A DNA stretch of 64,000 bases from a virus (taxonomy: Duplodnaviria; Heunggongvirae; Uroviricota; Caudoviricetes). Location of the stretch: IMG/VR virus record IMGVR_UViG_3300027375_000001. One strand, 5' to 3'. A model generated the notes under the pieces. The model searched no databases. It worked only from the letters and a program-made list of their open reading frames with translations, and was not told the DNA's origin. The position numbers were made by a program, and so were the translations under genes. Shown here piece after piece: positions 1-64,000 of this stretch. How positions within the stretch are numbered: the first letter of the stretch is position 1; each line of letters opens with the position of its first letter.

Positions 1-960
1 TTGTGGATGATCAAAGATGATACACTTTACCATTTTGACAAAGACGGTAGTATTTTACTAAAAAGAACATACCCGTATATATCCTCCGGGCCTAAAAAAT
101 TAGCAATAACTCGTGAACTCACCAATTCTGGTTGGAAGGATTTCATTTGGGTTATGGACAAACAATCGATCATAAAATATTCTTCGTCTGGCAGATTTGA
201 GAAAATAATTAAACCAACCGATTATTTCAGCACAGGCAATTATCCAGGCAGAGATCGTAACAAATTGAATTTGACTTTCGCAAAATATTGCACAAAATAT
301 AATTTTTATCGCGATGCCAAATTGTTAAATCCTGGCTTGGATGACAAAAATTATATTACAGCCAATTTCAAAATTACAAACGGAACATCCGTATCGGCAA
401 AAGAACTTATAGCACCTACAAACGCATTGTCGAGAGGATGGCACCACTTAGCACTTACTTTTGATTCTGCTAATGGAGTCGCCAGACTATATGTCGATGG
501 GCAAACAATAGATAGTATTTCATTTGCGGAGGGCCAATACATGTTGGATTATACTAATAAAAATACATTTTATATTGGCAACACAAACGATAGTCACGAT
601 ACAAAGGAATATACATGGCTTTTAGATAAAAAACCAACTATGGTGGGCAAGATCGATGACATTAGAGTTTATTCCTGCGCACTATCTGAAAGAGATGTCT
701 TGGTGTTATCTAGAAAGAAACTTAAATTCACCCCAGTCGAATTTAACGTCACGGCACCGACAAGGCAATATATAGAGACGATTGATAGGTTCAATACGCA
801 CAGGACTCCTGGGTTTAAGTCAAATATTTTCAACATACGCATTTTGAATAGCGACTTGGATAGTGAAGATTTAAAAGAATCAATTGAGGACGCTATTTGC
901 AAGGCATTGACGAAGATAACACCCGTTGGTGCTAAACTAAACAAAATCGTGTGGGAATAA
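1..960 (+). CDS. LamG/concanavalin-A-like lectin domain protein (5'-partial, runs off window start)
   Basis: ORF is open from base 1 with no start codon. Jelly-roll-like segment (ALTFDSANGVARLYVDGQ...IGNTND...GKIDDIRVYSCALSERDV) is typical of LamG-type domains in phage fibres. Confidence 0.45.
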   Translation: MWMIKDDTLYHFDKDGSILLKRTYPYISSGPKKLAITRELTNSGWKDFIWVMDKQSIIKYSSSGRFEKIIKPTDYFSTGNYPGRDRNKLNLTFAKYCTKYNFYRDAKLLNPGLDDKNYITANFKITNGTSVSAKELIAPTNALSRGWHHLALTFDSANGVARLYVDGQTIDSISFAEGQYMLDYTNKNTFYIGNTNDSHDTKEYTWLLDKKPTMVGKIDDIRVYSCALSERDVLVLSRKKLKFTPVEFNVTAPTRQYIETIDRFNTHRTPGFKSNIFNIRILNSDLDSEDLKESIEDAICKALTKITPVGAKLNKIVWE

Positions 961-985
961 ACAATACGTCATCTAAATATTAGAG

Positions 986-3900
986 ATGTTTGTAGAAGTT
1001 TCGACATTAACTGCTTGGCCAAATGAATCGTTCAGAGTAACGCATTCAGCACTATCGACTACTGGTTCGGGCCCCATTTATTCAATTGCGGGATATACGC
1101 CTCTTACGATTGCGATTAATATTGACGGAATACACAATTCCGCATCTTTAAATGCAGTAATTGTGCCGCGACTTACATATACAACAGGTGCAACAGTCGA
1201 AGCTGTTATTACAGAATTGGCACAGTCAACACTATCTGGGGTGCCGTCGTTTACAATCAAATCAACAACAAGCGGGCTTTATTTGCCGTTTAACGATCAT
1301 TCGACTTTTACTAGTAGAATATTTAATAAATCGATATTTACATTTTCAGGAACAGAAGGGCAGCAACAAGATCAGTTGGCATCTATGGCACTAACGGCAG
1401 GGTCTGCATATTACATTATACCATCGCATTTAACATATACAGACAATAGGGAACCATCAGCAATTATTGCATCGGGTCGTCTCGATTTATCTGCGAGATT
1501 AAGAAATTGGGAATATGACTTATTTACAAGTAGCACTTTAGAAACAGGCCAAGCAAATACATCGCCATATAATTTTGCATTTTTGAATTATGCAGTTTCG
1601 CCTGCATCTTATACACCAATTACAACGAATCAAATCAGTGCGTTAAGTGCTATTATCAACACACCAAAAGTATATCGCCATGTTGATGTAAATGTAGCAA
1701 CCACAGTAGACGGTGCGTCGTCTTTCTCGAATAACTTATTATCAGTAGCAGGTGCGTCACAATCACTAGGCGAAGAATTGCTGCCTGGTAGCATTGTTCT
1801 AGAATTTTCATACGACAGCCCTCTCTATAAAGATAGTGAGTATACGTTCGATGAAATACCTGCAACATATGGATATAGTTCGGGATATCGCGAAACATTG
1901 CTAAAAGAATTGTCATCCGTTACAGTCCCTGTTATCAGCTCTGGAACTGCATTTGTGCGGGACATTCCTATGACGGGAGCTAATCCAGTCTCTGGTAACC
2001 TTGTAGGGAGGGACCCAATTTTCAATGAATATTTTGTTAACAGCGCAACAAGTGTTATTAATTATCAAACTGGTGCGTTTGCTCTTTTCTTAAACACGGG
2101 ATATAAACTTACAGGAAATGCGCTGTTGCGTGGATTTTACGATAACAAGTATGACGATTTTGCTGGCTATCCTACGTATCAAGTAATTGGCCAATCTCCT
2201 AACGATCATGAATTGAGCCTGATTGATAAAAGTGTACGAACTGTAGGCAATAATGTATTTGCAAGATACGATGTTAGCGTATATAATTTGTCATCGATTG
2301 TAGACAGAAACGACTACCCAACATATCCATCAACAATCACATCGATTAAGGCGTATAATTACGCATCATCGATACAAATTGGTTTGAATGCATTAACTTC
2401 ATTTAATGCCGTTTCGTCGATTTCATTCAGCTCGACAAATACGCCACTGTGGCTATTCACATACACAAGTACAATAACTTCAAATACCAATACATCAAAA
2501 GTCAACGGGCTTCAAATGGTGTTTAACACCCTAAGTGCTAGAACAGCTGTGACAAGCAATTCTGCTTTTATTACACCACATATAGTTAGCAATTACGGCA
2601 CTACAATACTACCATTCGCTTCAAGCGATGCATATTATGGCTACTTGCAATTCAATTGCTTGGGTGCGGTTACTAAAGTAGACAATAGAACTCAAACACC
2701 GACTCTATCTGTATATAAAATTGAATCAAACGGGCAATTAACACCATATGAAGTGTCTATGAATGTGTATGACATAACATATCCATACGAACTAAGAAGA
2801 TCTGCAAACCAAACATATCAAGTCGAAACTAGTGCGATTTCAGCTCAAACTGCATTCTTGTCAGGAGATCTGTCAATGTCATTAAGAGATGTTGCATTGT
2901 TCTATGAAACAGATGCATCTGATTTATACGATGATAATAAAATTGCATTACAATTGTACGGATTAAATACCGCAATTAAAACATCTATATTTGATCAATC
3001 TATATCATTTATTAATGGCGGTGCTAAAGTATTCATTAATCTCATACAGCAAACAATAAAAGAATTGGCTGGAGTATCGAGATCGAGCATATCCCTGGAT
3101 GATTTCGATACTGAAATATTCTACAAGCTCACCACAACAGGCAATTATTTCAAAAATGTACAGACCACGTTTAATGAAGAGTGTCGTGCATATATCTTGC
3201 AGTCGACGTCGAGTAGTACTGCGAATGAATTTAAGACTCCAATTGAAAGTCTGTGTGCGGAACTGAGCCCCGTTCTCTCATCTCTAGCAGCTGCAGGGTC
3301 TACTGGAAATGATACTCTCAGCTTTGTATTGACAAATGATTTATTCAGTATTGGCAAATTAATCGGAAGCACAAGTATTACTGCAGAGGAATATAACGTT
3401 ATCATAGATTTGTTGACCAAGAGCTTTGTCTTTGCAGCCTGGCCTGCCGCATATGATGTTGCTTCGTCATTAACATTAAGTAATCCTGCATATTTGGGTA
3501 CCAATTTGAATATTGTTAAATTGATATTCAGTCTTGGTCTTGAGACTGTATTTGATTTGTATGTCAAGGCATTTAAAGACACACTGCGCCGCGGTGCCAT
3601 AACACAAACGAAATATGACGAAATTCTTAAATACTACGCCGATCAAAACTACGCTAGATTCAATTATGAGATATCGCTAATCAAAACTGCGATTGATTAT
3701 CCAACGCTAATCAAAGGGACGTTGAATCCAAATTATAGTAGCACAAATTACATATCGATTGCGTATTATCTTGCAACTGCAGAAAAAGAACTTGGCACAT
3801 TGTTTGAGTATGTATATGCATTTAACACCAATGCGAATGAGACTGTATTTAATAACTTTTTCCGCAATTTTAACCTGATCGATAATAAAGTCGGTATGCT

Positions 3901-6900
3901 GAATATTCGTTATTCGACAGGCAATACAATTTACGACAAAACCATAGGCGCGACTATTGAGCCATATGACGGCAGAATTTTAACACTCAACCCACAAACA
4001 CATCGATTCACCTCCGCGCTTGTCCCTCTATCATCTAAATTCTGCATCATCACACCACCAGATTCGCCAGTAGAAGTTGATTATGAATTGAAGATGTACT
4101 CACAAGTTATTGGATGCCAATATGATGATATCACCACACCAATCAAAGAATCAAAAACATATATCTATAAATCACCTAAATTAGGCAGACAGCTACAATA
4201 TAGAGCGGATCCGTTTACTGTGTATCCAACAGCAGCATATAATTCAATGGTGTTGAATTTTTATCATACAACAGATGATGATGCTACGGACTCTGTCAGA
4301 ATTAAAGCATTACCTGCGATCGAAGATATGCTTGCATCCAGTAGTGCGAGCGCGTGCTCTATTATTTGGAATGTTCAATTCTTAGATATTGACGGAACGT
4401 ATGCAACAACGAAATTTATACCAATAACCGCAGCAGCAGGCACATCAAATGTAGTGAATATGTCTGCGATGCCATATGTAAGTTTCCAAACATTACCTCT
4501 ATACACTAATGTTGTAGAGTATGCGCTCGAGCCTACAGAAATACCAAATACATTCACCAGAACACCAATTGTAAAAACAATTGCATCGCATAGCAAAACA
4601 CAAGCAACATATGCTAATGAAATTATAATTGATAAAATTGGAGTTAATCCAATAACTGTCAGTGTTTCTGTTACAGGAGCTTCCTTGTCAAACTATGGAG
4701 TTACTAATAATATCTTGACAGGGCAAATGATATATTACCCGGATTTAGGTCAAGACAACACAACAAATCTATTAACACCTCAATACAGTTACAGCAGTAC
4801 TGTTGTTAGCAGACTTAGTGTTGTATCATATGATAGTGATATTGATAATAGTCTTCTATTAAGAAACTACTTCATCAAAAACAATAGAATCTATAATCCG
4901 CCAGTATACGAGAATACCACATTTAATGTCGACAGCATCCGAGGTGTTTCGCTTTTATTTAAATGTGACAATAACGGAAATAATGAGCAAGAAATTCCTT
5001 TGGGTGTTGACAATAGAAACACGGCCTATTACAAAGTCAAAACATTGATGCCTAAAACTCTCAATGTAGTTGCACCAGAAAAAGATCGACTTACTATTCA
5101 AACATTCCACACCCCAGCATGTATTGCACCAACGCAAGTAATACAATTGCCAGTTAATTATTTCCCAAGTCAAGATATATTCTATTCTAAATTTAATATT
5201 GCAATCGCAGGTACTGCCGGATCTGCATTCTATATTGGCAATATTGATACAATTAATACGCTTGTCGTATTGAGCTCAATAACACAACCATTTACAGCAG
5301 AATTAACTCCGTTGACTGTACCACAAGTCGAACATGGATGGATATCAACATCTGCATTATCTACTACATACTCAGTCGCATCTGCGACGCAAAAATTGGT
5401 ATTTACATCCTCTACACTATCTGGATTATCCGCCGGCATTGGTACGTTTAATTTATCATCAAAATTTACATATCAAAATGGAGAGTATGCTATTCTGAAG
5501 TCAAAACCACTCTATGTATATGTATCACCACAAGCATCTGTCAATGAGCTCAGTGCAAAGGTGTGGACGGTTAATACATTTACCAACCAAGGACCGTCAG
5601 CAGTCAACACTCTAAACTCAATAACAGTTAATACACAATTAACAACCGTTGGAAATGGCCATACAGAAACACTTGTGTTAAGCTCGTTCGGAACACGATA
5701 TAAAACATATGCATGGACCATTGGAAACGAAAAGGAATATGTAACCAATTCACCAATTGCATCAGCCACAATCAAAGGAACTGCGGGTACATTATCTGCT
5801 ATATCTGTCAAGGGGTATTATCTACAGCTAGATGTAGTCCCTTCATTAACTGCTCTTACATCGAGAGCGGATTATGATGATAATAAAACTGCATATGTCA
5901 ATGTTAAAAATGCAATTAACTTACTACAAGATCGCAATAATGTAATTTATACAGCAAACTCTAGCGTCACGTCTGATTATTTCAAGCCATTGCAATTTAT
6001 CGATTTGGCAACGCCTGTGATATCAGCAGAGCCTGCAGATGTATATTTTTATTCGGATTCAATTAGTAGTTTATATGATGCAGCTGTATTTACTTCAAAT
6101 AATAAAGGCGAATATGTTGTTGGGGGTACTACTACCTCATATGTAAACATTCGTAGTCTGGATACACAACAATCAATAACATATGGACCGATTGAGTATA
6201 GCTTAGTCTCTGGATTTAACAATAACACCATTACAATTCCTGATAATATCATCACAGATCCAGACTCATACAACTGTGCCGTCTTGGCTATCACATCTAC
6301 AGATACAATAGTAACTAATGCGTACAATTCTGTAGAAATTGGTAAAACAACAACATCTACAAGAGTAGACACAATTACGGCGATTAAGATACCAACATTC
6401 AATCTATTCTGGGATGAAGATTATTATGCTATTGGGTCTGCATTGACAATCAAAAATTATTACAAAAATACAAACTGTGGTGGTGCTGATTATGGATTGG
6501 GCTCGATATCAATAACATTTAATGGCCAGACACAAGTATATCCAGCATCAACTGAAACGTTTGCGTTTAACAACCTTAATGACATTGGTGTATATTCTAT
6601 CTCCGTATCTGCGAATACATACGGGCTCCTATCATCAATTCAAACGACAATTGAATCGAAATATGATAGAGCTATCAATGTAGTTAATGCATTTGACACG
6701 TTTGACAAAAATGCACGAACATACAACGAACAATTAATATTCCCTTATAGTTTGGATCAAATCTATGTAGCACCAAACGAGATTGCCAATGCTAATAATA
6801 TTAATAGTTCACTCAAGAAATTGCTTGCTAATTTTGATTATTTGATCAATAAATCAAAACTTAATGATACCAAGTTGCCAGTATTGTTTAATAAATGGTT

Positions 6901-8458
6901 AGGAGCGGAGAATAGCAAAGGCCATCGTTGGAATGATGTATCCGAATCAGATTGGGTTAATGTTTTCCCAGAATTCGACGCTACTGAATTTCATGACGTA
7001 CAAGATGCCAAGATATACAATGATAGATTAATTGTAATTGATCGGAATACAGATAATACAATCACGGATAGTATTAAAATATATGATTTGGATCGACTTT
7101 CGAGAAAATTAAACGATACTAATCTCGTCGGAGAAAAAGATTACGTAGGGAAGCTAGACTCCATTGCTATTAATGACGATGGAGAAATATACATAACAGA
7201 CACCGCGAATCATTGCGTATATGTCTACAGCATCGAATATAGTACTGGAACGTTTACATTTTTAAACAAAATCGGTGGTTTGGGCAATGCTCATCGCCCA
7301 TATCGATTTAACACCCCGACTGATATCCATTATAATCTAGGCAAGATATACGTGATTGACAAGAATAATGATGTCATTAAAGTTTATAATGATAAGATGC
7401 AATACTTCTATAACATTTCTCACGGGGAATGGGTAATGAAGAATAATTTAGTATCCATCACTACAGATACTGCAGCGAATGTATATGTATTAACAGCAGA
7501 TGGCCAGATATACACATTCAATAACACAGGCGAATATGTTAGCACAATATCAGGCATCGCCAATCCTTTTGCAGGCACTCCTGTTAAAATACATGCTAAT
7601 AATATTGATGATGGTATAATTTATATCGTATATAATACACACATATCCAAGATTACGTCTCAGGGGTATTATCTCGGATATTTTATGCCTTTATATACGC
7701 CATATGTAACTCAACTCAATAGCATCTGTCAGTATGGTAGAGGCGTTTATATTATCGACACCCGATCAATCTATAAAAATACAGATTTTGTTTCAATCAA
7801 GAGCATTATAAATGATATTGAAGGTGCACTATGGAAAGCTGATGATATTTTGATCGAAGAACAAGATTTGATTCAAGACTGGGTATATAATGTCGTATTT
7901 AACAGAATCAAAGATAATTTCGAATTGCTCGCCAAAAACATACATTCCAAATATGTGAGAAGCATCGATCTTGCTGGTAATATATCTATTGATATGGAAC
8001 CGATGTTGACAGCAGAACTACCGCAATTCGATTTCAGCCAATGTTTCATTGGACAAAATGAGCTTGTATTTACAGACGTTATCAATCGGGTAATTAAGCA
8101 TCTGTATGCAAATCTTGATAAACTAAGAGTATCTCTTGACACAATCATTGGATCTGATATGTGTAAAAATAGCTGGTGCTGGTCTTGGGCATCGATGGGA
8201 TCTTATGATCCAGTTAAAAAGAATTGTATCGTAAATCCAATCTCATTTATTGAATTGAGATCAGATAGTCCTGGTATTGGTGGTAGAACATGGGAACAGA
8301 TGTCATCTGTTGGTAGTGGTTGTTGCGAAGTGGTAACACTTAGCGGCACACGCATTCCAGAAATACATCAAGGTTATATGGCACTTTCTCCGAATGGGTC
8401 TGTTCTTTCCTTGGGTGGTAATTCTAGTATTTTGTCACTTTATTCTTTGTCAAGCTAA
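986..8458 (+). CDS. giant 2490-aa S/T/N/Y-rich structural protein (putative tail fibre or adhesin)
   Basis: Single uninterrupted 7.4-kb ORF with extreme Ser/Thr/Asn/Tyr/Ile content and no enzymatic motifs. Internal opposite-strand ORFs are short and look spurious. Confidence 0.5.
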   Translation: MFVEVSTLTAWPNESFRVTHSALSTTGSGPIYSIAGYTPLTIAINIDGIHNSASLNAVIVPRLTYTTGATVEAVITELAQSTLSGVPSFTIKSTTSGLYLPFNDHSTFTSRIFNKSIFTFSGTEGQQQDQLASMALTAGSAYYIIPSHLTYTDNREPSAIIASGRLDLSARLRNWEYDLFTSSTLETGQANTSPYNFAFLNYAVSPASYTPITTNQISALSAIINTPKVYRHVDVNVATTVDGASSFSNNLLSVAGASQSLGEELLPGSIVLEFSYDSPLYKDSEYTFDEIPATYGYSSGYRETLLKELSSVTVPVISSGTAFVRDIPMTGANPVSGNLVGRDPIFNEYFVNSATSVINYQTGAFALFLNTGYKLTGNALLRGFYDNKYDDFAGYPTYQVIGQSPNDHELSLIDKSVRTVGNNVFARYDVSVYNLSSIVDRNDYPTYPSTITSIKAYNYASSIQIGLNALTSFNAVSSISFSSTNTPLWLFTYTSTITSNTNTSKVNGLQMVFNTLSARTAVTSNSAFITPHIVSNYGTTILPFASSDAYYGYLQFNCLGAVTKVDNRTQTPTLSVYKIESNGQLTPYEVSMNVYDITYPYELRRSANQTYQVETSAISAQTAFLSGDLSMSLRDVALFYETDASDLYDDNKIALQLYGLNTAIKTSIFDQSISFINGGAKVFINLIQQTIKELAGVSRSSISLDDFDTEIFYKLTTTGNYFKNVQTTFNEECRAYILQSTSSSTANEFKTPIESLCAELSPVLSSLAAAGSTGNDTLSFVLTNDLFSIGKLIGSTSITAEEYNVIIDLLTKSFVFAAWPAAYDVASSLTLSNPAYLGTNLNIVKLIFSLGLETVFDLYVKAFKDTLRRGAITQTKYDEILKYYADQNYARFNYEISLIKTAIDYPTLIKGTLNPNYSSTNYISIAYYLATAEKELGTLFEYVYAFNTNANETVFNNFFRNFNLIDNKVGMLNIRYSTGNTIYDKTIGATIEPYDGRILTLNPQTHRFTSALVPLSSKFCIITPPDSPVEVDYELKMYSQVIGCQYDDITTPIKESKTYIYKSPKLGRQLQYRADPFTVYPTAAYNSMVLNFYHTTDDDATDSVRIKALPAIEDMLASSSASACSIIWNVQFLDIDGTYATTKFIPITAAAGTSNVVNMSAMPYVSFQTLPLYTNVVEYALEPTEIPNTFTRTPIVKTIASHSKTQATYANEIIIDKIGVNPITVSVSVTGASLSNYGVTNNILTGQMIYYPDLGQDNTTNLLTPQYSYSSTVVSRLSVVSYDSDIDNSLLLRNYFIKNNRIYNPPVYENTTFNVDSIRGVSLLFKCDNNGNNEQEIPLGVDNRNTAYYKVKTLMPKTLNVVAPEKDRLTIQTFHTPACIAPTQVIQLPVNYFPSQDIFYSKFNIAIAGTAGSAFYIGNIDTINTLVVLSSITQPFTAELTPLTVPQVEHGWISTSALSTTYSVASATQKLVFTSSTLSGLSAGIGTFNLSSKFTYQNGEYAILKSKPLYVYVSPQASVNELSAKVWTVNTFTNQGPSAVNTLNSITVNTQLTTVGNGHTETLVLSSFGTRYKTYAWTIGNEKEYVTNSPIASATIKGTAGTLSAISVKGYYLQLDVVPSLTALTSRADYDDNKTAYVNVKNAINLLQDRNNVIYTANSSVTSDYFKPLQFIDLATPVISAEPADVYFYSDSISSLYDAAVFTSNNKGEYVVGGTTTSYVNIRSLDTQQSITYGPIEYSLVSGFNNNTITIPDNIITDPDSYNCAVLAITSTDTIVTNAYNSVEIGKTTTSTRVDTITAIKIPTFNLFWDEDYYAIGSALTIKNYYKNTNCGGADYGLGSISITFNGQTQVYPASTETFAFNNLNDIGVYSISVSANTYGLLSSIQTTIESKYDRAINVVNAFDTFDKNARTYNEQLIFPYSLDQIYVAPNEIANANNINSSLKKLLANFDYLINKSKLNDTKLPVLFNKWLGAENSKGHRWNDVSESDWVNVFPEFDATEFHDVQDAKIYNDRLIVIDRNTDNTITDSIKIYDLDRLSRKLNDTNLVGEKDYVGKLDSIAINDDGEIYITDTANHCVYVYSIEYSTGTFTFLNKIGGLGNAHRPYRFNTPTDIHYNLGKIYVIDKNNDVIKVYNDKMQYFYNISHGEWVMKNNLVSITTDTAANVYVLTADGQIYTFNNTGEYVSTISGIANPFAGTPVKIHANNIDDGIIYIVYNTHISKITSQGYYLGYFMPLYTPYVTQLNSICQYGRGVYIIDTRSIYKNTDFVSIKSIINDIEGALWKADDILIEEQDLIQDWVYNVVFNRIKDNFELLAKNIHSKYVRSIDLAGNISIDMEPMLTAELPQFDFSQCFIGQNELVFTDVINRVIKHLYANLDKLRVSLDTIIGSDMCKNSWCWSWASMGSYDPVKKNCIVNPISFIELRSDSPGIGGRTWEQMSSVGSGCCEVVTLSGTRIPEIHQGYMALSPNGSVLSLGGNSSILSLYSLSS

Positions 8459-10667
8459 TCCATTAAGTAAATACAATTATATGGCATGTATTGTTAATTT
8501 TACGGATCTATCTTCGTTAGCGTCTTTGTCCTCATCGGCCCAGATGTTGATTTATCGTGATAATGGCCAGCCAGGGGCAGATGGATTTGGTCGAGTTACA
8601 TTGTTGAATTTAAATAATAGTCTGCCTCTATTTTCGTTAGTTAGTTCTAATTCTAGCTTTTGGGCCGGCGGGTCGCAGGCATTTGTTACGACGTATGACG
8701 AACTCATAGCAGCTAAAAACAACTCATCAATTCAGACTATAATTCTAGGCAAAGATATTTCCTTTAGCGCGCCGGGCAATCTTTCAATTCCAGCGCGATG
8801 TTCTATCATTTTTAATGGATATAAGTTCATCAGAACAGGTTTAACTATTTTGTTTATCGAGGGCGAGGTGGTAGCCCCTCGGGTGCAAATATTTAGCAAC
8901 TGGCCGGCTAGTACTATAAAAGGCACAATGAGAAATAGTGAAATATTTCCGGAGTGGTGGGGTCTACAGGGGTCTACAGTGCACGACGGTAGACATGATA
9001 TTGCAATAAATTGCGCTATTCGTACATCAGATCCGTCCTTTAGTATCGGCAGAACTATCAGCTTTGCTGCTGGTATTTATTATGTCGGAAGGCCGCTAGA
9101 TGCTACAGAATTAGCAATTCGATTTAAGGGTGCTGGTTCTAATGCTACTAAAATAATCGCATCCAAATTATGGACATCTGATACTTGGCAACCAACGACC
9201 CGATTCAGATTTTGGAGTAATTTCATGAAATACAGCGGGACTACCAACTTTACTGCTGCATGTTCTGTCCCTGGTGGCACTAAATTAATTACCCCAACCG
9301 GTGGCTCATTTGAATTTTTAAGCGGCGGCCAGGCACGCATAACAAATTCGCCACTGTATAACGGCACCCATACAGTTAGCGGTACAACAGCAGCAGTGGC
9401 ATTAACATCAATAGTTCTTTCTGGGACTACATTTGTAGGTACAACTACAGGATTCGCCACACCAATCACATTAGATACTGAAATGGAAACAGCCAGCTGT
9501 GCTTCTTCTCTATTTTGGATTGGGGGTGGAAACGGGAGCTACTGGTCTGGGGTAGCTCCGATGTCTGGTGGGGGCGGGGCGCGATACTGGAGTGGTGTAG
9601 AAGGCATGACCATCGTTGCTGCGGAGGCTACAATTAATAATCCAACTAAAAGAATTAGCGGAATTTCATGGAAACATAATGTCGAAGAGAATACTATTAT
9701 CCGTGATGTGGATATTCAGTATTTTTCCGGCATGGGAATTGGCGGCGGCATGTATGACACTTGGCGTAATGCTGGCGACGCGACGAAACAAGATGGTGGT
9801 ATTATCAATGGATTGCAAATTCAGAATTTCTGGATTAAAGAAGCAACCCGTCGTGGAGCGATACCTATCTTTATTAATAAAAATACATCAGTTTGTAATA
9901 TTAAAACTGGGACAATAGATTGTTCTACCACATCAGCAGCGCTAACTGCATCTTTCCCATACATAAGAACTTGGCCATTATTTGGAATATTAATTTATCA
10001 AGGTGACGGGGTGTCTGTGGACAGCGTCCATTTCGAGGGCATGGGCACTGGTATTCATATAGGAACAACAAACGATGGAGGTTCAATGACCAGACTTGCT
10101 TCATTGGAGAGCGAACGATTGATGGACTTTGGTGTGACTGATACAGACAGACAAGCTTTAATTCCACTGTCATCCAAGATAGTGCCTTTAGCTACACAAA
10201 TGACCCAGCAATCTTTTGGATACCTTAATCACTTATCTTCTGTTAATAATGGATTTTTCTCTGATTTAGGTTCTTACCTATTTAGATATAGTGCATTAGT
10301 TACAATCGGTACTTCATTTGAATATGCCGCATTTATCAGTACATATCCTAATAATCAGTTTTCGACTATCGATATAACTAACCTAGCAGGCTATACTCAA
10401 TATCTTTTGAGAGATTTACAATATGGCATTGATATCCCTGGGTATGGGGGTGGCGGCAGCAATTATGCGGAGTACAACAGCCGAATTTGTCGATATTCGA
10501 GAGGAATTGCATATGTTCCTGCTTCTACTGCACCTGGGGTGTATCCTCCGTCTGGATCCGGTCAAGTTTTCAATGGATATAGGCAATCAACGAGTTCAGG
10601 CACATGGATTACTAACGCCAAACCAGTAGGTTCTTGGGAGAAAACATATTACCAATTAATTTTATAA
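8394..10667 (+). CDS. Gly-rich beta-helix-like structural protein (putative tailspike or fibre); true start may lie downstream (e.g. Met near 8481)
   Basis: 757-aa ORF overlapping the end of the giant gene. Hydrophobic N-terminus, GGG-rich tracts, and repetitive NG/TG-rich segments reminiscent of right-handed beta-helices. Confidence 0.4.
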   Translation: MGLFFPWVVILVFCHFILCQANPLSKYNYMACIVNFTDLSSLASLSSSAQMLIYRDNGQPGADGFGRVTLLNLNNSLPLFSLVSSNSSFWAGGSQAFVTTYDELIAAKNNSSIQTIILGKDISFSAPGNLSIPARCSIIFNGYKFIRTGLTILFIEGEVVAPRVQIFSNWPASTIKGTMRNSEIFPEWWGLQGSTVHDGRHDIAINCAIRTSDPSFSIGRTISFAAGIYYVGRPLDATELAIRFKGAGSNATKIIASKLWTSDTWQPTTRFRFWSNFMKYSGTTNFTAACSVPGGTKLITPTGGSFEFLSGGQARITNSPLYNGTHTVSGTTAAVALTSIVLSGTTFVGTTTGFATPITLDTEMETASCASSLFWIGGGNGSYWSGVAPMSGGGGARYWSGVEGMTIVAAEATINNPTKRISGISWKHNVEENTIIRDVDIQYFSGMGIGGGMYDTWRNAGDATKQDGGIINGLQIQNFWIKEATRRGAIPIFINKNTSVCNIKTGTIDCSTTSAALTASFPYIRTWPLFGILIYQGDGVSVDSVHFEGMGTGIHIGTTNDGGSMTRLASLESERLMDFGVTDTDRQALIPLSSKIVPLATQMTQQSFGYLNHLSSVNNGFFSDLGSYLFRYSALVTIGTSFEYAAFISTYPNNQFSTIDITNLAGYTQYLLRDLQYGIDIPGYGGGGSNYAEYNSRICRYSRGIAYVPASTAPGVYPPSGSGQVFNGYRQSTSSGTWITNAKPVGSWEKTYYQLIL

Positions 10668-10968
10668 TATAGGTGGCAATAAAATAAAGACACCCGGTAA
10701 ATAGGTTATATGGGGATTGAAGAAATAGTCCGAACTGCATGGCGACATGTAGAAGCAAAGTTTAAACGGCTTTGCGATAACAATACTTGCTGCTGCGCAG
10801 GGTTATCACGGCCCATATCGGGTGAATTCAAGGGACAACTCTTCGGAGTCAATCTTGAGCCAACTCTAATAAAAGTCCCAGTATTATTAGAAAGGTGCAG
10901 AGACTAGATGGTGAGCCGACTTAGCAATACTCTATCCACGAGCGCCCGACAATCCCCATTATAATTTT

Positions 10969-11769
10969 ATGCCGACATTTAGCGAATCTATTACATCAAT
11001 TGACCCGCGCATCTGTGCAGGCAATACCCTGTCGACAATTAATCAAAATTTTGCGTTGCTTGATTACAAGCTAACCAATATTTCTCTATCGGCTGATTTA
11101 TATTGGAATGCTTTATACACAATAGCCAAAGAGACTTCCAGCACATGGGCGGATGTTGCAACTGTTGTAAAATCAAACTCTGCAAATTGGAACGATGCGT
11201 ATACCACCGTATCTTCATATAGTGCTTGTTGGTTAAGACCAATATCTCTTATTTTCCCATTGACACCAGATAATAATGCCATTAATCAAACTACATTCAT
11301 TAACAGCATTTCATCGTGGTTAAATTCTAACTTCCCTGTTACGGCTACTATTGATTCGAATACAGTAACGAATTATTGCAAAGGCCAAGAAATATTTGTC
11401 TTTACATTGGGGTTCTATAAAGATCTAGAAACAATCGCACCAGATACAAGATACCTGACAGCTAAGTGCCGAGCTGCTGTTACCTGGAGCTATCGTAGCT
11501 GCAGTATTCGAGGTCGTTGCGTAACTAATACAAGAACAGTAATCGGCCATGACCGCAATAACGTGGCAAGCAGACGCGATAATAAAGCTACAGGATTTGA
11601 TGCAGCAGGAGGCACCTCGGTATCATTATTAGCGCAAATTGCAGGTCTTGAAAATCTGAATTCATCTATAGTGAATTACATTCCAGCCGTTTACCAAAAT
11701 TACTATAAATTTGTAAACAATAGCGGATCTCGCTGGCAGTATGTTACGACCACTCCTTTAAGTAGCTAA
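10969..11769 (+). CDS. hypothetical structural protein
   Basis: 266-aa ORF immediately upstream of the next structural gene, with an AT-rich TATAAT-like upstream region. Confidence 0.35.
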   Translation: MPTFSESITSIDPRICAGNTLSTINQNFALLDYKLTNISLSADLYWNALYTIAKETSSTWADVATVVKSNSANWNDAYTTVSSYSACWLRPISLIFPLTPDNNAINQTTFINSISSWLNSNFPVTATIDSNTVTNYCKGQEIFVFTLGFYKDLETIAPDTRYLTAKCRAAVTWSYRSCSIRGRCVTNTRTVIGHDRNNVASRRDNKATGFDAAGGTSVSLLAQIAGLENLNSSIVNYIPAVYQNYYKFVNNSGSRWQYVTTTPLSS

Positions 11770-11770
11770 C

Positions 11771-14386
11771 ATGTCATGTTCGTATCCACAAATTAAAGAC
11801 ACTGAAAGCGCAGGTTCGGCCATTGTGCTTATCAATGATCATTTTAAGTGGATAGATAAACAAACGGGTGTTATATACACACAGACAAAAAAAATATCTG
11901 AAGCTGTTCCGATTCTGCAGGATATTGTAGCAACAACTGCATATTTGCTTGATACATCTACAGGTAAAGAAAAATACAAATCGTTAAACGATATGGTGTC
12001 GATAACCAGATCGACTTCATGTTTCGCAGTAAAGCCTGTAACAGTATTTTGCCCAATCAAAATAACAGACCGGTCCACCTTCGCAACAACTATTTCAAAA
12101 TGGCTCGAAACTACGTTTCCAGCAGAATCTGCAGACTGCCGTTTGAATGATTTATATGTATTTGCATTAAGACAATATGCAGATGAAACAAATAGACCGA
12201 ATCCTATCCTGGCACCGTATTTTGTATCCAAATTTAATGCGGTTAACAATAACGAAAGATTCTTAATGGGTCGATTTATCAAGACAGGATACCCCATACT
12301 CAAATGGGAATACTGGCCTACAATGAATCCTTTTTATTGCCCAGAGTCCGTCATTGAGGTTTGTGAACCAGAACCAGAAGGTTTTAGCTATTATTATAAA
12401 TTTGCATCTTGTTCAGTTCCTGGTCTTGCTTTTTATTCATCTAATGATTATAGCCATTTAGTAGGTCTTGGGGTTGTTCTGGACAAATACCCAGATCAAA
12501 GATTCTTAGTAAGTAAAGTATCGGTTGCAGATAAAGCAATCACTACAAATCTTAATCCTATTTTCACAACAAAGAAAGGTTGTAGTGATACTTGTTATAT
12601 CCTAACCAATACGTTTACTCAGGAAAAAATCGTAGCAACAAATGATGAATTCCAATTTTATGCTGGATCTGATACTACAGTGCAAATAGATGGTCTTGCT
12701 GGTGACTGGACTGTAGTAGCATCATCTGAAGATTGCGAATGTGGGTGTGAATATAGAATCAATAGAGCAGCACCCGTTATAATCAAATTGACAAATTGCT
12801 GTTGGAAATATCAGCCATGCCCAGATGTTGTTAACGGAACTCTTCGAAAAGAATTATTTGTCATTGATAATAAACGCATTTTAATCCCAGGCAAGGCTGT
12901 TACTCTTGCAGAGTATCCAGGAGTAAGATGGTATATTGAAAAGGTAGTTTACGATAATCAGCAGATAACAGAAGAGTATACTGTTGTAGATCTTTATGAA
13001 GATTGTAATTCACAAGAAATCCCAAAACCTAAAGATACACTGCTTTACAAATTAACACCGTCGTGTTTTAATACATCAAAGACTGTATTGTATTCTAAGA
13101 ATCCATTACTCAAACCATATCTAGGATCTGTCGTATATATCAATCTCGATAATCGAAATTACTATTATGTGTCGATAGTTCCTCAAACATCCCAGTTGAT
13201 TGAAAATGTCACCATAATAGATGTATATCAATATGGATATGAATTACCAGAATATCAAGCAGGCGAAAAAATAAAACAAGCCACTGTTCTATTCTCTGTA
13301 TCTGCACTGCCTGATTACAGCGTTAGAGGTGCCGAGTATTATGTTCGTCCTAATATCAACTATACTAATAAGCCAGTAGAAACATGTAAGCGCAGATATT
13401 CATTTTGGAATATTGCCGTTGCTAATGTATTAAGCTCACAAACATTTGCCGCTGATGCCCAAAAATCAAGAAGCTGGAATTTTAACTATGTTGAAAATTA
13501 TTCGAAAATATTAGATGAATGGTATGTAGGGGATTCGTGGTTTAATTTTGCAAACGATCAATTAGACGAATTAGCATCCATTGTAATGGGTAAAACTGCA
13601 TCAGAGACCGATACATACCTAAAAGAAAATAATCTCTATTTTGAAATTGAAGTCGAGTTTAAAAGGTATCGCAAAACATTGAGAGGTTCAAGAAACCAAT
13701 TATACGGAGAAGAAACAGATTCAATTGCTTATATCGGTCCGGTTACATTATATCCAGCAACTATAACCAATGCTAGTGTTGGATTTGGTGATTGTGGTGA
13801 AATTTTAGTTATGCAAATGTGCGGCTCTACTATCAAATACGGGGTAGATGCAGCAGATGGATTTGTATACAGCGGTCAGTATCTTATTTATAACGGTGAA
13901 TATTACGCCGTTACATATGGATTGCGCTCAGATATCGCTACCATCATAACCCTGACAACAGGAAATACTACTATCATCGATAGCGCAACATATAACTCGT
14001 ATTGCAATGATGTCTTGATTACGCCAACCGCCACACCAACAGCCACGCCAGTTGTACCAATTGTACCAATTGTGCCTACAATCCCAACGACGATACCGTC
14101 AATAACATACGATACTAGCAATACTTTAGCTGCACTTTACTTCACAGTACCATATGATGGCGGATCGCCGATCACAATATACCAATACACACTAAGTGAT
14201 CCACTTGATCCTTATACAATTTGGACAGATGCAGTGGAGACTGAACCTCCTCTACTTATTGATGTAGGAAGCTATGGTGTATACACGATTTACGTCCGCG
14301 CAGTAAATGAGGTTGGTCCTGGCGGATACACATCAGTAGAAGTAACTACATCACCGTCGCCGACACCTACCCCGACGCCCGTGTAA
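11771..14386 (+). CDS. structural protein with a C-terminal fibronectin-III-like domain and a Pro/Thr-rich linker
   Basis: 871-aa ORF. The C-terminus has a PT linker (TPTATPTATPVVPIVPIVPT) followed by an FN3-like motif (YQYTLS...YVRAVNEVGPGGY) and a PTPTPTP tail. Confidence 0.45.
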   Translation: MSCSYPQIKDTESAGSAIVLINDHFKWIDKQTGVIYTQTKKISEAVPILQDIVATTAYLLDTSTGKEKYKSLNDMVSITRSTSCFAVKPVTVFCPIKITDRSTFATTISKWLETTFPAESADCRLNDLYVFALRQYADETNRPNPILAPYFVSKFNAVNNNERFLMGRFIKTGYPILKWEYWPTMNPFYCPESVIEVCEPEPEGFSYYYKFASCSVPGLAFYSSNDYSHLVGLGVVLDKYPDQRFLVSKVSVADKAITTNLNPIFTTKKGCSDTCYILTNTFTQEKIVATNDEFQFYAGSDTTVQIDGLAGDWTVVASSEDCECGCEYRINRAAPVIIKLTNCCWKYQPCPDVVNGTLRKELFVIDNKRILIPGKAVTLAEYPGVRWYIEKVVYDNQQITEEYTVVDLYEDCNSQEIPKPKDTLLYKLTPSCFNTSKTVLYSKNPLLKPYLGSVVYINLDNRNYYYVSIVPQTSQLIENVTIIDVYQYGYELPEYQAGEKIKQATVLFSVSALPDYSVRGAEYYVRPNINYTNKPVETCKRRYSFWNIAVANVLSSQTFAADAQKSRSWNFNYVENYSKILDEWYVGDSWFNFANDQLDELASIVMGKTASETDTYLKENNLYFEIEVEFKRYRKTLRGSRNQLYGEETDSIAYIGPVTLYPATITNASVGFGDCGEILVMQMCGSTIKYGVDAADGFVYSGQYLIYNGEYYAVTYGLRSDIATIITLTTGNTTIIDSATYNSYCNDVLITPTATPTATPVVPIVPIVPTIPTTIPSITYDTSNTLAALYFTVPYDGGSPITIYQYTLSDPLDPYTIWTDAVETEPPLLIDVGSYGVYTIYVRAVNEVGPGGYTSVEVTTSPSPTPTPTPV

Positions 14387-14444
14387 CTCAGCAGAATAAT
14401 TTAGAGTGAAATAGAATATATTGAATATAATTTAATATACTATC

Positions 14445-15698
14445 ATGTCTAGTCGCATTTTTATTCAGATAGCGTCGTATAGAGACCCTCAATTGCGCCA
14501 TACCCTTAAATCGTGTATCGACAATTCAAAATTTCCTGAAAATTTAGTATTTGCAATCGCACGGCAATATCATCCTGCGGACAAATTCGATGATTTGAGT
14601 GAGTATAAAAACGATACTCGCTTTAAAATTATAGATATTCCATATGAACAATCAAAGGGTGTGTGCTGGGCGCGCAATTCAGTACAGCAACTTTATGATT
14701 CGGAAGAATATACTTTGCAAATTGATTCTCATATGCGGTTTGAAAAGAATTGGGATTTCGAAATGATAGAAATGATAGAAGATTTAAAGAAAAGAGGATA
14801 TAAAAAACCTCTATTAACCGCATATGCGTCATCATTTAATCCCGCCAATGACCCTGAGGGAAGAGTGCGTGTGCCTTGGCGAATGTCATTTGACAGATTT
14901 TCCCCAGAAGGTGTTGTATTCTTCGTGCCGGAGGTGATGCCTGATTGGGAAAAACTAAAAGAACCAGTCCCCGCAAGATTTTACTCCGCTCATTTTTGCT
15001 TCACGTCTGGCGAATTTGCAAAGGTAGTACAACATAACCCCGATTACTATTTTCACGGAGAAGAAATTTCAATAGCAGCAAGGGCGTATACTCACGGGTA
15101 TGATTTGTTTCACCCACATCGGGTATTGATATGGCACGAATATACGAGAAAAGAAAGAACAAAGCATTGGGACGATGATAAAAAATGGGCCGAAAAGAAT
15201 ATTAAATCACATGCCACCAATCGCAAACTGTTTGGTATAGACGGCATCACGCAAGAAGGTCATGATGGTGTATACGGATTTGGCAAATCAAGAACTCTGA
15301 GAGATTATGAAAAATATGCAGGTATTCTTTTTGAAAAAAGATCTGTACAGAAGCATACTTTAGAAAAACATAATCCACCAGACCCAACTGAGTATATCAG
15401 TGAGAAATTATGGCTCGATAGCTTTAAATCGATTTTTAAGCATTGTATTGATATTAGTTGCAGTCAGTTCGCCGAAGACGATTATGATTTTTGGTCGATT
15501 ACATTCCACAGCACAAATAACGACGTCCTTTATCGCAGCGATGCCAATATAGATGAAATCGCATTAATGCGAAGAGATCCCGACGGGTATTGTAAAATAT
15601 GGCGCGAATTTTCAACAGACACAAAACCCGCATATTGGGCTGTTCATCCTCATTCAAAATCAAAAGGATGGTGTAGAAGAATAATAGGTAAATTGTAA
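14445..15698 (+). CDS. GT-A fold glycosyltransferase (GlcNAc-transferase-like)
   Basis: N-terminal IFIQIASYRDPQL and a DxH metal motif (IDSHMRF) are characteristic of GlcNAc-transferase-type GT-A enzymes. 417 aa. Confidence 0.45.
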   Translation: MSSRIFIQIASYRDPQLRHTLKSCIDNSKFPENLVFAIARQYHPADKFDDLSEYKNDTRFKIIDIPYEQSKGVCWARNSVQQLYDSEEYTLQIDSHMRFEKNWDFEMIEMIEDLKKRGYKKPLLTAYASSFNPANDPEGRVRVPWRMSFDRFSPEGVVFFVPEVMPDWEKLKEPVPARFYSAHFCFTSGEFAKVVQHNPDYYFHGEEISIAARAYTHGYDLFHPHRVLIWHEYTRKERTKHWDDDKKWAEKNIKSHATNRKLFGIDGITQEGHDGVYGFGKSRTLRDYEKYAGILFEKRSVQKHTLEKHNPPDPTEYISEKLWLDSFKSIFKHCIDISCSQFAEDDYDFWSITFHSTNNDVLYRSDANIDEIALMRRDPDGYCKIWREFSTDTKPAYWAVHPHSKSKGWCRRIIGKL

Positions 15699-15756
15699 CT
15701 AAAATTGGAAAAGAATTTTGATTTGAATATGTATACCTGCTGTTCTAAATAGCATC

Positions 15757-16485
15757 ATGGATATCGTACAATATGAAGAATATTTAAAAGAAAAAAATAT
15801 TCATGTCATACCATCTAGCTATTGGGAATCCGACTATCCCAATTCTTTCACGCTCATAAAACCTTTTGACCCCACAGTATTTCAAAAAAATTATAATTCG
15901 TCTTATATCGACTCTAAGCACACCTTTAATATTACGTTTTTATTCCAAAAGGAAGAATATTACGACACTAGCGACACTTTGGCGCTGATTAAATATATTT
16001 TAAAATCAGGCTTATCTCAAAAATATACAGTCACATTTAAATTCAATTACGATCCGCATCCTAATATTGTAAAAACTATGCCAATTGCTAATATTAGATA
16101 TATTGGCAAGCTTCCGACAGAGGAATATTATGGACTGTTACAAAATAGTCATTTAATTTGTTCTAATCATCGTACTAATTATTCTGGTAGGTATCTAGCA
16201 GAAGCCGCTATGTTTTCTGTGCCGATTTTATCATCCCCTTCTGGAGGCAGTATGCAATTTTTGACTGACGACAATAGCTTGTTTTTCAAGACCAAGAATA
16301 TGGATGGTCCTGAAAATTTTGTGCCTTGTGAAGAATGTTACGCAGGATTGTTTGGCGTTGTTGAGAAAAATTATAATAACCTGATTCGATTCGCTTATAG
16401 GTGTCGTGCGGTGGTTTCGCGATTATATTCGCAGTCATATTACACAGACACCCTAAAATATATTCAGGAGGCAACAGAATTATGA
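15757..16485 (+). CDS. hypothetical protein (possibly a sugar-transferase accessory)
   Basis: 242-aa ORF in the same operon-like block as the glycosyltransferase. Confidence 0.3.
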   Translation: MDIVQYEEYLKEKNIHVIPSSYWESDYPNSFTLIKPFDPTVFQKNYNSSYIDSKHTFNITFLFQKEEYYDTSDTLALIKYILKSGLSQKYTVTFKFNYDPHPNIVKTMPIANIRYIGKLPTEEYYGLLQNSHLICSNHRTNYSGRYLAEAAMFSVPILSSPSGGSMQFLTDDNSLFFKTKNMDGPENFVPCEECYAGLFGVVEKNYNNLIRFAYRCRAVVSRLYSQSYYTDTLKYIQEATEL

Positions 16486-17135
16486 AATATATATTTTTCG
16501 GATTACCAACTTACATGTCCGACCGAATATTAAACATATTTGGATCACTAAGCAATGTGGCTAGTTCTACTAATATTATTGGTACTCCGGCAGAATCATT
16601 AGATGTTGGTACTGTTATCAATATCAAAGAGAGAATCAAAGCATCTCCGCATACAGCAGTATATCTACCAGCATATCCTCTCAATATGTTGCCTGTGTTT
16701 TCAAAGTTGCCTCCTGGAGATTTTCGATATACATTGATTTATTTGAAATATAGCATTTATGATTATATTCTATACAAGACCATTGAATCAATGCAAAGTG
16801 CATCTTTGTCTCTTCAGGATATTAATCGGTTTATTTTGACGAATGATTCGCATGTAAGAAGTTGGAAATCTCAATTCGAACAAGCAAGCAGAACTGGTGT
16901 TTTTGATTTGTCGTTTGCTCTTCAATTTGATGTAGCGAGATACGTTAAAGATCCATCCAAATACATTAAGGAATTTACGGATGTATCGGAATCTGTTATT
17001 AGTGGATCTGTGGCAAACAATAAAATTGATAATCCTCTTTATCTGAATAGATATAATGTACCTGAACACTATTATAACTCGACCAAAGACATCATGCTTG
17101 GTGATAATACATTACAACATATACTAGAACTCTAA
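16483..17135 (+). CDS. hypothetical protein
   Basis: The start was moved to the ATG at 16483 because it is preceded by AGGAGG (caggaggcaacagaattATG). The listed start at 16401 overlaps the previous gene. Confidence 0.35.
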
Positions 17136-17614
17136 TGCCTCTTACTATTCCAAAATTTCAACGTAACGCAGACGCCATCGTGGCATATGTCCAACAACCG
17201 CATATAGCAGAACTTTTTAGACCAAGAGAAGGTCATCTTTCTCACGGAGATACCTATGGCCATAGCTCACGATTCTCTAGTCTTCTAAGTGAAGACATGC
17301 CAAAAGAATTAGTTAATTTAATCTTTTCAGGGGGCGGATGGGATGAAGACCTGAAGGACTTCTATCAGTTTATTCAAATTCAACGTTACATGCCGGGCGA
17401 TTATATTGCACCACACCAAGACAAGTATGCAATTAAAAAATTGCATCTCGTATGCCTTACCACAAGTCAAAGTAACGGATTCTACGTCTTTGAGGACGAT
17501 CGTTTGCACCGCATAGACGACGAAGCGGGTGCAAAAATCGAATTTGAATACGACGCCGTGCACTTTGTACCCACTTGCAATTATGAAAGATATTCATTAG
17601 TTATAGCCGAATAA
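17135..17614 (+). CDS. 2OG-Fe(II) oxygenase-like protein (prolyl-hydroxylase-type HxD...H)
   Basis: HQD triad element (YIAPHQDKY) and a distal His (YDAVHFVP) in a 159-aa protein. Start overlaps the upstream stop (taATG). Confidence 0.35.
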   Translation: MPLTIPKFQRNADAIVAYVQQPHIAELFRPREGHLSHGDTYGHSSRFSSLLSEDMPKELVNLIFSGGGWDEDLKDFYQFIQIQRYMPGDYIAPHQDKYAIKKLHLVCLTTSQSNGFYVFEDDRLHRIDDEAGAKIEFEYDAVHFVPTCNYERYSLVIAE

Positions 17615-17619
17615 AGATT

Positions 17620-18096
17620 ATGGATAATAACTTATACGCCCTTTTCAATAAAACAAATAAAAAATTTGTATGCTTTTCTATTGGTAGTGAAAATTTGCCA
17701 CCCGGCTCATTATATCGAAAGATTGAAATAGAGGGAGGCTTTAATCTAGACGCATACGAATGGATAGGAGATTATGATGATGGCCAATTTGTAGACAAAA
17801 GCCAACAGCCGTTTAAGATATCGGAAGTCGATTTGCAAAAGCAAATGTATGATGTCTTTTTCCGAAAATTCGAACCAGTATACGTATTGATGAATATTAT
17901 CAACACCTTACTGATCCAATACGAAAAAGACCAATTGCCTTGGGTGGATGAGCCAATGGAAGAAATGTTGCAATTTTACCGAAAGCTCCTTATTAGAACA
18001 GAAACGGATGCTAAGTTTTACCAGAATTCAAAATTCCATACATATGTAACTAAGCAGCAGATAGAGGATGACTTCCAGTCTCGTTTGGAGAACTGA
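17620..18096 (+). CDS. hypothetical protein
   Basis: 158-aa ORF tightly packed in a plus-strand block. Confidence 0.3.
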   Translation: MDNNLYALFNKTNKKFVCFSIGSENLPPGSLYRKIEIEGGFNLDAYEWIGDYDDGQFVDKSQQPFKISEVDLQKQMYDVFFRKFEPVYVLMNIINTLLIQYEKDQLPWVDEPMEEMLQFYRKLLIRTETDAKFYQNSKFHTYVTKQQIEDDFQSRLEN

Positions 18097-18551
18097 TGAA
18101 AAAATACGCACAATTCAAACAAGGAGTATATAAACCACTTAACAGGGCGAAGTGCACAAACTCTGGTAATATTATCTACCGTAGTTTTCTGGAAAGAAAA
18201 TTTATGATCTGGTGTGATAAGAACGCCAATGTCATTGAATGGGGCTCTGAGAATGTGATAGTCCCGTACGTTTCTCCTATTGATAATGCAGTTCATCGTT
18301 ATATCGTCGATATGTACGTTAAAGTCCGCGAACGCGATAAGATCTGCAAATACCTCATTGAAATCAAGCCTTATAAGCAAACCATTCAGCCTACTATTAC
18401 TAAAAAGAAAAAAGAATCAACTATCATTCATGAGCATGCAACATGGGTGGTAAACAATGCCAAATGGGAAGCAGCAAAAGGCTTTGCAAACAAGTACGGC
18501 ATGAAATTTATTATCATCACAGATAAAGATTTGGATAATACGTGTAAGTAA
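18096..18551 (+). CDS. hypothetical protein
   Basis: 151-aa ORF with an ATGA stop/start overlap with the previous gene. Confidence 0.3.
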   Translation: MKKYAQFKQGVYKPLNRAKCTNSGNIIYRSFLERKFMIWCDKNANVIEWGSENVIVPYVSPIDNAVHRYIVDMYVKVRERDKICKYLIEIKPYKQTIQPTITKKKKESTIIHEHATWVVNNAKWEAAKGFANKYGMKFIIITDKDLDNTCK

Positions 18552-18557
18552 TTTTAC

Positions 18558-19295
18558 ATGTCCAAGAAAAAGCGACTTCGGCACCCCGAAGAAACTGATG
18601 AGCTTGCCAGAGTATATTTTGGCAGGGAAATTGACGGTCTAAATTTTAAAATCTATTGCAAATTTGATTTCAACGAAACACACAAAAGATTTTTACAGCT
18701 ATTAGACGATGTAGACACAAAAATGGTCATGGTAGATGGCCCCGCTGGATCAGGTAAAACATATCTATCTGTTCTTGCAGGACTAAAGCACCTATCACAG
18801 AGACACTTCGAAAAAATTGTATATATTCGAAGCATAGCAGAATCCGCAGCGAAAAGTATTGGATCATTGCCTGGTGAATTGGATGAAAAATTCAAACCAT
18901 GGTCAATTCCGTTAATGGAAAAATTATCAGAGCTAATTGATCGCACTACTATCGCAAATTTAATGGAAGACAATAGAATCGAGTGTGTTCCTGTTAACTT
19001 TGTAAGAGGCATGACATTCCACGATAGCTTTGTCATTATTGACGAAGCTCAGAATCTTGACTTCAAAGAATTGACCAGTTGTTTAACACGATTTGGTAAC
19101 AACACTCAATATGTTGTTATTGGAGATGCCAAGCAAGCCGACATCGGCGAGCGTTCTGGATTTACACGTGCTACAAAGGCTTTTGCTGATGTTGAATGTA
19201 TCGAAAACGGTATTTATTCGTTCAAATTTACTGAGGATGATATTGTTCGTTCTGCAATCCTTAAACTCATAGCACGCAAGCTAGGAGCTGTATAA
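18558..19295 (+). CDS. phoH: PhoH-like ATPase
   Basis: Walker A (DGPAGSGKT) and Walker B (FVIIDEAQN) with overall PhoH architecture. 245 aa. Confidence 0.8.
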   Translation: MSKKKRLRHPEETDELARVYFGREIDGLNFKIYCKFDFNETHKRFLQLLDDVDTKMVMVDGPAGSGKTYLSVLAGLKHLSQRHFEKIVYIRSIAESAAKSIGSLPGELDEKFKPWSIPLMEKLSELIDRTTIANLMEDNRIECVPVNFVRGMTFHDSFVIIDEAQNLDFKELTSCLTRFGNNTQYVVIGDAKQADIGERSGFTRATKAFADVECIENGIYSFKFTEDDIVRSAILKLIARKLGAV

Positions 19296-19360
19296 TAACG
19301 CAATGATGGCACGATAACCTAGCTAAAGTTATCGTGCCATCCTATAGTTATCGTTCTGTA

Positions 19361-19801
19361 TTATTTGTCGTATTTCACTTTATAGTGAGATACTAGCATT
19401 TCATAGAATCTTTCATTTGGGTTTGCGATAGACTGGCCTGCGTGTTCGTATTTGGTTCTTGAATGTGGTTTATACAAATAAGATAGCCATTGATATCCTA
19501 AACACTCTTCGCAGAACTTTGCAATCGCGCATGAATTATACTCGCCACTATGGCAGTCGATAATAATATTTTTCTTTGCATTTGCAATAAAATTGATAAT
19601 TGCATCAACACATTGCAGTTCATGAGAGTCTTCTTTTAGCACCACAGACAGTTTAGGATACTGATCCAATATATTGTTTGCGGTAATTGTATCAAGTGTA
19701 GCATCTTGGATAGATATCCATGAATAATTAATAACATTCAGGCTCCACTTTTCGGCTACCTTTCTTGATATGTTTAGTACCTTTGGAGGCGGCTTGATCA
19801 T
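19361..19801 (-). CDS. hypothetical protein (Cys-containing; possible small phosphatase or redox fold)
   Basis: 146-aa ORF. A DCHSGEYNSC segment is present but no canonical CX5R motif. Confidence 0.25.
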   Translation of the reverse strand: MIKPPPKVLNISRKVAEKWSLNVINYSWISIQDATLDTITANNILDQYPKLSVVLKEDSHELQCVDAIINFIANAKKNIIIDCHSGEYNSCAIAKFCEECLGYQWLSYLYKPHSRTKYEHAGQSIANPNERFYEMLVSHYKVKYDK

Positions 19802-19804
19802 GTG

Positions 19805-20011
19805 TCATTTTAAAGTATTGCGGTCTAAAGAAAGATCGTAATTTTTATCACACAGCAATGAATTTTTTAAGTCATCTCCATTAATTTCGAATTCTTTTTT
19901 ATTATCCTCAACGAAAACTAACATATTGCCTTTTTCTTTTTTGCGAACGTAGCTATATATTGTCTTTTTATTGTCTTTTCGGATTGAAAGATAGTATTTT
20001 GGAGATTTCAT
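19805..20011 (-). CDS. hypothetical small protein
   Basis: 68-aa ORF between nrdB and the neighbouring gene. Confidence 0.2.
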   Translation of the reverse strand: MKSPKYYLSIRKDNKKTIYSYVRKKEKGNMLVFVEDNKKEFEINGDDLKNSLLCDKNYDLSLDRNTLK

Positions 20012-21078
20012 TACAGGGCGATTTTCTTTAAACGGGACTTATCAATAGTACTATTCCGACTACCGATTTGGTATGTAGTAAGATTTTGTTCCTGTGGAGC
20101 TGATTGTGATAGAGTTGGGTCGAGATATTCGACTAACCAAGAACCGATTGGATTTTTCTTGCTAGCAAAAATCTTTTCATAGCCCAAACTCGAAAGTCGG
20201 TTATTCGCCAACCATTCGATATATTGGTGTACATTCTCCTCATTGAATCCAATCAAACTGCCCTTTGAGAACAAATAGCTAGCCCAATCCTTTTCACATT
20301 GAACTGCCGTTTTATACATCTCATAAACCAAGTCAGTATTCTTTTCTACTAGGTCTTGGAAACCTTCATCTGGATTGGTCTTCCAAAGCTTGATGATGTT
20401 TTGCGTAATTGCAACGTGAAGCGATTCATCTTTATTGATCAGGCGAATAATTTTCGCCATTTGAGGTGCCTTTCCTTGTTTGCCAAACCAGAAGGAGAAC
20501 AGGAACGATACATGAAAATTAAGTCCTTCTGCAATCTGCGTTGACAAAACAGTCTTAAAGATTTGCTCTTGAACATTTCTATCCGAATCTTTGGTGCCTA
20601 AAAGATCATCAAATGCTTTAGTTACTTCGACAGATCTCTTATTGATTTCTTCATTGACTACGATTGAGTCAAAAAATTCCTCTGGCTTCTTGGTAAGGCC
20701 TTTAAGCGCATGCGTATAAGATTCACTATGAAGAACTTCACAGAATTGCCAATACGAACAGGCTGCTTCCAATTCAGGTAGCGTAATGTATTTGGTAATT
20801 TCATTAATGCCTCTGCTCAGCACTGAGTCTGTTGCCGTTTGCCACATTAGATTATTCTCAAAGATCCATTTCTCTGTAGCACTCATTGTGTCAATTTTCG
20901 ACGCTTCGCCAGAAAAATCAATCTCCTCTGGATTCCAGAATGCAGACTTTTGATCTTGATATAAATCATAAAATTTCTTATACTTGAAAACATCGAACCG
21001 TTGTAGGTTGAGTTCAGGTCCTAAGAACATTTTACGTTCATGTGGTGGAATATTAGATTTGTTGTATACGCTTTTCAT
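20011..21078 (-). CDS. nrdB: ribonucleotide reductase class I small subunit
   Basis: Ferritin-like di-iron/tyrosyl radical protein with conserved E..H motifs. The start was set at Met 21078 so that ATGA overlaps the nrdA C-fragment stop. Confidence 0.75.
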   Translation of the reverse strand: MKSVYNKSNIPPHERKMFLGPELNLQRFDVFKYKKFYDLYQDQKSAFWNPEEIDFSGEASKIDTMSATEKWIFENNLMWQTATDSVLSRGINEITKYITLPELEAACSYWQFCEVLHSESYTHALKGLTKKPEEFFDSIVVNEEINKRSVEVTKAFDDLLGTKDSDRNVQEQIFKTVLSTQIAEGLNFHVSFLFSFWFGKQGKAPQMAKIIRLINKDESLHVAITQNIIKLWKTNPDEGFQDLVEKNTDLVYEMYKTAVQCEKDWASYLFSKGSLIGFNEENVHQYIEWLANNRLSSLGYEKIFASKKNPIGSWLVEYLDPTLSQSAPQEQNLTTYQIGSRNSTIDKSRLKKIAL

Positions 21079-21668
21079 AGTGAGCAAAATCCGGTAGCAC
21101 ATCCAGAATCGTCCGAAGACTCGGCTTTTTCTGATGTATCATTTTCTGAGACTTCTTCCGCAGCAAGACTTGTGTCTGCTGAGACTATTTGTTTGTTCTT
21201 CGCATAATAAAGAGTCTTCAGACCGTATTTGTATGATAAAAGAATATCATACGCAACGTCTGTAGTTTCAAGTTTATTATTCTCATAATTGCCGTAGTTG
21301 TAGTAATGATTGGTACTAGCGGCCATGCACAGCCATTTCGTAATAGCTGCAGCACATTTGATAATTCCTTCATTTGTACAATCATACGCCGATTTATAAT
21401 ACTTACCGTATTTCTTTGCACCTGGTGCAATCCATGCCGCACTTCCTTGACGATCATCTTTGAATTGGAAGAGACTGACAATTGGTTCCATACCATTAGT
21501 CGAATTCTGGGTTAAAGAACTATTGTGCGATATAATCTTGCTTTTTCCCGAGTCGATTACATAAGAATGGACATTTGGAGATTCTACGTCGTACGTTGGA
21601 CAAATTTCGTTAGATTTTGTTATTCTGTTGATTTTCATATTCGTTATATATTTTATACAATTCGTCAA
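21075..21668 (-). CDS. nrdA: NrdA C-terminal fragment: split-intein C-half followed by the C-extein
   Basis: The N-terminal ~49 aa end in VHSYVIDSGKSKIISHN|S (intein blocks F/G, terminal HN, +1 Ser). The extein then resumes SLTQNSTNGMEP, aligning with E. coli NrdA ...SQISNATNGIEP. The C-terminal tail DDSGCATGFCSL resembles the NrdA redox-active CxxxxC tail. Confidence 0.7.
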   Translation of the reverse strand: MTNCIKYITNMKINRITKSNEICPTYDVESPNVHSYVIDSGKSKIISHNSSLTQNSTNGMEPIVSLFQFKDDRQGSAAWIAPGAKKYGKYYKSAYDCTNEGIIKCAAAITKWLCMAASTNHYYNYGNYENNKLETTDVAYDILLSYKYGLKTLYYAKNKQIVSADTSLAAEEVSENDTSEKAESSDDSGCATGFCSL

Positions 21669-22698
21669 TACTGATGCTTGACTTGCTTTGTTTTGAACAA
21701 TTTTTTGATCTCTCTAAAATTTCTAAATTGACAACAGACCCAATCACTCTCGGTGATATGTCGTTTATATATCCTTGCTTCTGTGAATATCGATGGTCTA
21801 CATGATATTCCTTGCTTCTTTTTTCAAAAAGTACTTCATTATCATTGATTGATTGGGATGTCCAAAATCCTACTTCCATTTTGTATTTCTTCCAGTCATC
21901 TAATTTGTCAAGAGTTAGCCACACACCTTTTTTTTCCATTGTCTCTCTTAACTTATTATTAATCTCTTGATGATGTGCAAGCCATTCATCACCAAATATG
22001 CGTTGGAGATTGGTTGGGTTTCTTGTGTTGTTGAATATACGTTTGGCATTTATTTTTTCCAAAATAATATCAATATCCTCATCCGTATACCCTTTGTCGT
22101 AATATACAGAGCTCAGTAGCCCACACTTTTGAAAATAGTATTCTCGTGCTAATTTACTAGCTTCCTCTTCGGTGCAATCTTGTCTTGACAAATAATACTC
22201 TTTGCACCATTTGGATTTGCGGCGCATGTAATTACTATATTCACATTTCCATGTATGTGGATATTTTTGTTTATACTCATTCAATATATTAACTGAGGAT
22301 TTCTTGCTTGACAACTGAAATTTTTTAAATAATGCTTCGCCTTTTTCTTTGCCGTGTCTCGCACAAAACCCTTCTAAAGATGTAGTCTTTTGAGATTTTA
22401 AATTGGCTATTTTTAATTCCGCTTCAATTAATGTAATACCGAATTTGAGAGATGCTGTGAGTGGATCATACATAACCGGAATTTTGTTTTGAAGACAATA
22501 TTTGACTCGGGTATTCCATTTGTAAAATCCATCTTTTGACCATTTGTCTTTTATCGCCATTGCGAAAACTTTTATAGTTTTGCCTTGAAATCCCTCGCCA
22601 TATAATTCATCTACATCTTTTTTGGCATTTATATTCGATGAAAATGCATTTAAAAAATCGATAATACTACTCTTTAGATTAGAACGTTTAGTTGCCAT
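21610..22698 (-). CDS. free-standing HNH homing endonuclease inserted between the split-intein halves
   Basis: 362-aa ORF in a third frame between the two nrdA fragments. HNH-like motif YHVDHRYSQKQGYINDISPRVIGSVVNLEIL near the C-terminus. Confidence 0.5.
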   Translation of the reverse strand: MATKRSNLKSSIIDFLNAFSSNINAKKDVDELYGEGFQGKTIKVFAMAIKDKWSKDGFYKWNTRVKYCLQNKIPVMYDPLTASLKFGITLIEAELKIANLKSQKTTSLEGFCARHGKEKGEALFKKFQLSSKKSSVNILNEYKQKYPHTWKCEYSNYMRRKSKWCKEYYLSRQDCTEEEASKLAREYYFQKCGLLSSVYYDKGYTDEDIDIILEKINAKRIFNNTRNPTNLQRIFGDEWLAHHQEINNKLRETMEKKGVWLTLDKLDDWKKYKMEVGFWTSQSINDNEVLFEKRSKEYHVDHRYSQKQGYINDISPRVIGSVVNLEILERSKNCSKQSKSSISIDELYKIYNEYENQQNNKI

Positions 22699-22747
22699 AA
22701 TGCGTATAGATTTTACTTATCGCATTATGGCAACTAAATTGGGTAGA

Positions 22748-24955
22748 TTATTCGATTTCCATAATTTCTTCGTCAACTGAAAGTTCTTCCACTGTCTTCC
22801 ACCCATCCTTGGTCAGGAATCTATGATCTTTAGTCGCTTTGATAATATCACCATTTTCAAGCTCAATATCAAATACTTCGCTAGTGCCATTGTAATAAAT
22901 TCTATTCGTCTCAACCGGCCCGTCTTTTGTTTCGAGTGTAATAGTTTTATCAGACTCATGCCAGCCTTTCATATCATGCATTTCAATATTCTTCCACGAA
23001 AACCCAAGTTGTTCGCAAATTTCATGGAAGTTCATAGGTTTGCCATCAACAAAGACTTTGGTATCCCATTTTAGGCACTTTTCGCACGGCATCTGTGAGG
23101 AGACCGTCATGTTTCTCATGCCGTCACGACGAATATTTGACATCAGGGCATCCCAGTCCATTGAAGGCTTTCTGGTAATAAATTCATCCACATCCTTCTT
23201 GTATAGATCAAGCTTGGAATATCCTTGAGCGTATTTGGATTTAGACCAGTCAGGCGCTGGTCCCTTTTCTTTGGCAAGCAACCAAGATGCCTCCATTAGG
23301 TAATATTGCTGGCGTTCCATGAACTCATCGATAGCATTAGGTGCTTCTGGTGAATCATGATTCAAGCCTTGTGTCGCTAACCATCCTGCTAGATTAGTAA
23401 TGCCAATACCAAGCGATCTTTTATTCTTAGTGAATCTTTCGGCAGCAGGTGCAAAGTATAATTGGCGATCTACCATATCATCTAGCATGCGTACGGCCTG
23501 ATGGCATACCTCACGGTGTTCATTTGCCGATCTGATATTGAGCATATTGACCGCCGCAAGCAAACACGTACCAATTTCACCATTAGGATCATCTAGGGAT
23601 TGACATGGTTTCGTTGGTTGTAGGATTTCTACACAAAGATTCGTCATGTTGACACGCTCAGTCCATGGAGAAAAATCATTAGCAAGATCGATATTAAGAA
23701 TATAAATTCTGTTCGTTTCGATTCTTTCTTTGATCAAAGAATCAAAGATATCATCTGCAGGAATAGACTTTTTAAATTTAATCTCTGGGTTTGCTTCTGC
23801 CTTGAGATAAAGCTCGTCAAATTCAGGCATACCAAACGAATCAAATAATTCAGGAACCTCATGATTCGAGAATAGAGTAATGTTTCCGCCTTCATTCCAG
23901 CGTTCATAGAAGATTTTAGAAATACCAATTACATAGTCAAGATGTCTTACACGATTATATTCGGTACCACCAACATTTCGCAATTGGAGAATAGATTCAA
24001 TCTCCCAATGGAAAATAGGTGCATTGGCTGTACCGGCACCACGTCTAGCACCACCTTGTTGCTGAGACTTGATCGCATCTTGGAACACTTTGAGATATGG
24101 AATAACCCCACCATGAATAGTCTCGCCATTCTTAACAGGAGACCCAACACCACGAATCTTGCCGAAATCTAATCCAATGCCATATCCATAACTGGTAGCC
24201 CTCGCCATAATATGCGCAGACGAAAAGATCGAGTCTGCCGTATCATCGACTTGAATCAAGCAACAAGATGCACCTGTCTTAACGGGGGTTCTCCATCTTG
24301 TAAGCATTGGTGTTGGTATATTCAAACGACGCTCAGATACATCGTCATAGAATTGGCGGATATATTGAATCCGTTTCTTGGATTCATAATTTGCATAGTG
24401 AGACATACCAATACACATGAACGCAAATTGAGGAGTCTCATATACTTTATGATTGACTCGATCTTGAACTAAGCCAGTGCGCACGAGATGCTTCATGCCA
24501 GCAAAATCGAACATAGTCTCGTCTCTTTCGTGGTCAATATAACTGCCAATCTTATTGATCTCTTCTTCACTGAACTTGTTAATTAGCTCATCTGTATAGA
24601 CTCCGAGGTCTACACATTTCTTGATGTGGTCATATAGTCTTGGTGGTGTATTACCACCCCACACTTCTTTACGAAGGCCATATACCAAAAGCCGTGCGGC
24701 TACAATTGAATAATTTGGATTTTCTAAAGAAATAAGATCTTCTGCTGACTTAACCAATGAGTCTTGAATTTCCGCTGAGGTGATGCCATCGTAGAAGTTA
24801 ATCTTGGCATTCATAAGAATATCAATTGCTGATGCTCCTGCTACGCCTTTTGTTGCATGGTAGACCATTCTATTGGCCTTTTCTGCATCGAAAATTTCTG
24901 TATCTCCTGTCCGTTTTTTGACTAAAATGTCTTTCATGTAATGTTTATCGAGCAT
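22748..24955 (-). CDS. nrdA: NrdA N-terminal fragment: ATP-cone plus catalytic region plus split-intein N-half
   Basis: ATP-cone (VKKRTGDTEIFD). The RNR alpha core runs up to ...RNMTVSSQMPCEK, matching E. coli RNSTLSALMPSET. Then come intein block A (CLKWDTKVFVDGKPMNFHEI) and block B (IKATKDHRFLTKDG) before the stop. Confidence 0.8.
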   Translation of the reverse strand: MLDKHYMKDILVKKRTGDTEIFDAEKANRMVYHATKGVAGASAIDILMNAKINFYDGITSAEIQDSLVKSAEDLISLENPNYSIVAARLLVYGLRKEVWGGNTPPRLYDHIKKCVDLGVYTDELINKFSEEEINKIGSYIDHERDETMFDFAGMKHLVRTGLVQDRVNHKVYETPQFAFMCIGMSHYANYESKKRIQYIRQFYDDVSERRLNIPTPMLTRWRTPVKTGASCCLIQVDDTADSIFSSAHIMARATSYGYGIGLDFGKIRGVGSPVKNGETIHGGVIPYLKVFQDAIKSQQQGGARRGAGTANAPIFHWEIESILQLRNVGGTEYNRVRHLDYVIGISKIFYERWNEGGNITLFSNHEVPELFDSFGMPEFDELYLKAEANPEIKFKKSIPADDIFDSLIKERIETNRIYILNIDLANDFSPWTERVNMTNLCVEILQPTKPCQSLDDPNGEIGTCLLAAVNMLNIRSANEHREVCHQAVRMLDDMVDRQLYFAPAAERFTKNKRSLGIGITNLAGWLATQGLNHDSPEAPNAIDEFMERQQYYLMEASWLLAKEKGPAPDWSKSKYAQGYSKLDLYKKDVDEFITRKPSMDWDALMSNIRRDGMRNMTVSSQMPCEKCLKWDTKVFVDGKPMNFHEICEQLGFSWKNIEMHDMKGWHESDKTITLETKDGPVETNRIYYNGTSEVFDIELENGDIIKATKDHRFLTKDGWKTVEELSVDEEIMEIE

Positions 24956-25018
24956 ACGTTTTAGTATTTAGATTCTTATAATGGCTGAATCTATACTATT
25001 CGTTTATTTATTTTTATA

Positions 25019-25285
25019 TTAATCTTCGTCTTCAATATCGACCGAAATCGTCTCATCTTCGAGAATGATTTCCTGGATTTTATCAAACAGGATCATCTCT
25101 GCTTTTTCGCTGTCGATGGGATTATCCGTCATAGATACCACAGTCTTAATCAGGTATGCGATGGCAACTGCACACTCTTCGATAGTTGTGTCTTTGCAAA
25201 TTTTGACATCAAATGCTTCGTCGTCGCCAGACAATTGAACGAGAAATAATACATTTGAATCATTCGATGATTTCTTTACACTCAT
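25019..25285 (-). CDS. hypothetical acidic protein
   Basis: 88-aa ORF with a highly acidic C-terminus. Confidence 0.3.
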   Translation of the reverse strand: MSVKKSSNDSNVLFLVQLSGDDEAFDVKICKDTTIEECAVAIAYLIKTVVSMTDNPIDSEKAEMILFDKIQEIILEDETISVDIEDED

Positions 25286-25333
25286 ATCGATAATATGATA
25301 TTGTGTGTATGCAAAATCAAGAAATGTATTGAA

Positions 25334-25696
25334 TTAAAATGGCATTACATCGACATCTTTTTTTGCCGCGTACTGATCTATTAGAGCTCGTTCTGCTTGT
25401 GCGTCTGCACTTATCTTGTAAATAATCTGGACTGCATTTTGAACCTCTTTTAGCATATAGTCATTGATTATATTAAGTTCAATGTTTGTAACGTCTTCAC
25501 TCTCCTCGTTATCCAAAAGACCAGAATCAATTAATCCTTGTGCCCACGACTTTGCCAGGGCGTCGGCGATTTCTGGTATGTCTTTGGTACTAAACATAGA
25601 CAGATATTTTTTGAAGAGATAGAAAACAAGATAATTTGTTATATCCTCTCTAAATATTGACTTAATGTCTGAATCAAATTGGAAATCATCATTCAT
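25334..25696 (-). CDS. hypothetical protein
   Basis: 120-aa ORF with a start/stop overlap with the exonuclease gene. Confidence 0.3.
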   Translation of the reverse strand: MNDDFQFDSDIKSIFREDITNYLVFYLFKKYLSMFSTKDIPEIADALAKSWAQGLIDSGLLDNEESEDVTNIELNIINDYMLKEVQNAVQIIYKISADAQAERALIDQYAAKKDVDVMPF

Positions 25697-26232
25697 GGCA
25701 GTTTGAGATTCAAATGATTCAAGACGGCCAAAAGATGAGTCGCTTCATAAACCGCGTCAAAGAGTGCGTGGTGCAGTGGATGTTTTTCTGATCTTTCTTT
25801 TCGGAATTTGTTGTCAGGATCAAATTGAAGAATGGTTCTTACACATCTCTCTTTATTATATGGCCACGGTGATCTTTTGCCACAAAGCTTAAAGCTATCT
25901 TCGAGAATCGAGCAATCAAATGAAGGGCCGTGTCCCCAGATATAACTATTTGGCACTTTTCGAAACCACTCCTCGAATTTGGTAGTTGCGATGTCTAGTG
26001 TGACTGGATCAACAAGCAGCGCTTTTTGTATATTTTCTGGTTGTTTTTTCCACCAGTTCATTGTATTCACTTCAGTAGTAGCCCCTTTCTGAACCGAATC
26101 CAAAGGATCGACATTGGTATAGAATGTATCATACATTCCATTGCTATCAAATCTAACAGCACCTATAGAAATAATCGCTGCGTTGTGTTGTGTTGATAGC
26201 GTTTCGAGGTCTACTAAAACGTGATTTCTCAT
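25693..26232 (-). CDS. DEDDh-family 3'-5' exonuclease
   Basis: Exo I (VLVDLETL), Exo II (GHGPSFDCSIL) and Exo III (HHALFDAVYEA) motifs. Confidence 0.6.
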   Translation of the reverse strand: MRNHVLVDLETLSTQHNAAIISIGAVRFDSNGMYDTFYTNVDPLDSVQKGATTEVNTMNWWKKQPENIQKALLVDPVTLDIATTKFEEWFRKVPNSYIWGHGPSFDCSILEDSFKLCGKRSPWPYNKERCVRTILQFDPDNKFRKERSEKHPLHHALFDAVYEATHLLAVLNHLNLKLP

Positions 26233-26240
26233 TTATATAT

Positions 26241-26471
26241 CTAGGTTTGTTGATCTTTATTATCAACGAAGCGATCATATTTTTCAACAATAGATTTTTT
26301 AATTTCCTCACCATCTGCATTAACTGGCACCTTTGCCAATTTTCCCATAACAACTTCTGCAATAGAATGCTGGAGGTGATAATGAACGGGCTTGTTGTTA
26401 TTGATAATTGCCAAAAGTAGGCAATGCTCGTCATCGGATAATTGCCTGATAAAATCAGTATGAAATGTCAT
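26241..26471 (-). CDS. hypothetical protein
   Basis: 76-aa ORF. Confidence 0.25.
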   Translation of the reverse strand: MTFHTDFIRQLSDDEHCLLLAIINNNKPVHYHLQHSIAEVVMGKLAKVPVNADGEEIKKSIVEKYDRFVDNKDQQT

Positions 26472-26672
26472 ATATTCTATTTGATTGGTTGTTTTTTAAT
26501 TCTGTTTCAAAGTGATGTAATTTATTAAGGACGTTATCTTTGAATCTTGACATTGCTGCTGCAAAAGCTATAATAATGATGGCAACTAAACCATACCCTA
26601 GAAAGTCGTAATAACCAAATGAAAATGAGGACATATAAAATTATTTACAACAAGATGGAAGTCCTTTTGTTC

Positions 26673-26936
26673 TTATTTGGTGTAGTTTCGTCTCTCTATC
26701 AATCTGTATCTTTTGTCTGAATGCCACACCTCTCCTTCTGTCTGAACTTCGTAGATTCCTTCTGTGGTTGGGATCTGAGTGCCTTTGATCGGTGTCAGAA
26801 TCGATGGTTGGTAAATTTTAAGAGGTGTTACCGATGGCATGCTTTCCTGCTGCGAGTGTTTACACGCCAGTAGTTGTATTGCCAGTGCTATTAGGATTAT
26901 CTTTGTTTTCATTCTTTTTTGGCGTAAAGTATTCAC
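26673..26936 (-). CDS. small lipoprotein
   Basis: Signal peptide with lipobox (IILIALAIQLLAC). Confidence 0.3.
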   Translation of the reverse strand: MNTLRQKRMKTKIILIALAIQLLACKHSQQESMPSVTPLKIYQPSILTPIKGTQIPTTEGIYEVQTEGEVWHSDKRYRLIERRNYTK

Positions 26937-27159
26937 TCATATCTGTCATGAACCTTTGCTCCGATAGGAGATAGGAATATATTAAATCTGCCATATCCGA
27001 TGAGTCGGTTGTTTTTTGACCCCGAAGCATTTCGATTTGATCGGCATATTCTTTTTGCTTCTCTCTAGATTTAGAATGGATTTCATAGTAATAATACTTG
27101 CCCTTCCATTCTAAAAATAGAATAGTCGCATCCAGAAGTCTTTTGATGATCTCTATCAC
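26860..27159 (-). CDS. hypothetical protein
   Basis: 99-aa ORF. It partially overlaps the neighbouring lipoprotein ORF, and one of the two may be mis-started. Confidence 0.2.
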   Translation of the reverse strand: MIEIIKRLLDATILFLEWKGKYYYYEIHSKSREKQKEYADQIEMLRGQKTTDSSDMADLIYSYLLSEQRFMTDMSEYFTPKKNENKDNPNSTGNTTTGV

Positions 27160-27377
27160 TTTTCTTTACCAGTTTCTTTGGCGTGTAGAATGTTAAGTGC
27201 AAGAAAATCAATTACTTTGTATATTTTGGCAAGACCAGTTCCTTCTTTTGGTGTTGGAATGATGGCAGCAAGCGCAGAAGCAAATGTCACCAATGCCGAA
27301 AATACTTGGAAATATTGATTGTTGATTAGCGGTTTAAGTAGTTCTTCCATGAATCTACTTACCTGTAGCATGTGCAT
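27156..27377 (-). CDS. small membrane protein
   Basis: 73-aa ORF with a hydrophobic segment (VFSALVTFASALAAIIP). Confidence 0.3.
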   Translation of the reverse strand: MHMLQVSRFMEELLKPLINNQYFQVFSALVTFASALAAIIPTPKEGTGLAKIYKVIDFLALNILHAKETGKEK

Positions 27378-28257
27378 TTTCGCTAATATTCATCAAAAGT
27401 GCAGTTTGCAGGATTGATGTTCTAATTGGTGTCAAAGATATACCATGATCGAGAGCGCATTGACTATCTAACGCACAATTTGCTCTTGGAATTGGGTCCA
27501 TCTTTTTATATTCTTCCAATGTCATATATTGCTTTTTGGGAATTTTATCTCCCATAGCAGAAGTCAATATGTCTATAATTTGTTTCGTTGTGATGTAACC
27601 CGGTTGTGTTAAATTGAATGTTTTACGGCTCGTTTGCAAGCTGAATGTCTTGTAAGCTGCACGCACGAACTCGTATAAATCAGTATAAGAATTCGTTGTA
27701 TTGATTAATTTTTTAAAGAGGATGAATTTGCTGATAACGTTTTTTGGATGCGGTACTGAATTAAATGGGAGCCTCATTCTCCATATCAGCGCATCTGTAT
27801 TTTTGAGCAATTTTTCACCAAGAGCCTTTGTTCCACTATACCAAGACGAGTTAGCATCATCAAAACAAAAGTTAGGTTCGTCTCTTTCGTTGTATAATTT
27901 CGTAGGTGATTCACCGATATCACACCGAGGATCGCTGTATATGCATCCCGTAGAAACATGCCCGAATTTGACATTGAGACTATCACATATTTCAGCTATT
28001 CTTAGAGGCATGAATGCATTAGCTTCGATGCATTCTGTTTTTGCATCAGGCAATTCACAAGCAGCGATGTTTGGAGATCCAGTGTACGCTGCGCAGTTAA
28101 TCACTCTTTCTATGCCATTTTCAAGAAGATATTTTCTAAACTCTTCTTTGACTATAGGATGTCTGGCTGAATAGGTTTTGAGCTCTGGGGTTAAATCACT
28201 CAAATAACGGGCAAAAGCACTTCCAACATAACCATTAGAACCCAACAACAACGTCAT
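27355..28257 (-). CDS. NAD(P)-dependent sugar epimerase/reductase of the extended SDR family (RmlD-like)
   Basis: Rossmann GxxGxxG (GSNGYVGSAF) at the N-terminus and a catalytic YxxxK (YSGTKALGEK). Size (300 aa) fits dTDP-4-dehydrorhamnose reductase-type enzymes. Confidence 0.55.
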   Translation of the reverse strand: MTLLLGSNGYVGSAFARYLSDLTPELKTYSARHPIVKEEFRKYLLENGIERVINCAAYTGSPNIAACELPDAKTECIEANAFMPLRIAEICDSLNVKFGHVSTGCIYSDPRCDIGESPTKLYNERDEPNFCFDDANSSWYSGTKALGEKLLKNTDALIWRMRLPFNSVPHPKNVISKFILFKKLINTTNSYTDLYEFVRAAYKTFSLQTSRKTFNLTQPGYITTKQIIDILTSAMGDKIPKKQYMTLEEYKKMDPIPRANCALDSQCALDHGISLTPIRTSILQTALLMNISENAHATGK

Positions 28258-28408
28258 GGTTTGACGCTGCCTCCTGGTTCATTCATGTCTTTTTTATTTT
28301 TTGAAGACCAATTAATCAAATCCCAGCCGTTGCTAAACTTTTTAGGATTTTCTCCTTTACGTCGCTTTGGTCCTTTGCCTGCTTGAAATTTGCTCATATG
28401 TTATATTA

Positions 28409-28738
28409 CTAACGTCTCAAAATGAAATCAATGATTAATTGGGGCTTTTCGAAGAATTTTTTGAAAATCAAAATCACTCCTTCAATTACCTCGGGGCTTA
28501 CAACCCCAACTATGCCGTAAATTAATGCTTTAGTAAAGCTACTGAAATCTGATTGCTCGAGTATGAACCATGAAATGCTACTTGAAATTCCAGCGGCAAG
28601 GATTTTTCTCACATAAGAACCGATGCTATACTTTGCATTGCTGTGTAAGATTCTAGCCAGCATACCACCGGCTCCTATGAGAGAAACAATCCAACCGCCT
28701 TCGGCGAATCGATCAACAATAGTTTTTTCTGTATCCAT
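28409..28738 (-). CDS. membrane protein
   Basis: 109-aa ORF with two to three predicted TM segments. Confidence 0.3.
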   Translation of the reverse strand: MDTEKTIVDRFAEGGWIVSLIGAGGMLARILHSNAKYSIGSYVRKILAAGISSSISWFILEQSDFSSFTKALIYGIVGVVSPEVIEGVILIFKKFFEKPQLIIDFILRR

Positions 28739-28788
28739 TTTATTATCAATACTTATTTAAGGTATTGATAACTATTTGGCTCGCCATA

Positions 28789-29805
28789 TCAATTATCGTA
28801 AATATTGATCACATTGTGCAGGAGTTGTGGTCCGTTGATGAACATTTCGCCAGCAACCTTATTAAGACCCAACGCGGTATTGGTGCCAATTTCATCTCGG
28901 TGATGGCTCGAGAGAGCCGTAGCCAAATTGAAGACATCGTAGTTATTGACTTTCGTATAAACCAAACGCTGTTGCTTTGCTGGCATTTCGCTAAGATCGA
29001 TACCACGATTCTTATGTTCGATGATAGTATCGAGATACCAATCAGGCATCAGGACATCTTGTTGGTCTGTAGTCAATACATCAGCAACTGCTTCCATTTC
29101 GTAGAATGATGCACGATGGTTCTTCATCTTTTCTACCCGCGGGGCAATCAAAGAAGATGCATTGTTTTCTTTGATGAAGTTAAGGAACTGACGCCCAACA
29201 TTCTTTGTTTTATGGGCTTGGCGGTAAACAAGATTCTCACGAGTTGTCATCCCATTCGTGCACAGCAAACGGAGGAAATAATTTGAATATTTCTGTGATA
29301 CGAGACCGATCTGAGTAGTCACACCAAATTTCCAAAGATCACCATCACCACAATTGATTTCATCAGATCCAGTAGTGTCAATGAAGAAGGTTGCATTCTC
29401 TGGACTGAAATAGGCACGGCTAATGCTATTTTCAGAGGCGATGATGCTATTCACCAAATCATCAATACGATCATCGTAGTCTAGCTGGGTCGCTTCAGAT
29501 GGTCCGTCTTTGATCACACAGGTAATATTCTCTTTCTTGTCCGCAATATAACCAAACCGCTTGTTGCGATCGATGGTCTGCAGAGCCTCTTGCAACGGCT
29601 TCCAATTTTGATCTGGTTCCTTGAGCACACCATTAGTAAGGCGAGCTCGAAGGCCAATCACATCCATGAGATCGTTGAACTGTGTCGTATTGATCTTATT
29701 GTCGTGGATGTAAACGCCATCTTTGCTGCAATTAAGATCTGCCGCACTGAATGGCCGAACGTTGTAGGATTTGATTTCTGATTTGAGGTCGTCGATGATT
29801 TGCAT
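28789..29805 (-). CDS. hypothetical protein
   Basis: 338-aa ORF with no recognisable motif. Confidence 0.3.
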   Translation of the reverse strand: MQIIDDLKSEIKSYNVRPFSAADLNCSKDGVYIHDNKINTTQFNDLMDVIGLRARLTNGVLKEPDQNWKPLQEALQTIDRNKRFGYIADKKENITCVIKDGPSEATQLDYDDRIDDLVNSIIASENSISRAYFSPENATFFIDTTGSDEINCGDGDLWKFGVTTQIGLVSQKYSNYFLRLLCTNGMTTRENLVYRQAHKTKNVGRQFLNFIKENNASSLIAPRVEKMKNHRASFYEMEAVADVLTTDQQDVLMPDWYLDTIIEHKNRGIDLSEMPAKQQRLVYTKVNNYDVFNLATALSSHHRDEIGTNTALGLNKVAGEMFINGPQLLHNVINIYDN

Positions 29806-29840
29806 GTTTTAATATCGCCGCTGGCGTGTACGCAATCAAC

Positions 29841-30422
29841 TCAATTCTCAATCAGCACATACGTAAATGTTTCTTTTGCAAAGTCTTGTCCATATAAGCG
29901 GATCGCTTCTGTTTTGGCCGCATTATAGAACGCAGTCCATTGGCTAGGTGGAAATGTTTGACATCCTTCGGATGACGTTCCATTAATACCTCCCCTATGA
30001 ATGTTGATTCCAAACCATCCAGTGTCCAATACACCACCATCTCTTTTAACTGTTACCTCACCCCTGCGTTGGCAGATCGCTGGATGTGGTCTACTTCCAT
30101 TGTGTGTATCAAAGGCATATACAGGCCACACCCCTGGTTGCAGCACAGCAATCCCTTTACGTGTGCGTGTTTGCTTGCGATAGACTGATGGGTCAGTATT
30201 TGCGTTGTATGAAGCAAATACATTAGGAGAAATGATGAAAATAGCATCATCATAGATTCCTCGATCGTTTGATAATGGATTACCCATAGTCTTCTTATAG
30301 TAACCTCGAACTCCGCAAAACCACAGATTATCTCCTGGTTTGAAGTCTGGATACTTTGCAGCTACTTGGCTTAGTAGCTCTTCCTTCGTGATTTGAGGTC
30401 TGCTTGCTGGTATAAATGGCAT
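29841..30422 (-). CDS. putative cell-wall enzyme, L,D-transpeptidase (YkuD)-like
   Basis: H(x13)SxGC arrangement (IHRGGINGTSSEGCQT) resembles the LD-transpeptidase catalytic His/Cys motif. This is a weak call. Confidence 0.3.
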   Translation of the reverse strand: MPFIPASRPQITKEELLSQVAAKYPDFKPGDNLWFCGVRGYYKKTMGNPLSNDRGIYDDAIFIISPNVFASYNANTDPSVYRKQTRTRKGIAVLQPGVWPVYAFDTHNGSRPHPAICQRRGEVTVKRDGGVLDTGWFGINIHRGGINGTSSEGCQTFPPSQWTAFYNAAKTEAIRLYGQDFAKETFTYVLIEN

Positions 30423-30472
30423 GTAAAATACTTATGCCACAAATAGAAGGATATAAGTGTATGAAGTAAAAT

Positions 30473-30550
30473 GGTGGCTATAACAGGACTCGAACCTGCA
30501 AAACTTGCATCCTCAATGCAATACGTTTACCAATTACGTCATATAGCCAT
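30473..30550 (-). tRNA. class I (short variable arm) tRNA with anticodon GAG (leucine codons CUC/CUU); CCA encoded
   Basis: Hand-folded cloverleaf: ggctata/tatagcc acceptor, D arm acgt-aattggtaa-acgt, anticodon arm ttgca-UUGAGGA-tgcaa, T arm gcagg-ttcgagt-cctgt, A73. Confidence 0.5.
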
Positions 30551-30555
30551 GAAAT

Positions 30556-30636
30556 GGTAGGAGCGACAGGATTCGAACCTGTGATGATTGCCAGTGTGTA
30601 AAACTGGTGCGTTCGGCCGCTACGCTAACACTCCCA
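30556..30636 (-). tRNA. tRNA-Val(UAC)
   Basis: Anticodon arm ccagt-UUUACAC-actgg, T arm acagg-ttcgaat-cctgt, CCA encoded. Acceptor and D pairing are slightly irregular, so the ends are +/-2 nt. Confidence 0.5.
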
Positions 30637-30644
30637 TAAAAAGT

Positions 30645-30718
30645 ACCCGCAGAGGGATTCGAACCCCCAACCTCTTGATCCTAAGTCAAGTGCCTCTACC
30701 GATTGGGCTATGCGGGCA
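30645..30718 (-). tRNA. class I tRNA with anticodon UAG (leucine codons CUA/CUG); no encoded CCA
   Basis: gcccgca/tgcgggt acceptor (G1.U72), anticodon arm cttga-CUUAGGA-tcaag (G37), T arm ggggg-ttcgaat-ccctc, 5-nt variable loop, A73. Confidence 0.5.
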
Positions 30719-30868
30719 TATGTAAATTGTCGAGACCTGATCCATCGTGTGCACTCGAACACACCTCCCGCACCGATTAACTGCGGTGTTCAACCTATAA
30801 ACTTCGAAATGGGGGTCTCAGTTAGTCTTTAGTATCTTTCGAACGATACCATTAACTATTCGCGAATT

Positions 30869-30946
30869 GGTTCCCTGGGATGGAATTGCACCATCTTCGT
30901 TCGCTTCACAGGCGAAGACATTAACTAAATATGCTACACAGGGCAT
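30869..30946 (-). tRNA. tRNA-His(GUG)-like, possibly degenerate
   Basis: Good T arm (gatgg-tgcaatt-ccatc), ...ccagggaACCA 3' end, and anticodon arm ttcgc-CUGUGAA-gcgaa. The 5' acceptor strand pairs poorly (5 of 7). Confidence 0.3.
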
Positions 30947-31023
30947 GGTAGCCACGATGGGACTCGAACCCATAGAAAACAGTTTTTGAGACCGTCACGT
31001 TTACCAATTACATCACGTGGCTA
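30947..31023 (-). tRNA. class I tRNA with anticodon CAA (leucine codon UUG); CCA encoded
   Basis: Perfect 7-bp acceptor agccacg/cgtggct, D arm atgt-aattggtaa-acgt, anticodon arm acggt-CUCAAAA-actgt, T arm atggg-ttcgagt-cccat, A73. Anticodon arm and T-loop closely resemble tRNA-Trp. Confidence 0.55.
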
Positions 31024-31033
31024 TATGGAAAAT

Positions 31034-31108
31034 GGTACCCAGTAGAGGAATCGAACCTCTATTCGCGGTTTAGAAGACCGCTGTCCTATCCGTTGAACGA
31101 ACTGGGCA
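31034..31108 (-). tRNA. tRNA-Arg(UCU)
   Basis: Anticodon arm gcggt-CUUCUAA-accgc, T arm gaggt-tcgattc..., CCA encoded. Confidence 0.6.
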
Positions 31109-31111
31109 TAT

Positions 31112-31186
31112 GGTGGGCAGTAGAGGAATCGAACCCCTGTCTCAACGTCCGTAGCGTTGCGTACTATCCGTTATACGAACCACCCA
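31112..31186 (-). tRNA. tRNA-Arg(ACG)
   Basis: Anticodon arm caacg-CUACGGA-cgttg, T arm agggg-ttcgatt-cctct, CCA encoded. Confidence 0.6.
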
Positions 31187-31257
31187 AATTAACGAGGCCG
31201 TCTCTCCGGCTGTCACGCACTTTACCAGGTGGCGTTCGCCTATTCAGATCAGTATAA

Positions 31258-31746
31258 TCAGAACTTAAACCCAACACCTGCTCGAATTGCAACGACGCCA
31301 TCCTTGGCATCATTCTCTACAAGGAAATTGTAGGTTGCATCTGCAAACAGATTGAGGGTATTAGTAAGACTATAACTTAGACCGCCACCGGTTCGTACGG
31401 TCCATTGATCTGTATCGAATTCATAAGCACCGCCCGCCAAGCCATATACAGAAAGCTTCTCTCCTACGGGGACGTAATAGAGAAGATTACCACCTACGGT
31501 ATAAAGGTCATCTGCTACACCAACAGTAAGTTCTGCTTTCAGATCGCCTACAACTGGAGCTTCAAGACTCAAACCTCCACCGACTGTTTCATCACCATTG
31601 TCAAGGACCACAGTTGTGAATGCCTTTGAAACCCATCCTGTGGATCCAACTTCTGGTGTAGCAGGGGTTGGAGGTGTTACAGGAGAGCCTGCAAATGCCA
31701 TTTGTGTTGCGAGTGCCATTACTAGTGATAGTAGTTTTGTTTTCAT
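31258..31746 (-). CDS. outer-membrane beta-barrel protein (OmpA/OmpW-like small porin fold)
   Basis: Cleavable signal peptide (MKTKLLSLVMALATQMAFA), alternating hydrophobic beta-strand pattern, Gly/Tyr-rich, and a C-terminal ...GVGFKF ending in Phe typical of OMPs. Confidence 0.5.
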   Translation of the reverse strand: MKTKLLSLVMALATQMAFAGSPVTPPTPATPEVGSTGWVSKAFTTVVLDNGDETVGGGLSLEAPVVGDLKAELTVGVADDLYTVGGNLLYYVPVGEKLSVYGLAGGAYEFDTDQWTVRTGGGLSYSLTNTLNLFADATYNFLVENDAKDGVVAIRAGVGFKF

Positions 31747-31845
31747 AATTTGATTTTGTTGAAGATGTTATCTTCGTTTATATTATACTTTGTGGTGTGT
31801 GTTAAATCAACATCTTATTGTTTGTTTTTTAAAAATCAAAAGAAA

Positions 31846-32190
31846 TTAATGCCTCTTTCTTTTCATCATAACTGCTACCCCCGCTGCTGTCATCAGGACT
31901 CCTGGGTTCGTTGGTTCGGGTGCGCTAATATGTTGCCCATAGCAATCCCATTGATTTCCATTCCGCACACAAATACCATCAGGCCCGTCAGAACCTAATG
32001 TATTTAATCGAAAAGAATTTTGCCCATTAACTCCCTGCACTAAAAGGAACCCGATGCTTAAAATTAGTGCCATGTTGAATTTGCTTTTACACCAAATATA
32101 GAATTTAGTAGGAGCTACCATCAAAGAAGTGCGTTGGGGCTCTTCTTGTTTAGATTGATTGTTTGTAGTGGTTGTATGTATAGTGTGCAT
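31846..32190 (-). CDS. secreted small Cys-containing protein (start probably an internal Met)
   Basis: Internal signal-like segment MALILSIGFLLVQGVNG followed by a Cys-containing mature region. Confidence 0.25.
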   Translation of the reverse strand: MHTIHTTTTNNQSKQEEPQRTSLMVAPTKFYIWCKSKFNMALILSIGFLLVQGVNGQNSFRLNTLGSDGPDGICVRNGNQWDCYGQHISAPEPTNPGVLMTAAGVAVMMKRKRH

Positions 32191-32367
32191 GTTTTAAAAT
32201 TGGAGGATGGCTTGAGAATCGCACTCAACAACAAACGTTTTGCAGACGTAGCCCTTCACTAGCCGGGTCGCCATCCAAATTGTGCGGTTCTCTCCCGCAG
32301 TCACTAGTTGAACTGATGTTGGATATCCTCGACATGCGTCCGTCTAGTCGTCCATGCCAAATTTAAA

Positions 32368-32889
32368 TTAGTAGCTCAATACGTATCTGATAGTCACCCT
32401 CTCACCAGGAATCTCGAAGCTTGAGACGTGTTCTGGAGGATCTCCATCTTCGCCTTCCAATTCGATGTCATCTGTACCGTTATAACCTTCAAGGTCATCA
32501 TACAAGTCAGAGATAGCTGATTCGATATATGACGGAAGATAACGCGAATTGTCTTCTTCTGGATTGATGTATCTTCGCCCTCGTTTAATATATGCATCAT
32601 ATTCAACTACAGTCTTGTCACCTGAAGGTCGTGTATATACACCCCCGGGAGTTAATGCTATTGCACCATTTCGATCATATCGTTTGAGAATGTTTTCAAA
32701 TGCTTGAATTGCTTTGGATGTCTTCGCTGGTGCAGTTAGTTCTGCTTCGATAAAAATCGAATATTCTTCAGAGTCGGATGCATTTGATGCGATTTGATCT
32801 GCGTACGCTTCACAGATGAGAGATTGGTCGTTAGTGGGCATAAGAGTATTTAAGGTTAAGTAAGTTGATGTTCTGCAAGTTTGGTACAA
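32368..32889 (-). CDS. hypothetical acidic protein
   Basis: 173-aa ORF. Confidence 0.3.
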   Translation of the reverse strand: MYQTCRTSTYLTLNTLMPTNDQSLICEAYADQIASNASDSEEYSIFIEAELTAPAKTSKAIQAFENILKRYDRNGAIALTPGGVYTRPSGDKTVVEYDAYIKRGRRYINPEEDNSRYLPSYIESAISDLYDDLEGYNGTDDIELEGEDGDPPEHVSSFEIPGERVTIRYVLSY

Positions 32890-33152
32890 AAATCCTTGAT
32901 TGCTTTGTTATATAGTTCCCTGAATGTATCTTCTCCAATATCTCCTTCAACAAGATAATCGATATGATGTACTATATCTGCAGCAGTATCTAATATAATC
33001 ATTGCTACTTCAAACTTATCTAAAATATCAGTAGGATACTTCCGAGCCTGCCTGAATTCATTTGGAACTTCATTGCTATTAATAAGGGACATGATTTCCC
33101 TCGAAATGTCAGTCAATCGAAATTGATTGTAATCAAAATGCCCTCCACTCAT
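32856..33152 (-). CDS. hypothetical protein
   Basis: 98-aa ORF. Confidence 0.3.
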   Translation of the reverse strand: MSGGHFDYNQFRLTDISREIMSLINSNEVPNEFRQARKYPTDILDKFEVAMIILDTAADIVHHIDYLVEGDIGEDTFRELYNKAIKDFCTKLAEHQLT

Positions 33153-33319
33153 ATTTTAGAAATCAATGATTGCATCGAGTGCGATAACCAATGCTTTGAT
33201 AATCAATGCAAAGTACAATATAACTAAAAATCCAATGCTTGTGAAATAAATCAATTTTGGTATTGTAGTGATAATTGAGTCTATATCCATTATGTTGATT
33301 TGGTTGATTTGGTTGAATG

Positions 33320-33395
33320 TGGTGCGGTAGACAGGACTCGAACCTGCAACATTCTGAGTGGAAGTCAGACGCCCTACCAATTGAGCTACTACCGC
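33320..33395 (-). tRNA. tRNA-Gly(UCC)
   Basis: gcggtag/ctaccgc acceptor, D arm agctcaattggtagggc, anticodon arm tctga-CUUCCAC-tcaga, T arm gcagg-ttcgagt-cctgt, CCA encoded. Confidence 0.7.
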
Positions 33396-33419
33396 GTAAA
33401 CAATTATACAACGGGGCTG

Positions 33420-33812
33420 TTAGCCTATCAAGTCTTTTGTTGATGCTCTTGCGTAAAATGTGAACGTAATCGGAATTAGTTTCCATGTGTCGAGTACTTT
33501 TATAATCGGTCTCGTTTCACAATATCCGTCCCACCCCTCGACTACTTCAAATTCATCAGTTTCTTCCATGTCATATTCTTTCTTGCGAAGAATGAAAGAA
33601 CCCGATTCTTCGTCATAAGATATTGCTTTGTTGTATTCTTCCAGAAACCACAGATCAGCATCAACATACAGAGTGTTTGTGCCTTTAAAAAATTTAAGAA
33701 GGTTTTGTTTGAATCTACACTCCCGAACATCAGTACAGTCAGGATGCTTGTATTTTACTATAAACCTTGGATCTGATAATAGTTTATGGAAATGATTAAA
33801 AGATATATTCAT
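33420..33812 (-). CDS. hypothetical protein
   Basis: 130-aa ORF directly upstream (in transcription order) of the DNA ligase. Confidence 0.3.
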   Translation of the reverse strand: MNISFNHFHKLLSDPRFIVKYKHPDCTDVRECRFKQNLLKFFKGTNTLYVDADLWFLEEYNKAISYDEESGSFILRKKEYDMEETDEFEVVEGWDGYCETRPIIKVLDTWKLIPITFTFYARASTKDLIG

Positions 33813-33814
33813 AC

Positions 33815-34951
33815 TTAGAATCCTTCATATCTTACGATTTTCATTTTACCAAATCTAGGAATCCCCTGTGCAGTCTTTCCTTGGTATTTTACTGTGGCTA
33901 GCATCCCTTTGACTTTTTCGCGGTCATTAAATAAGCCACGTGCATATTCTTCGTTGCCAATAACTCCAGTAGAAAAAGCTCTACCGTCTTCAAGAGCCAA
34001 TACTGCTTCTGTGGCTAGTCCGGTGCGATTACCTTGACCTTCTTTGATTTCGACAATATTGAATTCTTCGTCTTGGAATTGTTTGAGTTTCAGAAGTCCT
34101 TTCGATCTTTTATTCTCATAGATAGATGTAGTATCACGAATCATGATACCTTCATATCCATCTTCCACACACTCACTTTCATACTCCGCAATAGCATCGC
34201 TGCCATTTACGAACAATGTAGTAACCATGTTTATATGCTCATTATTACAAAGCCGTAATTGCTTTGTAACCAATTGCCAATTTCTTTCGTCGAAAGTTAG
34301 TTGTCGGTTATTTAGATCAACAAGATCATAAACATGATATTGAATATCTTTGCATTCCGCAGTGTGTTCAATTTGACGAACTAACCCCGAAATCTTTTCA
34401 AACGGAATGGTATGATTGTAAAGCTCACCATCTAGAATAAAAGATTGATTTTCTTTGAATAAATCTTCAAGAGCATTTTCAATATGGGTGCATGAAGTGA
34501 TCTGTTTGCCCTTTCGACTTTGGAGATATACTTTACCATCTTTAAGATACGCAATGCATCTATGTCCGTCTAGTTTGGGCTGAAGAGCCAATGGTGTACC
34601 AGGTGCTAGAGGGTGCTGATCCCATTTATGAGCAAGCATCGGTTCAAAGAAATTCGCACCAGATGATTCCAATGTCTCGCTGAATCCGGCGTCCTTTTTC
34701 TTGCGATAGATAGATTCAGCCTTTTTCAGAGCTTGTTCTTCTGCCGTAGTTGCGTTTGCCTTACCAACATTCTTTGCGAAACAAATAGTCCATTGCGAAG
34801 TAGTCAGCTTGCCTCCTACTTGCCCTTCAATCGTTCGATACTTGTCACCTTCTACTTCAATGCTCCACTGAAGAGGTGCGCCTTTGGTACTGTATTTGTA
34901 AAGTGTTTGCATTGGATTTAATATGTTGAAATTGAATTGCGAGGACTCCAT
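33815..34951 (-). CDS. ATP-dependent DNA ligase
   Basis: Nucleotidyltransferase motif I KxDGxR (QPKLDGHRCIAY) with an adenylation-domain-like context. 378 aa. Confidence 0.7.
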   Translation of the reverse strand: MESSQFNFNILNPMQTLYKYSTKGAPLQWSIEVEGDKYRTIEGQVGGKLTTSQWTICFAKNVGKANATTAEEQALKKAESIYRKKKDAGFSETLESSGANFFEPMLAHKWDQHPLAPGTPLALQPKLDGHRCIAYLKDGKVYLQSRKGKQITSCTHIENALEDLFKENQSFILDGELYNHTIPFEKISGLVRQIEHTAECKDIQYHVYDLVDLNNRQLTFDERNWQLVTKQLRLCNNEHINMVTTLFVNGSDAIAEYESECVEDGYEGIMIRDTTSIYENKRSKGLLKLKQFQDEEFNIVEIKEGQGNRTGLATEAVLALEDGRAFSTGVIGNEEYARGLFNDREKVKGMLATVKYQGKTAQGIPRFGKMKIVRYEGF

Positions 34952-35145
34952 TCGTTTAAATCTACTATTTCATACCAATCACATGGCATATCTCCAATAG
35001 TATAACCACACCTACCGTAGTTATTTTCTTCCATTGTTTCAACCATATTGAGAGCCTCTTCGTATGAATCATACGAATCAACCCAATTGCTTGTACCCGC
35101 ACCAGGATAATAGTCGTGGCCTGCTATCAAAAGATATCTTTTCAT
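34918..35145 (-). CDS. hypothetical protein
   Basis: 75-aa ORF. Confidence 0.25.
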   Translation of the reverse strand: MKRYLLIAGHDYYPGAGTSNWVDSYDSYEEALNMVETMEENNYGRCGYTIGDMPCDWYEIVDLNEWSPRNSISTY

Positions 35146-35167
35146 TTTTAGTATTGGTTATTGAAAT

Positions 35168-35242
35168 TGGTTGTCCCGACTGGAATCGAACCAGCTACCT
35201 ATTCCTTATCAGGGAAGTGCTCTACCGATGAGCTACGAGACA
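35168..35242 (-). tRNA. tRNA-Ile(GAU)
   Basis: D arm gctc-atcggta-gagc, anticodon loop CUGAUAA, T arm tagctgg-ttcgatt-ccagt, CCA encoded. Confidence 0.6.
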
Positions 35243-35248
35243 ATAAAG

Positions 35249-35344
35249 TGGCGGAGTGCACTGGACTCGAACCAGATGGCTTTTTAGCAAAACCACAATC
35301 TGTTTAGCAAACAGTTCCAACGCGCCTGTTTGGTTTACACTCCG
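35249..35344 (-). tRNA. tRNA-Ser(GCU), class II (long variable arm)
   Basis: cggagtg/cactccg acceptor, anticodon loop UUGCUAA, long extra arm, T arm ctgg-ttcgagt-ccag, CCA encoded. Confidence 0.55.
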
Positions 35345-35353
35345 TATTGAAAT

Positions 35354-35428
35354 TGGTATCGCCGAGGGGAATCGAACCCCCATTTGAGGAATGAAAATCC
35401 TCCGTCCTAACCATTAGACGACGGCGAC
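35354..35428 (-). tRNA. tRNA-Glu(UUC)
   Basis: gtcgccg/cggcgat acceptor, D arm cgtctaatggttaggacg, anticodon arm gagga-UUUUCAU-tcctc, T arm ggggg-ttcgatt-cccct, CCA encoded. Confidence 0.7.
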
Positions 35429-35433
35429 ATAAG

Positions 35434-35509
35434 TGGTGGGTTGACTCGGATTCGAACCGAGATGATCTGTTCTTCAGACAGACGCATGAACCATCATTGC
35501 TATCAACCC
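35434..35509 (-). tRNA. tRNA-Phe(GAA)
   Basis: gggttga/tcaaccc acceptor, anticodon arm tctgt-CUGAAGA-acaga, T arm ctcgg-ttcgaat-ccgag, CCA encoded. Confidence 0.7.
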
Positions 35510-35790
35510 GAAATTGGTTTGTCTTTCATGATTTCTATTAGACCTTCATCGATAAGCTTATTGAATATCTCTTTGAATTGTTTTTCAAATTCTATTTGAT
35601 CTTTCTCGGCAATATAATCAAGGAACATGTTGTATACAGAAGCACATGCGCACGCAACGTAATAAGTATTAAAATTTAATCCCGAGTCAGGTGCTTGAAA
35701 TCTAATTAACGGTCTATTCCCTTGTTTGCCATTTTTATCTGTAACTTTGACATTTGCAATGTAGCAGAATGGTTCTATTAGTTGTTCCAT
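35503..35790 (-). CDS. hypothetical protein
   Basis: 95-aa ORF between tRNA sub-clusters. Confidence 0.3.
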   Translation of the reverse strand: MEQLIEPFCYIANVKVTDKNGKQGNRPLIRFQAPDSGLNFNTYYVACACASVYNMFLDYIAEKDQIEFEKQFKEIFNKLIDEGLIEIMKDKPISG

Positions 35791-36039
35791 TTAATTGAAC
35801 AATGGCGAGGTTTCTACTTTTTCAAATTTAGTGATGTACTCATCCAGTACACTAATATATTCTCGAGCACTTTGAATGTCCCGTTGCAATTCTTCAATTC
35901 TGGTTTTATCCTCTGTGCCACATGCCATCCATTCACTATTTTCAATGCGAAGAAGATATTCTGACTTGATGTGAATAAGTTCTTTACGAATGATGTAGTT
36001 GACTAAGTCGTCTGCACATTGGCGTTGAGTTTTCTTCAT
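35791..36039 (-). CDS. hypothetical protein
   Basis: 82-aa ORF. Confidence 0.3.
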   Translation of the reverse strand: MKKTQRQCADDLVNYIIRKELIHIKSEYLLRIENSEWMACGTEDKTRIEELQRDIQSAREYISVLDEYITKFEKVETSPLFN

Positions 36040-36103
36040 GTTATATATTCACATCGGGTGTTGTTATTAGCAACTGCTTTGTGTTTTGATCGCAGTTATA
36101 AAT

Positions 36104-36178
36104 TGGCTCCTCAGGAAGGTTACGCTCCTTCATAATCCCGATTAACAGTCGGGTGCATTGCTAGTCTGCCACTGAGGA
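36104..36178 (-). tRNA. tRNA-Asn(GUU) with a non-canonical T-loop
   Basis: tcctcag/ctgagga acceptor, anticodon arm cccga-CUGUUAA-tcggg, T arm gaagg-AGCGUAA-ccttc (no TPsiC), CCA encoded. Confidence 0.45.
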
Positions 36179-36247
36179 ATATTAAAAATTAAATTAAATT
36201 ATTACTTATATACTATAGCAATATATCAGAGCGTTGACTGTATAAAT

Positions 36248-36322
36248 TGGTGCCTCCGATGGGACTCGAACCCATAACCTTCAGATTAAAAGTCTGTTAT
36301 TCTACCATTGAATTACAGAGGC
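36248..36322 (-). tRNA. tRNA-Lys(UUU)
   Basis: gcctctg/cggaggc acceptor, D arm attcaatggtagaat, anticodon loop CUUUUAA, T arm atggg-ttcgagt-cccat, CCA encoded. Confidence 0.65.
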
Positions 36323-36331
36323 ATGTGCAGG

Positions 36332-36655
36332 TTAAACTTCTATTGAAATTTGATTGTGTGTAGGCCAGAATCTTTTTTTGTTATCTACCTGAATGTCGCG
36401 ATCTACTTTAATGTAAGATCTACCCCAGCCTCTCCATATATGCCCTTGATTCATTTTCCTAGCATGTACTTTGAATGGTTTTTTTGGTGTCATCTTTCTG
36501 CTGATGGCGTAATGATAACACCCGATTTGAATTCCAGGATGGCCGTTTAGTTGATCGGCGTTGTCTAAACAATATGCATATAAAGAGTAATATGCTTCAC
36601 CAGCATTTACATCAATCCACTCATATGTGGGTTTGTTGCGATCTTTTTTAGTCAT
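36332..36655 (-). CDS. hypothetical protein (start trimmed to Met at 36655)
   Basis: The listed ORF extends to 36898 through two tRNA genes. The Met at 36653-36655 (MTKKDRNKPTYEW...) gives a non-overlapping 108-aa CDS. Confidence 0.35.
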   Translation of the reverse strand: MTKKDRNKPTYEWIDVNAGEAYYSLYAYCLDNADQLNGHPGIQIGCYHYAISRKMTPKKPFKVHARKMNQGHIWRGWGRSYIKVDRDIQVDNKKRFWPTHNQISIEV

Positions 36656-36673
36656 TTTTGTTTTCGTTGAAAT

Positions 36674-36769
36674 TGGTACTCCTGGCCGGATTCGAACCGA
36701 CAACCGCGCCCTAATCTGGGGCATACGAAAGGTATAAGCTTTCCGCTCTACCAATTGAGCTACAGGAGC
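36674..36769 (-). tRNA. Leu-type class II-like tRNA carrying an anticodon loop CUUAUAC (anticodon UAU, AUA codon)
   Basis: gctcctg/caggagt acceptor, D arm gctc-aattggta-gagc, anticodon arm gaaag-CUUAUAC-ctttc, ~25-nt extra region (gtatgccccagattagggcgcggtt), T arm gtcgg-ttcgaat-ccggc, A73, CCA encoded. Confidence 0.4.
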
Positions 36770-36783
36770 ACATATGTTGAAAT

Positions 36784-36858
36784 TGGTTGCGGGAGATGGA
36801 CTTGCACCACCGACCTCCTGGTTATGAGCCAGTTGAGCTACTACTGCTCTATCCCGCA
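36784..36858 (-). tRNA. tRNA with anticodon CAU (Met or Ile2-type), T-loop UGCAAGU
   Basis: tgcggga/tcccgca acceptor, D arm gagc-agtagta-gctc, anticodon loop CUCAUAA, T arm ggtgg-tgcaagt-ccatc, CCA encoded. Confidence 0.55.
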
Positions 36859-36915
36859 ATGTGTAGTTAATATTAACACGTGGTTGTGTTGTTATCAACT
36901 TGTTTATTTATAAAT

Positions 36916-36992
36916 TGGTCTGGATGGTGGGATTCGAACCCACGACCTTTTGATCCCAAATCAAATGTTCTACCAAGCTGAACTACATCCAG
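36916..36992 (-). tRNA. tRNA-Pro(UGG)
   Basis: ctggatg/catccag acceptor, D arm gttcagcttggtagaac, anticodon arm tttga-UUUGGGA-tcaaa, T arm cgtggg-ttcgaat-cccac, CCA encoded. Confidence 0.7.
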
Positions 36993-37651
36993 ATAAAATT
37001 ATTTTTGCAATACTCATTAATTACTCTCATGTCTGGCCACGTGATCGTTTGCGACTTCCACGAAATTGGCCTGTACCATATGAATTCAATGTTGTTATTG
37101 ACACAATCACTTAACGAGAAATTCAATATATTTCTTATTTCTTCTTTAGTTAGATTTGTTTTATTTGAGTAATTTTCTATTAAAAATTTTTCATAGTACC
37201 TAACATCATAGTTTGGCTGCAATGCGAAAAATTTAAGCATCTCATCAATTTTCCCACCTATAATAATATCTAAAAAATAAGTGGTAGATGTCTCTATGCC
37301 AGCGATAGCTGTTAGCTTTTCGCGATACGACTTCGCCAGTATCTCTAAATATCTATCATAATCTTGACATAGTATATCAAAACGAGTCCTTAATACATAT
37401 TCATATCCGTTTTCTTTAAGATACTTCAACCCATTATGTACAGTAATAAACTGTGGTTTATATATTTCTTGTTGTTTTACACTATTGTAAATGATTTTAA
37501 AATTGTTGTTTTTTAATTTGTCGACATATTCAGGTGATTCATTTTCCCATATTGATGCTATTTTATTTGTCTGATTTTTGGTCTGTTCAATTAGAACATC
37601 AATGGTGTCACCGTGTACGTTTCCTGTGAATAAAATTGCAGTGTTTGGCAT
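36983..37651 (-). CDS. hypothetical protein (start trimmed to avoid a tRNA)
   Basis: The listed start at 37687 overlaps a tRNA(CAU) gene. An internal Met (MPNTAILFTGNVHGD) at 37649-37651 gives a 222-aa CDS. Confidence 0.35.
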   Translation of the reverse strand: MPNTAILFTGNVHGDTIDVLIEQTKNQTNKIASIWENESPEYVDKLKNNNFKIIYNSVKQQEIYKPQFITVHNGLKYLKENGYEYVLRTRFDILCQDYDRYLEILAKSYREKLTAIAGIETSTTYFLDIIIGGKIDEMLKFFALQPNYDVRYYEKFLIENYSNKTNLTKEEIRNILNFSLSDCVNNNIEFIWYRPISWKSQTITWPDMRVINEYCKNNFIWM

Positions 37652-37660
37652 ATAAATTAG

Positions 37661-37732
37661 TACCTCCGGAAGGACTTGCACCTTCACCGTGTTGCTTATG
37701 AAACAACCATTCTACTTTTGAATTACAGAGGC
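37661..37732 (-). tRNA. tRNA with anticodon CAU (second Met/Ile2-type), T-loop UGCAAGU; no encoded CCA
   Basis: gcctctg/cggaggt acceptor, anticodon arm gttgt-UUCAUAA-gcaac, T arm gaagg-tgcaagt-ccttc. Confidence 0.5.
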
Positions 37733-37737
37733 GTGTG

Positions 37738-37811
37738 GGGCTCAAAGTGGGAATCGAACCCACATCCCTTCCATACCAAGGAAATACACTCACCATTGTG
37801 CTATTCGAGCC
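37738..37811 (-). tRNA. tRNA-Thr(GGU)
   Basis: ggctcga/ttgagcc acceptor, anticodon arm tttcc-UUGGUAU-ggaag, T arm gtggg-ttcgatt-cccac. Confidence 0.55.
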
Positions 37812-37820
37812 AAAAGAAAT

Positions 37821-37894
37821 TGGAAGTCCCTGATGGAATTGAACCATCATAGTCGGAATCAAAATCCGATGCATTACCATTATGCTAAAGGACC
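37821..37894 (-). tRNA. tRNA-Gln(UUG)
   Basis: D arm gcat-aatggta-atgc, anticodon arm tcgga-UUUUGAU-tccga, T arm gatgg-ttcaatt-ccatc, CCA encoded. Confidence 0.65.
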
Positions 37895-37902
37895 ATATAA
37901 AA

Positions 37903-37995
37903 TGGCGGGTAGCTGAGGACTTGCACCCCAACCTAGGTTCGCTAGATCAATCCGCTTTCGAGACGGTTGCAGTACGCTTGTCTGCTTAACTACCC
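37903..37995 (-). tRNA. tRNA-Ser(CGA), class II, T-loop UGCAAGU
   Basis: gggtagt/gctaccc acceptor, anticodon loop CUCGAAA, long extra arm (gatctagcgaacctagg), T arm tgggg-tgcaagt-cctca, G73, CCA encoded. Confidence 0.5.
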
Positions 37996-37997
37996 AT

Positions 37998-38074
37998 TGG
38001 TGCGGCTGACAGGATTCGAACCTGCGACAATATCCTTGGCAAGGATGCGCTCTACCAAATTGAGCTACAACCGC
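37998..38074 (-). tRNA. tRNA-Gly(GCC)
   Basis: gcggttg/cagccgc acceptor, D arm agctcaatttggtagagc, anticodon loop UUGCCAA, T arm gcagg-ttcgaat-cctgt, CCA encoded. Confidence 0.65.
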
Positions 38075-38080
38075 ATAAGA

Positions 38081-38154
38081 TGGAGGCCTATCCCAGAATT
38101 GAGCTGGGGACTATTCATTACGAGTAAATTGTTTTACCACTAAACTAATAGGCC
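38081..38154 (-). tRNA. tRNA-Thr(CGU)
   Basis: ggcctat/ataggcc acceptor, anticodon arm attta-CUCGUAA-tgaat, T arm cccag-ctcaatt-ctggg, CCA encoded. Confidence 0.5.
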
Positions 38155-38159
38155 GAAAT

Positions 38160-38235
38160 TGGCACGTGCTGTCAGAATCGAACTGACCCAGTCGGATTTG
38201 GAGTCCAACTCGCCTGCCTTGGGACATTAGCACGT
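38160..38235 (-). tRNA. tRNA-Trp(CCA)
   Basis: Perfect acgtgct/agcacgt acceptor, anticodon arm ttgga-CUCCAAA-tccga, T arm gtcag-ttcgatt-ctgac, CCA encoded. Confidence 0.65.
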
Positions 38236-38244
38236 AAAAAGAAA

Positions 38245-38318
38245 TGGAGGTCCTGTCCGGAGTCGAACCGGAATCAACGCATTACAAGTGCGTCGTTTTA
38301 CCATTAAACTAAAAGACC
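38245..38318 (-). tRNA. tRNA-Thr(UGU)
   Basis: D arm gttt-aatggtaa-aac, anticodon arm acgca-CUUGUAA-tgcgt, T arm tccgg-ttcgact-ccgga, CCA encoded. Confidence 0.65.
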
Positions 38319-38462
38319 GAAATGTGCTCCACTAAGAGTTAGCTATTTTCCAGTGAGCACTGTTATCATCTACAAACATGCACAAGCCCATGTTTGACCA
38401 GAGCCATATAAGGGATAGCTTGTGAGGATTTCCTCATAAAGTGTGGATAGTTGATGCTTAAT

Positions 38463-38555
38463 TGGCGGGTAACTGAGGACTTGCACCCCAACCTAGGATC
38501 ACTAGATCAATCCGCTTTCAAGGCGGTTACAGCGCGCTTGTCTGTTTAGCTACCC
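38463..38555 (-). tRNA. tRNA-Ser(UGA), class II, T-loop UGCAAGU
   Basis: Paralogous to the 37903 gene. Anticodon loop CUUGAAA, long extra arm, CCA encoded. Confidence 0.5.
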
Positions 38556-38561
38556 ATAAAT

Positions 38562-38637
38562 TGGCGGTGCTGACGGGATTCGAACCCGCATCATCTATCG
38601 TGACAGGATAGCAATTTGCCGATTAAAATACAACACC
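38562..38637 (-). tRNA. tRNA-Asp(GUC)
   Basis: ggtgttg/cagcacc acceptor, anticodon arm ctatc-CUGUCAC-gatag, T arm gcggg-ttcgaat-cccgt, G73, CCA encoded. Confidence 0.65.
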
Positions 38638-38643
38638 AGAAAG

Positions 38644-38736
38644 TGGCGGATGAATGAGGACTTGCACCCCAACCTAGGATCACTAGATCAATCTGTCTTC
38701 CAAACAGATGCAGCACGCTTGTCTGCTTAATCATCC
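38644..38736 (-). tRNA. tRNA-Ser(GGA), class II, T-loop UGCAAGU
   Basis: Anticodon arm tctgt-UUGGAAG-acaga, long extra arm (gatctagtgatcctagg), CCA encoded. Confidence 0.5.
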
Positions 38737-38740
38737 AAAT

Positions 38741-38817
38741 TGGTGGAGATGGTGGGAATCGAACCCACAACAGTCTGATTGCAAATCAGTCTCGCTAGCC
38801 TTAGTACATGCACCCCC
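38741..38817 (-). tRNA. tRNA-Ala(UGC)
   Basis: gggggtg/catctcc acceptor with G3.U70, anticodon loop UUUGCAA, T arm gtggg-ttcgatt-cccac, CCA encoded. The D arm is irregular. Confidence 0.5.
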
Positions 38818-38827
38818 ATTTGAAATT

Positions 38828-38915
38828 GGTGGGTCCTCAAGGAGTTGAACCTTCTGCCGAACCGCCTGACATAACACGGCAATGGATTTACAGTCCACCG
38901 TCAGGAAAAGAACCC
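38828..38915 (-). tRNA. tRNA-Tyr(GUA), class II
   Basis: gggttct/aggaccc acceptor, anticodon arm gtgga-CUGUAAA-tccat, long extra arm, T arm gaagg-ttcaact-ccttg, CCA encoded. Confidence 0.6.
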
Positions 38916-39313
38916 TAAAAAAAGATATGTTATTCAGTGTACTACACTAGGAAACATCAAGCATTTGCTTTACTGGACCCTTGATATCAAGACATTTGAT
39001 ATCTGTAAAAATACTTCATACACTATCAGCTTTTAACTGATGTCACTTTCTGTGATCGCTTGGGCGCTTCAGGTGCTCCCTTGTCGTGAACCTCGTTGTT
39101 TATTTTAACTTTTTTATTATAACTGCGGCGTGTTACACCTGCAAGTCTTTTTTAAAGTTTTTTTCAACTCGCGGATGATCGCTGAGCATCGAGGAGACGC
39201 CACTTGCAACCACCCGCAGCCATTCGATTGGCTGTTGGAGTTGTATAAAAGAAATTAATCTCTGGCGTCTGTGTATTCACGTTAAAATTATTTATATTCG
39301 AGATTTACTATTT

Positions 39314-39610
39314 CTACTCTTTATAGTAAAGTTTTTCAAAATTCTTTAAGGCTTCACTATTAGAATTAAAGGTAGTCATTGCCAAATTATACATCTGGGT
39401 GCAAGTTTCCCAAACGGCATCAATGGATCCGTCGCCAGTGTCTTGATAAAGGTTCATCATTTGTTTCAAAGAGGATTGGGTGTTGTCAATTGCGTCCTTG
39501 AGTGTCGTTTCAAGGCTAGCTACATTGGCGGCACAGGATTGGAGATCCACCTCCTCATTGATTGTTCCTAGATACTGGCGCTGTATTGTTTCGAATTTGG
39601 ATTTGCTCAT
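39314..39610 (-). CDS. hypothetical protein
   Basis: 98-aa ORF. Confidence 0.3.
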   Translation of the reverse strand: MSKSKFETIQRQYLGTINEEVDLQSCAANVASLETTLKDAIDNTQSSLKQMMNLYQDTGDGSIDAVWETCTQMYNLAMTTFNSNSEALKNFEKLYYKE

Positions 39611-39702
39611 ATACTTATTTATATAGTTACAAACAAAATACTATCCATATGCTTTAGAACCTAGCGACTTCATCGTTACTATCACTACAGAAATCTAAAA
39701 AT

Positions 39703-39750
39703 CAAGGGGCTAGATGAGAATTGCCTAAAAATATCTCATCTAGCCCCCTT
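39703..39750 (-). terminator. hairpin with a 14-bp stem (probable terminator between two minus-strand genes)
   Basis: ggggctagatgaga...tctcatctagcccc inverted repeat with a T-rich flank on the minus strand. Confidence 0.4.
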
Positions 39751-39783
39751 AAGGATGGTTCTTCGATTGCTTAATTATTCCTA

Positions 39784-40137
39784 TTAGTAAAGATCTTGAT
39801 CGTTGTCAAATTGATCCTTCAATTCAGATAGTAGAAATTTTTCTACTTCCGGAGTAATTTGTCCTGTGACATCTACCTCTTGTGGGTTATCACTATCATC
39901 GAAGTAATACACCCTGTCAATAGAACCATCTTGCCACTCAGGAACACTCAATGGTTCGCCACCACCACCTTCATCAGAATAAGAGGAGTATTCGACAGTA
40001 CCCTCTACATAGAAAGGACCTCCAGACATTCCAGGAATTTCCTCTACTACAAATTCATATTGCTCAGACATGCCGTTGCTTTCGTTTAGAACTTTACGAT
40101 ATTGCTCAAAGATTAATTGATTTTCACGATATTTCAT
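39784..40137 (-). CDS. hypothetical acidic protein
   Basis: 117-aa ORF, Glu/Asp-rich. Confidence 0.3.
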   Translation of the reverse strand: MKYRENQLIFEQYRKVLNESNGMSEQYEFVVEEIPGMSGGPFYVEGTVEYSSYSDEGGGGEPLSVPEWQDGSIDRVYYFDDSDNPQEVDVTGQITPEVEKFLLSELKDQFDNDQDLY

Positions 40138-40156
40138 ATACCTTTATTTAGTCCAT

Positions 40157-40696
40157 TCAATGGACTAAATCCTTTGGCCAGTGGCATATAAATCTTTTGC
40201 CCTTAGATATGGCTGCTTTCATATCGTCAATCATGAGATCTGCTTCATCGTGTCTATTATTGTCACGAAGTGCCTTCGCAATTTTGTGCGCTCGCACTCG
40301 CCCAGTGAGTTTATATTTCTTAGCCCGCTGATGGTCATCAGTAACCTGATACCCATAAATTCGAAATATATCAGCAGCAGTGTAAGGTTCTTGTTCTAAT
40401 CGCCAAATGGCATGATACTTCTTTTTATTGTCGTCCATCATATAATTCATACAATAGACACTTCGACCATCAGGACCTGTCATATTTATACGATAACGAC
40501 CAATGCCTTTTCGGTTATTGCCAGTTGTATGAAAGATGGTTCTTTGCGTAATTTCAATTGGTTCATCAGTGACCGCATCAAATACAAATGCACCCTCTGG
40601 TGCAGACACCTGCATCCCCTTTAAAATTTGCTGAGAGCAATTTTCAAGTTTGATAAAAGCCATATTAGATACTGCAAATATATACTTGCTTACCAC
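40157..40696 (-). CDS. hypothetical protein
   Basis: 179-aa ORF. Confidence 0.3.
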   Translation of the reverse strand: MVSKYIFAVSNMAFIKLENCSQQILKGMQVSAPEGAFVFDAVTDEPIEITQRTIFHTTGNNRKGIGRYRINMTGPDGRSVYCMNYMMDDNKKKYHAIWRLEQEPYTAADIFRIYGYQVTDDHQRAKKYKLTGRVRAHKIAKALRDNNRHDEADLMIDDMKAAISKGKRFICHWPKDLVH

Positions 40697-41108
40697 TGGA
40701 TCCGAATGTCTTGGTGATCATTTCGAGAACATAATCCCAGTCTCCACCACCAAGCCCACAACCAATCCGATATGGGATGTAGATATCACGATGGGCGGAC
40801 TTTTCGATCAGCTGGAATCCCTTAGCAAGGGCGATGTAATCAGTTTGTCTCGACCCCAGACCAATATTATATTGACCAAATAGATTGCAAATATGAAGTT
40901 TAGGCGCAACTTGCACCCACAAGACATCACCAAGAAGACTCTTTGATCTTCCTTCTCGTTTGACTTTTTCTTTATAGACACGAACATTGGTAGGCCATAG
41001 GCGACCAATTGCACCAGCCAACCCTCCCACGGCACCAATGCAGTTGACGGAATGAACAATTGTTCCCTCTTTAACAGTCAAGATGTTTTTATTGATTTGT
41101 GAGACCAT
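40665..41108 (-). CDS. Macro domain protein (ADP-ribose binding/processing)
   Basis: VHSVNCIGAVGGLAGAIGRLWP matches the macro N..N...GGGV.GAI pocket. The distal IPYRIGCGLGGGDW matches the second conserved loop. Confidence 0.55.
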   Translation of the reverse strand: MVSQINKNILTVKEGTIVHSVNCIGAVGGLAGAIGRLWPTNVRVYKEKVKREGRSKSLLGDVLWVQVAPKLHICNLFGQYNIGLGSRQTDYIALAKGFQLIEKSAHRDIYIPYRIGCGLGGGDWDYVLEMITKTFGSSGKQVYICSI

Positions 41109-41123
41109 GATTTAATATATTAC

Positions 41124-41648
41124 GTGCGGGTGTTGGAAGCCGCAACTGATTATATCAAACACCAAATCACAAAATGTAGTTGTCACCAGCAACACCCGAT
41201 AGTATTTTATTGCATGCCGAAAAAAGCAAAACCATTCGTGTTGGACATTGACAAAGTCAAAGCCGATCACCAAAAAGGTAAATTCCCATACAAGATTCCA
41301 TGTTCTTCATGCAACAAACTCTGCGGGAACACCTCAATGGAAATTTTTAATACTAGGATCAAATCGTACGGGAGCATCGATAAACTGTACGCCAACTATG
41401 TTTGTACAGACTGTCGAAAAAATAAGCAAATCGCCCCAATTAAAGAAAATTCAACACCAGCGATCGTATCACAAGCAAACAACAACAACCCAATTCCTAT
41501 AGAGAGCCTGGGGAGGATGCCTGATGGATCAATCAATTACTGGTTTCGACATCCATTGTACCGACTGCCAGCGGTTCAACGAAAAATGGTTGAAACGTAC
41601 GATGGGTATGTTACCTTTGTGAAAACCGGCGTCGAAGACGATAATTAA
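41124..41648 (+). CDS. Cys-rich zinc-finger protein
   Basis: Multiple CxxC pairs (CSSCNKLCGN; CTDCRKN). Confidence 0.3.
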   Translation: MRVLEAATDYIKHQITKCSCHQQHPIVFYCMPKKAKPFVLDIDKVKADHQKGKFPYKIPCSSCNKLCGNTSMEIFNTRIKSYGSIDKLYANYVCTDCRKNKQIAPIKENSTPAIVSQANNNNPIPIESLGRMPDGSINYWFRHPLYRLPAVQRKMVETYDGYVTFVKTGVEDDN

Positions 41649-41659
41649 TATATTAAGCA

Positions 41660-42031
41660 ATGAAAAAGCTATCTCAAAAGGAAAGAATGGAGATTACTCT
41701 CAGAATGTATGGGGACAAACACAAAGAATTTCGCAAATCAGATCCAACACCGAAAGAAGTAAGAGCGGCAAACATTAAAGTAGTTGTCGCACAACCCGAG
41801 TGGCAAAAAATTAGACATAGCTTTATCGGCACATGGAATAATACGCCAGAAGAAAATATTAGGACGATGCGACGGTATGTAGGTAATATGAAAGATCCCA
41901 TCAAGGTTCGCCAAGTTCTTAATTATGTTACGTCGTCAGGATTTCGCATTGGCATTATTGATCATCCTGACATTACTAAATTCAGAGAAGAGGTAAGGGA
42001 TGCTTGGAAAGAACTAAACAACAACGAATAA
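41660..42031 (+). CDS. hypothetical protein
   Basis: 123-aa ORF. Confidence 0.3.
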   Translation: MKKLSQKERMEITLRMYGDKHKEFRKSDPTPKEVRAANIKVVVAQPEWQKIRHSFIGTWNNTPEENIRTMRRYVGNMKDPIKVRQVLNYVTSSGFRIGIIDHPDITKFREEVRDAWKELNNNE

Positions 42032-42035
42032 TGAG

Positions 42036-42152
42036 ATGAATATAACACACTGGCACAACTTAATCCCACCGCCGATACTCCCACCATTTATAATTTTGCT
42101 TATCTTGGTGGTCTACAGCTGGTACTTTTACATGATCAATCTGCGATAATAT
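42036..42152 (+). CDS. small hydrophobic peptide (38 aa)
   Basis: Not in the ORF track. ATG at 42036; translation MNITHWHNLIPPPILPPFIILLILVVYSWYFYMINLR; the stop overlaps the next ATG. Confidence 0.2.
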
Positions 42153-42618
42153 GAACAAAATATCAAACGAATTGGCAACCATCAATGAGACCAATGAACA
42201 TATCAATCAAGTCCGAAATGTTCTTTATGGTTTGATAAATCAATTAAGTGGCAGAGCATTAGATCACGACAAATCAAAACTATGTTCACCAGAGTTAGAG
42301 GCATTTGCTGCAACACAAGGCGAGTTGAAAGAAGTCGAATATGGCACCCCAGAATACGACCAACTGAAAGGCAAAGTAAAACTGGCGATTGATCACCATT
42401 ACAAGAACAATAGGCATCACCCAGAACACTTCGCTGGTGGTGTAAATGATATGAATTTGGTGGATATTATTGAAATGTTCGCTGACTGGGTTGCAGCAAC
42501 TAAGCGCACAAAAAATGGGAACATTTTAACAAGCATTGAGAAAAATACCATTCGCTTTAAAATGGATGAACAGCTTACGCAAATCTTTTTGAATTCGGCT
42601 AAAGATTTTTCAGAGTAA
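42151..42618 (+). CDS. HD-domain-like phosphohydrolase (weak)
   Basis: H...HD...H..HH...D spacing (LDHDKSK; HHYKNNRHHPEH; DIIEMFAD). Confidence 0.3.
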   Translation: MNKISNELATINETNEHINQVRNVLYGLINQLSGRALDHDKSKLCSPELEAFAATQGELKEVEYGTPEYDQLKGKVKLAIDHHYKNNRHHPEHFAGGVNDMNLVDIIEMFADWVAATKRTKNGNILTSIEKNTIRFKMDEQLTQIFLNSAKDFSE

Positions 42619-42656
42619 CCACTTGATTACATACACACCGCCCGCGATATTCAATT

Positions 42657-42890
42657 ATGATTGAATTCGCAATTAAAGTCACGACGCCAGGAGGTGCTGT
42701 AATCGTTTCTCGGCTTGAGAAAATTGAACCAGAAAAATATGCCCAATTTAGATTCGATCTTCGCAAGGCGATTGGTGAAGGCAATTTTTCAGTAATCGAT
42801 GAAGATGGTGACATGGTGATTCTCCCAGAAAAAATCATGAAGGAAAGCATCGTGCAAATCGTCCAAACAAACGAAGTTAAATATTCATGA
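42657..42890 (+). CDS. hypothetical protein
   Basis: 77-aa ORF. Confidence 0.3.
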   Translation: MIEFAIKVTTPGGAVIVSRLEKIEPEKYAQFRFDLRKAIGEGNFSVIDEDGDMVILPEKIMKESIVQIVQTNEVKYS

Positions 42891-43246
42891 AGTACAAAAT
42901 TCATTGTGCAGCTACTGGCGACGAGGTTTCAGCAAGGCCTGATGTATGGGAAAAAAGATTTGAGAAAATGGGAACCACAGCCGAAGGTGCCAAATATAAC
43001 TATATCTCCAAAAAAGGCTTAAAAGAGATTAAGGAGGTTATGGTTTCAAATGATCTTAGCGCCGACAAAGCATTGGCGTATGTTCAAAATTTCCATGCTC
43101 TTTTGGAAGATCCAATCAGCACCCCCATCTGGCCTTATTACTTGAGTCTCCTTGAAGGGAAGACTCTAGTTGAAGATTTTGAGATTGAAAACAAACCAAG
43201 CAGCACCGGACACATCAAAGAACAAATTGAAACAATTGAAGTATGA
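42887..43246 (+). CDS. hypothetical protein
   Basis: 119-aa ORF with an ATGA overlap with the upstream gene. Confidence 0.3.
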   Translation: MKYKIHCAATGDEVSARPDVWEKRFEKMGTTAEGAKYNYISKKGLKEIKEVMVSNDLSADKALAYVQNFHALLEDPISTPIWPYYLSLLEGKTLVEDFEIENKPSSTGHIKEQIETIEV

Positions 43247-43500
43247 ATATTGAAACACTCAAAAGCAAAATCCAAAAATGGAATAATGGACTTGAGACAC
43301 TTGCAGAGTATCGCAAAGGATTACAACTACCGTCTAATGCTTTCAGCAAAGATGAAATTATTGGATATCAAGCAGATTATCTATCAGCATTGCGAAATGA
43401 CATTCTTGGTATTGCATATAGTTTTGATAGGGTGAATGAACTACCTTCTGATCTCGGTGAGGCAGTTAAAGAAATCAAAAATACAGCAATTGCTAGTTGA
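43243..43500 (+). CDS. hypothetical protein
   Basis: 85-aa ORF. Confidence 0.3.
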   Translation: MNIETLKSKIQKWNNGLETLAEYRKGLQLPSNAFSKDEIIGYQADYLSALRNDILGIAYSFDRVNELPSDLGEAVKEIKNTAIAS

Positions 43501-43534
43501 TATACACAGCACCACACTTTACATTAAAACACAT

Positions 43535-43756
43535 ATGAAAACACGAAAGAACCTAAATCGCCAATGGTACAATAGCAACGACGTCCGCCCCAAGACGTTC
43601 CACCTCGAGGTCGAACGAACCCCGAATGGTGGTTATCGAATTTTGGGTGCAGAGATTGTCAATGTCATTAACCAGCACGAACAAATCTGTCAGCGGATCG
43701 ACGTTAGAGACCTTGCATCTGACGTCAAGCGCAAGGGTGGAATTTACGCACTCTAA
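43535..43756 (+). CDS. hypothetical basic protein (start moved to the ATG at 43535)
   Basis: The listed ORF starts at 43436 and overlaps the previous gene. MKTRKNLNRQW begins right after that gene's stop. An intrinsic terminator follows. Confidence 0.3.
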   Translation: MKTRKNLNRQWYNSNDVRPKTFHLEVERTPNGGYRILGAEIVNVINQHEQICQRIDVRDLASDVKRKGGIYAL

Positions 43757-43777
43757 CACATACGGAAGTAAGCAAAA

Positions 43778-43807
43778 AGCCGGAGGGAGACCTCCGGCTT
43801 TTTTTGT
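43778..43807 (+). terminator. rho-independent terminator
   Basis: aaaagccggaggGAGAcctccggcttttttt: GC-rich 8-bp stem, tetraloop and T-run after the gene ending at 43756. Confidence 0.7.
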
Positions 43808-43831
43808 TGTTAAACATCAAGCACAAGCTAG

Positions 43832-44800
43832 TTGATTGCAGCACAACCCACATCCATATTAAAGAGTAATCAAACACCAAACACAAACAAACAATATATG
43901 AAGCTTAGTTATCAAAAGTCCAGCATGGTTCGTGTTTCTGAAATCAAAATTCCTGATGTGTTCTTCCGTCGGATGCACACAGGCATTGAAGTGGTTGATA
44001 AACTTTTTGGTGGTGAGGGAATCCTTCCGGGCATGGTATTCACTCTATCCGCCGCCGCAGGAGTTGGTAAGACTACGCTGATGCTTCAAATCTGCGAGGC
44101 TCTCGCCGATCAAGGATATGAAGCGGGATACGTGACTGGTGAAGAAACTACCACGATGCTCGCGTACAGCTGCCGCCGGTTGGGTTTGAAATCCGTTCAA
44201 GTATGTCACGAGACGGATGTGGAAGAAATCTGCAAGATGATGAAGCAAATGGACTTTCTGATCGTCGACAGCTTTGCTACACTTCAATTCGATGATAAGC
44301 GCATGGGAGATGCGGACGCAATTAACAAAATCGTCTCCGCAGCCAAAGAGAGCGAATGTGCGGTTGGTATCATCCTCCATCAAACCAAAAACGGAAACTT
44401 CAAAGGAAGCACTGTGATTACTCATGCGGTTGATTGTAATATCGCAATCAGCATCAATGATGAATCTGATGATCATCGAGACATCCAAACCTCGAAAAAC
44501 CGTTATGGTACCCCGTATAGTGGTGTGTTGAGAATCAGTCCAAGCGGATACGATTTGTCTGCGCTCGCTGATATGTCTGCATTCACTACCGCGTCCGCGA
44601 AATCGAAAAAATCACGCAAGGAAGACCAGATCCTTTCTATGAAGGAACCGCCGAACATTACGATCGATCGCGTGGTTCAAGAACTGAATGTCAGCGAAGC
44701 ATATGCTCGGCAGATGCTTTACAAGCTCAATAAGGAAAACAAACTCGTGAAGATCGGTTCGGGTTCGGATGCTGTTTGGAAATTCCCAATCAACAAATAA
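43832..44800 (+). CDS. RecA-superfamily ATPase, RadA/Sms-like, with a C-terminal winged-helix region
   Basis: HTGIEVVDKLFGGEGILPGMVFTLSAAAGVGKTTLMLQ matches the RadA T-G-I-x-ELD..LGGG...G + Walker A block. Confidence 0.5.
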   Translation: MIAAQPTSILKSNQTPNTNKQYMKLSYQKSSMVRVSEIKIPDVFFRRMHTGIEVVDKLFGGEGILPGMVFTLSAAAGVGKTTLMLQICEALADQGYEAGYVTGEETTTMLAYSCRRLGLKSVQVCHETDVEEICKMMKQMDFLIVDSFATLQFDDKRMGDADAINKIVSAAKESECAVGIILHQTKNGNFKGSTVITHAVDCNIAISINDESDDHRDIQTSKNRYGTPYSGVLRISPSGYDLSALADMSAFTTASAKSKKSRKEDQILSMKEPPNITIDRVVQELNVSEAYARQMLYKLNKENKLVKIGSGSDAVWKFPINK

Positions 44801-44837
44801 TGAGTGATTAAAATGTCACCACACTGTATAATATTGT

Positions 44838-45437
44838 ATGATCTCAAAGAGACCAATTTTAAAGCTCAATGCTAACTATCAACCACTAGAACCGGCTAGT
44901 TGGTCTGATATCATGGTTGGTATTTTCTCCAAATCTTTTGTCCCACTGGATATTAGCTACACCCAGAATGAGGATGGGTCGTACGATACTACGCAAATAG
45001 AATCGTTCATCGCAATCAAGGACTGGAAGCAATGGATCAAGCTACCTATTCGTCCTTGTGATGATTATGTACAAACATCCAAAGGACCAGTGCGGTTGCC
45101 CTCCATTGTGATCTGTAGCAGATTCGACCGAATGGTCATTAAGAAGGGCAAATTTCCTACTAAGCAAAACATTTTTCGGAGAGATAACTATACTTGTGCA
45201 TACACCGGAAAGAAACTACAAAAGAGTGAACTCAGTGTTGATCATATCATTCCTTCTAGCAGAGGTGGTACCAACACTTGGGATAATTTGGTCTGCTGTG
45301 ATCGCGAAGTGAATAACGCTAAAGCAGATAGGACTCCGTCTGAATGTGGGTTGAAGTTGCTATGGAAACCCACCAAACCAAAAGATGGTGTAGTATTTGA
45401 TATTTTGCGTGATGATTGGCAGATGTTCGTAAAATAA
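44838..45437 (+). CDS. HNH endonuclease
   Basis: SVDHIIPSSRGGTNTWDNLVCCDREVNNAKADR is a classic HNH (H-N-N) motif. Confidence 0.7.
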   Translation: MISKRPILKLNANYQPLEPASWSDIMVGIFSKSFVPLDISYTQNEDGSYDTTQIESFIAIKDWKQWIKLPIRPCDDYVQTSKGPVRLPSIVICSRFDRMVIKKGKFPTKQNIFRRDNYTCAYTGKKLQKSELSVDHIIPSSRGGTNTWDNLVCCDREVNNAKADRTPSECGLKLLWKPTKPKDGVVFDILRDDWQMFVK

Positions 45438-45708
45438 ATAATGTCACAATGACACAAGATCCTCGCCTCCAACAAATTCGCAAGATCAGAAAACATATCG
45501 ACAGTGACTCATTCCTGAAGTATGGTTTCTGGTATACAATACCAGACGATTACAAAATCTATAGTCAAAAAGAACAACTCTTATTCAACACATATCTGAA
45601 GTGTCGATTCTATATTCAGTATCTGTTTCGGAATATATGCAATCCATCTGCTTGGTGATGTATGATAAAAACTGTTGATTCACACATAACCCTATTTTAT
45701 ATTAATTC

Positions 45709-46500
45709 ATGGAAGTCAGACTTGTAACAAAAACAACAGGCGTCGCCGAATTCACAGACAAGAGCATCGATGAGATCCTTGTCGGGATTGCTAGAATCTC
45801 CTCTTCAAGAGAAGTCAATGAACTGTTTACGGAGCCGCACAAGCTCCTAAGGCATTGTCTCCGAGAAGGTCATTGGTCGGTATTCGCAATGGCAAACTTG
45901 GGTATCGAAATCATCACCAGCAGAGCAATCGGTCGGGAACTACTTCGTCATTGGAGTCTTCAACCACAAGAGCTCAGCCAGCGATATAAGGCAGTCTCTG
46001 AATTCGAACCAATCGAGATTAGAGCGCAATGCACTAACAATAGGCAATCATCGACGGATCTCATCAATCCAGTATTGTTTAAGAGTGCAGATGATATGTA
46101 TACAGATGAGAGTAGACATGCGTCAGAAGCGATTGAAGATCATCTCAACCAAACACGAGAGCTATACCAGGAACTCATTAAGAATGGAGTAGCGAAGGAA
46201 TGTGCACGAATGGTGATGCCAGAGGCAACACAGACAAAGATTGTCTTCAATGGCAAAGTGCGAGATTGGATTACGACACTCAACAAACGCCTATACAAGA
46301 CTACACAAAAAGAATGCCGTGAAGTAGCAGAAGCCATCCGGGATCTTTTCATTGCAGAGTGCCCTGTCATCTCAAAGATGCTTTGGAATTTCGAGGATGC
46401 CCATGATATCGAAATCCTTGAACGCCTCATCCTCGACAGATACGGTGTATATGATATGGTAAAGAAAAACAACTTCAAACGACTTAATCTGGCTGCTTGA
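45709..46500 (+). CDS. thyX: flavin-dependent thymidylate synthase
   Basis: ThyX signature RH(R/W)x7SxRY present as LRHWSLQPQELSQRY. Size (263 aa) is consistent. Confidence 0.65.
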   Translation: MEVRLVTKTTGVAEFTDKSIDEILVGIARISSSREVNELFTEPHKLLRHCLREGHWSVFAMANLGIEIITSRAIGRELLRHWSLQPQELSQRYKAVSEFEPIEIRAQCTNNRQSSTDLINPVLFKSADDMYTDESRHASEAIEDHLNQTRELYQELIKNGVAKECARMVMPEATQTKIVFNGKVRDWITTLNKRLYKTTQKECREVAEAIRDLFIAECPVISKMLWNFEDAHDIEILERLILDRYGVYDMVKKNNFKRLNLAA

Positions 46501-46501
46501 T

Positions 46502-47206
46502 ATGACAAAAGATAAAATTATTATTGCTGGAGACATTCACGGAGATGTTGGTCTTTTTGCTATTAAGCTTAAGCGAAATCAAATCGAGAATGCTCATATC
46601 ATCCATGTGGGGGATTTTGGTATTGGTTTCTTTGAGGATCATGAGTACCCAAAATTACTCAAACCACTTCACAAGTTCCTTGCTGAATCGAATAGTCACT
46701 TGTATGTCATTCGTGGAAACCATGATGACCCAGGATACTTTAATACTAGGAAGACAATAGGAGGGTATGACAATATCGAATTGCTCCCCGACTATACTGT
46801 TCTTGAATTGCTTGGTAAGAAAATTCTTCTTGTAGGCGGTGCAGTATCGATTGATCGGATTGATAGATATAATACTAGCATTCCTACTTGGTGGAAAAAT
46901 GAAACGTTCTATCTTAATGAGAATTTTGCATACGAAACATACGATGCTGTAGTAACTCATACCCGCCCCCCGATCTCGGGTCTTTTTGGTATTAATAACT
47001 TTGTCAAATCGATGATGGTGGCTGATAAAGATCTGGAACAGGATCTCAAGATTGAAAATGAAGATATGGATAAGCTGTATCAACTAACTAAACCAAAGCA
47101 TTGGTTCTTTGGTCACTTCCATGAATCAGCAACCGCATTCGTTGAGAATACCAAATTCCGCTGCGTTGATTGCCATGAAGCGTATATGTACCACTACACT
47201 GAATAA
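46502..47206 (+). CDS. calcineurin-like metallophosphoesterase
   Basis: GDxHG (IIAGDIHGD), GDxxD-like (HVGDFG) and GNH(D/E) (RGNHDDPGY) motifs. Confidence 0.6.
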   Translation: MTKDKIIIAGDIHGDVGLFAIKLKRNQIENAHIIHVGDFGIGFFEDHEYPKLLKPLHKFLAESNSHLYVIRGNHDDPGYFNTRKTIGGYDNIELLPDYTVLELLGKKILLVGGAVSIDRIDRYNTSIPTWWKNETFYLNENFAYETYDAVVTHTRPPISGLFGINNFVKSMMVADKDLEQDLKIENEDMDKLYQLTKPKHWFFGHFHESATAFVENTKFRCVDCHEAYMYHYTE

Positions 47207-47306
47207 TTATGATTGAACTAACACTGAACGTGCTCTTGCAACTATGTCCTCTGGATATTAGTATCTTCGGTCCCATCATGGATAAGATGTTGGACACGAT
47301 TTATAT

Positions 47307-47543
47307 ATGCTAAACACACTTCACAAATGGAATGCAGATACTTTGGATCGGTTAGAAGCGATTATTCAACAAATTCGCATTGACCACACAGATCCAAAAT
47401 CTGCATCCATTTGTGATCTTATTTTGTCAAATATCAAAATAGCAAAGGTGAATGATGTCGAATACTATGGAGATGATATTGAATATATTCACATGACAAA
47501 CGATCAATTAAAGAACCTCACAAATTTGCTTATTCCTAAATGA
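47307..47543 (+). CDS. hypothetical protein
   Basis: 78-aa ORF. Confidence 0.3.
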   Translation: MLNTLHKWNADTLDRLEAIIQQIRIDHTDPKSASICDLILSNIKIAKVNDVEYYGDDIEYIHMTNDQLKNLTNLLIPK

Positions 47544-48298
47544 AATCAACATTCACACTTCTTCTGTGCTCGCTTCTAATAGGTTGCAGCACAGTAAGCC
47601 CAAAACCAGAGTATCGTACACCCTCACCATCAGCGAAGGTGTACAAACCAACATCGTGGCATATTAATGATTCGAGGGATTTGAAAGAAGCAGAAAAAAC
47701 ATTAGACACAAAAGCAATTAACAAAGACGGTGTATACATTCTAGACTTGAAAGGAGGTATCTTAGATGGGACTAAGCAACGAGGAGATGGAGGACAAAGT
47801 GAAACACAGGAACCGCTATTTGTAGCAAATATCCCTCTTGTTGTTAAAAACGGATTCGTCCGAAACAATAAGAATGCGGCGATGTTTGCTAAACCAAATT
47901 CAGGTATTGAGTATGTGACATTTCTTAATGTAGGCGAAGATGCGGTCTCTACAAGCATCAAAGCAAAGAACTTCAAAGTATCTTATTGTGAATTCATGAA
48001 CAGCAACAAAGGAGATAAGTCAATTCAACTCAACCAGGCAGATGGTGCAGTGATTAACAACAACATAATCTATGGTGGTATCACTGGAGTTCGAGTTCAT
48101 GAATCGTCTTGGGCGAACAGCGATAGCTTAGCTACATGCAGTAAGAACACGTTTATTGGCACGGATACTGCATGGAATGTTTCCAAAGGAATTCTAGAAG
48201 TAAAGGATAGTAACACATACAATAATGTTCGGATTCCATTCAAAACAAGCAAGGGGGCTACCATCAAAAATGCAGATGGCAAAGTTGTTGAGGACTGA
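47540..48298 (+). CDS. lipoprotein with a parallel beta-helix (pectate-lyase-like) fold
   Basis: Lipobox LLIGC|S after a signal peptide. Repetitive N/G-rich beta-helix-like rungs (NNNIIYGGITGVRVHESSWANSD). Confidence 0.4.
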   Translation: MKSTFTLLLCSLLIGCSTVSPKPEYRTPSPSAKVYKPTSWHINDSRDLKEAEKTLDTKAINKDGVYILDLKGGILDGTKQRGDGGQSETQEPLFVANIPLVVKNGFVRNNKNAAMFAKPNSGIEYVTFLNVGEDAVSTSIKAKNFKVSYCEFMNSNKGDKSIQLNQADGAVINNNIIYGGITGVRVHESSWANSDSLATCSKNTFIGTDTAWNVSKGILEVKDSNTYNNVRIPFKTSKGATIKNADGKVVED

Positions 48299-48348
48299 GC
48301 AAACACCTGTTGATTTGAAAACAACCACAATTTATAGTAAGTAAACAT

Positions 48349-48624
48349 ATGAGCAAGCTAATTCTGATGCTAATCACTGCACTGACATTGTCAAGTTGTA
48401 ACACTATTAAACCAACAGTCGAGGGACTCGCCGACGAAGCAAAGGTCAACGGATCGATCGATGCGAAGATAGGACAGACAGATAATGGATACGGTGCATC
48501 AGTTGGTGCATCTACAAAGATTTATCGGGTCAAGCCATACTTTAATATCGGCATTGGGTTCTCATGGATTCCAAAAGCAATCACCCCTCTGCCAGAAGAT
48601 CCGCTTCCACTTCCCACCAAGTGA
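48349..48624 (+). CDS. small lipoprotein
   Basis: Signal peptide plus lipobox LTLSSC|N. Confidence 0.35.
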   Translation: MSKLILMLITALTLSSCNTIKPTVEGLADEAKVNGSIDAKIGQTDNGYGASVGASTKIYRVKPYFNIGIGFSWIPKAITPLPEDPLPLPTK

Positions 48625-48668
48625 ATTAAATGTTATAAAGACATTTGATGACAGGTGCAAATAAATAA

Positions 48669-49205
48669 ATGTTAGAACGCCTAATTGACGCCCTAATAAG
48701 TTGCTGGTATTATCTAAAGCCAGCGGTAGTTATACCTGCGTACAGCGAAGCAGTTGTATTTCGTTTAGGGAAATATCACAGAACACTCAAACCCGGAATA
48801 CACTTTAAGTTCCCCGTAATTGATGAAATACATGAGTACTACACTGTCATCACTACAATTAGTTTGCCACCCCAATCCCTTTTCATTCAAAAAAGTAAAA
48901 CAAATTTAGTTGTCAAGGGTGTTATAAAATATAAAATTGTCGATGGCAAAACATTCTTCTTAACAGCGAACGCCGCGAAGGATGCACTCGCTGATGTGAC
49001 ACAAGGTATTATTAAAAGAGTTCTTACAGAATCGAATCTAGACGAATGTTTCAGTAATACTATTGATCGGCAGCTTACAAAACATGCAGCGTCAGAAGCA
49101 AAGAAATGGGGTGTTGAGGTTCAAGCAGTTACGTTAACTGACATAGCACCTATCCGCAGCTACAGACTGTTTAATGAAACGTCTCCAGATTTCAAATATG
49201 ATTAA
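48669..49205 (+). CDS. SPFH/Band-7 (stomatin/prohibitin-like) domain protein
   Basis: N-terminal hydrophobic anchor then VVIPAYSEAVVFRLGKYHRTLKPGIHFKFPVIDEI, typical of SPFH domains. Confidence 0.55.
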   Translation: MLERLIDALISCWYYLKPAVVIPAYSEAVVFRLGKYHRTLKPGIHFKFPVIDEIHEYYTVITTISLPPQSLFIQKSKTNLVVKGVIKYKIVDGKTFFLTANAAKDALADVTQGIIKRVLTESNLDECFSNTIDRQLTKHAASEAKKWGVEVQAVTLTDIAPIRSYRLFNETSPDFKYD

Positions 49206-49210
49206 AAATT

Positions 49211-49666
49211 ATGAAGAGTATATTATTATCATTAGTGTTGGCGATATCTTCGCTGTCATGCAACGGAGCTGATATCCACATTAAGACGACTGCGTATACT
49301 CATACAGAAAAGGATCATATTAGGTACAAAAGTAAAACAGCATTAGGAACTCCTCTTGGCGTTACATCTGCTGCATCTGACTGGTCTGTCTTTCCAGCAG
49401 GAACTATTTTATTGATTGACAATAAAAGATATGTCATCACCGACTATGGGTCTGCATTGGTAAAGCCTGTTGGCGCAACGCCAGTGGTTGATATCTATCA
49501 GCCTTCAAAAAGTGCTATGCGCCGATGGGGTGTAAAGTTCTTTAATATCAAAGTGCTTAAATGGGGTAGCCTAAAAGCATCCGCAGATATCCTGAAATCA
49601 CGCCTTAGATATAGACATTGTAGAATAATGTACGAACGCATATTATCCAAGATTCGACGGAAGTAA
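49211..49666 (+). CDS. 3D-domain lipoprotein (MltA-like cell-wall-binding module)
   Basis: Lipobox SSLSC|N. TTAYT...G motif and a conserved Asp-containing core (VFPAGTILLIDNKRYVITDYGSAL) matching 3D domains. Confidence 0.45.
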   Translation: MKSILLSLVLAISSLSCNGADIHIKTTAYTHTEKDHIRYKSKTALGTPLGVTSAASDWSVFPAGTILLIDNKRYVITDYGSALVKPVGATPVVDIYQPSKSAMRRWGVKFFNIKVLKWGSLKASADILKSRLRYRHCRIMYERILSKIRRK

Positions 49667-49678
49667 GTAGTTTCTATA

Positions 49679-49852
49679 ATGAAACTTTTCCTTGCTTCGA
49701 TTTTATTTTTCCTAACCAGTTGTAGTGCTATCCATAAAATGGAATACAACAAATTGTCTGAAACAAACAAACAGGTTTACGATTGTTTGAATGACAATTT
49801 TCACCATAATGAAAAAATACAAATAATTAAATACTTCAATGAATCCCCTTAA
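49679..49852 (+). CDS. small lipoprotein (57 aa)
   Basis: Not in the ORF track (<60 aa). MKLFLASILFFLTSC|SAIHK... has a lipobox LTSC. Confidence 0.3.
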   Translation: MKLFLASILFFLTSCSAIHKMEYNKLSETNKQVYDCLNDNFHHNEKIQIIKYFNESP

Positions 49853-50189
49853 TGATTTCGGAAATGCAACGATATATGTCTATCATGAAGATGGGCACTA
49901 TGCCGAACGAAGTTTCTCCAGAAGAAGCTACGACACATTAACAGCACGATATGATAGGTTCCAAGGCTGGGTGTCTCCATATAGAGATATTGTATATTGG
50001 AATCGAGTCTATCGCATAGGCAATAACAGACCAACAGTGGTGCCCGACCATATCGTCGTATGGAAACAAGGGGATGCAACTGAGTATAAATACAACAAAG
50101 TTGTCATGTCGTTTGTCAATAAAATTTTGTCATGGATCCCACGAAAATGGGCAGTTCGACATAAAAGATGGCGCTGGCTTAAATGCTAA
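49839..50189 (+). CDS. hypothetical protein
   Basis: 116-aa ORF. Confidence 0.3.
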   Translation: MNPLNDFGNATIYVYHEDGHYAERSFSRRSYDTLTARYDRFQGWVSPYRDIVYWNRVYRIGNNRPTVVPDHIVVWKQGDATEYKYNKVVMSFVNKILSWIPRKWAVRHKRWRWLKC

Positions 50190-50229
50190 AATAGTTGATA
50201 CACATCACACCTCGAGCTATATTAACTAC

Positions 50230-51255
50230 ATGAAGCTCGCCTCTATTGAAACCATCGCTGCTGTCAAACATCATCCCAATGCAGATTCGTTGGATCTCGT
50301 TGGAGTTCTAGGATATGAATGCATCACTCTTAAAGACAAATATAAGGTAGGTGATCGTGTAGTCTTTATCCAGCCCGATACTGTTCTTCCAGATAAGCCC
50401 TGGGCTGAAATCTTTAAGAAAAAGTCGTCGCGAGTCAAAGCTATCAAGCTTCGAGGCGAATGGTCGTTTGGTATTATCATGGGACTTACCGAAGTAGACT
50501 CGTTATTCGATCTTCAAAATGTCGAAGTTGGTACTGAGATTAGTTCCCATATTGGGGTATATAAGTACGACCCACCTGCTCCAACCTCTCTGGATGCTAA
50601 AGGGAATCTGCCGTATAGTCTGGTGAAGACTGACGAAGAACGATTCCAGAACCTTATCGGGTTTCTCCCGTATGGTGAAAAGGTTGATGTCACCCTGAAG
50701 ATTGATGGGCAAAGTGCTACTTACTACGCACGCAAAGATCCGTCGACCGGAGAATGGTCTACTGGTGTTACTAGTCGCAATCTAGAAATCAAACCAGAAA
50801 CTAATAACAACTATACCAAGATCGTGAAGAAATACAATATTCTCGAGAAGCTTCTTGAGTATTGCAAACGGAACGACGTATCACTTGCTCTTCGAGGTGA
50901 AATCTATGGAGGCAATATCCAAAATTTCAGCAAGAACCCACACAGCAAAGGTCCCTTGGACTTTGCCGTATTCAGTGTCTTCAATCTTAATACCCTGAAG
51001 TATGAAAAGGAAGGCGACGCTGATTACTCCCCGAACGTGGCGGCTGTATTACAAATTCCTCATGTGCCGTTTGTAAACGACAATTACACTGTTGACTTTG
51101 AACACTCTGTGAGGCCGTTGCTATCCGAAGATATGATTAACTTCTACCAAAAAGGAATCAATCAAATCGATGGCAAACCCTTTGAAGGTGTAGTAGTTCG
51201 ACACAGCAAAGGTTCGTTCAAGATCATCAATCTCGATTACGACTCAAACAAATAA
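50230..51255 (+). CDS. RNA ligase with an N-terminal tRNA-binding OB (Myf-like) domain (Rnl5/DraRnl-like architecture)
   Basis: The start was moved to Met 50230. The N-terminus KHHPNADSLDLVGVLGYECITLKDKYKVGDRVVFIQPDTVLP matches the tRNA-binding OB-fold consensus (HPNADKL..V.VDvG......IVsGA.N...GD.V.VA..Ga.LP). It is followed by the nucleotidyltransferase motif I KxDG (TLKIDGQSATYYAR). Confidence 0.5.
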   Translation: MKLASIETIAAVKHHPNADSLDLVGVLGYECITLKDKYKVGDRVVFIQPDTVLPDKPWAEIFKKKSSRVKAIKLRGEWSFGIIMGLTEVDSLFDLQNVEVGTEISSHIGVYKYDPPAPTSLDAKGNLPYSLVKTDEERFQNLIGFLPYGEKVDVTLKIDGQSATYYARKDPSTGEWSTGVTSRNLEIKPETNNNYTKIVKKYNILEKLLEYCKRNDVSLALRGEIYGGNIQNFSKNPHSKGPLDFAVFSVFNLNTLKYEKEGDADYSPNVAAVLQIPHVPFVNDNYTVDFEHSVRPLLSEDMINFYQKGINQIDGKPFEGVVVRHSKGSFKIINLDYDSNK

Positions 51256-51417
51256 GCATAAATGTTTGCTGATAAGCAAACCCGATTGTATTGTATTAAA
51301 CAGAAAAGCAATGCCAACCACAATACCAACAAAGCCGCCGGCACCAACTAAACCAGCGAAACCGTTCAATCCAATCCGTAAACCAAGCCCAGGGCAACAC
51401 CCGAAACCAAAAGCGTA

Positions 51418-52485
51418 ATGAATACTAAAAATACATTTGAGTCGATGACCACTAACGTCAAGTATAGTTATGCAAACAGCGAGCGGCTGGCTCTTGTTTC
51501 CGAACACGAGTCCAAGCGCTACGGGATTGATCCTATGCTGATGGCGTCGAAGCATTACACCGATCTCGTCAATAAAGTTCTACACTACTCGAAGGCTCCA
51601 AGCATCAATCTCATGGAAATGCTTTTCCAGATGAAGAATGGAGTCAAGATCGCTTACGATCGAGAGAAGGAACATCGTGATGAGCTTTCTCGACTTGCAT
51701 TGAATACGATTCTAAACATGGAAGAGTTCAAGTTCATTCGGGATATGATTCAGGATGGAGATCTCAAGATCGATGCGAAGCTTGTAGATATGGATGCACT
51801 CGATATCAATGCTGACATGGATGAACTTCCGGAGAAAGAAGAAGATCCGGAGATTCGGTTTAGTCTGGCGGAAGTGATGTTTGATGATGATGAGCGGAAA
51901 GCTCGGAAAGTCCTCGCAAACAGCATTGCTCAAGGCTCAGCACTCAATACACAATATGCGTTTCACTTGGTTGAAGATGAACTAGAACGGCTTGGTTGTG
52001 CTTCACCGAATGTATATGGGTTTGTCATGTCATACGCAACACTGCTGTATTACACCATGCCAGATGGAATGCCTCCTATGGGAGCCGAACAAGGCGGTCA
52101 AGTCGATGTGGCAGAAGATGAAGAAGGGACGTATGTGATCAAAGCCCGTGGTGTGATCTTCCCAGTACTCCTTCAAGAAATTGTCAAAGGTATTTATCAA
52201 TATGTTTCTTTGACGGATGGATTGCGTGATGCAGAAGAAGGAGATGTAGCTTCGGAAATCAACGATATCATCGTGGGGCCTGAAATTGCTAACCTGTTCC
52301 GCAAATATATCAAGGAAGACGAATTGAAATACGTGGTCCCAGCGTTTCAGCAGATGCTCATTACACTGGATTCGGATGAGATCAAGGAAATCTTTACAGC
52401 TGAATGCGATAAGAATCCCCTCCGTGCTATCATCGATAGCATGAAGGAAGAGGAAGAAGATTGTGGTCGCCAATTTGATAGTTGA
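51418..52485 (+). CDS. hypothetical highly acidic protein
   Basis: 355-aa ORF, Glu/Asp-rich. Confidence 0.3.
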   Translation: MNTKNTFESMTTNVKYSYANSERLALVSEHESKRYGIDPMLMASKHYTDLVNKVLHYSKAPSINLMEMLFQMKNGVKIAYDREKEHRDELSRLALNTILNMEEFKFIRDMIQDGDLKIDAKLVDMDALDINADMDELPEKEEDPEIRFSLAEVMFDDDERKARKVLANSIAQGSALNTQYAFHLVEDELERLGCASPNVYGFVMSYATLLYYTMPDGMPPMGAEQGGQVDVAEDEEGTYVIKARGVIFPVLLQEIVKGIYQYVSLTDGLRDAEEGDVASEINDIIVGPEIANLFRKYIKEDELKYVVPAFQQMLITLDSDEIKEIFTAECDKNPLRAIIDSMKEEEEDCGRQFDS

Positions 52486-52516
52486 GCAACAACACACCAC
52501 GTAGTATATTTGTTAT

Positions 52517-52771
52517 ATGAAATGCAACTGCGGCAATCCAATCGAACAAGAGCGTCTTGAATTCAAATTGAGCACCTGCGTCCGATGTGCTCGAAGTCAA
52601 CCTCAAGAGCGACCTCGCGGCATTATGTTGTACGGTCACAAGACCGCCGGAGAAATCCAGATTGTCTCTCAAGAGGCATTTCAGGATTATCGAAAGTATA
52701 ATCCTTGTGGTCGGTATACTGGTCGTGGATCGGGGCTTCACCGTGTTTCTAGATCCACAGCCAGTATTTAA
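52517..52771 (+). CDS. TraR/DksA-type C4 zinc-finger protein
   Basis: CNCGNPIEQERLEFKLSTCVRCARS matches CxxC-(17)-CxxC of the TraR/DksA finger. Confidence 0.4.
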   Translation: MKCNCGNPIEQERLEFKLSTCVRCARSQPQERPRGIMLYGHKTAGEIQIVSQEAFQDYRKYNPCGRYTGRGSGLHRVSRSTASI

Positions 52772-52775
52772 TAAT

Positions 52776-53030
52776 ATGAATAATATGAATGATGCAAAGG
52801 TGTTTACAACTGAGGAATTGATAGGCAAAGAACTTACGACAAAACTCAAGAAGGACATTGATAAATACGAGATTCGAGGTGAGAAGGCAGACCAGATCAT
52901 GCAGTGGGCATTACTGACTTTGATAAACGCAAACATGCTCGAGATGATCCGCTCTGGTGAAGTAGATGTCGTTAATATAGAACCAGTCGAAATCCAAACA
53001 TACGAAGCGGTAATAGCCAATCCAATATGA
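52776..53030 (+). CDS. hypothetical protein (start moved to 52776)
   Basis: The listed ORF starts at 52587 and overlaps the zinc-finger gene in another frame. ATG (MNNMNDAKVF) follows directly after that gene's stop. Confidence 0.3.
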   Translation: MNNMNDAKVFTTEELIGKELTTKLKKDIDKYEIRGEKADQIMQWALLTLINANMLEMIRSGEVDVVNIEPVEIQTYEAVIANPI

Positions 53031-53398
53031 AATACGATCCTGTTGATTATGCTAGAGACGGTGTCGATAACGCATTTCGTTATCTCGGTCAAAAGGTAAA
53101 TGGCGAATTTGCTTACACCATTTTCGATCCAGTGCCGACAATTGGTCGAGATGAAATGTCTCGCAAATTTATTAACCATCTTGCTGAAACAGGAACACTC
53201 TATTGTGATCCACAAACCCTAAAAGAAAGTAAGTATCGTCGCCATCCATTCTTTGAATGGCTTCGAGATGCAATGCCAGATCTTAAATTCATGATGGTAA
53301 CCTTTATGGACCCGTACTCATACCTCGTTACTGATGACGATGACATGCAAGAAATCACAAATGAAGCTGTCGACGAAGAAACAGAAGATGAGGATTGA
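53027..53398 (+). CDS. hypothetical acidic protein
   Basis: 123-aa ORF with an ATGA overlap. Confidence 0.3.
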   Translation: MKYDPVDYARDGVDNAFRYLGQKVNGEFAYTIFDPVPTIGRDEMSRKFINHLAETGTLYCDPQTLKESKYRRHPFFEWLRDAMPDLKFMMVTFMDPYSYLVTDDDDMQEITNEAVDEETEDED

Positions 53399-53428
53399 TT
53401 AAAACACAACCCACTATTATAATATAAC

Positions 53429-53731
53429 ATGACAAACATCCGCATCATTCTCAACAACAAAGTCTACGAAGAAAATCAAAGAGACTACCAGATTGTGACG
53501 CAGGAATTTGAGTTTAATCTTCCTGCCAAATATGATGGAGAAGACGCTTGCGAAGCTGCATTTGCCATTACTAATGCACCCGAAGATGCACTAAGTGAGG
53601 AATGGGCTGCGATCGCGAGAGAGTATCGTCCGTTGCGTTCGGTATCAATTGGCGATGCTGTAGTGGTCAATGGCGTTAAATACTTCTGCATGAATGTCGG
53701 GTGGAGGCCGCTGACGAAATCGTCAGATTGA
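53429..53731 (+). CDS. hypothetical protein
   Basis: 100-aa ORF. Confidence 0.3.
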   Translation: MTNIRIILNNKVYEENQRDYQIVTQEFEFNLPAKYDGEDACEAAFAITNAPEDALSEEWAAIAREYRPLRSVSIGDAVVVNGVKYFCMNVGWRPLTKSSD

Positions 53732-53968
53732 GAATTGTGCTTAGCTAGTCGCCATGCTGTTAAGTAACAGTATATGGATTACGAAAGCATAAGCCAATTC
53801 TTAATGGAAACCTTTCATCTTACTGATTTCGAAAGAACTTGGTTGGAATCTAGATTCTCGCTGAGTGAAGACGATGAATCGATATGGTATAAAATCCTCA
53901 AGAAATATTATCTGACAAACTAAACAATATTTGATTAGATAACAACCACGAGGTATTGTATTATACAC

Positions 53969-54394
53969 ATGACACCAACAAACGATATCGTAGAGATTGC
54001 CAAACGCATTGCAATAAAGGCTCACGAAGGGCAATTTCGGCGAGATGGTGTTACTCCTTATATTAAACATCCCGAAGCTGTTGCATCGAGACTCACAGAC
54101 AATCCAGGTGTCGAAGCAGTGGCATGGCTTCATGATGTTCTGGAAGATACGTCAGTGACAGTCGAAGATCTACGAGATCAAGGGATTTCGAACCAAATCA
54201 TCGATATCGTCATCATGTTGACAAAAAAGAAAGACATTCCATACGACGAGTATATTAAAACCATTGCGTCGAACCGATTCGCAACAGAAGTCAAAATTGC
54301 AGACATGCTAGCAAATCTTAGTGATAGCCCAACAGAGGACCAAGTACTAAAGTATATGAAATCATTGCTTTATCTTCTCGACTCAAATAAATAA
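53969..54394 (+). CDS. (p)ppGpp hydrolase HD domain (small alarmone hydrolase, SpoT/Mesh1-like)
   Basis: AHEGQFRRDGVTPYIKHPEAVA...VAWLHDVLEDTSVTVEDL matches the SpoT/RelA hydrolase H..GQ.R..G.PY..HP...A and HD..EDT blocks. Confidence 0.6.
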   Translation: MTPTNDIVEIAKRIAIKAHEGQFRRDGVTPYIKHPEAVASRLTDNPGVEAVAWLHDVLEDTSVTVEDLRDQGISNQIIDIVIMLTKKKDIPYDEYIKTIASNRFATEVKIADMLANLSDSPTEDQVLKYMKSLLYLLDSNK

Positions 54395-54412
54395 ATCTAT
54401 CACACGAAACAT

Positions 54413-54488
54413 GGCCACGTAGTCCAATGGCAGAGGCAACGGACTTAAAATCCGTAGAGTGTCGGTTCGAGTCCGACCGTGGCTACCA
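54413..54488 (+). tRNA. class I tRNA with anticodon UAA (leucine codon UUA); exactly 76 nt with CCA
   Basis: ggccacg/cgtggct acceptor (G1.U72), anticodon arm acgga-CUUAAAA-tccgt, 5-nt variable loop agagt, T arm gtcgg-ttcgagt-ccgac, A73. The acceptor is almost identical to that of the CAA tRNA at 30947. Confidence 0.6.
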
Positions 54489-54845
54489 TTTATCGAAACG
54501 ATATAACCTCCCAAGTTACTTTAAGTACGCGAATGTCACTGCTACTACCAAGCTCCCCACAAACTCTTGATGCATGTGAATCATATAATTCTTTTGCTTC
54601 ACGATGGCTATAAGCCTTGTCAATAGGTTTCCAATCGTCCATGTGATCTCGTCGTTCAATCCAATATTCAGTAATCATTATTAATACTTATCACATGAAA
54701 AATAAAATTTCAATTAGCTTGCCCGTTAAAGAATGGATTGCAATCGTTGCACTTCTTGCGTTAAACCTCAAAGATGACATCCGGGAAAAAATTGAAAAGC
54801 AATTATTCGAACAGCACGACGAATAAACATAAGTAAGTATTATCC

Positions 54846-55370
54846 ATGAGACATTATACCGAGAACAATCGTCTTTGGGAATCATACTCCCAGACTGTAC
54901 AGATCGCAGAAGCAAGAGAGCTTTATGCGGGACAAATTAGACAACTCATTGAGCAATACATTGCTGATCCATCAAGAATCGATGAAGCTTGGTGGGATAA
55001 ACTCAAGGGCGCTGTTAGTGGCTTGGGAAGTGCTGCAGGAAGTGCAGTAGGGAGCGCGGCGAAGGCAGTAGGAAGAGGTGCTGCGCAAGTCGGTGCAAAC
55101 ATTAGCAATATTGCCAAGACGGGGGCAGCTGCAGCAGAGGCGAAGGCACAGGCAAGACAACTGACCAAACTTTTAACACAAGCAGATCAAATTATTCAAA
55201 AATTAGTGAGTCTTGACAGTAATTGGGAAGGTCTTCTAAATACAAGTCTTTCTCTTGATGATTTGAATGACGCAGCATCAAGTATTGTAGGATCGACCGC
55301 AGCGTCAGCAGGCGCAGCCCAGGCAGACGGCTTTACTAAAGGCGCGATGAATGCAATGAGAACACCATAA
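54846..55370 (+). CDS. hypothetical Ala/Gly-rich protein
   Basis: 174-aa ORF with a low-complexity AAGSAVGSAAKAVGRGAAQ core. A terminator follows. Confidence 0.3.
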   Translation: MRHYTENNRLWESYSQTVQIAEARELYAGQIRQLIEQYIADPSRIDEAWWDKLKGAVSGLGSAAGSAVGSAAKAVGRGAAQVGANISNIAKTGAAAAEAKAQARQLTKLLTQADQIIQKLVSLDSNWEGLLNTSLSLDDLNDAASSIVGSTAASAGAAQADGFTKGAMNAMRTP

Positions 55371-55410
55371 GATTCAAATTCATTTTCCGAATCATATTTC
55401 ATAGCAAAAA

Positions 55411-55436
55411 AGCACACTAAAACAGTGTGCTTTTTT
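55411..55436 (+). terminator. rho-independent terminator
   Basis: agcacactAAAACagtgtgcttttttg after the gene ending at 55370. Confidence 0.65.
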
Positions 55437-55471
55437 GTTGAATCTATACACACCATCATTGATAATAATAT

Positions 55472-55978
55472 ATGCAAGCAACCACAATCAAGAGACCAAA
55501 GTTCAGCGAAGATCAAATTGATTATACTGCCCCTGATGTTCAGAGGCTCATTGGTAGGTATTGTGATTGGCTAGATGCTTGCAATGAAGGTTCTTCTGAT
55601 GAAGAATGCATCTCTGATATAAAAAAGGTTTTCGGAAGGATCTCAAGATATGGGGTATTTACTGATGATGGCTTCAGTCTGGCTAAGTACATGGAAGACC
55701 ATCTATATTTAACAGGAGATTCTAATCTAGTAGAAATCCTCGATGATGCACCAGATATTGCACGGTCACATCATCGGGCTGCTGTTCTCAAGTGGACCAC
55801 TGAAAACAATTTAATCATACCGGAAAATATTGTAGGAAGTAAGTGCATTACCAGTGGAACATATAAGGGGATGTATGTAGTAGGGATCAGGGGTGATGAA
55901 TATAAGGTAGTGTTGAACGAAAACCAAAATAAATCCGGGGGATACATTGTTGAATTTGAAAGCATCCAGTTTGAGTAA
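55472..55978 (+). CDS. hypothetical protein
   Basis: 168-aa ORF. Confidence 0.3.
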   Translation: MQATTIKRPKFSEDQIDYTAPDVQRLIGRYCDWLDACNEGSSDEECISDIKKVFGRISRYGVFTDDGFSLAKYMEDHLYLTGDSNLVEILDDAPDIARSHHRAAVLKWTTENNLIIPENIVGSKCITSGTYKGMYVVGIRGDEYKVVLNENQNKSGGYIVEFESIQFE

Positions 55979-55996
55979 TCTTTAGAAAAAATTTAT

Positions 55997-56279
55997 GGGG
56001 GTGTAGCTTAAGGGTCAAAGCAGCCGACTTTAACGGGTCTTCTTATTAGAAATAGTAAGTTAGCAGAACTTAAATTCAGGGAACGCTTAACGGATAATGC
56101 CGATGCCAATCCTGAGCGAAGCCTCGAAAGAGGAACGTGCAGAGACTATAATAGTTCAATCTTACCGAGTCATGTCGAAGATTAAGGGATAGTCCAGACC
56201 ACAAACTATACAGGCGGCGAAAGCCGTAGTGGTAAGCATAATCGGTTGATTGTGGGTTCGAATCCCTCCGCCCCTACCA
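55997..56279 (+). tRNA. tRNA gene (probable anticodon CAU after splicing) interrupted by a group I intron
   Basis: 5' exon gggggtg-ta-gctt-aagggtca-aagc-a-gccga-cu| and 3' exon |cauaa-tcggt-tgatt-gtggg-ttcgaat-ccctc-cgcccct-a-cca together form a canonical cloverleaf. The middle ~207 nt carry group I core boxes. Confidence 0.6.
56030..56236 (+). other. group I self-splicing intron (ORF-less, ~207 nt) in the anticodon loop
   Basis: P-like aattcagggaac, R box gcAGAGACUAtaa (56139-56152), S box aagGGAUAGUCCag (56183-56198) with GACUA/UAGUC complementarity (P7). The intron follows U33 and ends with G (56236) before the 3' exon. Confidence 0.6.
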
Positions 56280-56353
56280 TATCACTAACATAAGCAGTTG
56301 AGTAAACAAACACCACGTTGTATAGTTATTAACAACCAAAGCATATAATAACT

Positions 56354-56872
56354 ATGATCGATCTGCGTAAGAACACTAAGGTGTCTATGAATAGGCAACC
56401 TTTGAAATCTTCTTCTATCTTTGCCTGTAGAGGTACTAATGTTAAATGGCCAACAATTCGCAAGGCATATCTTAATGATGCGAATGTAGATGCACTGAAA
56501 GAACATGCTACCACCAAAGGAAGATCTATTGTCTTTCTCGACGGCGAGTATATCACGAAGCTTAATAGATATGTAGGCAAGGCCCCGGAAGAAAGAGCAG
56601 TGTTCTTCGAATACATGGTTAGTGACAAGAATGTGAAAGGAGCGATATTTCTTCTCTGCTGGATTGGTAATTTCCATAATGGTTCAATAGCACACTTTGC
56701 GCCTCAATATCCTCAAATGAATTGTTGGATCGAGACAATGGGATTCGAAGCAGCGACCGCCTTTTTCGAAAAGAAAGCATTTGAATTATACAAAATCATT
56801 GTGAGTATTCTTCACGAAGGCAAACCAATCATCGACGACGAAGTTCGCAAATTTATTTTAGCAAATCAGTAA
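56354..56872 (+). CDS. hypothetical protein
   Basis: 172-aa ORF. It shares a conserved upstream element with the next gene. Confidence 0.3.
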   Translation: MIDLRKNTKVSMNRQPLKSSSIFACRGTNVKWPTIRKAYLNDANVDALKEHATTKGRSIVFLDGEYITKLNRYVGKAPEERAVFFEYMVSDKNVKGAIFLLCWIGNFHNGSIAHFAPQYPQMNCWIETMGFEAATAFFEKKAFELYKIIVSILHEGKPIIDDEVRKFILANQ

Positions 56873-56934
56873 CACATATCGGTTGATCGAACAAACACCA
56901 AGTGGTATAGTTATAAACACCAACGCACTTAATT

Positions 56935-57792
56935 ATGAATCTTATCTCAATCGAGCCAATCATCGAAGCAGTTAATAAAGTCACCAAAATCAAAGGCATT
57001 GACAATGAAGTGATCACTCAATGGCTGGTCAAGGCGGAGAAGCGCTTCTTCGAAAGTTCCGGCGAAATGTGCCGACATGAATTGCAAAACATTGTACGTA
57101 AATACAATCCAGCGAAAGGCGACGAGGATTGGAAAAAGAATGCTTATGTCGTGGTATATGATAATGGTCGCATTGATTTCCTTCTTCATGTGTGCGACTT
57201 CCTCTTGACCAAAGATGAAAAATATTTGTCGAAGCTCTACAAGAAGACTCCAGAAGATATCTACTGCAATGAGATTGAAGTCTGGGACGAGCAGATGGCT
57301 AACTCCGGGGCGTCTGTCGATAAGAATCAATTGGTCGAGGGTGTCGACTATAAGGTGATCCATGTGTTTGAAAACGGACATAAGATCATCGGTGCTCTTA
57401 CCGCAAAGGTGTGTCAATATGAGGGAGAGTCAATGGGCCACTGTGCGAAAAATGAATCGTACAAAGTCAAGCCAACTTCAATCATCAGCCTATGGGATCG
57501 AGGTAATAATCCTCACGTTACTATGGAACTCTCCCCACCATCCTCAAAGACCATTGTGCAAATCAAAGGCAAACAAAACCGGGCGCCAGTTGAAAAGTAT
57601 AAACAATATATCGTTGACTTCATCCAGAGCGAGAAATATAAGGTCACCCGTGATGGGGAGAACCTTGGAATGGTTTCTTTTGATAATGTGTACTACTTTA
57701 AAAATTCCGAAGAATTTGCGAAGGTTTACGAGACTGAAATTATTCCTCGCCAAAATGAGGCATTCGAGAAAATCAAAAAAATGATCAAGTAA
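56935..57792 (+). CDS. hypothetical protein
   Basis: 285-aa ORF. Confidence 0.3.
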   Translation: MNLISIEPIIEAVNKVTKIKGIDNEVITQWLVKAEKRFFESSGEMCRHELQNIVRKYNPAKGDEDWKKNAYVVVYDNGRIDFLLHVCDFLLTKDEKYLSKLYKKTPEDIYCNEIEVWDEQMANSGASVDKNQLVEGVDYKVIHVFENGHKIIGALTAKVCQYEGESMGHCAKNESYKVKPTSIISLWDRGNNPHVTMELSPPSSKTIVQIKGKQNRAPVEKYKQYIVDFIQSEKYKVTRDGENLGMVSFDNVYYFKNSEEFAKVYETEIIPRQNEAFEKIKKMIK

Positions 57793-57797
57793 GAAGT

Positions 57798-58001
57798 ATG
57801 GAGTCCAGCACTTTAGACAGTAAATTTAAAAAGAACCATTTTTTCCATTTGATCGAACGGATGGTTGCCGTTTATGTCGAAAAGAATGAAAAAGAATATG
57901 GTGCAGAGTATTGGGATAAATTTCAAGATGGGGTAGATGCCGCGGAAGACTTTATTGTCTTTTGGGAAAAGCCCAAGCAACACAATGAAGACAAATTGTA
58001 A
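57798..58001 (+). CDS. hypothetical small protein
   Basis: 67-aa ORF. Confidence 0.25.
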   Translation: MESSTLDSKFKKNHFFHLIERMVAVYVEKNEKEYGAEYWDKFQDGVDAAEDFIVFWEKPKQHNEDKL

Positions 58002-58272
58002 GAACTACGTAGAAGATCCATTCATTTGTGATTCGATGGGCGAACCAAAAGGTCAGTGTAGCAATTGTGGGTATAAGTGGTACGACCACGATCCAGCCGT
58101 TATTCCACCCGAACCAACTGCACACGAATACGTATTAGCAAAAGCAGTAGACTATTTAGCACAGAGCAAAAGACCAAAGGAGAATTGGCCTCAGTTCCTA
58201 AACTTAGTCAAAAGTACTAATATCTTTCGAGAGTCACAAATCAAACGATGGAATGACGAATATAACGCTTGA
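57937..58272 (+). CDS. Cys-rich zinc-ribbon protein
   Basis: CDSMGEPKGQCSNCGYKWYDH suggests a Cx8CxxC zinc ribbon. It overlaps the previous small ORF. Confidence 0.3.
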   Translation: MPRKTLLSFGKSPSNTMKTNCKNYVEDPFICDSMGEPKGQCSNCGYKWYDHDPAVIPPEPTAHEYVLAKAVDYLAQSKRPKENWPQFLNLVKSTNIFRESQIKRWNDEYNA

Positions 58273-58302
58273 TGAATAGAGAGCACTGATTTATAATATA
58301 CT

Positions 58303-58932
58303 ATGGAGAAGGTTATTAACGGCAATGTAATTCTTGATGAATTGGTTCTTTTTAAATTGCCGGAATTTCTCAATGGTGCTGTAGTCAATGGGATGTTTTC
58401 ATGTATAGAAAATTATCTTTATACATTAGAGAATAGCCCAAGAGTAGTACAAACATTTGATTGTTATTCAAATAGGCTTAAATCATTAAAAGGAGGCCCC
58501 GAGAAAGTAAAAGGATCCTTTGACTGCTCTTGCAACTCTCTCACTACTCTAGAAGGAGGTCCAATAGAAGTAGGGACAGATTACGATTGTGGTATTAACT
58601 CACTCGTGTCATTAGAAGGAGCCCCCGATGAAGTAGATGGGATTTTCTATTGCAATGATAATAAACTTTCTACACTAGAGGGAGCTCCTAAGAGAGTAGG
58701 TGGGGATTTCTATTGCTATAACAACAATCTCACCTCTTTGAAAGGTGCACCGAGAATAGTAAAATATTCATTTTCATGCATTGACAATCCTCTGGTTTCA
58801 TTAGAGGGCATACCATCAGAAATTGGCGAAGATTTTTATATTCCTTTGAAATTGAAAGAATTTTTCCCAGAAACAGAAATTAGGAAACGGTCGAAAATCC
58901 GAGGGTTTGTTAAATATATTAAGGACCGGTAA
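58303..58932 (+). CDS. repeat protein family member 1 (divergent founder; about six 21-aa Cys/Leu-rich repeats)
   Basis: Repeats of the form (F/Y)xCxxNxL(T/V)(S/T)LEG(A/G)PxxV.G with the family C-terminus (EIGEDFYIPLKL...IRKRSKIRG). Confidence 0.55.
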   Translation: MEKVINGNVILDELVLFKLPEFLNGAVVNGMFSCIENYLYTLENSPRVVQTFDCYSNRLKSLKGGPEKVKGSFDCSCNSLTTLEGGPIEVGTDYDCGINSLVSLEGAPDEVDGIFYCNDNKLSTLEGAPKRVGGDFYCYNNNLTSLKGAPRIVKYSFSCIDNPLVSLEGIPSEIGEDFYIPLKLKEFFPETEIRKRSKIRGFVKYIKDR

Positions 58933-58947
58933 TCCGAATATTTTTAT

Positions 58948-59448
58948 ATGTCGAAAGAAATTCATGGAAGTGTTAATGTTAGTAAATTATACATCACTAA
59001 AATACCAGACTTCATGAAAGAGGTTATGGTTGTACATGGCATGTTCCATTGCGCTTTCAACTTCCTATCCTCTCTAGAAGGTGCTCCAGAGAAAGTAGGT
59101 CGTGGTTTCTATTGCTACAACAACTCCCTCACATCCTTAGAAGGAGCCCCAGAGAAAGTAGGTGGAAATTACAACTGTACATATAACAGTCTCAAGACCC
59201 TAAATGGAGCTCCAGCCAAAGTATATGGATATTTTGATTGCTCTTATAACTCTCTCACTTCCTTAGAAGGTGCTCCAGAGGAAGTAGGAGGAAATTTCAG
59301 TTGTATTTACAATCCTCTCATTTCACTAGAAGGATTACCTAAAAAGATTGGTGAAGATCTTTATATCTCTTCTGCTAAAGGGATCTATTTCACGAAGGAG
59401 GAAATTAGAAAAGTGTCAAATATTAAAGGCAGAATCATCAATGTATAA
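58948..59448 (+). CDS. repeat protein family member 2 (about five repeats)
   Basis: FYCYNNSLTSLEGAPEKVGGNYNC... repeats. Conserved C-terminus LEGLPKKIGEDLYISSAKGIYFTKEEIRKVSNIKGR. Confidence 0.6.
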   Translation: MSKEIHGSVNVSKLYITKIPDFMKEVMVVHGMFHCAFNFLSSLEGAPEKVGRGFYCYNNSLTSLEGAPEKVGGNYNCTYNSLKTLNGAPAKVYGYFDCSYNSLTSLEGAPEEVGGNFSCIYNPLISLEGLPKKIGEDLYISSAKGIYFTKEEIRKVSNIKGRIINV

Positions 59449-59483
59449 GTTGAGATCGACTACGCCCTAAGCTATAGTATTGT

Positions 59484-59861
59484 ATGATCAAAGTGATCCA
59501 AGGAGATGTCGATCTTAGTGATTTGTACCTCGAGAAACTACCAGATTTCTTGGAAGATGTGATAGTGAAGGGTGATTTCTTTTGCGGCAACAACTCTCTC
59601 ACATCCTTAGAAGGGGCTCCAAAGAAAGTAGGTGGTAATTTCTATTGCCCCTACAACTCTTTCACATCCTTAGAAGGAGCACCGGAGAAAGTAGGTGGTA
59701 ATTTCTTTTGCCACGACAACAAACTTACATCTTTAGAAGGTTTACCTAAAGAGATTGGTAGAATTCTTTGGATCTCTTTTGCAAAAGGGATCCATTTCAC
59801 AGAAGAGGAAATCAGAAAAGTATCCAAGATCAAAGGGAGAGTTTATATCATTGAAGAATAA
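59484..59861 (+). CDS. repeat protein family member 3 (three repeats)
   Basis: Conserved N-terminus MIKVIQGDVDLSDLYLEKLPDFLEDVIVKGDFFC and C-terminus ...ISFAKGIHFTEEEIRKVSKIKGRVYIIEE. Confidence 0.65.
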   Translation: MIKVIQGDVDLSDLYLEKLPDFLEDVIVKGDFFCGNNSLTSLEGAPKKVGGNFYCPYNSFTSLEGAPEKVGGNFFCHDNKLTSLEGLPKEIGRILWISFAKGIHFTEEEIRKVSKIKGRVYIIEE

Positions 59862-59884
59862 GACGCCCTAATCTATAGTATTGT

Positions 59885-60511
59885 ATGATCAAAGTGATTC
59901 AAGAAAACGTCGATCTTAGTGCTTTGTACCTAGACCGATTGCCAGATTTCTTGGAAGATGTGATAGTGAAGGGTAATTTCCTTTGCTACAACAACTCCCT
60001 CACATCCTTGGAAGGGGCGCCAGAGAAAGTAGAAGGTCATTTCTCTTGCACCAACAACTCCCTCACTTCTCTGAAAGGGGCGCCAAAGGAAGTAGGACGT
60101 TATTTCCATTGCTACAACAACTCTCTGACTTCCCTGAAAGGAGCACCAGAGAAAGTAGGAGGCAGTTTCCATTGCTACAACAACTCTCTCACTTCCTTGG
60201 AAGGTGCTCCAGAGAAAGTAGAAGGCGATTTCTTTTGTGACCAAAACCCTCTCACTTCTCTAGAAGGGTCACCAATGGAAGTAGGTGGTGATTTCTATTG
60301 CTACAACAACTCTCTGGCTTCCCTGAAAGGTGCTCCAGAGAAAGTAGGCGGTGATTTCTCGTGCTACAACTCTCTCACTTCCTTAGAAGGCCTACCTAAA
60401 GAGATTGGTGGAAATCTTTGGATCTCTTTTGCAAAAGGAATCTATTTCACAGAAGAGGAAATTAGAAAAGTATCTAAGATCAAAGAGTATGTTTATATCC
60501 TTGAAGAATAA
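59885..60511 (+). CDS. repeat protein family member 4 (seven to eight repeats)
   Basis: Same conserved termini with 63-nt tandem coding repeats. Confidence 0.65.
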   Translation: MIKVIQENVDLSALYLDRLPDFLEDVIVKGNFLCYNNSLTSLEGAPEKVEGHFSCTNNSLTSLKGAPKEVGRYFHCYNNSLTSLKGAPEKVGGSFHCYNNSLTSLEGAPEKVEGDFFCDQNPLTSLEGSPMEVGGDFYCYNNSLASLKGAPEKVGGDFSCYNSLTSLEGLPKEIGGNLWISFAKGIYFTEEEIRKVSKIKEYVYILEE

Positions 60512-60534
60512 GACGCCCTAAGCTATAGTATTGT

Positions 60535-61038
60535 ATGCCAAAAGTGATTCAAGAAGATGTCGATCTTAGGAGTTTGCACCTAGACCGATTGCCAGATTTT
60601 CTCGAAGATGTGATAGTAAAGGGTGAGTTCTATTGCACCAACAACTCTCTCACATCTTTGGAAGGAGCACCAATGGAAGTGGGTGGGCATTTCTATTGCT
60701 CCAACAACTCCCTCACATCCTTGGAAGGAGCACCAAAGAAAGTAGGTGGGCATTTCTTTTGCTCCAACAACTCCCTCACATCTTTGGAAGGAGCACCAGA
60801 GAAAGTAGGTGGAAGTTTCTATTGCTACAACAACTCTCTCACTTCCTTGGAAGGAGCTCCAAAGAAAGTAGGTCGTGATTTCTATTGCGACCATAACTCT
60901 CTCACTTCCTTAGAAGGCCTACCTAAAGAGATTGGTGGAAATCTTTGGATCTCTTTTGCAAAAGGAATCTATTTCACAGAAGAGGAAATTAGAAAAGTAT
61001 CTAAGATCAAAGGGAAAGTTTATATCCTTGATGCCTAA
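60535..61038 (+). CDS. repeat protein family member 5 (five repeats)
   Basis: Same conserved termini. Preceded by the 23-nt conserved upstream motif. Confidence 0.65.
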   Translation: MPKVIQEDVDLRSLHLDRLPDFLEDVIVKGEFYCTNNSLTSLEGAPMEVGGHFYCSNNSLTSLEGAPKKVGGHFFCSNNSLTSLEGAPEKVGGSFYCYNNSLTSLEGAPKKVGRDFYCDHNSLTSLEGLPKEIGGNLWISFAKGIYFTEEEIRKVSKIKGKVYILDA

Positions 61039-61061
61039 GACGCCCTAAGCTATAGTATTGT
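61039..61061 (+). promoter_or_regulatory. conserved 23-nt upstream element GACGCCCTAAGCTATAGTATTGT abutting the ATG of array paralogs
   Basis: The same 23-mer (0-2 mismatches) fills the spacers 59862-59884, 60512-60534, 61039-61061, 61503-61525, 61904-61926, 62431-62453, 62895-62917 and 63485-63507. Its TATAGTAT core resembles the short A/T-rich late-promoter boxes of T4-like phages. Related GTATAGTTAT boxes lie upstream of 56354 and 56935. Confidence 0.45.
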
Positions 61062-61502
61062 ATGCCAAAAGTGATTCAAGAAGATGTCGATCTTAGGAGT
61101 TTGCATCTCGAGAAACTACCAGATTTCTTGGAAGATGTGATAGTGAAGGGTGATTTCTATTGCCCCTACAACTCTCTCACATCCCTGAAAGGTGCTCCAA
61201 AGAAAGTAGGTGGTGATTTCTATTGCCACAACAACTCTCTCACATCCTTAGAAGGAGCACCAAAGGAAGTAGGTGGAAGTTTCTTATGCCCCTACAACTC
61301 TCTCACATCCTTAGAAGGAGCCCCAAAGGAAGTAGGTGGGTATTTCTTTTGCTCCTACAACTCTCTCACTTCCTTGGAAGGCCTACCTAAAGAGATTGGT
61401 GAAGATCTTTATATCTCCTTTGCAAAAGGAATCTATTTCACGGAAGAAGAGATAAGAAAAGTGTCAAATATTAAAGGGAGAGTTTATATCATTGAAGCCT
61501 AA
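61062..61502 (+). CDS. repeat protein family member 6 (four repeats)
   Basis: Same conserved termini. Preceded by the 23-nt conserved upstream motif. Confidence 0.65.
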   Translation: MPKVIQEDVDLRSLHLEKLPDFLEDVIVKGDFYCPYNSLTSLKGAPKKVGGDFYCHNNSLTSLEGAPKEVGGSFLCPYNSLTSLEGAPKEVGGYFFCSYNSLTSLEGLPKEIGEDLYISFAKGIYFTEEEIRKVSNIKGRVYIIEA

Positions 61503-61525
61503 GACGCCCTAATCTATAGTATTGT

Positions 61526-61903
61526 ATGCCAAAAGTGATTCAAGAAGATGTCGATCTTAGTGATTTGTACCTCGAGAAACTACCAGATTTTCTGGAAGAT
61601 GTGATAGTGAAGGGTGATTTCTTTTGCTGCAACAACTCTCTCACTTCCTTGGAAGGGGCTCCAAAGAAAGTAGGTGGTGGTTTCTATTGCGAATACAACT
61701 CTCTCACTACTCTGAAAGGGGCACCAGAGAAAGTAGGCAGTGATTTCAATTGCTCCAACAACTCTCTCACATCCTTAGAAGGTCTACCTAAAGTGATCGG
61801 TGGAGATCTTTATATCTCCTTTGCAAAAGGAATCTATTTCACAGAAGAGGAAATTAGAAAAGTATCCAAGATCAAATGGAGAGTTTATATCAGTGAAGCC
61901 TAA
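61526..61903 (+). CDS. repeat protein family member 7 (three repeats)
   Basis: Same conserved termini. Preceded by the 23-nt conserved upstream motif. Confidence 0.65.
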   Translation: MPKVIQEDVDLSDLYLEKLPDFLEDVIVKGDFFCCNNSLTSLEGAPKKVGGGFYCEYNSLTTLKGAPEKVGSDFNCSNNSLTSLEGLPKVIGGDLYISFAKGIYFTEEEIRKVSKIKWRVYISEA

Positions 61904-61926
61904 GACGCCCGAAGCTATAGTATTGT

Positions 61927-62430
61927 ATGCCAAAAGTGATCCAAGGAGATGTCAGTCTTAGTGCTTTGCACCTAGACCGATTACCAGATTTCTTGGAAGA
62001 TGTGATAGTGAAGGGTCATTTCTTTTGCCACAACAACTCTCTCGCTTCCTTGGAAGGGGCACCAGAGAAAGTAGGTGGAAGTTTCTATTGTCACAACAAC
62101 TCGCTCACATCCCTGAAAGGGTCACCAGAGAAAGTAGGTGGAAGTTTCTATTGTCACAACAACTCGCTCACATCCCTGAAAGGGTCACCAGAGAAAGTAG
62201 GCGGTGATTTCTCTTGCTACAACAACTCTCTCACATCCTTAGAAGGAGCACCAGAGAAAGTAGGTGGTAATTTCTTTTGCCACAACAACTCTCTCACTTC
62301 CTTGGAAGGAGCACCTAAAGAGATCGGCGGAAATCTTTATATCTCTTTTGCAAAAGAGATCCATTTCACAGAAGAGGAAATCAGAAAAGTATCTAAGATC
62401 AAAGGGAAAGTTTATATCCTTGATGCCTAA
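61927..62430 (+). CDS. repeat protein family member 8 (five repeats, two of them identical at the DNA level)
   Basis: Two consecutive identical 63-nt units encode HNNSLTSLKGSPEKVGGSFYC twice. Confidence 0.65.
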   Translation: MPKVIQGDVSLSALHLDRLPDFLEDVIVKGHFFCHNNSLASLEGAPEKVGGSFYCHNNSLTSLKGSPEKVGGSFYCHNNSLTSLKGSPEKVGGDFSCYNNSLTSLEGAPEKVGGNFFCHNNSLTSLEGAPKEIGGNLYISFAKEIHFTEEEIRKVSKIKGKVYILDA

Positions 62431-62453
62431 GACGCCCTAAGCTATAGTATTGT

Positions 62454-62894
62454 ATGATCAAAGCGATTCAAGGAAATGTCGATCTTAGTGATTTGTACCT
62501 CAAGAAACTACCAGATTTCTTGGAAGATGTGATAGTGAAGGGTGATTTCTCTTGCCACAACAACTCCCTCACATCCTTGGAAGGAGCACCAAAGAAAGTA
62601 GGTGGGCATTTCTTTTGCTCCAACAACTCCCTCACATCTTTGGAAGGAGCACCAGAGAAAGTAGGTGGAAGTTTCTATTGCTACAACAACTCTCTCACTT
62701 CCTTGGAAGGAGCTCCAAAGAAAGTAGGTCGTGATTTCTATTGCGACCATAACTCTCTCACTTCCTTAGAAGGCCTACCTAAAGAGATTGGTGGAAATCT
62801 TTGGATCTCTTTTGCAAAAGGAATCTATTTCACAGAAGAGGAAATTAGAAAAGTATCTAAGATCAAAGGGAAAGTTTATATCAGTGAAGCCTAA
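62454..62894 (+). CDS. repeat protein family member 9 (four repeats; mosaic with member 5)
   Basis: The repeat block GHFFCSNNSLTSLEGAPEKVGGSFYCYNNSLTSLEGAPKKVGRDFYCDHNSLTSLEGLPKEIGGNLW is identical to that of member 5. Confidence 0.65.
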   Translation: MIKAIQGNVDLSDLYLKKLPDFLEDVIVKGDFSCHNNSLTSLEGAPKKVGGHFFCSNNSLTSLEGAPEKVGGSFYCYNNSLTSLEGAPKKVGRDFYCDHNSLTSLEGLPKEIGGNLWISFAKGIYFTEEEIRKVSKIKGKVYISEA

Positions 62895-62917
62895 GACGCC
62901 CGAAGCTATAGTATTGT

Positions 62918-63484
62918 ATGCCAAAAGTGATTCAAGAAGATGTCGATCTTAGGAGTTTGTACCTCGAGAAACTACCAGATTTCTTGGAAGATGTGATAGT
63001 GAAGGGTGATTTCTCTTGCAACGACAACTCTCTCACATCTTTGGAAGGAGCACCAAAGGAAGTAGGTCGTGATTTCTATTGCTCCTACAACTCTCTCACT
63101 TCCTTGGAAGGAGCACCAGAGAAAGTAGGTGGTGATTTCTCTTGCCACAACAACTCCCTCACTTCCTTAGAAGGAGCACCAAAGGAAGTAGGTCGTGATT
63201 TCTCTTGCACCTACAACCCTCTCACATCCCTGAAAGGTGCTCCAGAGAAAGTAGGAAGTGGTTTCTATTGCCCCTACAACTCTCTCACTTCCCTGAAAGG
63301 AGCACCAGAGAAAGTAGGTGGGTATTTCTATTGCCCCTACAACCCCCTCACTTCCTTAGAAGGTTTACCTAAAGAGATTGGTGAAGATCTTTATATCTCT
63401 TTTGCAAAAGAGATCCATTTCACAGAAGAGGAAATCAGAAAAGTATCTAAGATCAAAGGGAAAGTTTATATCCTTGATGCCTAA
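62918..63484 (+). CDS. repeat protein family member 10 (six repeats)
   Basis: Same conserved termini. Confidence 0.65.
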   Translation: MPKVIQEDVDLRSLYLEKLPDFLEDVIVKGDFSCNDNSLTSLEGAPKEVGRDFYCSYNSLTSLEGAPEKVGGDFSCHNNSLTSLEGAPKEVGRDFSCTYNPLTSLKGAPEKVGSGFYCPYNSLTSLKGAPEKVGGYFYCPYNPLTSLEGLPKEIGEDLYISFAKEIHFTEEEIRKVSKIKGKVYILDA

Positions 63485-63507
63485 GACGCCCTAATCTATA
63501 GTATTGT

Positions 63508-64000
63508 ATGATCAAAGCGATTCAAGGAAATGTCGATCTTAGTGATTTGTACCTAGACCGATTGCCAGATTTCTTGGAAGATGTGATAGTGAAGGGATAT
63601 TTCTATTGCTCCTACAACTCCCTCACTTCCTTAGAAGGAGCACCAGAGAAAGTAGAGGGTCATTTCTTTTGCCACAACAACTCTCTCGCTTCCTTGGAAG
63701 GGGCACCAGAGAAAGTAGGTGGAAGTTTCTATTGTCACAACAACTCGCTCACATCCCTGAAAGGGTCACCAGAGAAAGTAGGTGGAAGTTTCTATTGTCA
63801 CAACAACTCGCTCACATCCCTGAAAGGGTCACCAGAGAAAGTAGGCGGTGATTTCTCTTGCTACAACAACTCTCTCACATCCTTAGAAGGAGCACCAGAG
63901 AAAGTAGGTGGTAATTTCTTTTGCCACAACAACTCTCTCACTTCCTTGGAAGGAGCACCTAAAGAGATCGGCGGAAATCTTTATATCTCTTTTGCAAAAG
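63508..64000 (+). CDS. repeat protein family member 11 (3'-partial; at least seven repeats, runs off the window)
   Basis: ATG at 63508 after the conserved 23-nt motif. No stop before the window end. The C-terminal half duplicates member 8's repeat block. Confidence 0.6.
   Translation, partial: MIKAIQGNVDLSDLYLDRLPDFLEDVIVKGYFYCSYNSLTSLEGAPEKVEGHFFCHNNSLASLEGAPEKVGGSFYCHNNSLTSLKGSPEKVGGSFYCHNNSLTSLKGSPEKVGGDFSCYNNSLTSLEGAPEKVGGNFFCHNNSLTSLEGAPKEIGGNLYISFAK

Follow-up and report, generated by a model that had tools for sequence, protein, structure and literature searches.

A phage ribonucleotide reductase gene fractured by a probable class 1 split intein and a putative free-standing homing-endonuclease gene

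Organisation of the locus

The window, i.e. the whole 64,000-nucleotide stretch of viral DNA that was analysed (IMG/VR record IMGVR_UViG_3300027375_000001), carries an nrdA gene on its minus strand as two open reading frames (ORFs) in different frames; a further ORF, of 362 aa, lies between them in the third, and nrdB is next in line (ORF list; Table 1). Along this strand, a 49-nt gap separates intein-N from the putative homing endonuclease gene (HEG), which in turn overlaps intein-C by 29 nt. The preliminary description had reported three ORFs in three different frames; all are present on the minus strand where it placed them and every peptide that it quoted was found in the window sequence. 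Its start for the C-terminal fragment needs correction, as position 21668 is a TTG, whereas the start conserved in every relative is the ATG at 21638 (MKINRITK). The overlap described for nrdB was recovered, the start ATG lying in CTATGA (21078) and 4 nt being shared with the nrdA-C stop.

Table 1. Features of the fractured nrdA locus in the window
Feature	Position	Strand	Basis
nrdA N-fragment ORF, 735 aa (626-aa extein + 109-aa intein-N)	24955..22748	-	
nrdA N-extein, 626 aa	23078..24955	-	PF03477, PF00317, PF02867; NF006578; dN/dS
Intein-N, 109 aa + TAA stop (CLKWDTK...EEIMEIE)	22748..23077	-	TIGR01445, PF14890; blocks A, B
RNA hairpin, 18-bp perfect stem	22687..22738	-	Folding energy against shuffles; covariation
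Free-standing putative homing endonuclease gene (HEG), 362 aa	21610..22698	-	ORF; dN/dS; homologues in the same position
Putative beta-beta-alpha-metal (HNH-like) core, residues about 295-340, YHVDH...G...NLEILERSKNCSK	21679..21816	-	
Intein-C, 39 aa (MKINRITK...IISHN), blocks F, G	21522..21638	-	Conserved ATG, TYDVE, SHN; dN/dS
nrdA C-extein, 148 aa from Ser+1, + stop	21075..21521	-	PF02867; NF006578; E. coli alignment; dN/dS
nrdB, 355 aa, from ATG of CTATGA	20011..21078	-	PF00268, E 3.7e-51

NrdA exteins and the insertion site

The N-fragment had been described as carrying the ATP-cone and the reductase alpha core, in agreement with the Pfam domains found on its extein: the ATP-cone, the all-alpha domain and barrel positions 1-390 of 523 (PF03477, PF00317 and PF02867, respectively). 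This extein also carries NLCVE (with the thiyl Cys) and the equivalents of the two redox Cys, while the C-extein supplies PF02867 positions 458-522 of 523, the SSLTQNSTNGMEP loop, the LYY radical-transfer tyrosines and the C-terminal GCATGFC (in the tail GCATGFCSL). NLCVE, LYY and GCATGFC were read directly from the sequence, against the E. coli NrdA numbering of the literature. The NCBIfam NrdA model NF006578 is divided accordingly between the N-fragment (positions 3-624 of 761) and the C-fragment (620-759 of 761). Two adjacent same-strand ORFs jointly cover the entire NrdA, as in a fractured gene, and the ATP-cone, barrel, NxCxE, YY radical path and C-terminal Cys pair identify a class Ia enzyme.

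The joined exteins align without gaps to E. coli NrdA residues 598-759 (MPCEK/SSLTQNSTNGMEP against MPSET/SSQISNATNGIEP, the slash marking the junction), bearing out the earlier proposal that the junction reconstructs the E. coli protein; the insertion site is therefore placed between the equivalents of T624 and S625. Read from sequence alignment, the insertion lies inside the substrate-phosphate loop of class Ia ribonucleotide reductase. The predicted junction, MPCEK/SSL, is identical to that of the uninterrupted relatives L015 and L017 (...MPCEKSSLMQNSTNG...).

The split intein

The proposed split intein, with blocks A and B on the N-fragment and an intein-C ending in ISHN/S on the C-fragment, was confirmed, and a profile search does find the intein blocks. 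Intein-N matches TIGR01445 (NCBIfam) at 30.6 bits over residues 627-715, above the cut-off of 24.5, and PF14890 (Intein_splicing) at E 1.6e-6 and 28.5 bits, below the Pfam cut-off of 35.8. It also matches the Ssp DnaB and Npu DnaE inteins, and the two halves joined together find solved mini or split inteins of DnaB and DnaE at E 2e-9 to 1e-6 (1mi8, E 2e-9). The class 1 catalytic set is complete over the two halves (Cys1, block B TKDH, block F Asp, terminal His-Asn and Ser+1), and these residues, together with a profile match above a curated threshold, assign the element to the class 1 (HINT) inteins.

Seven versions of the intein were compared (those of the window, L003, L016, L009, L020, KP13-7 and WX1), and C1, T-K-D-H, Y-D-V-E and S-H-N/S are kept in all seven; versions down to 27% identity keep Cys1, TxxH, the block F Asp, His-Asn and a Ser or Thr nucleophile. 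Furthermore, the halves are complementary in charge, intein-N having a net charge of -12 and the N-terminal part of intein-C being basic, and this pattern is conserved across the seven versions, while the ATG start of intein-C is conserved in all relatives. Judged by dN/dS (N-extein 0.058 against L003, intein-N 0.047, HEG 0.061 over 362 codons, intein-C 0.035 and C-extein 0.075), purifying selection acts on all five coding parts (range 0.035-0.075). The conserved catalytic residues and this selection suggest that the halves would trans-splice into a whole NrdA.

The middle ORF and its hairpin

The middle ORF was described as free-standing, which agrees with the separate reading frame, start and stop that it has and with a dN/dS of 0.06. 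Its product comprises a helical N-terminal region and a C-terminal nuclease-like domain. The earlier label “HNH-like” rests on motif and predicted fold and is not supported by any profile library: no HNH match was obtained in Pfam or NCBIfam, the PHROG matches are to families of unknown function only, Pfam gave no GIY-YIG or Vsr match (an ORF of KP13-7 at the NLC/C site does match GIY-YIG) and a Foldseek search returned no match. In an alignment with canonical HNH sequences (hhalign E 0.53), the DH, G, NL and N..K positions are in register; H302 and N333 are invariant and D301 and N324 nearly so. The AF2 model of the domain (pLDDT 94) predicts strands at 298-302 and 325-329 and a helix at 330-336, so that H302 and N333 would occupy the beta-hairpin-plus-helix positions of the HNH His and Asn. 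Klebsiella phage KP13-7, Campylobacter phages and L095 have homologues in the same place of their fractured nrdA; a tblastn search matched 15 phage records, none of them Aeromonas or T4, and the family counts 5273 cluster representatives at E<=1e-3. The middle ORF is regarded as a distinct, HNH-like and so far unannotated family of putative homing endonucleases.

The start of this gene is enclosed in a hairpin whose 3' arm contains the HEG ATG (22698..22696) and whose loop carries the motif ATAAGTA. Its minimum free energy is -27.2 kcal/mol (z -7.0), and none of 200 shuffles was equally stable. Two compensatory pair changes occur in L011, the hairpins of L009 and L095 are unrelated in sequence yet equivalent, and z lies between -6 and -8 in four lineages. 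A Shine-Dalgarno-like GGA precedes only 10 of 67 ORFs. No promoter could be demonstrated within the hairpin, and ATAAGTA is not enriched in the window. In KP13-7 and WX1, the ORFs overlap and the hairpin is absent; therefore, control by a hairpin is not universal.

Allelic states and mobility

Related phages present uninterrupted nrdA, a split intein with HEG, and a split intein from which the HEG has been cleanly deleted or has left a scar. The distribution is patchy: L017 is empty and L020 occupied, with NrdA proteins 92.6% identical. In L016, with flanks 92-97% identical to the window, exactly the segment 22747..21663 is absent. What is left of the hairpin and the final 20 codons of the HEG are still present in the 110-nt spacer of L020. 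Between the window and L003, the exteins and nrdB share 77-81% of nucleotides (dS 1.6-2.0), against 90-93% for intein-N, spacer, HEG and intein-C (dS 0.36-0.62), with steps at 23077 and 21522. Identity switches exactly at the intein ends, which argues that the composite element moves as a unit. The discordance is reversed with L011, where the N-extein is 97% identical in amino acids, intein-N 83.5% and the HEG 61%.

Proposed mechanism and alternatives

The locus is best read, with a probability of roughly 0.82, as an nrdA fractured by a composite selfish element, namely a split intein of class 1 whose split point houses a free-standing homing-endonuclease gene. The same-strand packing suggests that nrdA-N, HEG, nrdA-C and nrdB would be cotranscribed. 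The acidic intein-N and basic intein-C would then associate into a HINT domain, and splicing via Cys1, Ser+1 and the terminal Asn would give a 774-aa NrdA, whose predicted sequence is that of a natural uninterrupted protein. Translation of the HEG would normally be poor, since its start codon is buried by the 18-bp hairpin and the phage makes no use of Shine-Dalgarno sites. The hairpin and the covariation in it are observed, and the effect on translation is proposed from the parallel with Aeh1 mobE. During mixed infections, this nuclease may cut intein-free nrdA, or nrdA with an HEG-less intein, in related phages, and repair would copy the entire intein-N/HEG/intein-C cassette, consistent with the observed transfer boundaries at the intein ends. 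Later deletion of the HEG can leave a bare split intein, as seen in alleles L016 and L020.

It is unlikely that the middle ORF instead encodes a domesticated protein with a DNA-binding or regulatory role, or a nuclease whose target is not nrdA, and that the cassette spread by ordinary recombination. The lack of significant nuclease-family profile matches, the empty Foldseek search and the all-helical N-terminal two thirds, to which no function is assigned, would suit such a protein; nevertheless, the position between nrdA intein halves is kept in phages of unrelated hosts, the transferred DNA is bounded exactly by the intein ends and presence or absence varies in near-identical backgrounds.

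Retention of the full catalytic set down to 27% identity, which an interaction tail would not need, also makes it quite improbable that the NrdA pieces assemble non-covalently, unligated and with the intein halves as mere affinity tails. The dN/dS of the intein halves (0.035-0.047) and a split that falls inside the substrate-phosphate loop weigh in the same direction. Nonetheless, there is a precedent in Aeh1, whose NrdA-a and NrdA-b remain separate yet active and bear tails of opposite charge (PMC3045599), and the tails in the window are likewise oppositely charged.

Very improbable is a decaying pseudogene, with nrdA destroyed by insertions, as proposed for Campylobacter phage CPt10; the interrupted nrdA of Campylobacter phages was called a remnant or pseudogene by Dwivedi et al. 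2013 (PMC3653736), whereas in the window the exteins have dN/dS of 0.058 and 0.075 at saturating dS, the NrdA catalytic motifs are all there (NLCVE, LYY and the C-terminal CxxxxC) and nrdB is intact and translationally coupled. Two frameshift errors in a contiguous intein-endonuclease fusion would likewise give three successive frames, but such a sequencing or assembly artefact, or a middle ORF lying in a group I intron, is scarcely credible. The layout recurs, with identical frames and stops, both in the 50-61% diverged versions and in at least 20 independently assembled metagenome contigs (NCBI, JGI and Logan assemblies). L016, which lacks the middle ORF, nevertheless ends intein-N with the TAA and, after a spacer of 13 nt, opens intein-C with an ATG of its own, and no Rfam intron family matched the locus at E<=1.

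Building on the fractured-gene reading, two non-exclusive proposals are put forward jointly as a tentative extension, possible rather than probable. Firstly, the middle ORF may represent a large unannotated homing endonuclease family (the 5273 cluster representatives) with a nuclease domain for which Pfam has no model. Its members may combine the HNH-like C-terminal domain with interchangeable helical-repeat or zinc-finger DNA-binding modules, may share these modules with Vsr-like (DUF7487) endonucleases and may fracture a number of phage genes, nrdA and DNA polymerase B among them. Secondly, NrdA splicing may be redox-gated. Extein position -3 is Cys in every allele of the clade and in the very distant L095, forming C-x-x-C with Cys1 (CEKC or CESC), and it is Ser in 71 of 71 other intein-free phage NrdAs in the scan. 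A comparable disulfide prevents the P. abyssi MoaA intein from splicing when conditions are oxidising (Callahan 2011, as cited in PMC10663303).

Significance

The locus adds a putative endonuclease of a type that Dassa 2009 suggested, yet did not observe, as gene-fracturing, and a second NrdA intein site, inside the substrate-phosphate loop. The natural series of empty, intein + HEG, HEG-deleted and deletion-scar alleles is unusually complete. Boundaries defined at the nucleotide level show that intein and HEG travel jointly, which supports both the proposed entry of free-standing endonucleases into inteins and the proposed origin route of split inteins. Furthermore, the “degenerate” nrdA of Campylobacter and Klebsiella jumbo phages can be reinterpreted as probably functional fractured genes. 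In practical terms, a naturally split intein family with Cys1 and Ser/Thr+1 offers candidate trans-splicing tools, and the large uncharacterised nuclease family offers modular DNA-binding regions.

Comparison with known systems

The DnaE inteins of Npu and Ssp and the Ssp DnaB mini-intein belong, by sequence, to the same HINT fold family (block B ATKDHRFLT in the window against ATKDHKFMT) and share the split at the canonical endonuclease-insertion point, similar sizes (109/39 aa in the window) and the charge pattern. In DnaE inteins, by contrast, widely separated loci encode the halves, there is no endonuclease gene, and the +1 residue is Cys in place of Ser.

The nrdA-a/mobE/nrdA-b locus of Aeh1 (Friedrich 2007; Crona 2011, PMC3045599) is similarly split by a free-standing HNH-type gene whose ORF overlaps the downstream nrdA piece, and its products bear oppositely charged tails. 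It also has a hairpin, which in Aeh1 limits translation of the endonuclease. However, Aeh1 has no intein, its pieces stay separate with unprocessed tails, and its NrdA is divided between the equivalents of C439 and C462; an Aeh1-type mobE-split nrdA is ruled out here by the T624/S625 site and the intein halves at the ends. Aeh1 illustrates that a split NrdA can function without splicing (PMC3045599).

Campylobacter phages CP21, WX1 and F379 and Klebsiella jumbo phages KP13-7 and phiKp_21 have a homologous intein at the window's NrdA site or a single residue away from it, with a homologous middle ORF (28-42% identity) overlapping both neighbours. Their records differ in annotating the ORFs as hypothetical proteins, in extra splits at NLC/C and in lacking the start-codon hairpin.

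The closest precedent is the set of fractured genes, including loci NrdA-1 to NrdA-7, of Dassa, London, Stoddard, Schueler-Furman and Pietrokovski 2009 (PMC2677866). There too, a conserved DNA-metabolism gene in a phage setting is interrupted by the two halves of a split intein, which flank a free-standing endonuclease gene; intein-N is acidic and intein-C basic, the endonuclease gene has a hairpin at its 5' end, and HEG-less split versions (gp41-7) occur. In contrast, the NrdA loci of Dassa 2009 are all interrupted directly N-terminal to the thiyl-radical Cys (NLC/C) rather than at T624/S625, and the endonucleases are GIY-YIG or Vsr-like, HNH and LAGLIDADG types not having been seen fracturing genes (PMC2677866), whereas the window carries what is probably a distinct, HNH-like and unannotated family. 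The layout itself is a known fractured gene sensu Dassa 2009; what is new is the NrdA site, T624/S625, and the HEG family.

Organisation of the nrdA locus and its predicted product

The nrdA gene of the window is fractured into an N-fragment (N-extein and intein-N) and a C-fragment (intein-C and C-extein), with a free-standing ORF, the middle ORF, between the two intein halves. Together with nrdB, these make four tightly packed ORFs, the first three of which each occupy another reading frame.

Coordinates of the nrdA locus and of other window features discussed in the text
Feature	Coordinates	Strand	Remarks
nrdA N-fragment ORF	24955..22748	minus	735 aa (ORF listing)
Hairpin	22738..22687		perfect, 18 bp
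Middle ORF	22698..21610	minus	362 aa (ORF listing)
nrdA C-fragment ORF	21668..21075	minus	197 aa counted from TTG
nrdB ORF	21102..20011	minus	ORF listing; start at ATG of CTATGA, 21078
TnsA-like ORF	18096-18551	plus	151 aa
PhoH	18558-19295
Large ORF	986-8458	plus	2490 aa
KaiC/RecA-like ATPase ORF	43832-44800	plus
Canonical HNH ORF	44838-45437	plus

By Pfam, the N-fragment carries the ATP-cone, the all-alpha domain of RNR and barrel positions 1-390 of 523, the C-fragment carries barrel positions 458-522 of 523, and the fourth ORF matches the RNR small chain; the NCBIfam model of E. coli-type NrdA is covered at positions 3-624 by the N-fragment and at 620-759 by the C-fragment. By direct reading, the thiyl-radical motif NLCVE lies on the N-fragment, and the LYY radical path and C-terminal GCATGFC on the C-fragment. 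The three-frame layout proposed in the preliminary description was thus recovered with its ORFs, domains, junction and C-tail; its C-fragment start at 21668, which is a TTG, was dropped for ATG 21638 (MKINRITK...), the start conserved in every relative. The joined exteins make a 774-aa NrdA, and the junction MPCEK|SSLTQNSTNGMEP aligns without gaps to MPSET|SSQISNATNGIEP of E. coli NrdA, as the earlier reconstruction had it, which places the insertion between the equivalents of T624 and S625. Intein-C begins 29 nt ahead of the middle ORF stop, and nrdB overlaps the C-fragment by 4 nt (the ATGA overlap already described); these overlaps suggest coupled expression.

Intein-N (N-fragment residues 627-735) scores 30.6 bits against TIGR01445, above the cut-off of 24.5, and matches Pfam Intein_splicing at E 1.6e-6, under the gathering score. 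Intein-C is 39 aa long and ends in ISHN, followed by Ser+1. The joined intein of 148 aa matches the Ssp DnaB mini-intein (E 2e-9), the Npu and Ssp DnaE split inteins and the RecA mini-intein, bearing out the intein blocks originally noticed in the sequence, and the splicing residues are conserved. The acidic intein-N (net -12) and the basic beginning of intein-C presumably associate, and NrdA would be produced by trans-splicing of the fragments. Overall, the original observation is confirmed and its interpretation supported.

A frameshift artefact, which could also yield three frames, is contradicted by the recurrence of the layout: a relative with a 94%-identical middle protein occurs on 20 independently assembled contigs (NCBI, JGI and Logan assemblies), all with the three ORFs, and the same layout is found where the middle protein is 61%, 50% or 36% identical. 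Decay of the locus is likewise at odds with its substitution pattern. Between the window and the related contig L003, dN/dS (with Nei-Gojobori dS in brackets) is 0.058 (2.03) for the N-extein, 0.047 (0.36) for intein-N, 0.061 (0.45) for the middle ORF, 0.035 (0.62) for intein-C and 0.075 (1.63) for the C-extein, so that all five coding parts are under strong purifying selection. A group I intron was rejected as well, the Rfam search of the locus at E<=1 having returned only a chance miRNA-precursor match on the hairpin.

The middle ORF as a putative homing endonuclease

The preliminary description called the middle ORF HNH-like; the ORF itself stands, while Pfam (E<=10), PHROGs and NCBIfam match it to no nuclease family, HNH included. 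Its sole database family matches are PHROG 5104 and PHROG 23051, both of unknown function. A full profile search puts the family at 5273 cluster representatives with a threshold of E<=1e-3, or 126 with E<=1e-30, its widespread portion being the C-terminal ~110 residues. Across 51 relatives H302, S305, G309, N333 and K336 are invariant, and D301, N324 and L325 nearly so. AlphaFold2 models the whole protein with a pLDDT of 82.5 and an all-helical N-terminal two thirds, the pTM of 0.41 being what would be expected of an elongated multi-domain protein. Modelled by itself, the C-terminal stretch of 113 residues has a pLDDT of 94 and runs from a strand (YHVDH) through two short helices and a second strand (LEILE) to a helix (RSKNCSK). 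Foldseek against the PDB returned only designed helical repeats (E>=0.07) for the full-length model and nothing significant for the C-terminal model; PDB sequences searched with a profile yielded nothing relevant. When the middle ORF was compared by hhalign with a canonical HNH profile, built from the window's own Pfam-positive HNH ORF, the DH, G, NL and N..K motifs fell in register, but at E 0.53. Given the non-significant Foldseek results and this motif register, the C-terminal domain is called HNH-like with moderate confidence, at roughly three chances in four.

The family context is consistent with a homing endonuclease. In relatives, the C-terminal domain is found joined to C2H2 zinc fingers or to DUF7487-type repeats, and T4-like phages carry it on a free-standing ORF of 227 aa between gp18 and gp19. 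Klebsiella phage KP13-7 and Campylobacter phage WX1 each have a full-length homologue flanked by homologous intein-N and intein-C at the same NrdA site or one residue off, and homologues occur in CP21 and F379 too. The 227-aa ORFs, annotated as hypothetical, lie between tail sheath gp18 and tail tube gp19 in phages IME540 (L013 3003-3686) and VR26 (L014 3126-3809), and at the C-terminus they share 33-43% identity with the middle ORF's nuclease-like domain. The gp18/gp19 gap of T4-like coliphages is a typical place for a free-standing homing endonuclease.

Transfer of the cassette and allele series

Nucleotide identity between the window and L003 is 77% in the N-extein, 81% in the C-extein and 79% in nrdB, as against 93% in intein-N, 92% in the spacer, 91% in the middle ORF and 90% in intein-C. 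In a 90-nt sliding comparison, identity rises from ~75% to ~93% exactly at the first intein codon (23077) and falls back just past the last (21522), and synonymous divergence is four to five times lower within the element than outside. Against another relative, L011, the discordance is opposite (N-extein 97% identical in amino acids, intein-N 83.5%, middle ORF 61%). Horizontal transfer of the cassette as a whole, with exact boundaries, is shown by these comparisons; a pattern of this sort would result if the composite element had repeatedly homed into intein-free alleles.

When viral contigs were scanned with the spliced NrdA, alleles of four kinds came to light. On L015 and L017, nrdA is uninterrupted; it reads ...AMPCEKSSLMQNSTNG..., the exact predicted ligation product, so that the predicted spliced protein is identical to a natural NrdA, and its empty-site DNA is of the type ATGCCTTGTGARAAR|TCNTCN.... 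The split intein with the middle ORF was found in the window, L003-L012 and L018/L019, and also in L095, a distant contig from a separate look-up. L016, whose flanks are 92-97% identical to the window, has the split intein but no middle ORF: what is missing is precisely window 22747..21663, with the TAA, a 13-nt spacer and the intein-C ATG retained, and the junction reads GAAATCGAATAA|ATTATATACGAATATG. Finally, L020 is a deletion scar, whose 110-nt spacer still holds a hairpin remnant and the final 20 middle-ORF codons (CSITKESLLTQYSNYENQEN). The series shows gain and loss of the endonuclease gene among alleles. Furthermore, the NrdA of empty L017 is closer to that of occupied L020 (92.6% identity) than the window's is to that of occupied L009 (75.7%); by these identities, intein occupancy is at odds with the host-gene tree. 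The middle protein would be expected to cleave intein-free or endonuclease-less alleles.

The Ser+1 codon and the extein -3 position were compared in the window, L003, L009, L015-L017, L020 and L095. The Ser+1 codon (window 21519-21521 and equivalents) is AGT in each of the five alleles that carry the intein, and the two empty alleles have TCA or TCC; in this small sample, that is compatible with a one-codon co-conversion tract. At -3, a Cys makes C-x-x-C with Cys1 (window 23078-23092); it is confined to the intein-carrying clade and distant L095, with Ser in 71 other intein-free phage NrdAs. By analogy, C(-3)-x-x-C1 could act as a redox-gating trap on splicing, for which a precedent is summarised in PMC10663303. 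The Cys -3/AGT pattern could stem from co-conversion or from a redox trap.

Hairpin and expression signals

The 49-nt gap from the intein-N stop to the middle ORF contains the hairpin, whose 3' arm holds the middle ORF ATG (MFE about -27 kcal/mol, z -7.0). In L011, codon 3 is changed from ACT to CAT and the non-coding 5' arm correspondingly from AGT to ATG; these two compensatory pairs show that the start-codon hairpin covaries. L009 and L095 have unrelated stems at the same place, that of L095 being a GC-rich 17-bp stem that ends at the ATG (z -7.9), with TATAAAT in the loop. The sequence in front of the window's start codons is rich in A/T and poor in G, and Shine-Dalgarno sites are essentially absent (even GGA lies upstream in only 10 of 67 ORFs), making burial of the start codon plausible as a translational block. 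By analogy, the hairpin may exert temporal control over the middle ORF.

A sigma-70 and terminator scan of the locus for an internal promoter gave consensus-level matches only, none convincing. The loops of the window, L003, L011 and L009 share ATAAGTA (window 22714-22720, minus). This motif is not enriched in the window (10 matches against 11.5 expected); several copies lie 2-15 nt upstream of start codons (28756, 30435, 39618 and 54691, minus; 54829, plus), and it could be a piece of a promoter or initiation signal.

Phage lineage and other nuclease-like genes

By megablast, the locus matched none of 50,697 phage records, no phage record exceeds 40% identity to NrdB, and most large window ORFs, including the 2490-aa ORF, have no PHROG match. 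The window is part of a large uncharacterised lineage, and the phage is not a sequenced one.

Apart from the middle ORF, the canonical HNH ORF (Pfam HNH_4, HNH_5 and HNH; 98%-identical relatives labelled McrA-like) lies directly 3' of the KaiC/RecA-like ATPase ORF. The 151-aa ORF has a TnsA-like endonuclease N-terminal domain (PF08722, E 8e-18) just upstream of PhoH, a position conserved in relatives (L003), and may be another free-standing nuclease. In L020, a 281-aa ORF (5866-6711) between nrdA-C and nrdB matches DUF7487 at positions 119-219 of 220, and its C-terminus resembles a PD-(D/E)xK motif (D...EVK); the ORF probably encodes another free-standing endonuclease, of a different kind. T4 mobE occupies the same nrdA/nrdB gap.

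In KP13-7 (L001 719-6249) and WX1 (L002 1-4865), nrdA is in four or more pieces, and most ORFs of the locus are annotated as hypothetical proteins. In KP13-7, an HNH_3 ORF follows the first piece, and some 15 residues of NrdA are not accounted for; next come an NLC|C split intein with a GIY-YIG ORF and a T624|S625-site split intein with an HNH-like ORF. Rfam intron families gave no match at the gathering threshold at either locus. A further contig, L096 (1422-5918), has its family B DNA polymerase gene divided in three, and two ORFs lie between the pieces. P0008, one of these two, contains a tandem array of seven ~28-aa repeats, which score E 1e-10 to 1e-15 each with the HMM built from them, and its C-terminus has a Vsr-like look on visual inspection. 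The polymerase piece preceding P0008 ends like a degenerate intein block B. In the N-terminal region of the middle ORF, the P0008-repeat HMM found only one weak unit (residues 107-128, E 0.009), and tandem repeats are not claimed for it.

Comparison with known systems

The fractured-gene concept is 17 years old. Dassa et al. 2009 (PMC2677866) reported seven NrdA loci, all at the NLC|C thiyl site and with GIY-YIG or Vsr-like endonucleases; HNH and LAGLIDADG endonucleases were not seen fracturing genes, but were judged able to. The window locus has the same organisation, but at T624|S625 and with another endonuclease family. Hairpins with late-promoter motifs precede 15 of the 16 fractured-gene endonucleases in that study; the window hairpin is a parallel, although a promoter was not found. 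A survey from 2025 covers non-canonical intein endonucleases; the types that it names are Vsr-like, antisense LAGLIDADG, in-frame HNH and endonuclease VII-like, and a free-standing HNH-type gene in a split intein is not among them. Aeh1 nrdA/mobE (PMC3045599) offers a parallel to the hairpin at the endonuclease gene start, but has no intein and another split point, whereas the window has intein halves at T624|S625. Campylobacter phage nrdA has been published as degenerating (PMC3653736). From these comparisons, the locus belongs to a known kind of system, but both its site and its endonuclease family are new; an (incomplete) literature search found no description of it. What is useful is the allele series, the exact transfer boundaries, an unannotated nuclease family and the reinterpretation of the 'broken' nrdA of cultured phages.

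Follow-up and report, generated by a model that had tools for sequence, protein, structure and literature searches.

A 64-kb window of phage DNA (the whole stretch analysed here, from a genome of ~197 kb) contains four tRNA genes that combine leucine anticodons with short variable loops, which raises the question of what kind of tRNA these genes encode. The initial annotation, which held tRNA-Leu to be class II everywhere outside metazoan mitochondria, saw in them either a special architecture (for example, escape from a host anticodon nuclease, or altered recognition by leucyl-tRNA synthetase, LeuRS) or tRNAs charged with another amino acid. We find that the four genes are real but ordinary members of a known, little-described tRNA type that occurs in hundreds of phages and in many Actinobacteria. 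Most likely they are functional type I leucine tRNAs that would be charged with leucine by the LeuRS of the host.

Four short-arm tRNA genes with leucine anticodons

Gene calling in the 64-kb window with ARAGORN and with the Rfam model RF00005 (gathering score 29) yielded four cloverleaves of 75-77 nt with the anticodons GAG, UAG, CAA and UAA (Table 1). The two methods agree with the initial annotation that there are four short-arm cloverleaves with leucine anticodons and A73, and the ARAGORN coordinates lie within 1-2 nt of those given there. (Note that no strand had been given for the GAG, UAG and CAA genes; all three are on the minus strand.) With RF00005 the genes score 65.4 (GAG), 66.0 (UAG), 57.9 (CAA) and 62.3 bits (UAA), and in the ARAGORN structures their variable loops measure 5, 5, 4 and 5 nt, respectively. 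A73 is present in all four genes; three of them encode CCA, and the remaining one, UAG, terminates in AC. The anticodon loops (UUGAGGA, CUUAGGA, CUCAAAA and CUUAAAA, in the same order) are each 7 nt long, contain U33 and hold the leucine anticodon in the standard register 34-36, such that the ARAGORN check of the register upheld the leucine anticodons at all four loci. Moreover, every one of the genes retains G18G19 and a canonical UUCGARU T loop, together with the signature U8-A14, A15-U48, G18G19, A20a and A73. The near-identical acceptors that had been pointed out were verified, and belong to the CAA and UAA genes (AGCCACG and GGCCACG).

Jointly, and as had been proposed, the anticodons assigned by ARAGORN cover all six leucine codons, with GAG reading CUC/CUU, UAG reading CUA/CUG, CAA reading UUG, and UAA reading UUA/UUG; all six codons are in use in the window. 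Three of the genes are part of the main tRNA cluster, and the UAA gene stands isolated, ~15.6 kb from that cluster.

Table 1. Positions and properties of the tRNA genes and associated features in the window
Feature	Coordinates	Strand	Source and details
tRNA-Leu(GAG), type I	30472..30548	-	ARAGORN; 77 nt with CCA; type B D arm ACGU-AAUUGGUAA-ACGU; variable loop GUUUU; G37; A73; R1 69.7 bits; class II Leu HMM 27.5 bits; 21/21 pairs canonical
tRNA-Leu(UAG), type I	30643..30717	-	ARAGORN; 75 nt, CCA not encoded; type A D arm GCCC-AAUCGGUAG-AGGC, 3-bp D stem, C13/A22 mismatch; variable loop AGGUU; G37; A73; R1 83.1 bits; class II Leu HMM 32.6 bits
tRNA-Leu(CAA), type I	30946..31022	-	ARAGORN; 77 nt with CCA; type B D arm AUGU-AAUUGGUAA-ACGU; A37; A73; acceptor AGCCACG; R1 70.5 bits; class II Leu HMM 32.6 bits; 21/21 pairs canonical
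tRNA-Leu(UAA), type I	54413..54488	+	ARAGORN; 76 nt with CCA; type A D arm GUCC-AAUGGCAG-AGGC; A37; A73; acceptor GGCCACG; R1 77.8 bits; class II Leu HMM 26.3 bits
Main phage tRNA cluster	30472..38915	-	Contains three of the four Leu genes; 28 ARAGORN tRNAs plus Asn(GUU) at 36107-36177, Cys(GCA) at 32202-32276 and the Tyr-like gene
tRNA-Ser(GCU), class II, long arm kept	35249..35343	-	ARAGORN; 95 nt
Further tRNA-Ser genes	37903-37995, 38463-38555, 38644-38736		ARAGORN
Non-canonical tRNA-Tyr-like gene	38828..38915	-	GUA anticodon loop, long extra region, A73-CCA, aberrant D arm
RNA ligase	50074-51255

Search for a long-arm tRNA-Leu

Neither ARAGORN nor Rfam detected a class II tRNA-Leu in the window, with the Rfam threshold set either to the gathering score or to E<=1. 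Similarly, a profile HMM of class II tRNA-Leu detected no long-arm gene in the window: it scores at most 32.6 bits there, and on the four short genes only, and real long-arm genes in control loci score 50-62 bits with the same profile. The earlier statement that the window has no class II tRNA-Leu thus holds by all three approaches. Further candidates were rejected. An intron-hidden tRNA-Leu(UAA) of the cyanobacterial type was considered at a group I intron match at ~56.0-56.2 kb, where the exons give a CAU anticodon, and two weak tRNA-like matches proved to be the Tyr-like gene (38831-38915) and the Cys gene (32204-32276).

None of the four genes has the variable arm stem-loop of >=10 nt of a canonical class II tRNA-Leu. 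Nor do they have the reduced or degenerate D and T loops of metazoan mitochondrial tRNAs, given their G18G19, their UUCGARU T loops and their Rfam scores of 58-66 bits. The long arm had been said to persist in the Tyr tRNA and all four Ser tRNAs of the cluster. This is correct for the four Ser tRNAs, which ARAGORN calls at 93-95 nt with the long arm kept; what had been taken for the Tyr tRNA is a non-canonical tRNA-like gene with a GUA anticodon loop, which ARAGORN does not call at default settings and which scores 26 bits against the tRNA-Sec model. (Of the other cluster members, the Asn gene has an odd T loop.)

Probable leucine identity of the four genes

Short variable loops are the norm for isotypes other than Leu, and the anticodon loop of the CAA gene, CUCAAAA, is one indel from the Trp loop CUCCAAA. 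It could therefore be argued that the four genes are anticodon-shifted tRNAs of other isotypes (Trp shifted to CAA, for instance) that carry another amino acid and serve recoding or ambiguous decoding. We consider this highly improbable, on several grounds. A D-loop motif combined with A73 occurs in 27/31 Leu tRNAs and in 1/198 non-Leu tRNAs, the motif having been refined after the Leu set was viewed. (A15-U48 and A73 were dropped as single discriminators, because both are common among the other tRNAs of this phage.) An anticodon-masked covariance model built from 17 type I Leu tRNAs of other phages (R1) aligns with the four genes over their full length, as does the Rfam model, and ranks them top among the ~30 tRNAs of the window, with a margin of the GAG tRNA over Gly(UCC) of only 1.6 bits. 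The class II tRNA-Leu profile also has its best window matches in these genes, at 26-33 bits vs 14 bits for the next window tRNA.

Sequence neighbours point the same way. Leu tRNAs account for 6/6 of the nearest neighbours of the UAA gene in the cultured-phage set, 4/6 for UAG, 4/6 for CAA and a mixed 2/6 for GAG; in a set of type B tRNAs (see below), all six nearest neighbours of the GAG gene are Leu. The UAG gene is 77% identical to the tRNA-Leu(UAG) of Gordonia phage Keelan and up to 84% identical to Leu tRNAs of IMG/VR, and the UAA gene shares 85-86% identity with type I tRNA-Leu(UAA) genes on the chromosomes of Nocardia and Gordonia. The closest IMG/VR relatives of the CAA gene are Leu(CAA) genes, with identities of 0.78-0.80. 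The resemblance of this gene to tRNA-Trp that had been suggested was not borne out: the six window tRNAs nearest to it do not include Trp, its nearest relatives elsewhere are Leu, and all four Leu genes have A73 whereas the window Trp tRNA has G73. In none of the four is the body closest to that of another isotype. Finally, the phage uses its leucine codons in the standard way, with Leu codons falling on conserved Leu positions of NrdA (20/27 conserved columns). The D-arm signature with A73, the class II profile and the NrdA columns thus make the earlier proposal of charging with another amino acid unlikely. Judged by their short loop, anticodon register, D-arm signature with A73 and membership of a Leu-specific family, the four genes classify as type I tRNA-Leu.

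Two widespread families defined by the D arm

By their D arms the four genes fall into two families, with UAG and UAA belonging to type A and GAG and CAA to type B. The type A pattern was found in at least 120 IMG/VR contigs, where the 125 tRNAs among the matches listed are all Leu and 74-79 nt long, and in at least 120 bacterial genomes, mostly Actinomycetota among the matches listed, with a single tRNA gene at 100/120 of the bacterial loci listed. With the anticodon left unconstrained, ~97% of type A matches are Leu. The type B pattern, likewise searched with an unconstrained anticodon, was found in at least 120 IMG/VR contigs; among the matches listed, 124/124 are Leu, 74-77 nt long, with A73. 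Note that these prevalence figures are lower bounds rather than frequencies, because the comparison loci were gathered by similarity. Both families are widespread in phages, and type A is found on Actinobacterial chromosomes too. That both are essentially Leu-only argues further against charging with another amino acid. The earlier interpretation was right that the short set is complete and specific to Leu, and is not supported in its choice between a special architecture and another amino acid, as the genes belong to two widespread Leu-specific families.

Across 77 distinct type B sequences, compensatory changes affect 16/21 pairs and 95% of pair cells are canonical, which points to selection on the short-arm fold. 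This bears on whether the genes might be decaying or non-functional, or tRNA-like decoys, after loss of the arm. Other degenerate tRNA-like genes do occur in the window (the Tyr-like gene and the Asn gene with its odd T loop), and Vibrio phage KVP40 has annotated tRNA pseudogenes. Nevertheless, we regard decay as very unlikely: apart from the family-wide compensatory changes, neither GAG nor CAA has a non-canonical pair among its 21, the Rfam scores are high, G18G19 and the T loops are intact, and the window has no other tRNA-Leu despite Leu making up 7.9% of its codons.

Distribution and origin of the short form

Searches of phage records gave 142 matches to the UAA tRNA of the window, and short tRNA-Leu genes also occur in phages of Providencia, Gordonia, Streptomyces, Ochrobactrum, Xanthomonas, Myxococcus, Bacillus and Sinorhizobium/rhizobia. 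Complete short-only Leu sets are present at three IMG/VR loci (L053, L133 and L285). Megablast and tblastn found no close relatives among cultured phages, and a DNA-ligase scan of IMG/VR turned up a single distant locus. Homologues of NrdA lie at four loci (L017-L020) without nearby tRNAs, and synteny could not be used there because of this lack. The DNA-ligase route led to loci L021 and L022, of which L021 is the closest relative with a tRNA cluster that was recovered. Its tRNA-Leu(UAG) has a long arm. We rejected a recent in-place deletion of the arm because this gene resembles E. coli leuW and not the UAG gene of the window. The short genes probably arose by tRNA gene turnover or horizontal transfer, rather than by recent deletion in this phage.

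Proposed function and the question of defence

We envisage that the four genes would be transcribed with the phage's other tRNAs and then matured, three of them with an encoded CCA, and that the host LeuRS would charge the products with leucine. [quoted passage not shown] In this way the phage could supply its own leucine decoding through a set for all six codons. No aminoacyl-tRNA synthetase was found in the window by Pfam scans of 30 ORFs; the part of the ~197-kb genome beyond these 64 kb could still carry a LeuRS of the phage, or a long-arm tRNA-Leu. Hints to the host point toward a Gram-negative bacterium: one domain is OMP-like, and the DNA ligase has homologues in Alphaproteobacteria phages.

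Experimental precedent comes from Streptomyces coelicolor, whose LeuRS leucylates its own type I tRNA-Leu(CAA) and does not charge a human mitochondrial tRNA (Fan et al. 2019, NAR, PMC6614811). For its own tRNA-Leu, the LeuRS of E. coli can do without the long arm (PMC9976931). In vitro, the E. coli enzyme did not leucylate the type I tRNA-Leu(CAA) of Streptomyces (PMC6614811). Because of this failure, acceptance by a proteobacterial LeuRS is not to be assumed; a type I tRNA-Leu would need a LeuRS able to accept the short arm. There may accordingly be a grain of truth in the earlier suggestion of altered LeuRS recognition.

Could the short arm instead be an anti-defence trait, in that a host toxin or nuclease reads the long arm, or host tRNA-Leu, and arm-less phage copies escape and keep translation going? 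The replacement of the whole Leu isoacceptor set beside an RNA ligase is typical of phages that counter tRNA damage, and short tRNA-Leu genes are very frequent in phage tRNA clusters. We think it unlikely, however. Literature searches found no defence system directed specifically against tRNA-Leu or against its class II form, and the toxin MenT3 prefers Ser rather than Leu; in these same phages the long arm is retained by the Ser tRNAs, 43 of 90 large phage tRNA clusters combine short with long Leu genes, and the relative at L021 uses a long-arm Leu(UAG). Moreover, the short form needs no defence context, because it is an ordinary chromosomal gene in Actinobacteria. Escape from a nuclease thus stays conjectural, nothing specific having been found in its favour. 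A broader version, which we also judge doubtful, is that type I tRNA-Leu in phages is selected rather than neutral, loss of the arm hiding the tRNA from readers of class II tRNAs (toxins or nucleases anchored on the variable arm, or cross-recognition by SerRS and TyrRS). If this were true, phages could replace the whole tRNA-Leu pool of a host, Proteobacteria included; a counterpoint is that E. coli LeuRS failed on the one actinobacterial type I tRNA-Leu tested.

On our preferred reading, that of functional leucine tRNAs, the appropriate annotation for the four genes is ordinary tRNA-Leu, without a flag for recoding or mischarging. The consequence for this window is small; more broadly, the finding has a modest but genuine bearing. 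The sole paper that we found on the subject terms bacterial type I tRNA-Leu rare and Streptomyces-specific (PMC6614811), whereas each D-arm type occurs in at least 120 IMG/VR contigs and the short form in at least 120 bacterial genomes, phages of Proteobacteria being among the matches; literature searches found no account of type I tRNA-Leu in phages. At stake is whether LeuRS accepts a wider range of tRNAs than has been supposed, or whether phages use a special mechanism.

Comparison with known systems

The Streptomyces work (PMC6614811) and the type I genes of phages and Actinobacteria refute the view that all tRNA-Leu outside metazoan mitochondria belongs to class II. The S. coelicolor tRNA-Leu(CAA) shares with the window genes a short-loop cloverleaf with A73, a Leu anticodon, and D and T loops of canonical form (PMC6614811); its D arm is of type A, like those of the UAG and UAA genes, whereas the GAG and CAA genes have the type B arm. 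It is a single chromosomal type I isoacceptor beside four of type II, whereas in the window all four are type I and phage-borne. Leucylation has been demonstrated by experiment for this tRNA and is predicted for the window genes.

Metazoan mitochondrial tRNA-Leu(UUR/CUN) resembles the window genes in its short variable loop, and A73 and A14 serve as its identity elements (PMC9976931). It has a dedicated LeuRS, however, and its D and T loops are degenerate and AT-rich, where the window genes have a canonical G18G19 and T loops reading UUCGA. In class II tRNA-Leu (E. coli leuW, leuQPV and leuZ; phages T4 and T5), A73 is likewise present and the D arm follows the same order, A14 A15 Y Y G18 G19 Y A20a R A22, in most cases with a D stem of 3 bp; the difference lies in the variable arm, which measures 9-12 nt or more there and 4-5 nt in the window genes.

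The phage examples are closest in arrangement. In Vibrio phage KVP40 (AY283928), tRNA-Leu-1/2/3 are all short with a type A D arm, and in the T5-like Providencia phage PR1 (KY363465) both tRNA-Leu genes are short with a type B D arm; the Leu genes of the two phages are 77-78 nt long, and in each phage the Ser and Tyr tRNAs are long. KVP40 lacks a GAG isoacceptor and PR1 has UAA and UAG only, whereas the window brings together four isoacceptors for six codons and both D-arm types.

Four tRNA genes with leucine anticodons have short variable loops

ARAGORN identified 29 tRNA genes in the window, four of which have Leu anticodons. These four score 58–66 bits with the general Rfam tRNA model (gathering score 29), and their parsed structures have standard acceptor (7-bp), anticodon (5-bp), and T (5-bp) stems. 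A variable loop of 4–5 nt, A73, and an anticodon loop of 7 nt with U33 are common to all four; position 37 is G in the readers of CUN codons and A in the readers of UUR codons. CCA is encoded in three of the four genes, and the 3′ end of the UAG gene is AC. The four tRNA-Ser genes called by ARAGORN in the window are 93–95 nt long. The initial annotation had described short-arm cloverleaves with the same four anticodons at the correct loci, with exact ends 1–2 nt off; three of the four lie on the minus strand. Its observation of a short-arm Leu set is real and was carefully made.

That the window holds no class II tRNA-Leu, as had also been claimed, was borne out by each search. ARAGORN, which detected long-arm tRNA-Leu in T4, T5, E. 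coli, and other loci, found none in the window (64 kb of a genome of ~197 kb), nor did Rfam at the gathering score or at E ≤ 1. Moreover, a profile HMM built from 24 bacterial and phage long-arm tRNA-Leu gave 50–62 bits for genuine long-arm genes in control loci and a maximum of 32.6 bits over the window, where its matches were confined to the four short genes. Inspection by eye led us to reject three loci with weak tRNA-like matches as hidden tRNA-Leu genes: one is Tyr-like with a GUA anticodon, one is tRNA-Cys(GCA) with U73, and one has a CAU anticodon and is split by a group I intron.

Coordinates of tRNA genes and other features in the window
Feature	Position	Strand	Remarks
tRNA-Leu(GAG)	30472-30548	-	ARAGORN
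tRNA-Leu(UAG)	30643-30717	-	ARAGORN
tRNA-Leu(CAA)	30946-31022	-	ARAGORN
tRNA-Leu(UAA)	54413-54488	+	ARAGORN
Split tRNA, CAU anticodon (Met or Ile2 type)	55997-56279	+	intron about 56030-56236
Long-arm tRNA, UAU (Ile) anticodon	36674-36769	-	96 nt
Tyr-like tRNA, GUA anticodon loop	38828-38915	-	non-canonical
tRNA-Cys(GCA)	32202-32276	-	U73; T loop UGCGAUU; missed by ARAGORN
tRNA-Asn(GUU)	36107-36177	-	T loop AGCGUAA; Rfam 47.9 bits; missed by ARAGORN
Leu(UAG)-His spacer	30718-30867	-	150 nt
Group I intron matches	10600-10950	+	sub-threshold
NrdA ORF	21610-24955	-	735 aa; range also takes in the 362-aa ORF that follows
Tandem paralogous genes	58948-63484	+	167/146/125-aa units

Leucine identity of the short tRNAs

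The D arms of the four genes agree with those of long-arm tRNA-Leu from E. coli, T4, and T5 in the common layout A14 A15 Y Y G18 G19 Y A20a R, followed by A22. Two families are represented: type A (GYCC-AAYYGGYAG-AGGC; stem of 3 bp, mismatch C13/A22) by the UAG and UAA genes, and type B (AYGU-AAUUGGUAA-ACGU) by the GAG and CAA genes. The window, 12 phages, and E. coli supplied 229 distinct tRNAs, and the D-arm motif together with A73 was present in 27 of the 31 with Leu anticodons versus 1 of the other 198. (Note that single identity elements were rejected as discriminators because A15-U48 and A73 are common in other tRNAs of this AT-rich phage.)

Because the motif was refined after the Leu set had been inspected, three independent tests were added. 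In particular, an anticodon-masked covariance model, trained on 17 short tRNA-Leu that came from ten other phages, ranked the window Leu genes first to fourth of about 30 tRNAs (83.1, 77.8, 70.5, and 69.7 bits), with Gly(UCC) fifth at 68.1 bits; only these four genes gained in score over the general Rfam model. With the long-arm HMM the four genes reached 26–33 bits and the following tRNA 14 bits. When the type B D-arm pattern was run against IMG/VR, leaving the anticodon free, 124 of 124 tRNAs (118 contigs) among the matches listed had a Leu anticodon, a length of 74–77 nt, and A73, and with the type A pattern, the anticodon again free, about 97% of the matches listed were Leu. A suggested resemblance of the CAA tRNA to tRNA-Trp found no support in comparison with relatives. 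Compensatory changes occur at 16 of 21 base pairs in a set of 77 distinct type B sequences, with 95% of the pair cells canonical; the short-arm fold is therefore under selection.

In an alignment of the window NrdA with 96 homologues (46–51% identity), the window's Leu codons aligned with conserved Leu in 20 of 27 conserved columns, the remainder being mostly Ile or Met, and each of the six Leu codons occurs at conserved Leu columns. Leu accounts for 7.9% of window codons, with the six Leu codons each at 9–22%, and neither the alignment nor codon usage gave any sign of reassignment of Leu codons. The Leu-specific D-arm families, the model rankings, and the NrdA Leu columns make it very improbable that the four tRNAs are charged with another amino acid. 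The leucine-identity tests, the selection on the fold, and the coding evidence likewise make it very unlikely that the genes are pseudogenes or decoys. We consider it highly probable that they encode working leucine tRNAs, which the host LeuRS would charge with leucine by reading the elbow, D-loop elements, and A73. No synthetase gene was found when 30 ORFs of the window were scanned with Pfam, and some features hint at a Gram-negative host.

Other features of the window

Residues 641–732, at the end of the NrdA ORF, form an intein N-terminal splicing domain, which several homologues also have. A further ORF of 362 aa, lacking any Pfam match, comes next; together the two may be a split or disrupted intein-containing ribonucleotide reductase. 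The small tandem paralogues include two 167-aa copies with 81% identity between them, which are made of NNSLTSLEGAP-type repeats.

The CAU gene, missed by ARAGORN and the Rfam tRNA model, has the acceptor GGGGGUG/CGCCCCU, A73, and CCA; a group I intron of 207 nt follows U33 and splits it. This intron scores 40.3 bits with Rfam Intron_gpI, short of the gathering score (50), and resembles those reported from anticodon loops of bacterial tRNAs, such as Azoarcus tRNA-Ile(CAU). Further group I intron matches, both sub-threshold at 46.3 and 24.2 bits, fall between ORFs 8394–10667 and 10969–11769, possibly in or beside a tail or structural gene.

A long extra arm is normally absent from the Ile isotype. 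In the tRNA with a UAU anticodon, a class-I-type D arm and A73-CCA are combined with a variable region of 25 nt that includes a 4-bp stem; gapless homologues in Synechococcus phages (87–88% over 77 nt spanning the arm) include one annotated as tRNA-Ile. The initial annotation had a Tyr tRNA keeping its long arm: the Tyr-like gene does have a long extra region, with A73-CCA, but is not a canonical tRNA, its D arm being aberrant or missing and ARAGORN leaving it uncalled at default settings. CCUGAC/GUCAGG could pair across its anticodon arm, and its fold z-score is −0.41. A distant IMG/VR contig (L002, 7770–7845) encodes a 76-nt tRNA-Tyr(GUA) whose variable arm is short; thus, arm loss in phages is possible for Tyr too.

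With Cys(GCA) and Asn(GUU) added, the tRNA and tRNA-like anticodons of the window cover all 20 amino acids. By eye, the Leu(UAG)-His spacer contains tRNA-like pieces (T-arm-like GGUGUGUUCGAGUGCACAC and anticodon-arm-like CCGCAGUUAAUCGGUGCGG) and may be a decayed tRNA. ARAGORN reports a tmRNA-like gene in a related phage contig (L022, 15535–15971).

Origin and relation to known short tRNA-Leu

The nearest relative with a recovered tRNA cluster, contig L021 (DNA ligase 69% identical), has a long-arm Leu(UAG) that is like E. coli leuW and unlike the window UAG gene, and a recent in-place deletion of the arm is therefore ruled out as the source of the window genes. They are members of phage-borne lineages and were probably gained by tRNA gene turnover.

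Matches to the UAA tRNA were found in 142 phage records, and the type A pattern in at least 120 IMG/VR contigs and at least 120 bacterial genomes, among the matches listed mostly Actinomycetota with some Planctomycetota. Of the bacterial type A loci listed, 100 of 120 have a single tRNA gene; genes of Nocardia and Gordonia are 85–86% identical to the UAA tRNA. An RNA ligase gene in the window and toxin anchoring on the Ser variable loop are circumstantial points for the idea that the short arm evades a host defence, but many phages mix short and long Leu forms and Actinobacteria carry chromosomal short copies, both of which weaken that idea, and we regard it as unlikely.

For leucine charging of the four tRNAs by the host enzyme, it is relevant that in E. 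coli and in Aquifex LeuRS can dispense with the long arm on its tRNA-Leu (PMC9976931). The initial annotation was wrong to confine departures from class II tRNA-Leu to metazoan mitochondria, as type I forms are known in Streptomyces coelicolor and annotated in phages. The S. coelicolor type I tRNA-Leu(CAA), described by Fan et al. 2019 (PMC6614811), is a natural type I LeuRS substrate, leucylated in vitro by S. coelicolor LeuRS yet not by E. coli LeuRS. We found no paper that treats the phage short tRNA-Leu genes as a class. Complete short-only Leu sets occur in three other viral contigs (L053, L133, and L285), and L133 has the same four anticodons as the window. Among cultured phages, short Leu with long Ser and Tyr tRNAs are annotated in Vibrio phage KVP40 (three short Leu genes), in the T5-like Providencia phage PR1 (two), and in phages of Gordonia, Streptomyces, Ochrobactrum, Xanthomonas, Myxococcus, Bacillus, and Sinorhizobium. 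The four window genes are an instance of this known, widespread, and poorly described kind of tRNA.

Follow-up and report, generated by a model that had tools for sequence, protein, structure and literature searches.

Group I introns in the tRNA genes of bacteria and phages

Among the introns described so far in bacterial tRNA genes, those closest to the element presented here belong to subgroup IC3 and interrupt tRNA-Ile2 genes with a CAT anticodon. They were catalogued by tFind in 2020 and in PMC13011429 (2026), the supplement of which lists 'Ile2 (CAT) 33/34' introns from Acidobacteriota (e.g., GCA_016700075.1) and Bacillota_B (e.g., GCF_000018425.1). As recounted in PMC13011429, the group I intron of cyanobacterial tRNA-fMet(CAU) genes (Biniszkiewicz 1994; Paquin 1997) also occupies, classically, the 33/34 position. 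Another compact intron, of 205 nt within a 284-nt construct, is that of the Azoarcus pre-tRNA-Ile (PMC13168695).

In the case of bacteriophages, the review of Hausner et al., 2014 concluded that all the phage introns known by then resided in protein genes, despite the many tRNA genes that phages carry (PMC3984707). The work of Devoto et al. 2019 on the Lak megaphages presented introns in phage tRNAs as previously unreported; the abstract of that article calls these introns 'enigmatic', the passages dealing with them give no class, and its methods state that they were tested against Rfam (PMC6784885). The Lak genes resemble the one described below in being phage tRNA genes with intervening sequences, but where those passages state no class, the present intron is a clear group I ribozyme by sequence and structure. 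The initial annotation of our locus held that group I introns inside phage tRNA genes are rarely reported, which if anything understates the case: in the openly accessible literature we found no report of such an intron, and the 2014 review speaks of protein genes only.

Here we describe a phage tRNA(CAU) gene in which, very probably (roughly 85%, in our estimate), a compact, ORF-less, IC3-like group I intron of 207 nt separates U33 from C34, with an Ile2-like tRNA as the gene product.

A split tRNA(CAU) gene in a jumbo phage

The stretch of DNA analysed (hereafter, the window) comprises 64,000 nucleotides of the IMG/VR record IMGVR_UViG_3300027375_000001, a member of the Caudoviricetes, and its source is a jumbo phage. 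The window holds about 30 tRNA genes together with genes for a ribonucleotide reductase, a DNA ligase and an RNA ligase, and one glycosyltransferase (42–45% identity) relates the phage distantly to the Xanthomonas phages XacN1 and Xoo-sp13 and to Stenotrophomonas phages. The locus is also present on a 175,870-bp metagenome contig of ENA, and 87 index blocks of the assembly collection contain the flanking protein. Megablast of the 12 kb around the locus detected no close relatives among 50,697 phage records, an IMG/VR search with the upstream ORF gave no relative of the locus, and no synteny emerged when 11 ORFs of the window were compared by tblastn with all the fetched loci. No sister phage with an intron-less allele at the orthologous position thus came to light in these searches. 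The two flanking ORFs (55472–55978 and 56354–56872) match no Pfam or PHROG family, so that neither offers a nearby candidate for a homing endonuclease.

The split gene occupies 283 nt of the plus strand (55997–56279) and consists of a 5′ exon, an intron and a 3′ exon with an encoded CCA (Table 1). Default ARAGORN, with no intron mode, does not detect the locus; its intron mode calls a split tRNA with exactly these limits and an intron of 207 nt, the one true split tRNA within the window when introns are allowed. Three further intron-mode calls in the window were rejected as chimeras of adjacent tRNAs.

Table 1. Coordinates in the window of the split tRNA(CAU) gene, its intron and the proposed intron helices.
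Feature	Position	Strand	Evidence or remarks
tRNA 5′ exon, positions 1–33	55997–56029	+	sequence; ARAGORN split-tRNA call; cloverleaf of ligated exons
Acceptor 5′ strand GGGGGUG	55997–56003	+	
U8A9		+	between acceptor 5′ strand and D arm
D arm GCUU-AAGGGUCA-AAGC	56006–56021	+	
A26		+	between D arm and anticodon stem
Anticodon-stem 5′ strand GCCGA	56023–56027	+	
C32 U33	56028–56029	+	
Group I intron, 207 nt	56030–56236	+	RF00028; covariation; colinear with bacterial IC3 tRNA introns; ORF list
P1 exon strand G30-A31-C32-U33 (GACU)	56026–56029	+	sequence; covariation test
Internal guide sequence GGUC	56036–56039	+	pairs with exon GACU to form P1; U33.G56036 wobble at the 5′ splice site
P2 hairpin CUUAUUA-GAAA-UAGUAAG	56042–56059	+	4 of 7 pairs changed on both sides in relatives
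P3 5′ strand GAACU	56066–56070	+	partner AGUUC at 56153–56157; 4 of 5 pairs compensatory
P4 UCAGGG/UCCUGA	56076–56081 with 56110–56115	+	invariant; encloses P5 and P5a
P5 (GC/GC) and P5a (CGG-AUAAUG-CCG)	inside P4, 56076–56115	+	covary
P6 (GCG/CGU) and P6a (CCUC-GAAA-GAGG)	56116–56138	+	covariation
P7 5′ strand G-(A)-GACUA, bulged A	56142–56148	+	partner UAGUCC at 56190–56195; pseudoknot with P3
P8 hairpin AAUCUU...AAGAUU, inner CGA/UCG stem	56158–56183	+	covariation
P9 (ACCAC/GUGGU) and P9a (GCGGC-GAAA-GCCGU)	56198–56233	+	4 of 5 P9a pairs compensatory; followed by AAG with omega-G at 56236
tRNA 3′ exon, positions 34–76	56237–56279	+	sequence; cloverleaf; uninterrupted homologues
Anticodon C34 A35 U36	56237–56239	+	followed by A37 A38 (CAUAA)
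Anticodon-stem 3′ strand UCGGU	56242–56246	+	followed by variable loop UGAUU
T arm GUGGG-UUCGAAU-CCCUC	56252–56268	+	
Acceptor 3′ strand CGCCCCU	56269–56275	+	followed by A73
Encoded CCA	56277–56279	+	

Every feature that the initial annotation had described was found in the sequence where it had been placed. Once ligated in silico, the exons give a 76-nt tRNA(CAU) with a normal cloverleaf in ARAGORN, including D, anticodon and T arms, U33, a GUUCGAAUC T loop and a 7-nt anticodon loop, CUCAUAA, which is, as anticipated, the same loop as in the CAU tRNA at 36784–36858. The acceptor stem had been considered perfect over 7 bp; its length holds, but two of its pairs, G1.U72 and U6.G67, are not Watson-Crick. 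The T stem contains one mismatch, U50.U64.

Identity of the tRNA

The split tRNA is by its sequence most like a tRNA-Ile2. When compared with 5,426 E. coli genomes, the predicted spliced molecule finds its best matches in PGAP-annotated tRNA-Ile genes with a CAT anticodon, to which it is 78–83% identical over positions 8–64. In tRNA-Ile2, C34 is converted to lysidine and the modified tRNA reads AUA, a codon that accounts for 14.5 per 1000 codons and about 19% of the isoleucine codons in the 45 long ORFs of the window, so that the phage would benefit from a reader of AUA. The remaining CAU tRNAs, two in the window, look different. The one at 36784–36858 carries A11:U24, and its E. coli matches are the tRNA-Met genes present in four copies, which are the initiators, and the one at 37660–37732 is a distinct, elongator-like tRNA with no E. 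coli match. These comparisons agree with the idea that the split gene would be the third CAU tRNA in a set covering the fMet, Met and Ile2 roles, a division that seems reasonable.

An alternative that we regard as rather unlikely, though it deserves to be weighed, is that splicing does occur but yields an elongator tRNA-Met reading AUG instead of a lysidine-modified tRNA-Ile2. Both the ARAGORN label and the closest deposited phage homologue, from Achromobacter phage Motura (86% identity over 71 nt and annotated as tRNA-Met), point in this direction; yet ARAGORN labels any CAU tRNA as Met, and the tRNA-Met labels of phage submitters are usually based on the anticodon only. A more specific point is provided by the acceptor stem. 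Ikeuchi and colleagues are said to have found in 2005 that E. coli TilS makes use of C4-G69 and C5-G68, pairs that are replaced here by G4-C69 and G5-C68. Moreover, a tRNA called Ile(UAU) is present in the window (36674–36769), and this putative AUA reader would make an Ile2 partly redundant. Against tRNA-Met, however, the best E. coli match is a CAU tRNA-Ile, with no tRNA-Met among the matches listed, and the window already contains an initiator-like and an elongator-like CAU tRNA. The anticodon arm, with G27.U43 and CGACUCAUAAUCG, is also the one of the bacterial genes classed as Ile2(CAT) in PMC13011429, including those with 33/34 introns. An Ile2-like product thus remains our preferred reading.

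Structure and conservation of the intron

The intron starts with UUAACGGGUC and ends with GUGGUAAG, its last residue being the omega-G at 56236, and contains no ORF longer than 31 codons. We drew by hand a P1–P9 structure of 59 pairs, all of which are standard pairs in the window sequence. The drawing includes the conserved core helices P3–P9 and the P3/P7 pseudoknot that characterise group I introns. The P7 pairing noted in the initial annotation is indeed found, between GACUA at 56144–56148 and UAGUC at 56190–56194; this helix, invariant in all the relatives and in bacterial IC3 introns, would be the one that binds guanosine. A blastn search among deposited phages showed that the P4–P7 core matches annotated phage group I introns, including a 'group I mobile intron' of Pseudoalteromonas phage RIO-1 and the thyA intron of Bacillus phage beta22.

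The Rfam group I covariance model, RF00028, which had been proposed as a check of the first reading, bears that reading out in substance. Its match spans positions 56006–56214 over the full model length and is significant (E = 6.4e-9 in a 501-nt search and 8.2e-7 in the 64-kb window), but its score of 40.3 bits stays below the curated gathering score of 50. A default Rfam scan does not list the locus, which is found in E-value mode, and the model misaligns P1 onto the D arm. The z-score of the minimum free energy (−1.46) is not significant, as expected for a pseudoknotted ribozyme, since the pseudoknot is not predictable by an MFE fold. The sub-threshold score, together with a P1 of only 4 bp, a weak P10 of at most 1–2 bp, the absence of a homing endonuclease gene and the mismatch in the T stem, could be taken as signs of a decayed relic that no longer splices, in which case the locus would be a tRNA pseudogene.

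Several lines of evidence make this relic improbable. The Rfam group I seed, as examined in the tFind preprint, contains no bacterial sequences (10.1101/2020.01.27.920355), which explains low scores for tRNA introns of the bacterial type. Both G1.U72 and U50.U64 recur in uninterrupted homologues from other viral contigs, the best of which are identical to the predicted spliced product at 69–70 of 76 positions, and are therefore traits of this tRNA lineage and not marks of decay. A further argument comes from covariation. Using a 45-nt P4–P5 pattern with 35 fixed bases, relatives were retrieved from 24 IMG/VR contigs, and the window was aligned with five distinct sequences among them. Over these six sequences, 92.4% of the alignment cells were paired, versus 30.6–43.0% when the 3′ partners were slid by 1–3 columns, and none of 500 shuffles reached the observed pairing values. 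Almost half of the pairs (27/59) were changed on both sides. The J8/7-P7, P4 and J6/7 segments were invariant across the relatives and bacterial IC3 introns (among the helices, P4 and P7), and compensatory changes occurred in the variable helices P2, P3, P5a, P6a, P8 and P9a, which indicates selection on structure and is how a functional ribozyme fold should look.

The elements required at the exon boundaries are conserved in a similar way. All the relatives inserted at 33/34 keep the U at position −1, the guide GGUC and the omega-G, with GACU before the intron and GGGUC following. The splice-site U.G pair occurs in four of the six aligned sequences, the other two (L048 and L055) using a different P1. 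At the 3′ side, the omega-G is kept as ...GGUAAG| in the relatives at 33/34 and 34/35, and L055, an insertion next to the D arm, ends in ...UAUUUG|. A search with the 3′ junction, TAGTGGTAAG|CATAATCG, recovered 23 viral contigs with about nine distinct sequences. One group among them (L073, L074, L082 and L084) is an ungapped homologue that is 87% identical over the whole 283 nt. Its exons differ at 28:42 (C-G to U-A), 1:72 (G.U to A-U), 6:67 (U.G to U-A) and 50:64 (U.U to G.U), so that pairing is in all these cases preserved or improved. The suggestion of an ORF-less group I intron of about 207 nt inside a CAU tRNA gene is thus well backed by the RF00028 match, the covariation and the ARAGORN intron mode.

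Splice sites and predicted splicing

The 5′ splice site lies after U33, which forms a wobble pair with G56036 in a GACU/GGUC P1, and G56236 directly precedes CAUAA at the 3′ side. Cutting after cu| and before |cauaa, as proposed in the initial annotation, is the sole placement compatible with both the U-1.G pair of P1 and the omega-G. The predicted exon junction is GCCGACU|CAUAAUCGG, and the ligated product would read ...GCCGACUCAUAAUCGG...; a 22-nt stretch across this junction (GCAGCCGACTCATAATCGGTTG) is found uninterrupted in 36 IMG/VR viral contigs.

From these features and the established group I pathway we infer how splicing would take place. In the precursor, P1 would arise through pairing of the exon residues G30-A31-C32-U33 with the guide GGUC, which places the U.G wobble at the splice site, and the P3–P9 core would fold around the P3/P7 pseudoknot. 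An external guanosine would then attack after U33, and the freed 3′-OH of U33 would in turn attack after the omega-G at 56236, joining the exons in a 76-nt tRNA with the loop CUCAUAA and the encoded CCA.

A junction three bases further 3′ (intron at 56033–56239) would produce instead an ochre-suppressor-like tRNA with the anticodon UUA. This is how ARAGORN -i calls both the window and the four contigs of the ungapped homologue ('tRNA-Stop (tta) i(37,207)'), and we consider it very improbable. Such a junction would leave an A at −1 and a U as the last intron residue, breaking the U-1.G pair and the omega-G, and the program has no model of group I splice sites; junction shifts of this kind by ARAGORN are documented in the mSystems paper (PMC13011429). 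Two relatives with the same intron but first bases other than UUAA (L040 and L044) are called (cat) i(34), a tRNA(cat) interrupted at position 34, and only the CAU junction was found uninterrupted in other contigs. The suppressor junction was accordingly rejected on splice-site rules and relatives, and the CAU tRNA split at 33/34 is kept as the reading of the locus. A tmRNA, the competing model named in the initial annotation, or another tRNA-like structured RNA fits worst and can practically be discounted: the weak Rfam tmRNA match to the acceptor and T-arm part (13.3 bits, gathering score 47) covers only the tRNA-like 3′ half and skips 312 model positions, ARAGORN in tmRNA mode (-m) finds none, the locus has complete D and anticodon arms, which tmRNAs lack, its interior is a covariation-supported group I core, and the relatives show, inside 56030–56236, no conserved frame for a tag with its resume codon.

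Relationship with known tRNA introns

The intron was aligned with four IC3-labelled introns from the PMC13011429 supplement and with the Anabaena tRNA-Leu intron, so that its subgroup follows from colinearity and not from a formal subgroup classifier. As in the classified IC3 introns, with which it is colinear, P2 is present and P5abc, P7.1 and P7.2 are absent. The bacterial Ile2(CAT) 33/34 introns share with it the tRNA type (by sequence), the U33|C34 site, the order of helices, the U at −1, the omega-G and the CAUAA start of the 3′ exon. Moreover, the J8/7-P7-P9 segment (AGUCCAGACCACAAAC...GAAA...UAGUGGUAAG) is near-identical, as is the ...GGUAAG|CAUAA junction, and within the P9 region the segment CCAGACCACAAAC...GAAA...UAGUGGUAAG is common to this intron and bacterial IC3 tRNA introns. 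There are also differences. The bacterial introns measure 243–252 nt compared to 207 nt here, because the present intron has no long insertion between P1 and P2, and they show a CCUAA-type P5, whereas the present P5 has a CUUAAC/GAUG motif that also occurs in IA-type tRNA introns. Those introns are chromosomal and this one is phage-borne. As far as its sequence can tell, the intron is a member of the catalogued bacterial IC3 tRNA-Ile2 33/34 class, and what is new is its phage host.

The intron of the Azoarcus pre-tRNA-Ile is similar in its kind of tRNA, its size (205 nt in 284 nt versus 207 nt in 283 nt here) and its lack of an ORF and of a P5abc extension. GAAA tetraloops cap P2 and P9 of the Azoarcus intron, and the same occurs in the present one. 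The Azoarcus intron is located 3′ of the anticodon, at 36/37, with an exon ending in CAU|, whereas ours is 5′ of the anticodon at 33/34; consequently, the guide sequences differ (GUG in Azoarcus and GGUC here). The cyanobacterial tRNA-fMet introns coincide, in the account given by PMC13011429, in the site, the loop CU|CAUAA and the IC3 class. They reside in initiator tRNAs, in contrast to the present tRNA, which has neither the 1:72 mismatch nor the three G-C pairs of the anticodon stem, and some of them are described as carrying a gene for the PD-(D/E)XK homing endonuclease I-Ssp6803I, unlike our ORF-less intron.

Occurrence in other phages and intron mobility

Similar split tRNAs, all of them unannotated, were found in jumbo phages of Klebsiella and E. 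coli with deposited genomes, as well as in over 20 IMG/VR contigs. Klebsiella phage Muenster (MT708547) has a split tRNA(CAU) at about 302826–303136, between its annotated tRNA-Ser and tRNA-Asn, and IA-like introns interrupt the tRNA(CAU) genes of OU509535 and Escherichia virus TH47 at 36/37. As in the window, these are phage-encoded, Ile2-like tRNA(CAU) genes with ORF-less group I introns that have the 45-nt P4–P5 core pattern (35 fixed bases) in common with ours. Their introns differ in the site (36/37, CUCAU|...|AA, compared to 33/34), in their size (228–231 nt compared to 207 nt), in the extra P7.1/P7.2 helices of IA-like type between P7 and P3′, and in RF00028 scores of 90–104 bits versus 40.3 here. 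In addition, a tRNA-Leu(UAA)-like gene with an intron containing an HNH-type ORF was found in LR756511, a 595-kb uncultured phage.

The intron is not confined to a single tRNA context. The same family, with the guide GGGUC, also interrupts a tRNA-Leu(UAA) gene (L061), where it is inserted at 33/34 behind GACU. Related cores split a tRNA-Thr(UGU) gene at 34/35 (L048) and a tRNA-Leu-like gene between its D arm and anticodon stem (L055), and others are located in tmRNA-like genes, within the T loop (L060 and L063), and in protein-coding genes (L043 and L045). Intron and exon similarities disagree among close relatives: L073 is 90% identical to the window in the exons and 86% in the intron, and the same L073 compared with L040 shows 76% identity in the exons and 92% in the intron. 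The flanks of the closest homologues have no genes in common with the window. These data suggest that the intron, and also the tRNA and intron together as a unit, have moved horizontally from phage to phage. In the absence of a homing endonuclease, the likely route of spread would be recombination or reverse splicing into sites ending in GACU.

Classical bacterial tRNA group I introns are thus present in phage tRNA genes, as the present locus and its relatives show, with examples in the Klebsiella and E. coli jumbo phages, the 595-kb phage and dozens of IMG/VR contigs. Standard annotation overlooks such split genes and, as a consequence, phage tRNA repertoires are under-counted, which in this case concerns a putative AUA decoder. 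The intron mode of ARAGORN can mislabel a gene of this kind as a suppressor tRNA, a point of relevance to work on recoded stop codons in phages. The discordance between introns and exons and the recurrence of the intron after GACU in different tRNAs offer a usable system for endonuclease-free intron mobility, and the 207-nt putative ribozyme represents a compact natural relative of the Azoarcus model intron. A broader and, for now, doubtful proposal is that phage tRNA genes constitute a sizeable and overlooked reservoir and vehicle of bacterial-type tRNA group I introns, which would pass from one phage tRNA gene to another, and perhaps also between phages and their hosts, by recombining or reverse splicing into sites with a terminal GACU. 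If true, it would explain the patchy distribution of bacterial tRNA introns across phyla. More speculatively, a precursor that self-splices with guanosine would make the supply of the AUA-decoding tRNA depend on the condition of the infected cell.

A second group I-like element in the window

Another group I-like element was observed at positions 10710–10959 of the window. We found no published description of a group I ribozyme with a natural circular permutation, and a metagenome scan for this element at 10.7 kb gave chance matches only. Its parts follow a circularly permuted order (P8-3′, P7′, P9, two hairpins, P3, P4–P6, P7, P7.1, P3′ and P8-5′), closed by a 10-bp P8 helix, and the element is conserved in three other viral contigs.

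[quoted passage not shown]

Unannotated tRNA genes with group I introns are also present in deposited genomes of jumbo and huge phages. Three of them are tRNA(CAU) genes, whose introns scored 90-104 bits with the Rfam group I intron model (RF00028), and the fourth locus, in a 595-kb uncultured phage, carries an HNH-type ORF inside its intron.

Features of the window and of deposited phage genomes
Feature	Sequence	Position	Strand	Remarks
Split tRNA(CAU)	OU509535.1			Intron at 36/37
Split tRNA(CAU)	Klebsiella phage Muenster, MT708547.1	about 302826-303136		Intron at 36/37
Split tRNA(CAU)	Escherichia virus TH47, MT446416.1			Intron at 36/37
Split tRNA-Leu(UAA)-like gene	LR756511.1	about 408.7-409.8 kb		
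Second group I-like element	Window	10710-10959	+	Flanked by ORFs 8394-10667 and 10969-11769
tRNA-Asn(GUU)	Window	36107-36178	-	Rfam, 47.9 bits; missed by ARAGORN
'tRNA-Ile(UAU)'	Window	36674-36769	-	ARAGORN, 96 nt
RNA ligase gene	Window	50074-51255	+	PF09414 and PHA02142 OB-fold domain
HD-type phosphohydrolase gene	Window	53969-54394	+	
tRNA-Leu(UAA)	Window	54413-54488		Adjoins the RNA ligase and phosphohydrolase genes

Among the IMG/VR relatives, a long-arm tRNA-Leu(UAA)-like gene around locus position 10380 in IMGVR_UViG_3300048691_000182 appears to be interrupted by a related group I intron after its D arm and ahead of its anticodon stem, the 5' exon ending in ...GGUAGACAU| and the 3' exon restarting with |AACAGACUUAAAAUCUGU. 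Such an insertion outside the anticodon loop would be an unusual site. Moreover, in two viral contigs from IMG/VR (L060 and L063) a group I intron of the same core family splits the T loop of tmRNA-like 3' ends (...GACGAGGGUUUGAUU | intron | ...CCCUCCGCCUCCACCA).

A circularly permuted group I-like element

The second group I-like element of the window keeps the parts of a group I core in a circularly permuted order: it starts with the P8 3' strand, J8/7-P7', P9 (with a GCGA loop) and two hairpins, followed by P3, P4-P6, P7, P7.1, P3' and the P8 5' strand. A 10-bp P8 helix closes the element. The match to RF00028 (46.3 bits) is confined to model positions 47-158, no P7' was found within 7 kb downstream, and the window holds no second copy. 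The same layout is present in the IMG/VR contigs L088 and L089/L090, and across these sequences pairing is kept in 99.5% of cells, in comparison with 35-41% when the partners are slid, with four compensatory pairs. The P1-like hairpin is topped by U.G, C-G or U-A, so that no conserved splice-site wobble is evident. No description of a naturally occurring permuted group I ribozyme came up in our literature search.

Genomic context and other tRNA genes

The split tRNA (55997-56279) is preceded, at a distance of a few kb, by the RNA ligase and HD-type phosphohydrolase genes, whose proximity to it and to tRNA-Leu(UAA) may point to a tRNA-repair context. Regarding the remaining tRNAs, 'tRNA-Ile(UAU)' combines the anticodon loop CUUAUAC with a long variable arm of 25 nt (GUAUGCCCCAGAUUAGGGCGCGGUU), and its shape is that of a type-II tRNA, which is unusual with an Ile anticodon. 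The tRNA-Asn(GUU), assigned because of its anticodon loop CUGUUAA, has an aberrant T loop (GCGUAAC), and both uninterrupted CAU tRNAs (36784-36858 and 37660-37732) share the unusual T loop UGCAAGU. A G1.U72 wobble tops the acceptor stem of several phage tRNAs, namely the split tRNA, the one at 37660 and 'tRNA-Ile(UAU)'. Downstream of the split tRNA, four paralogous ORFs in tandem (58303-60511, + strand) are composed of NNSLTSLEGAPEKVGG-type, leucine-rich-repeat-like repeats.
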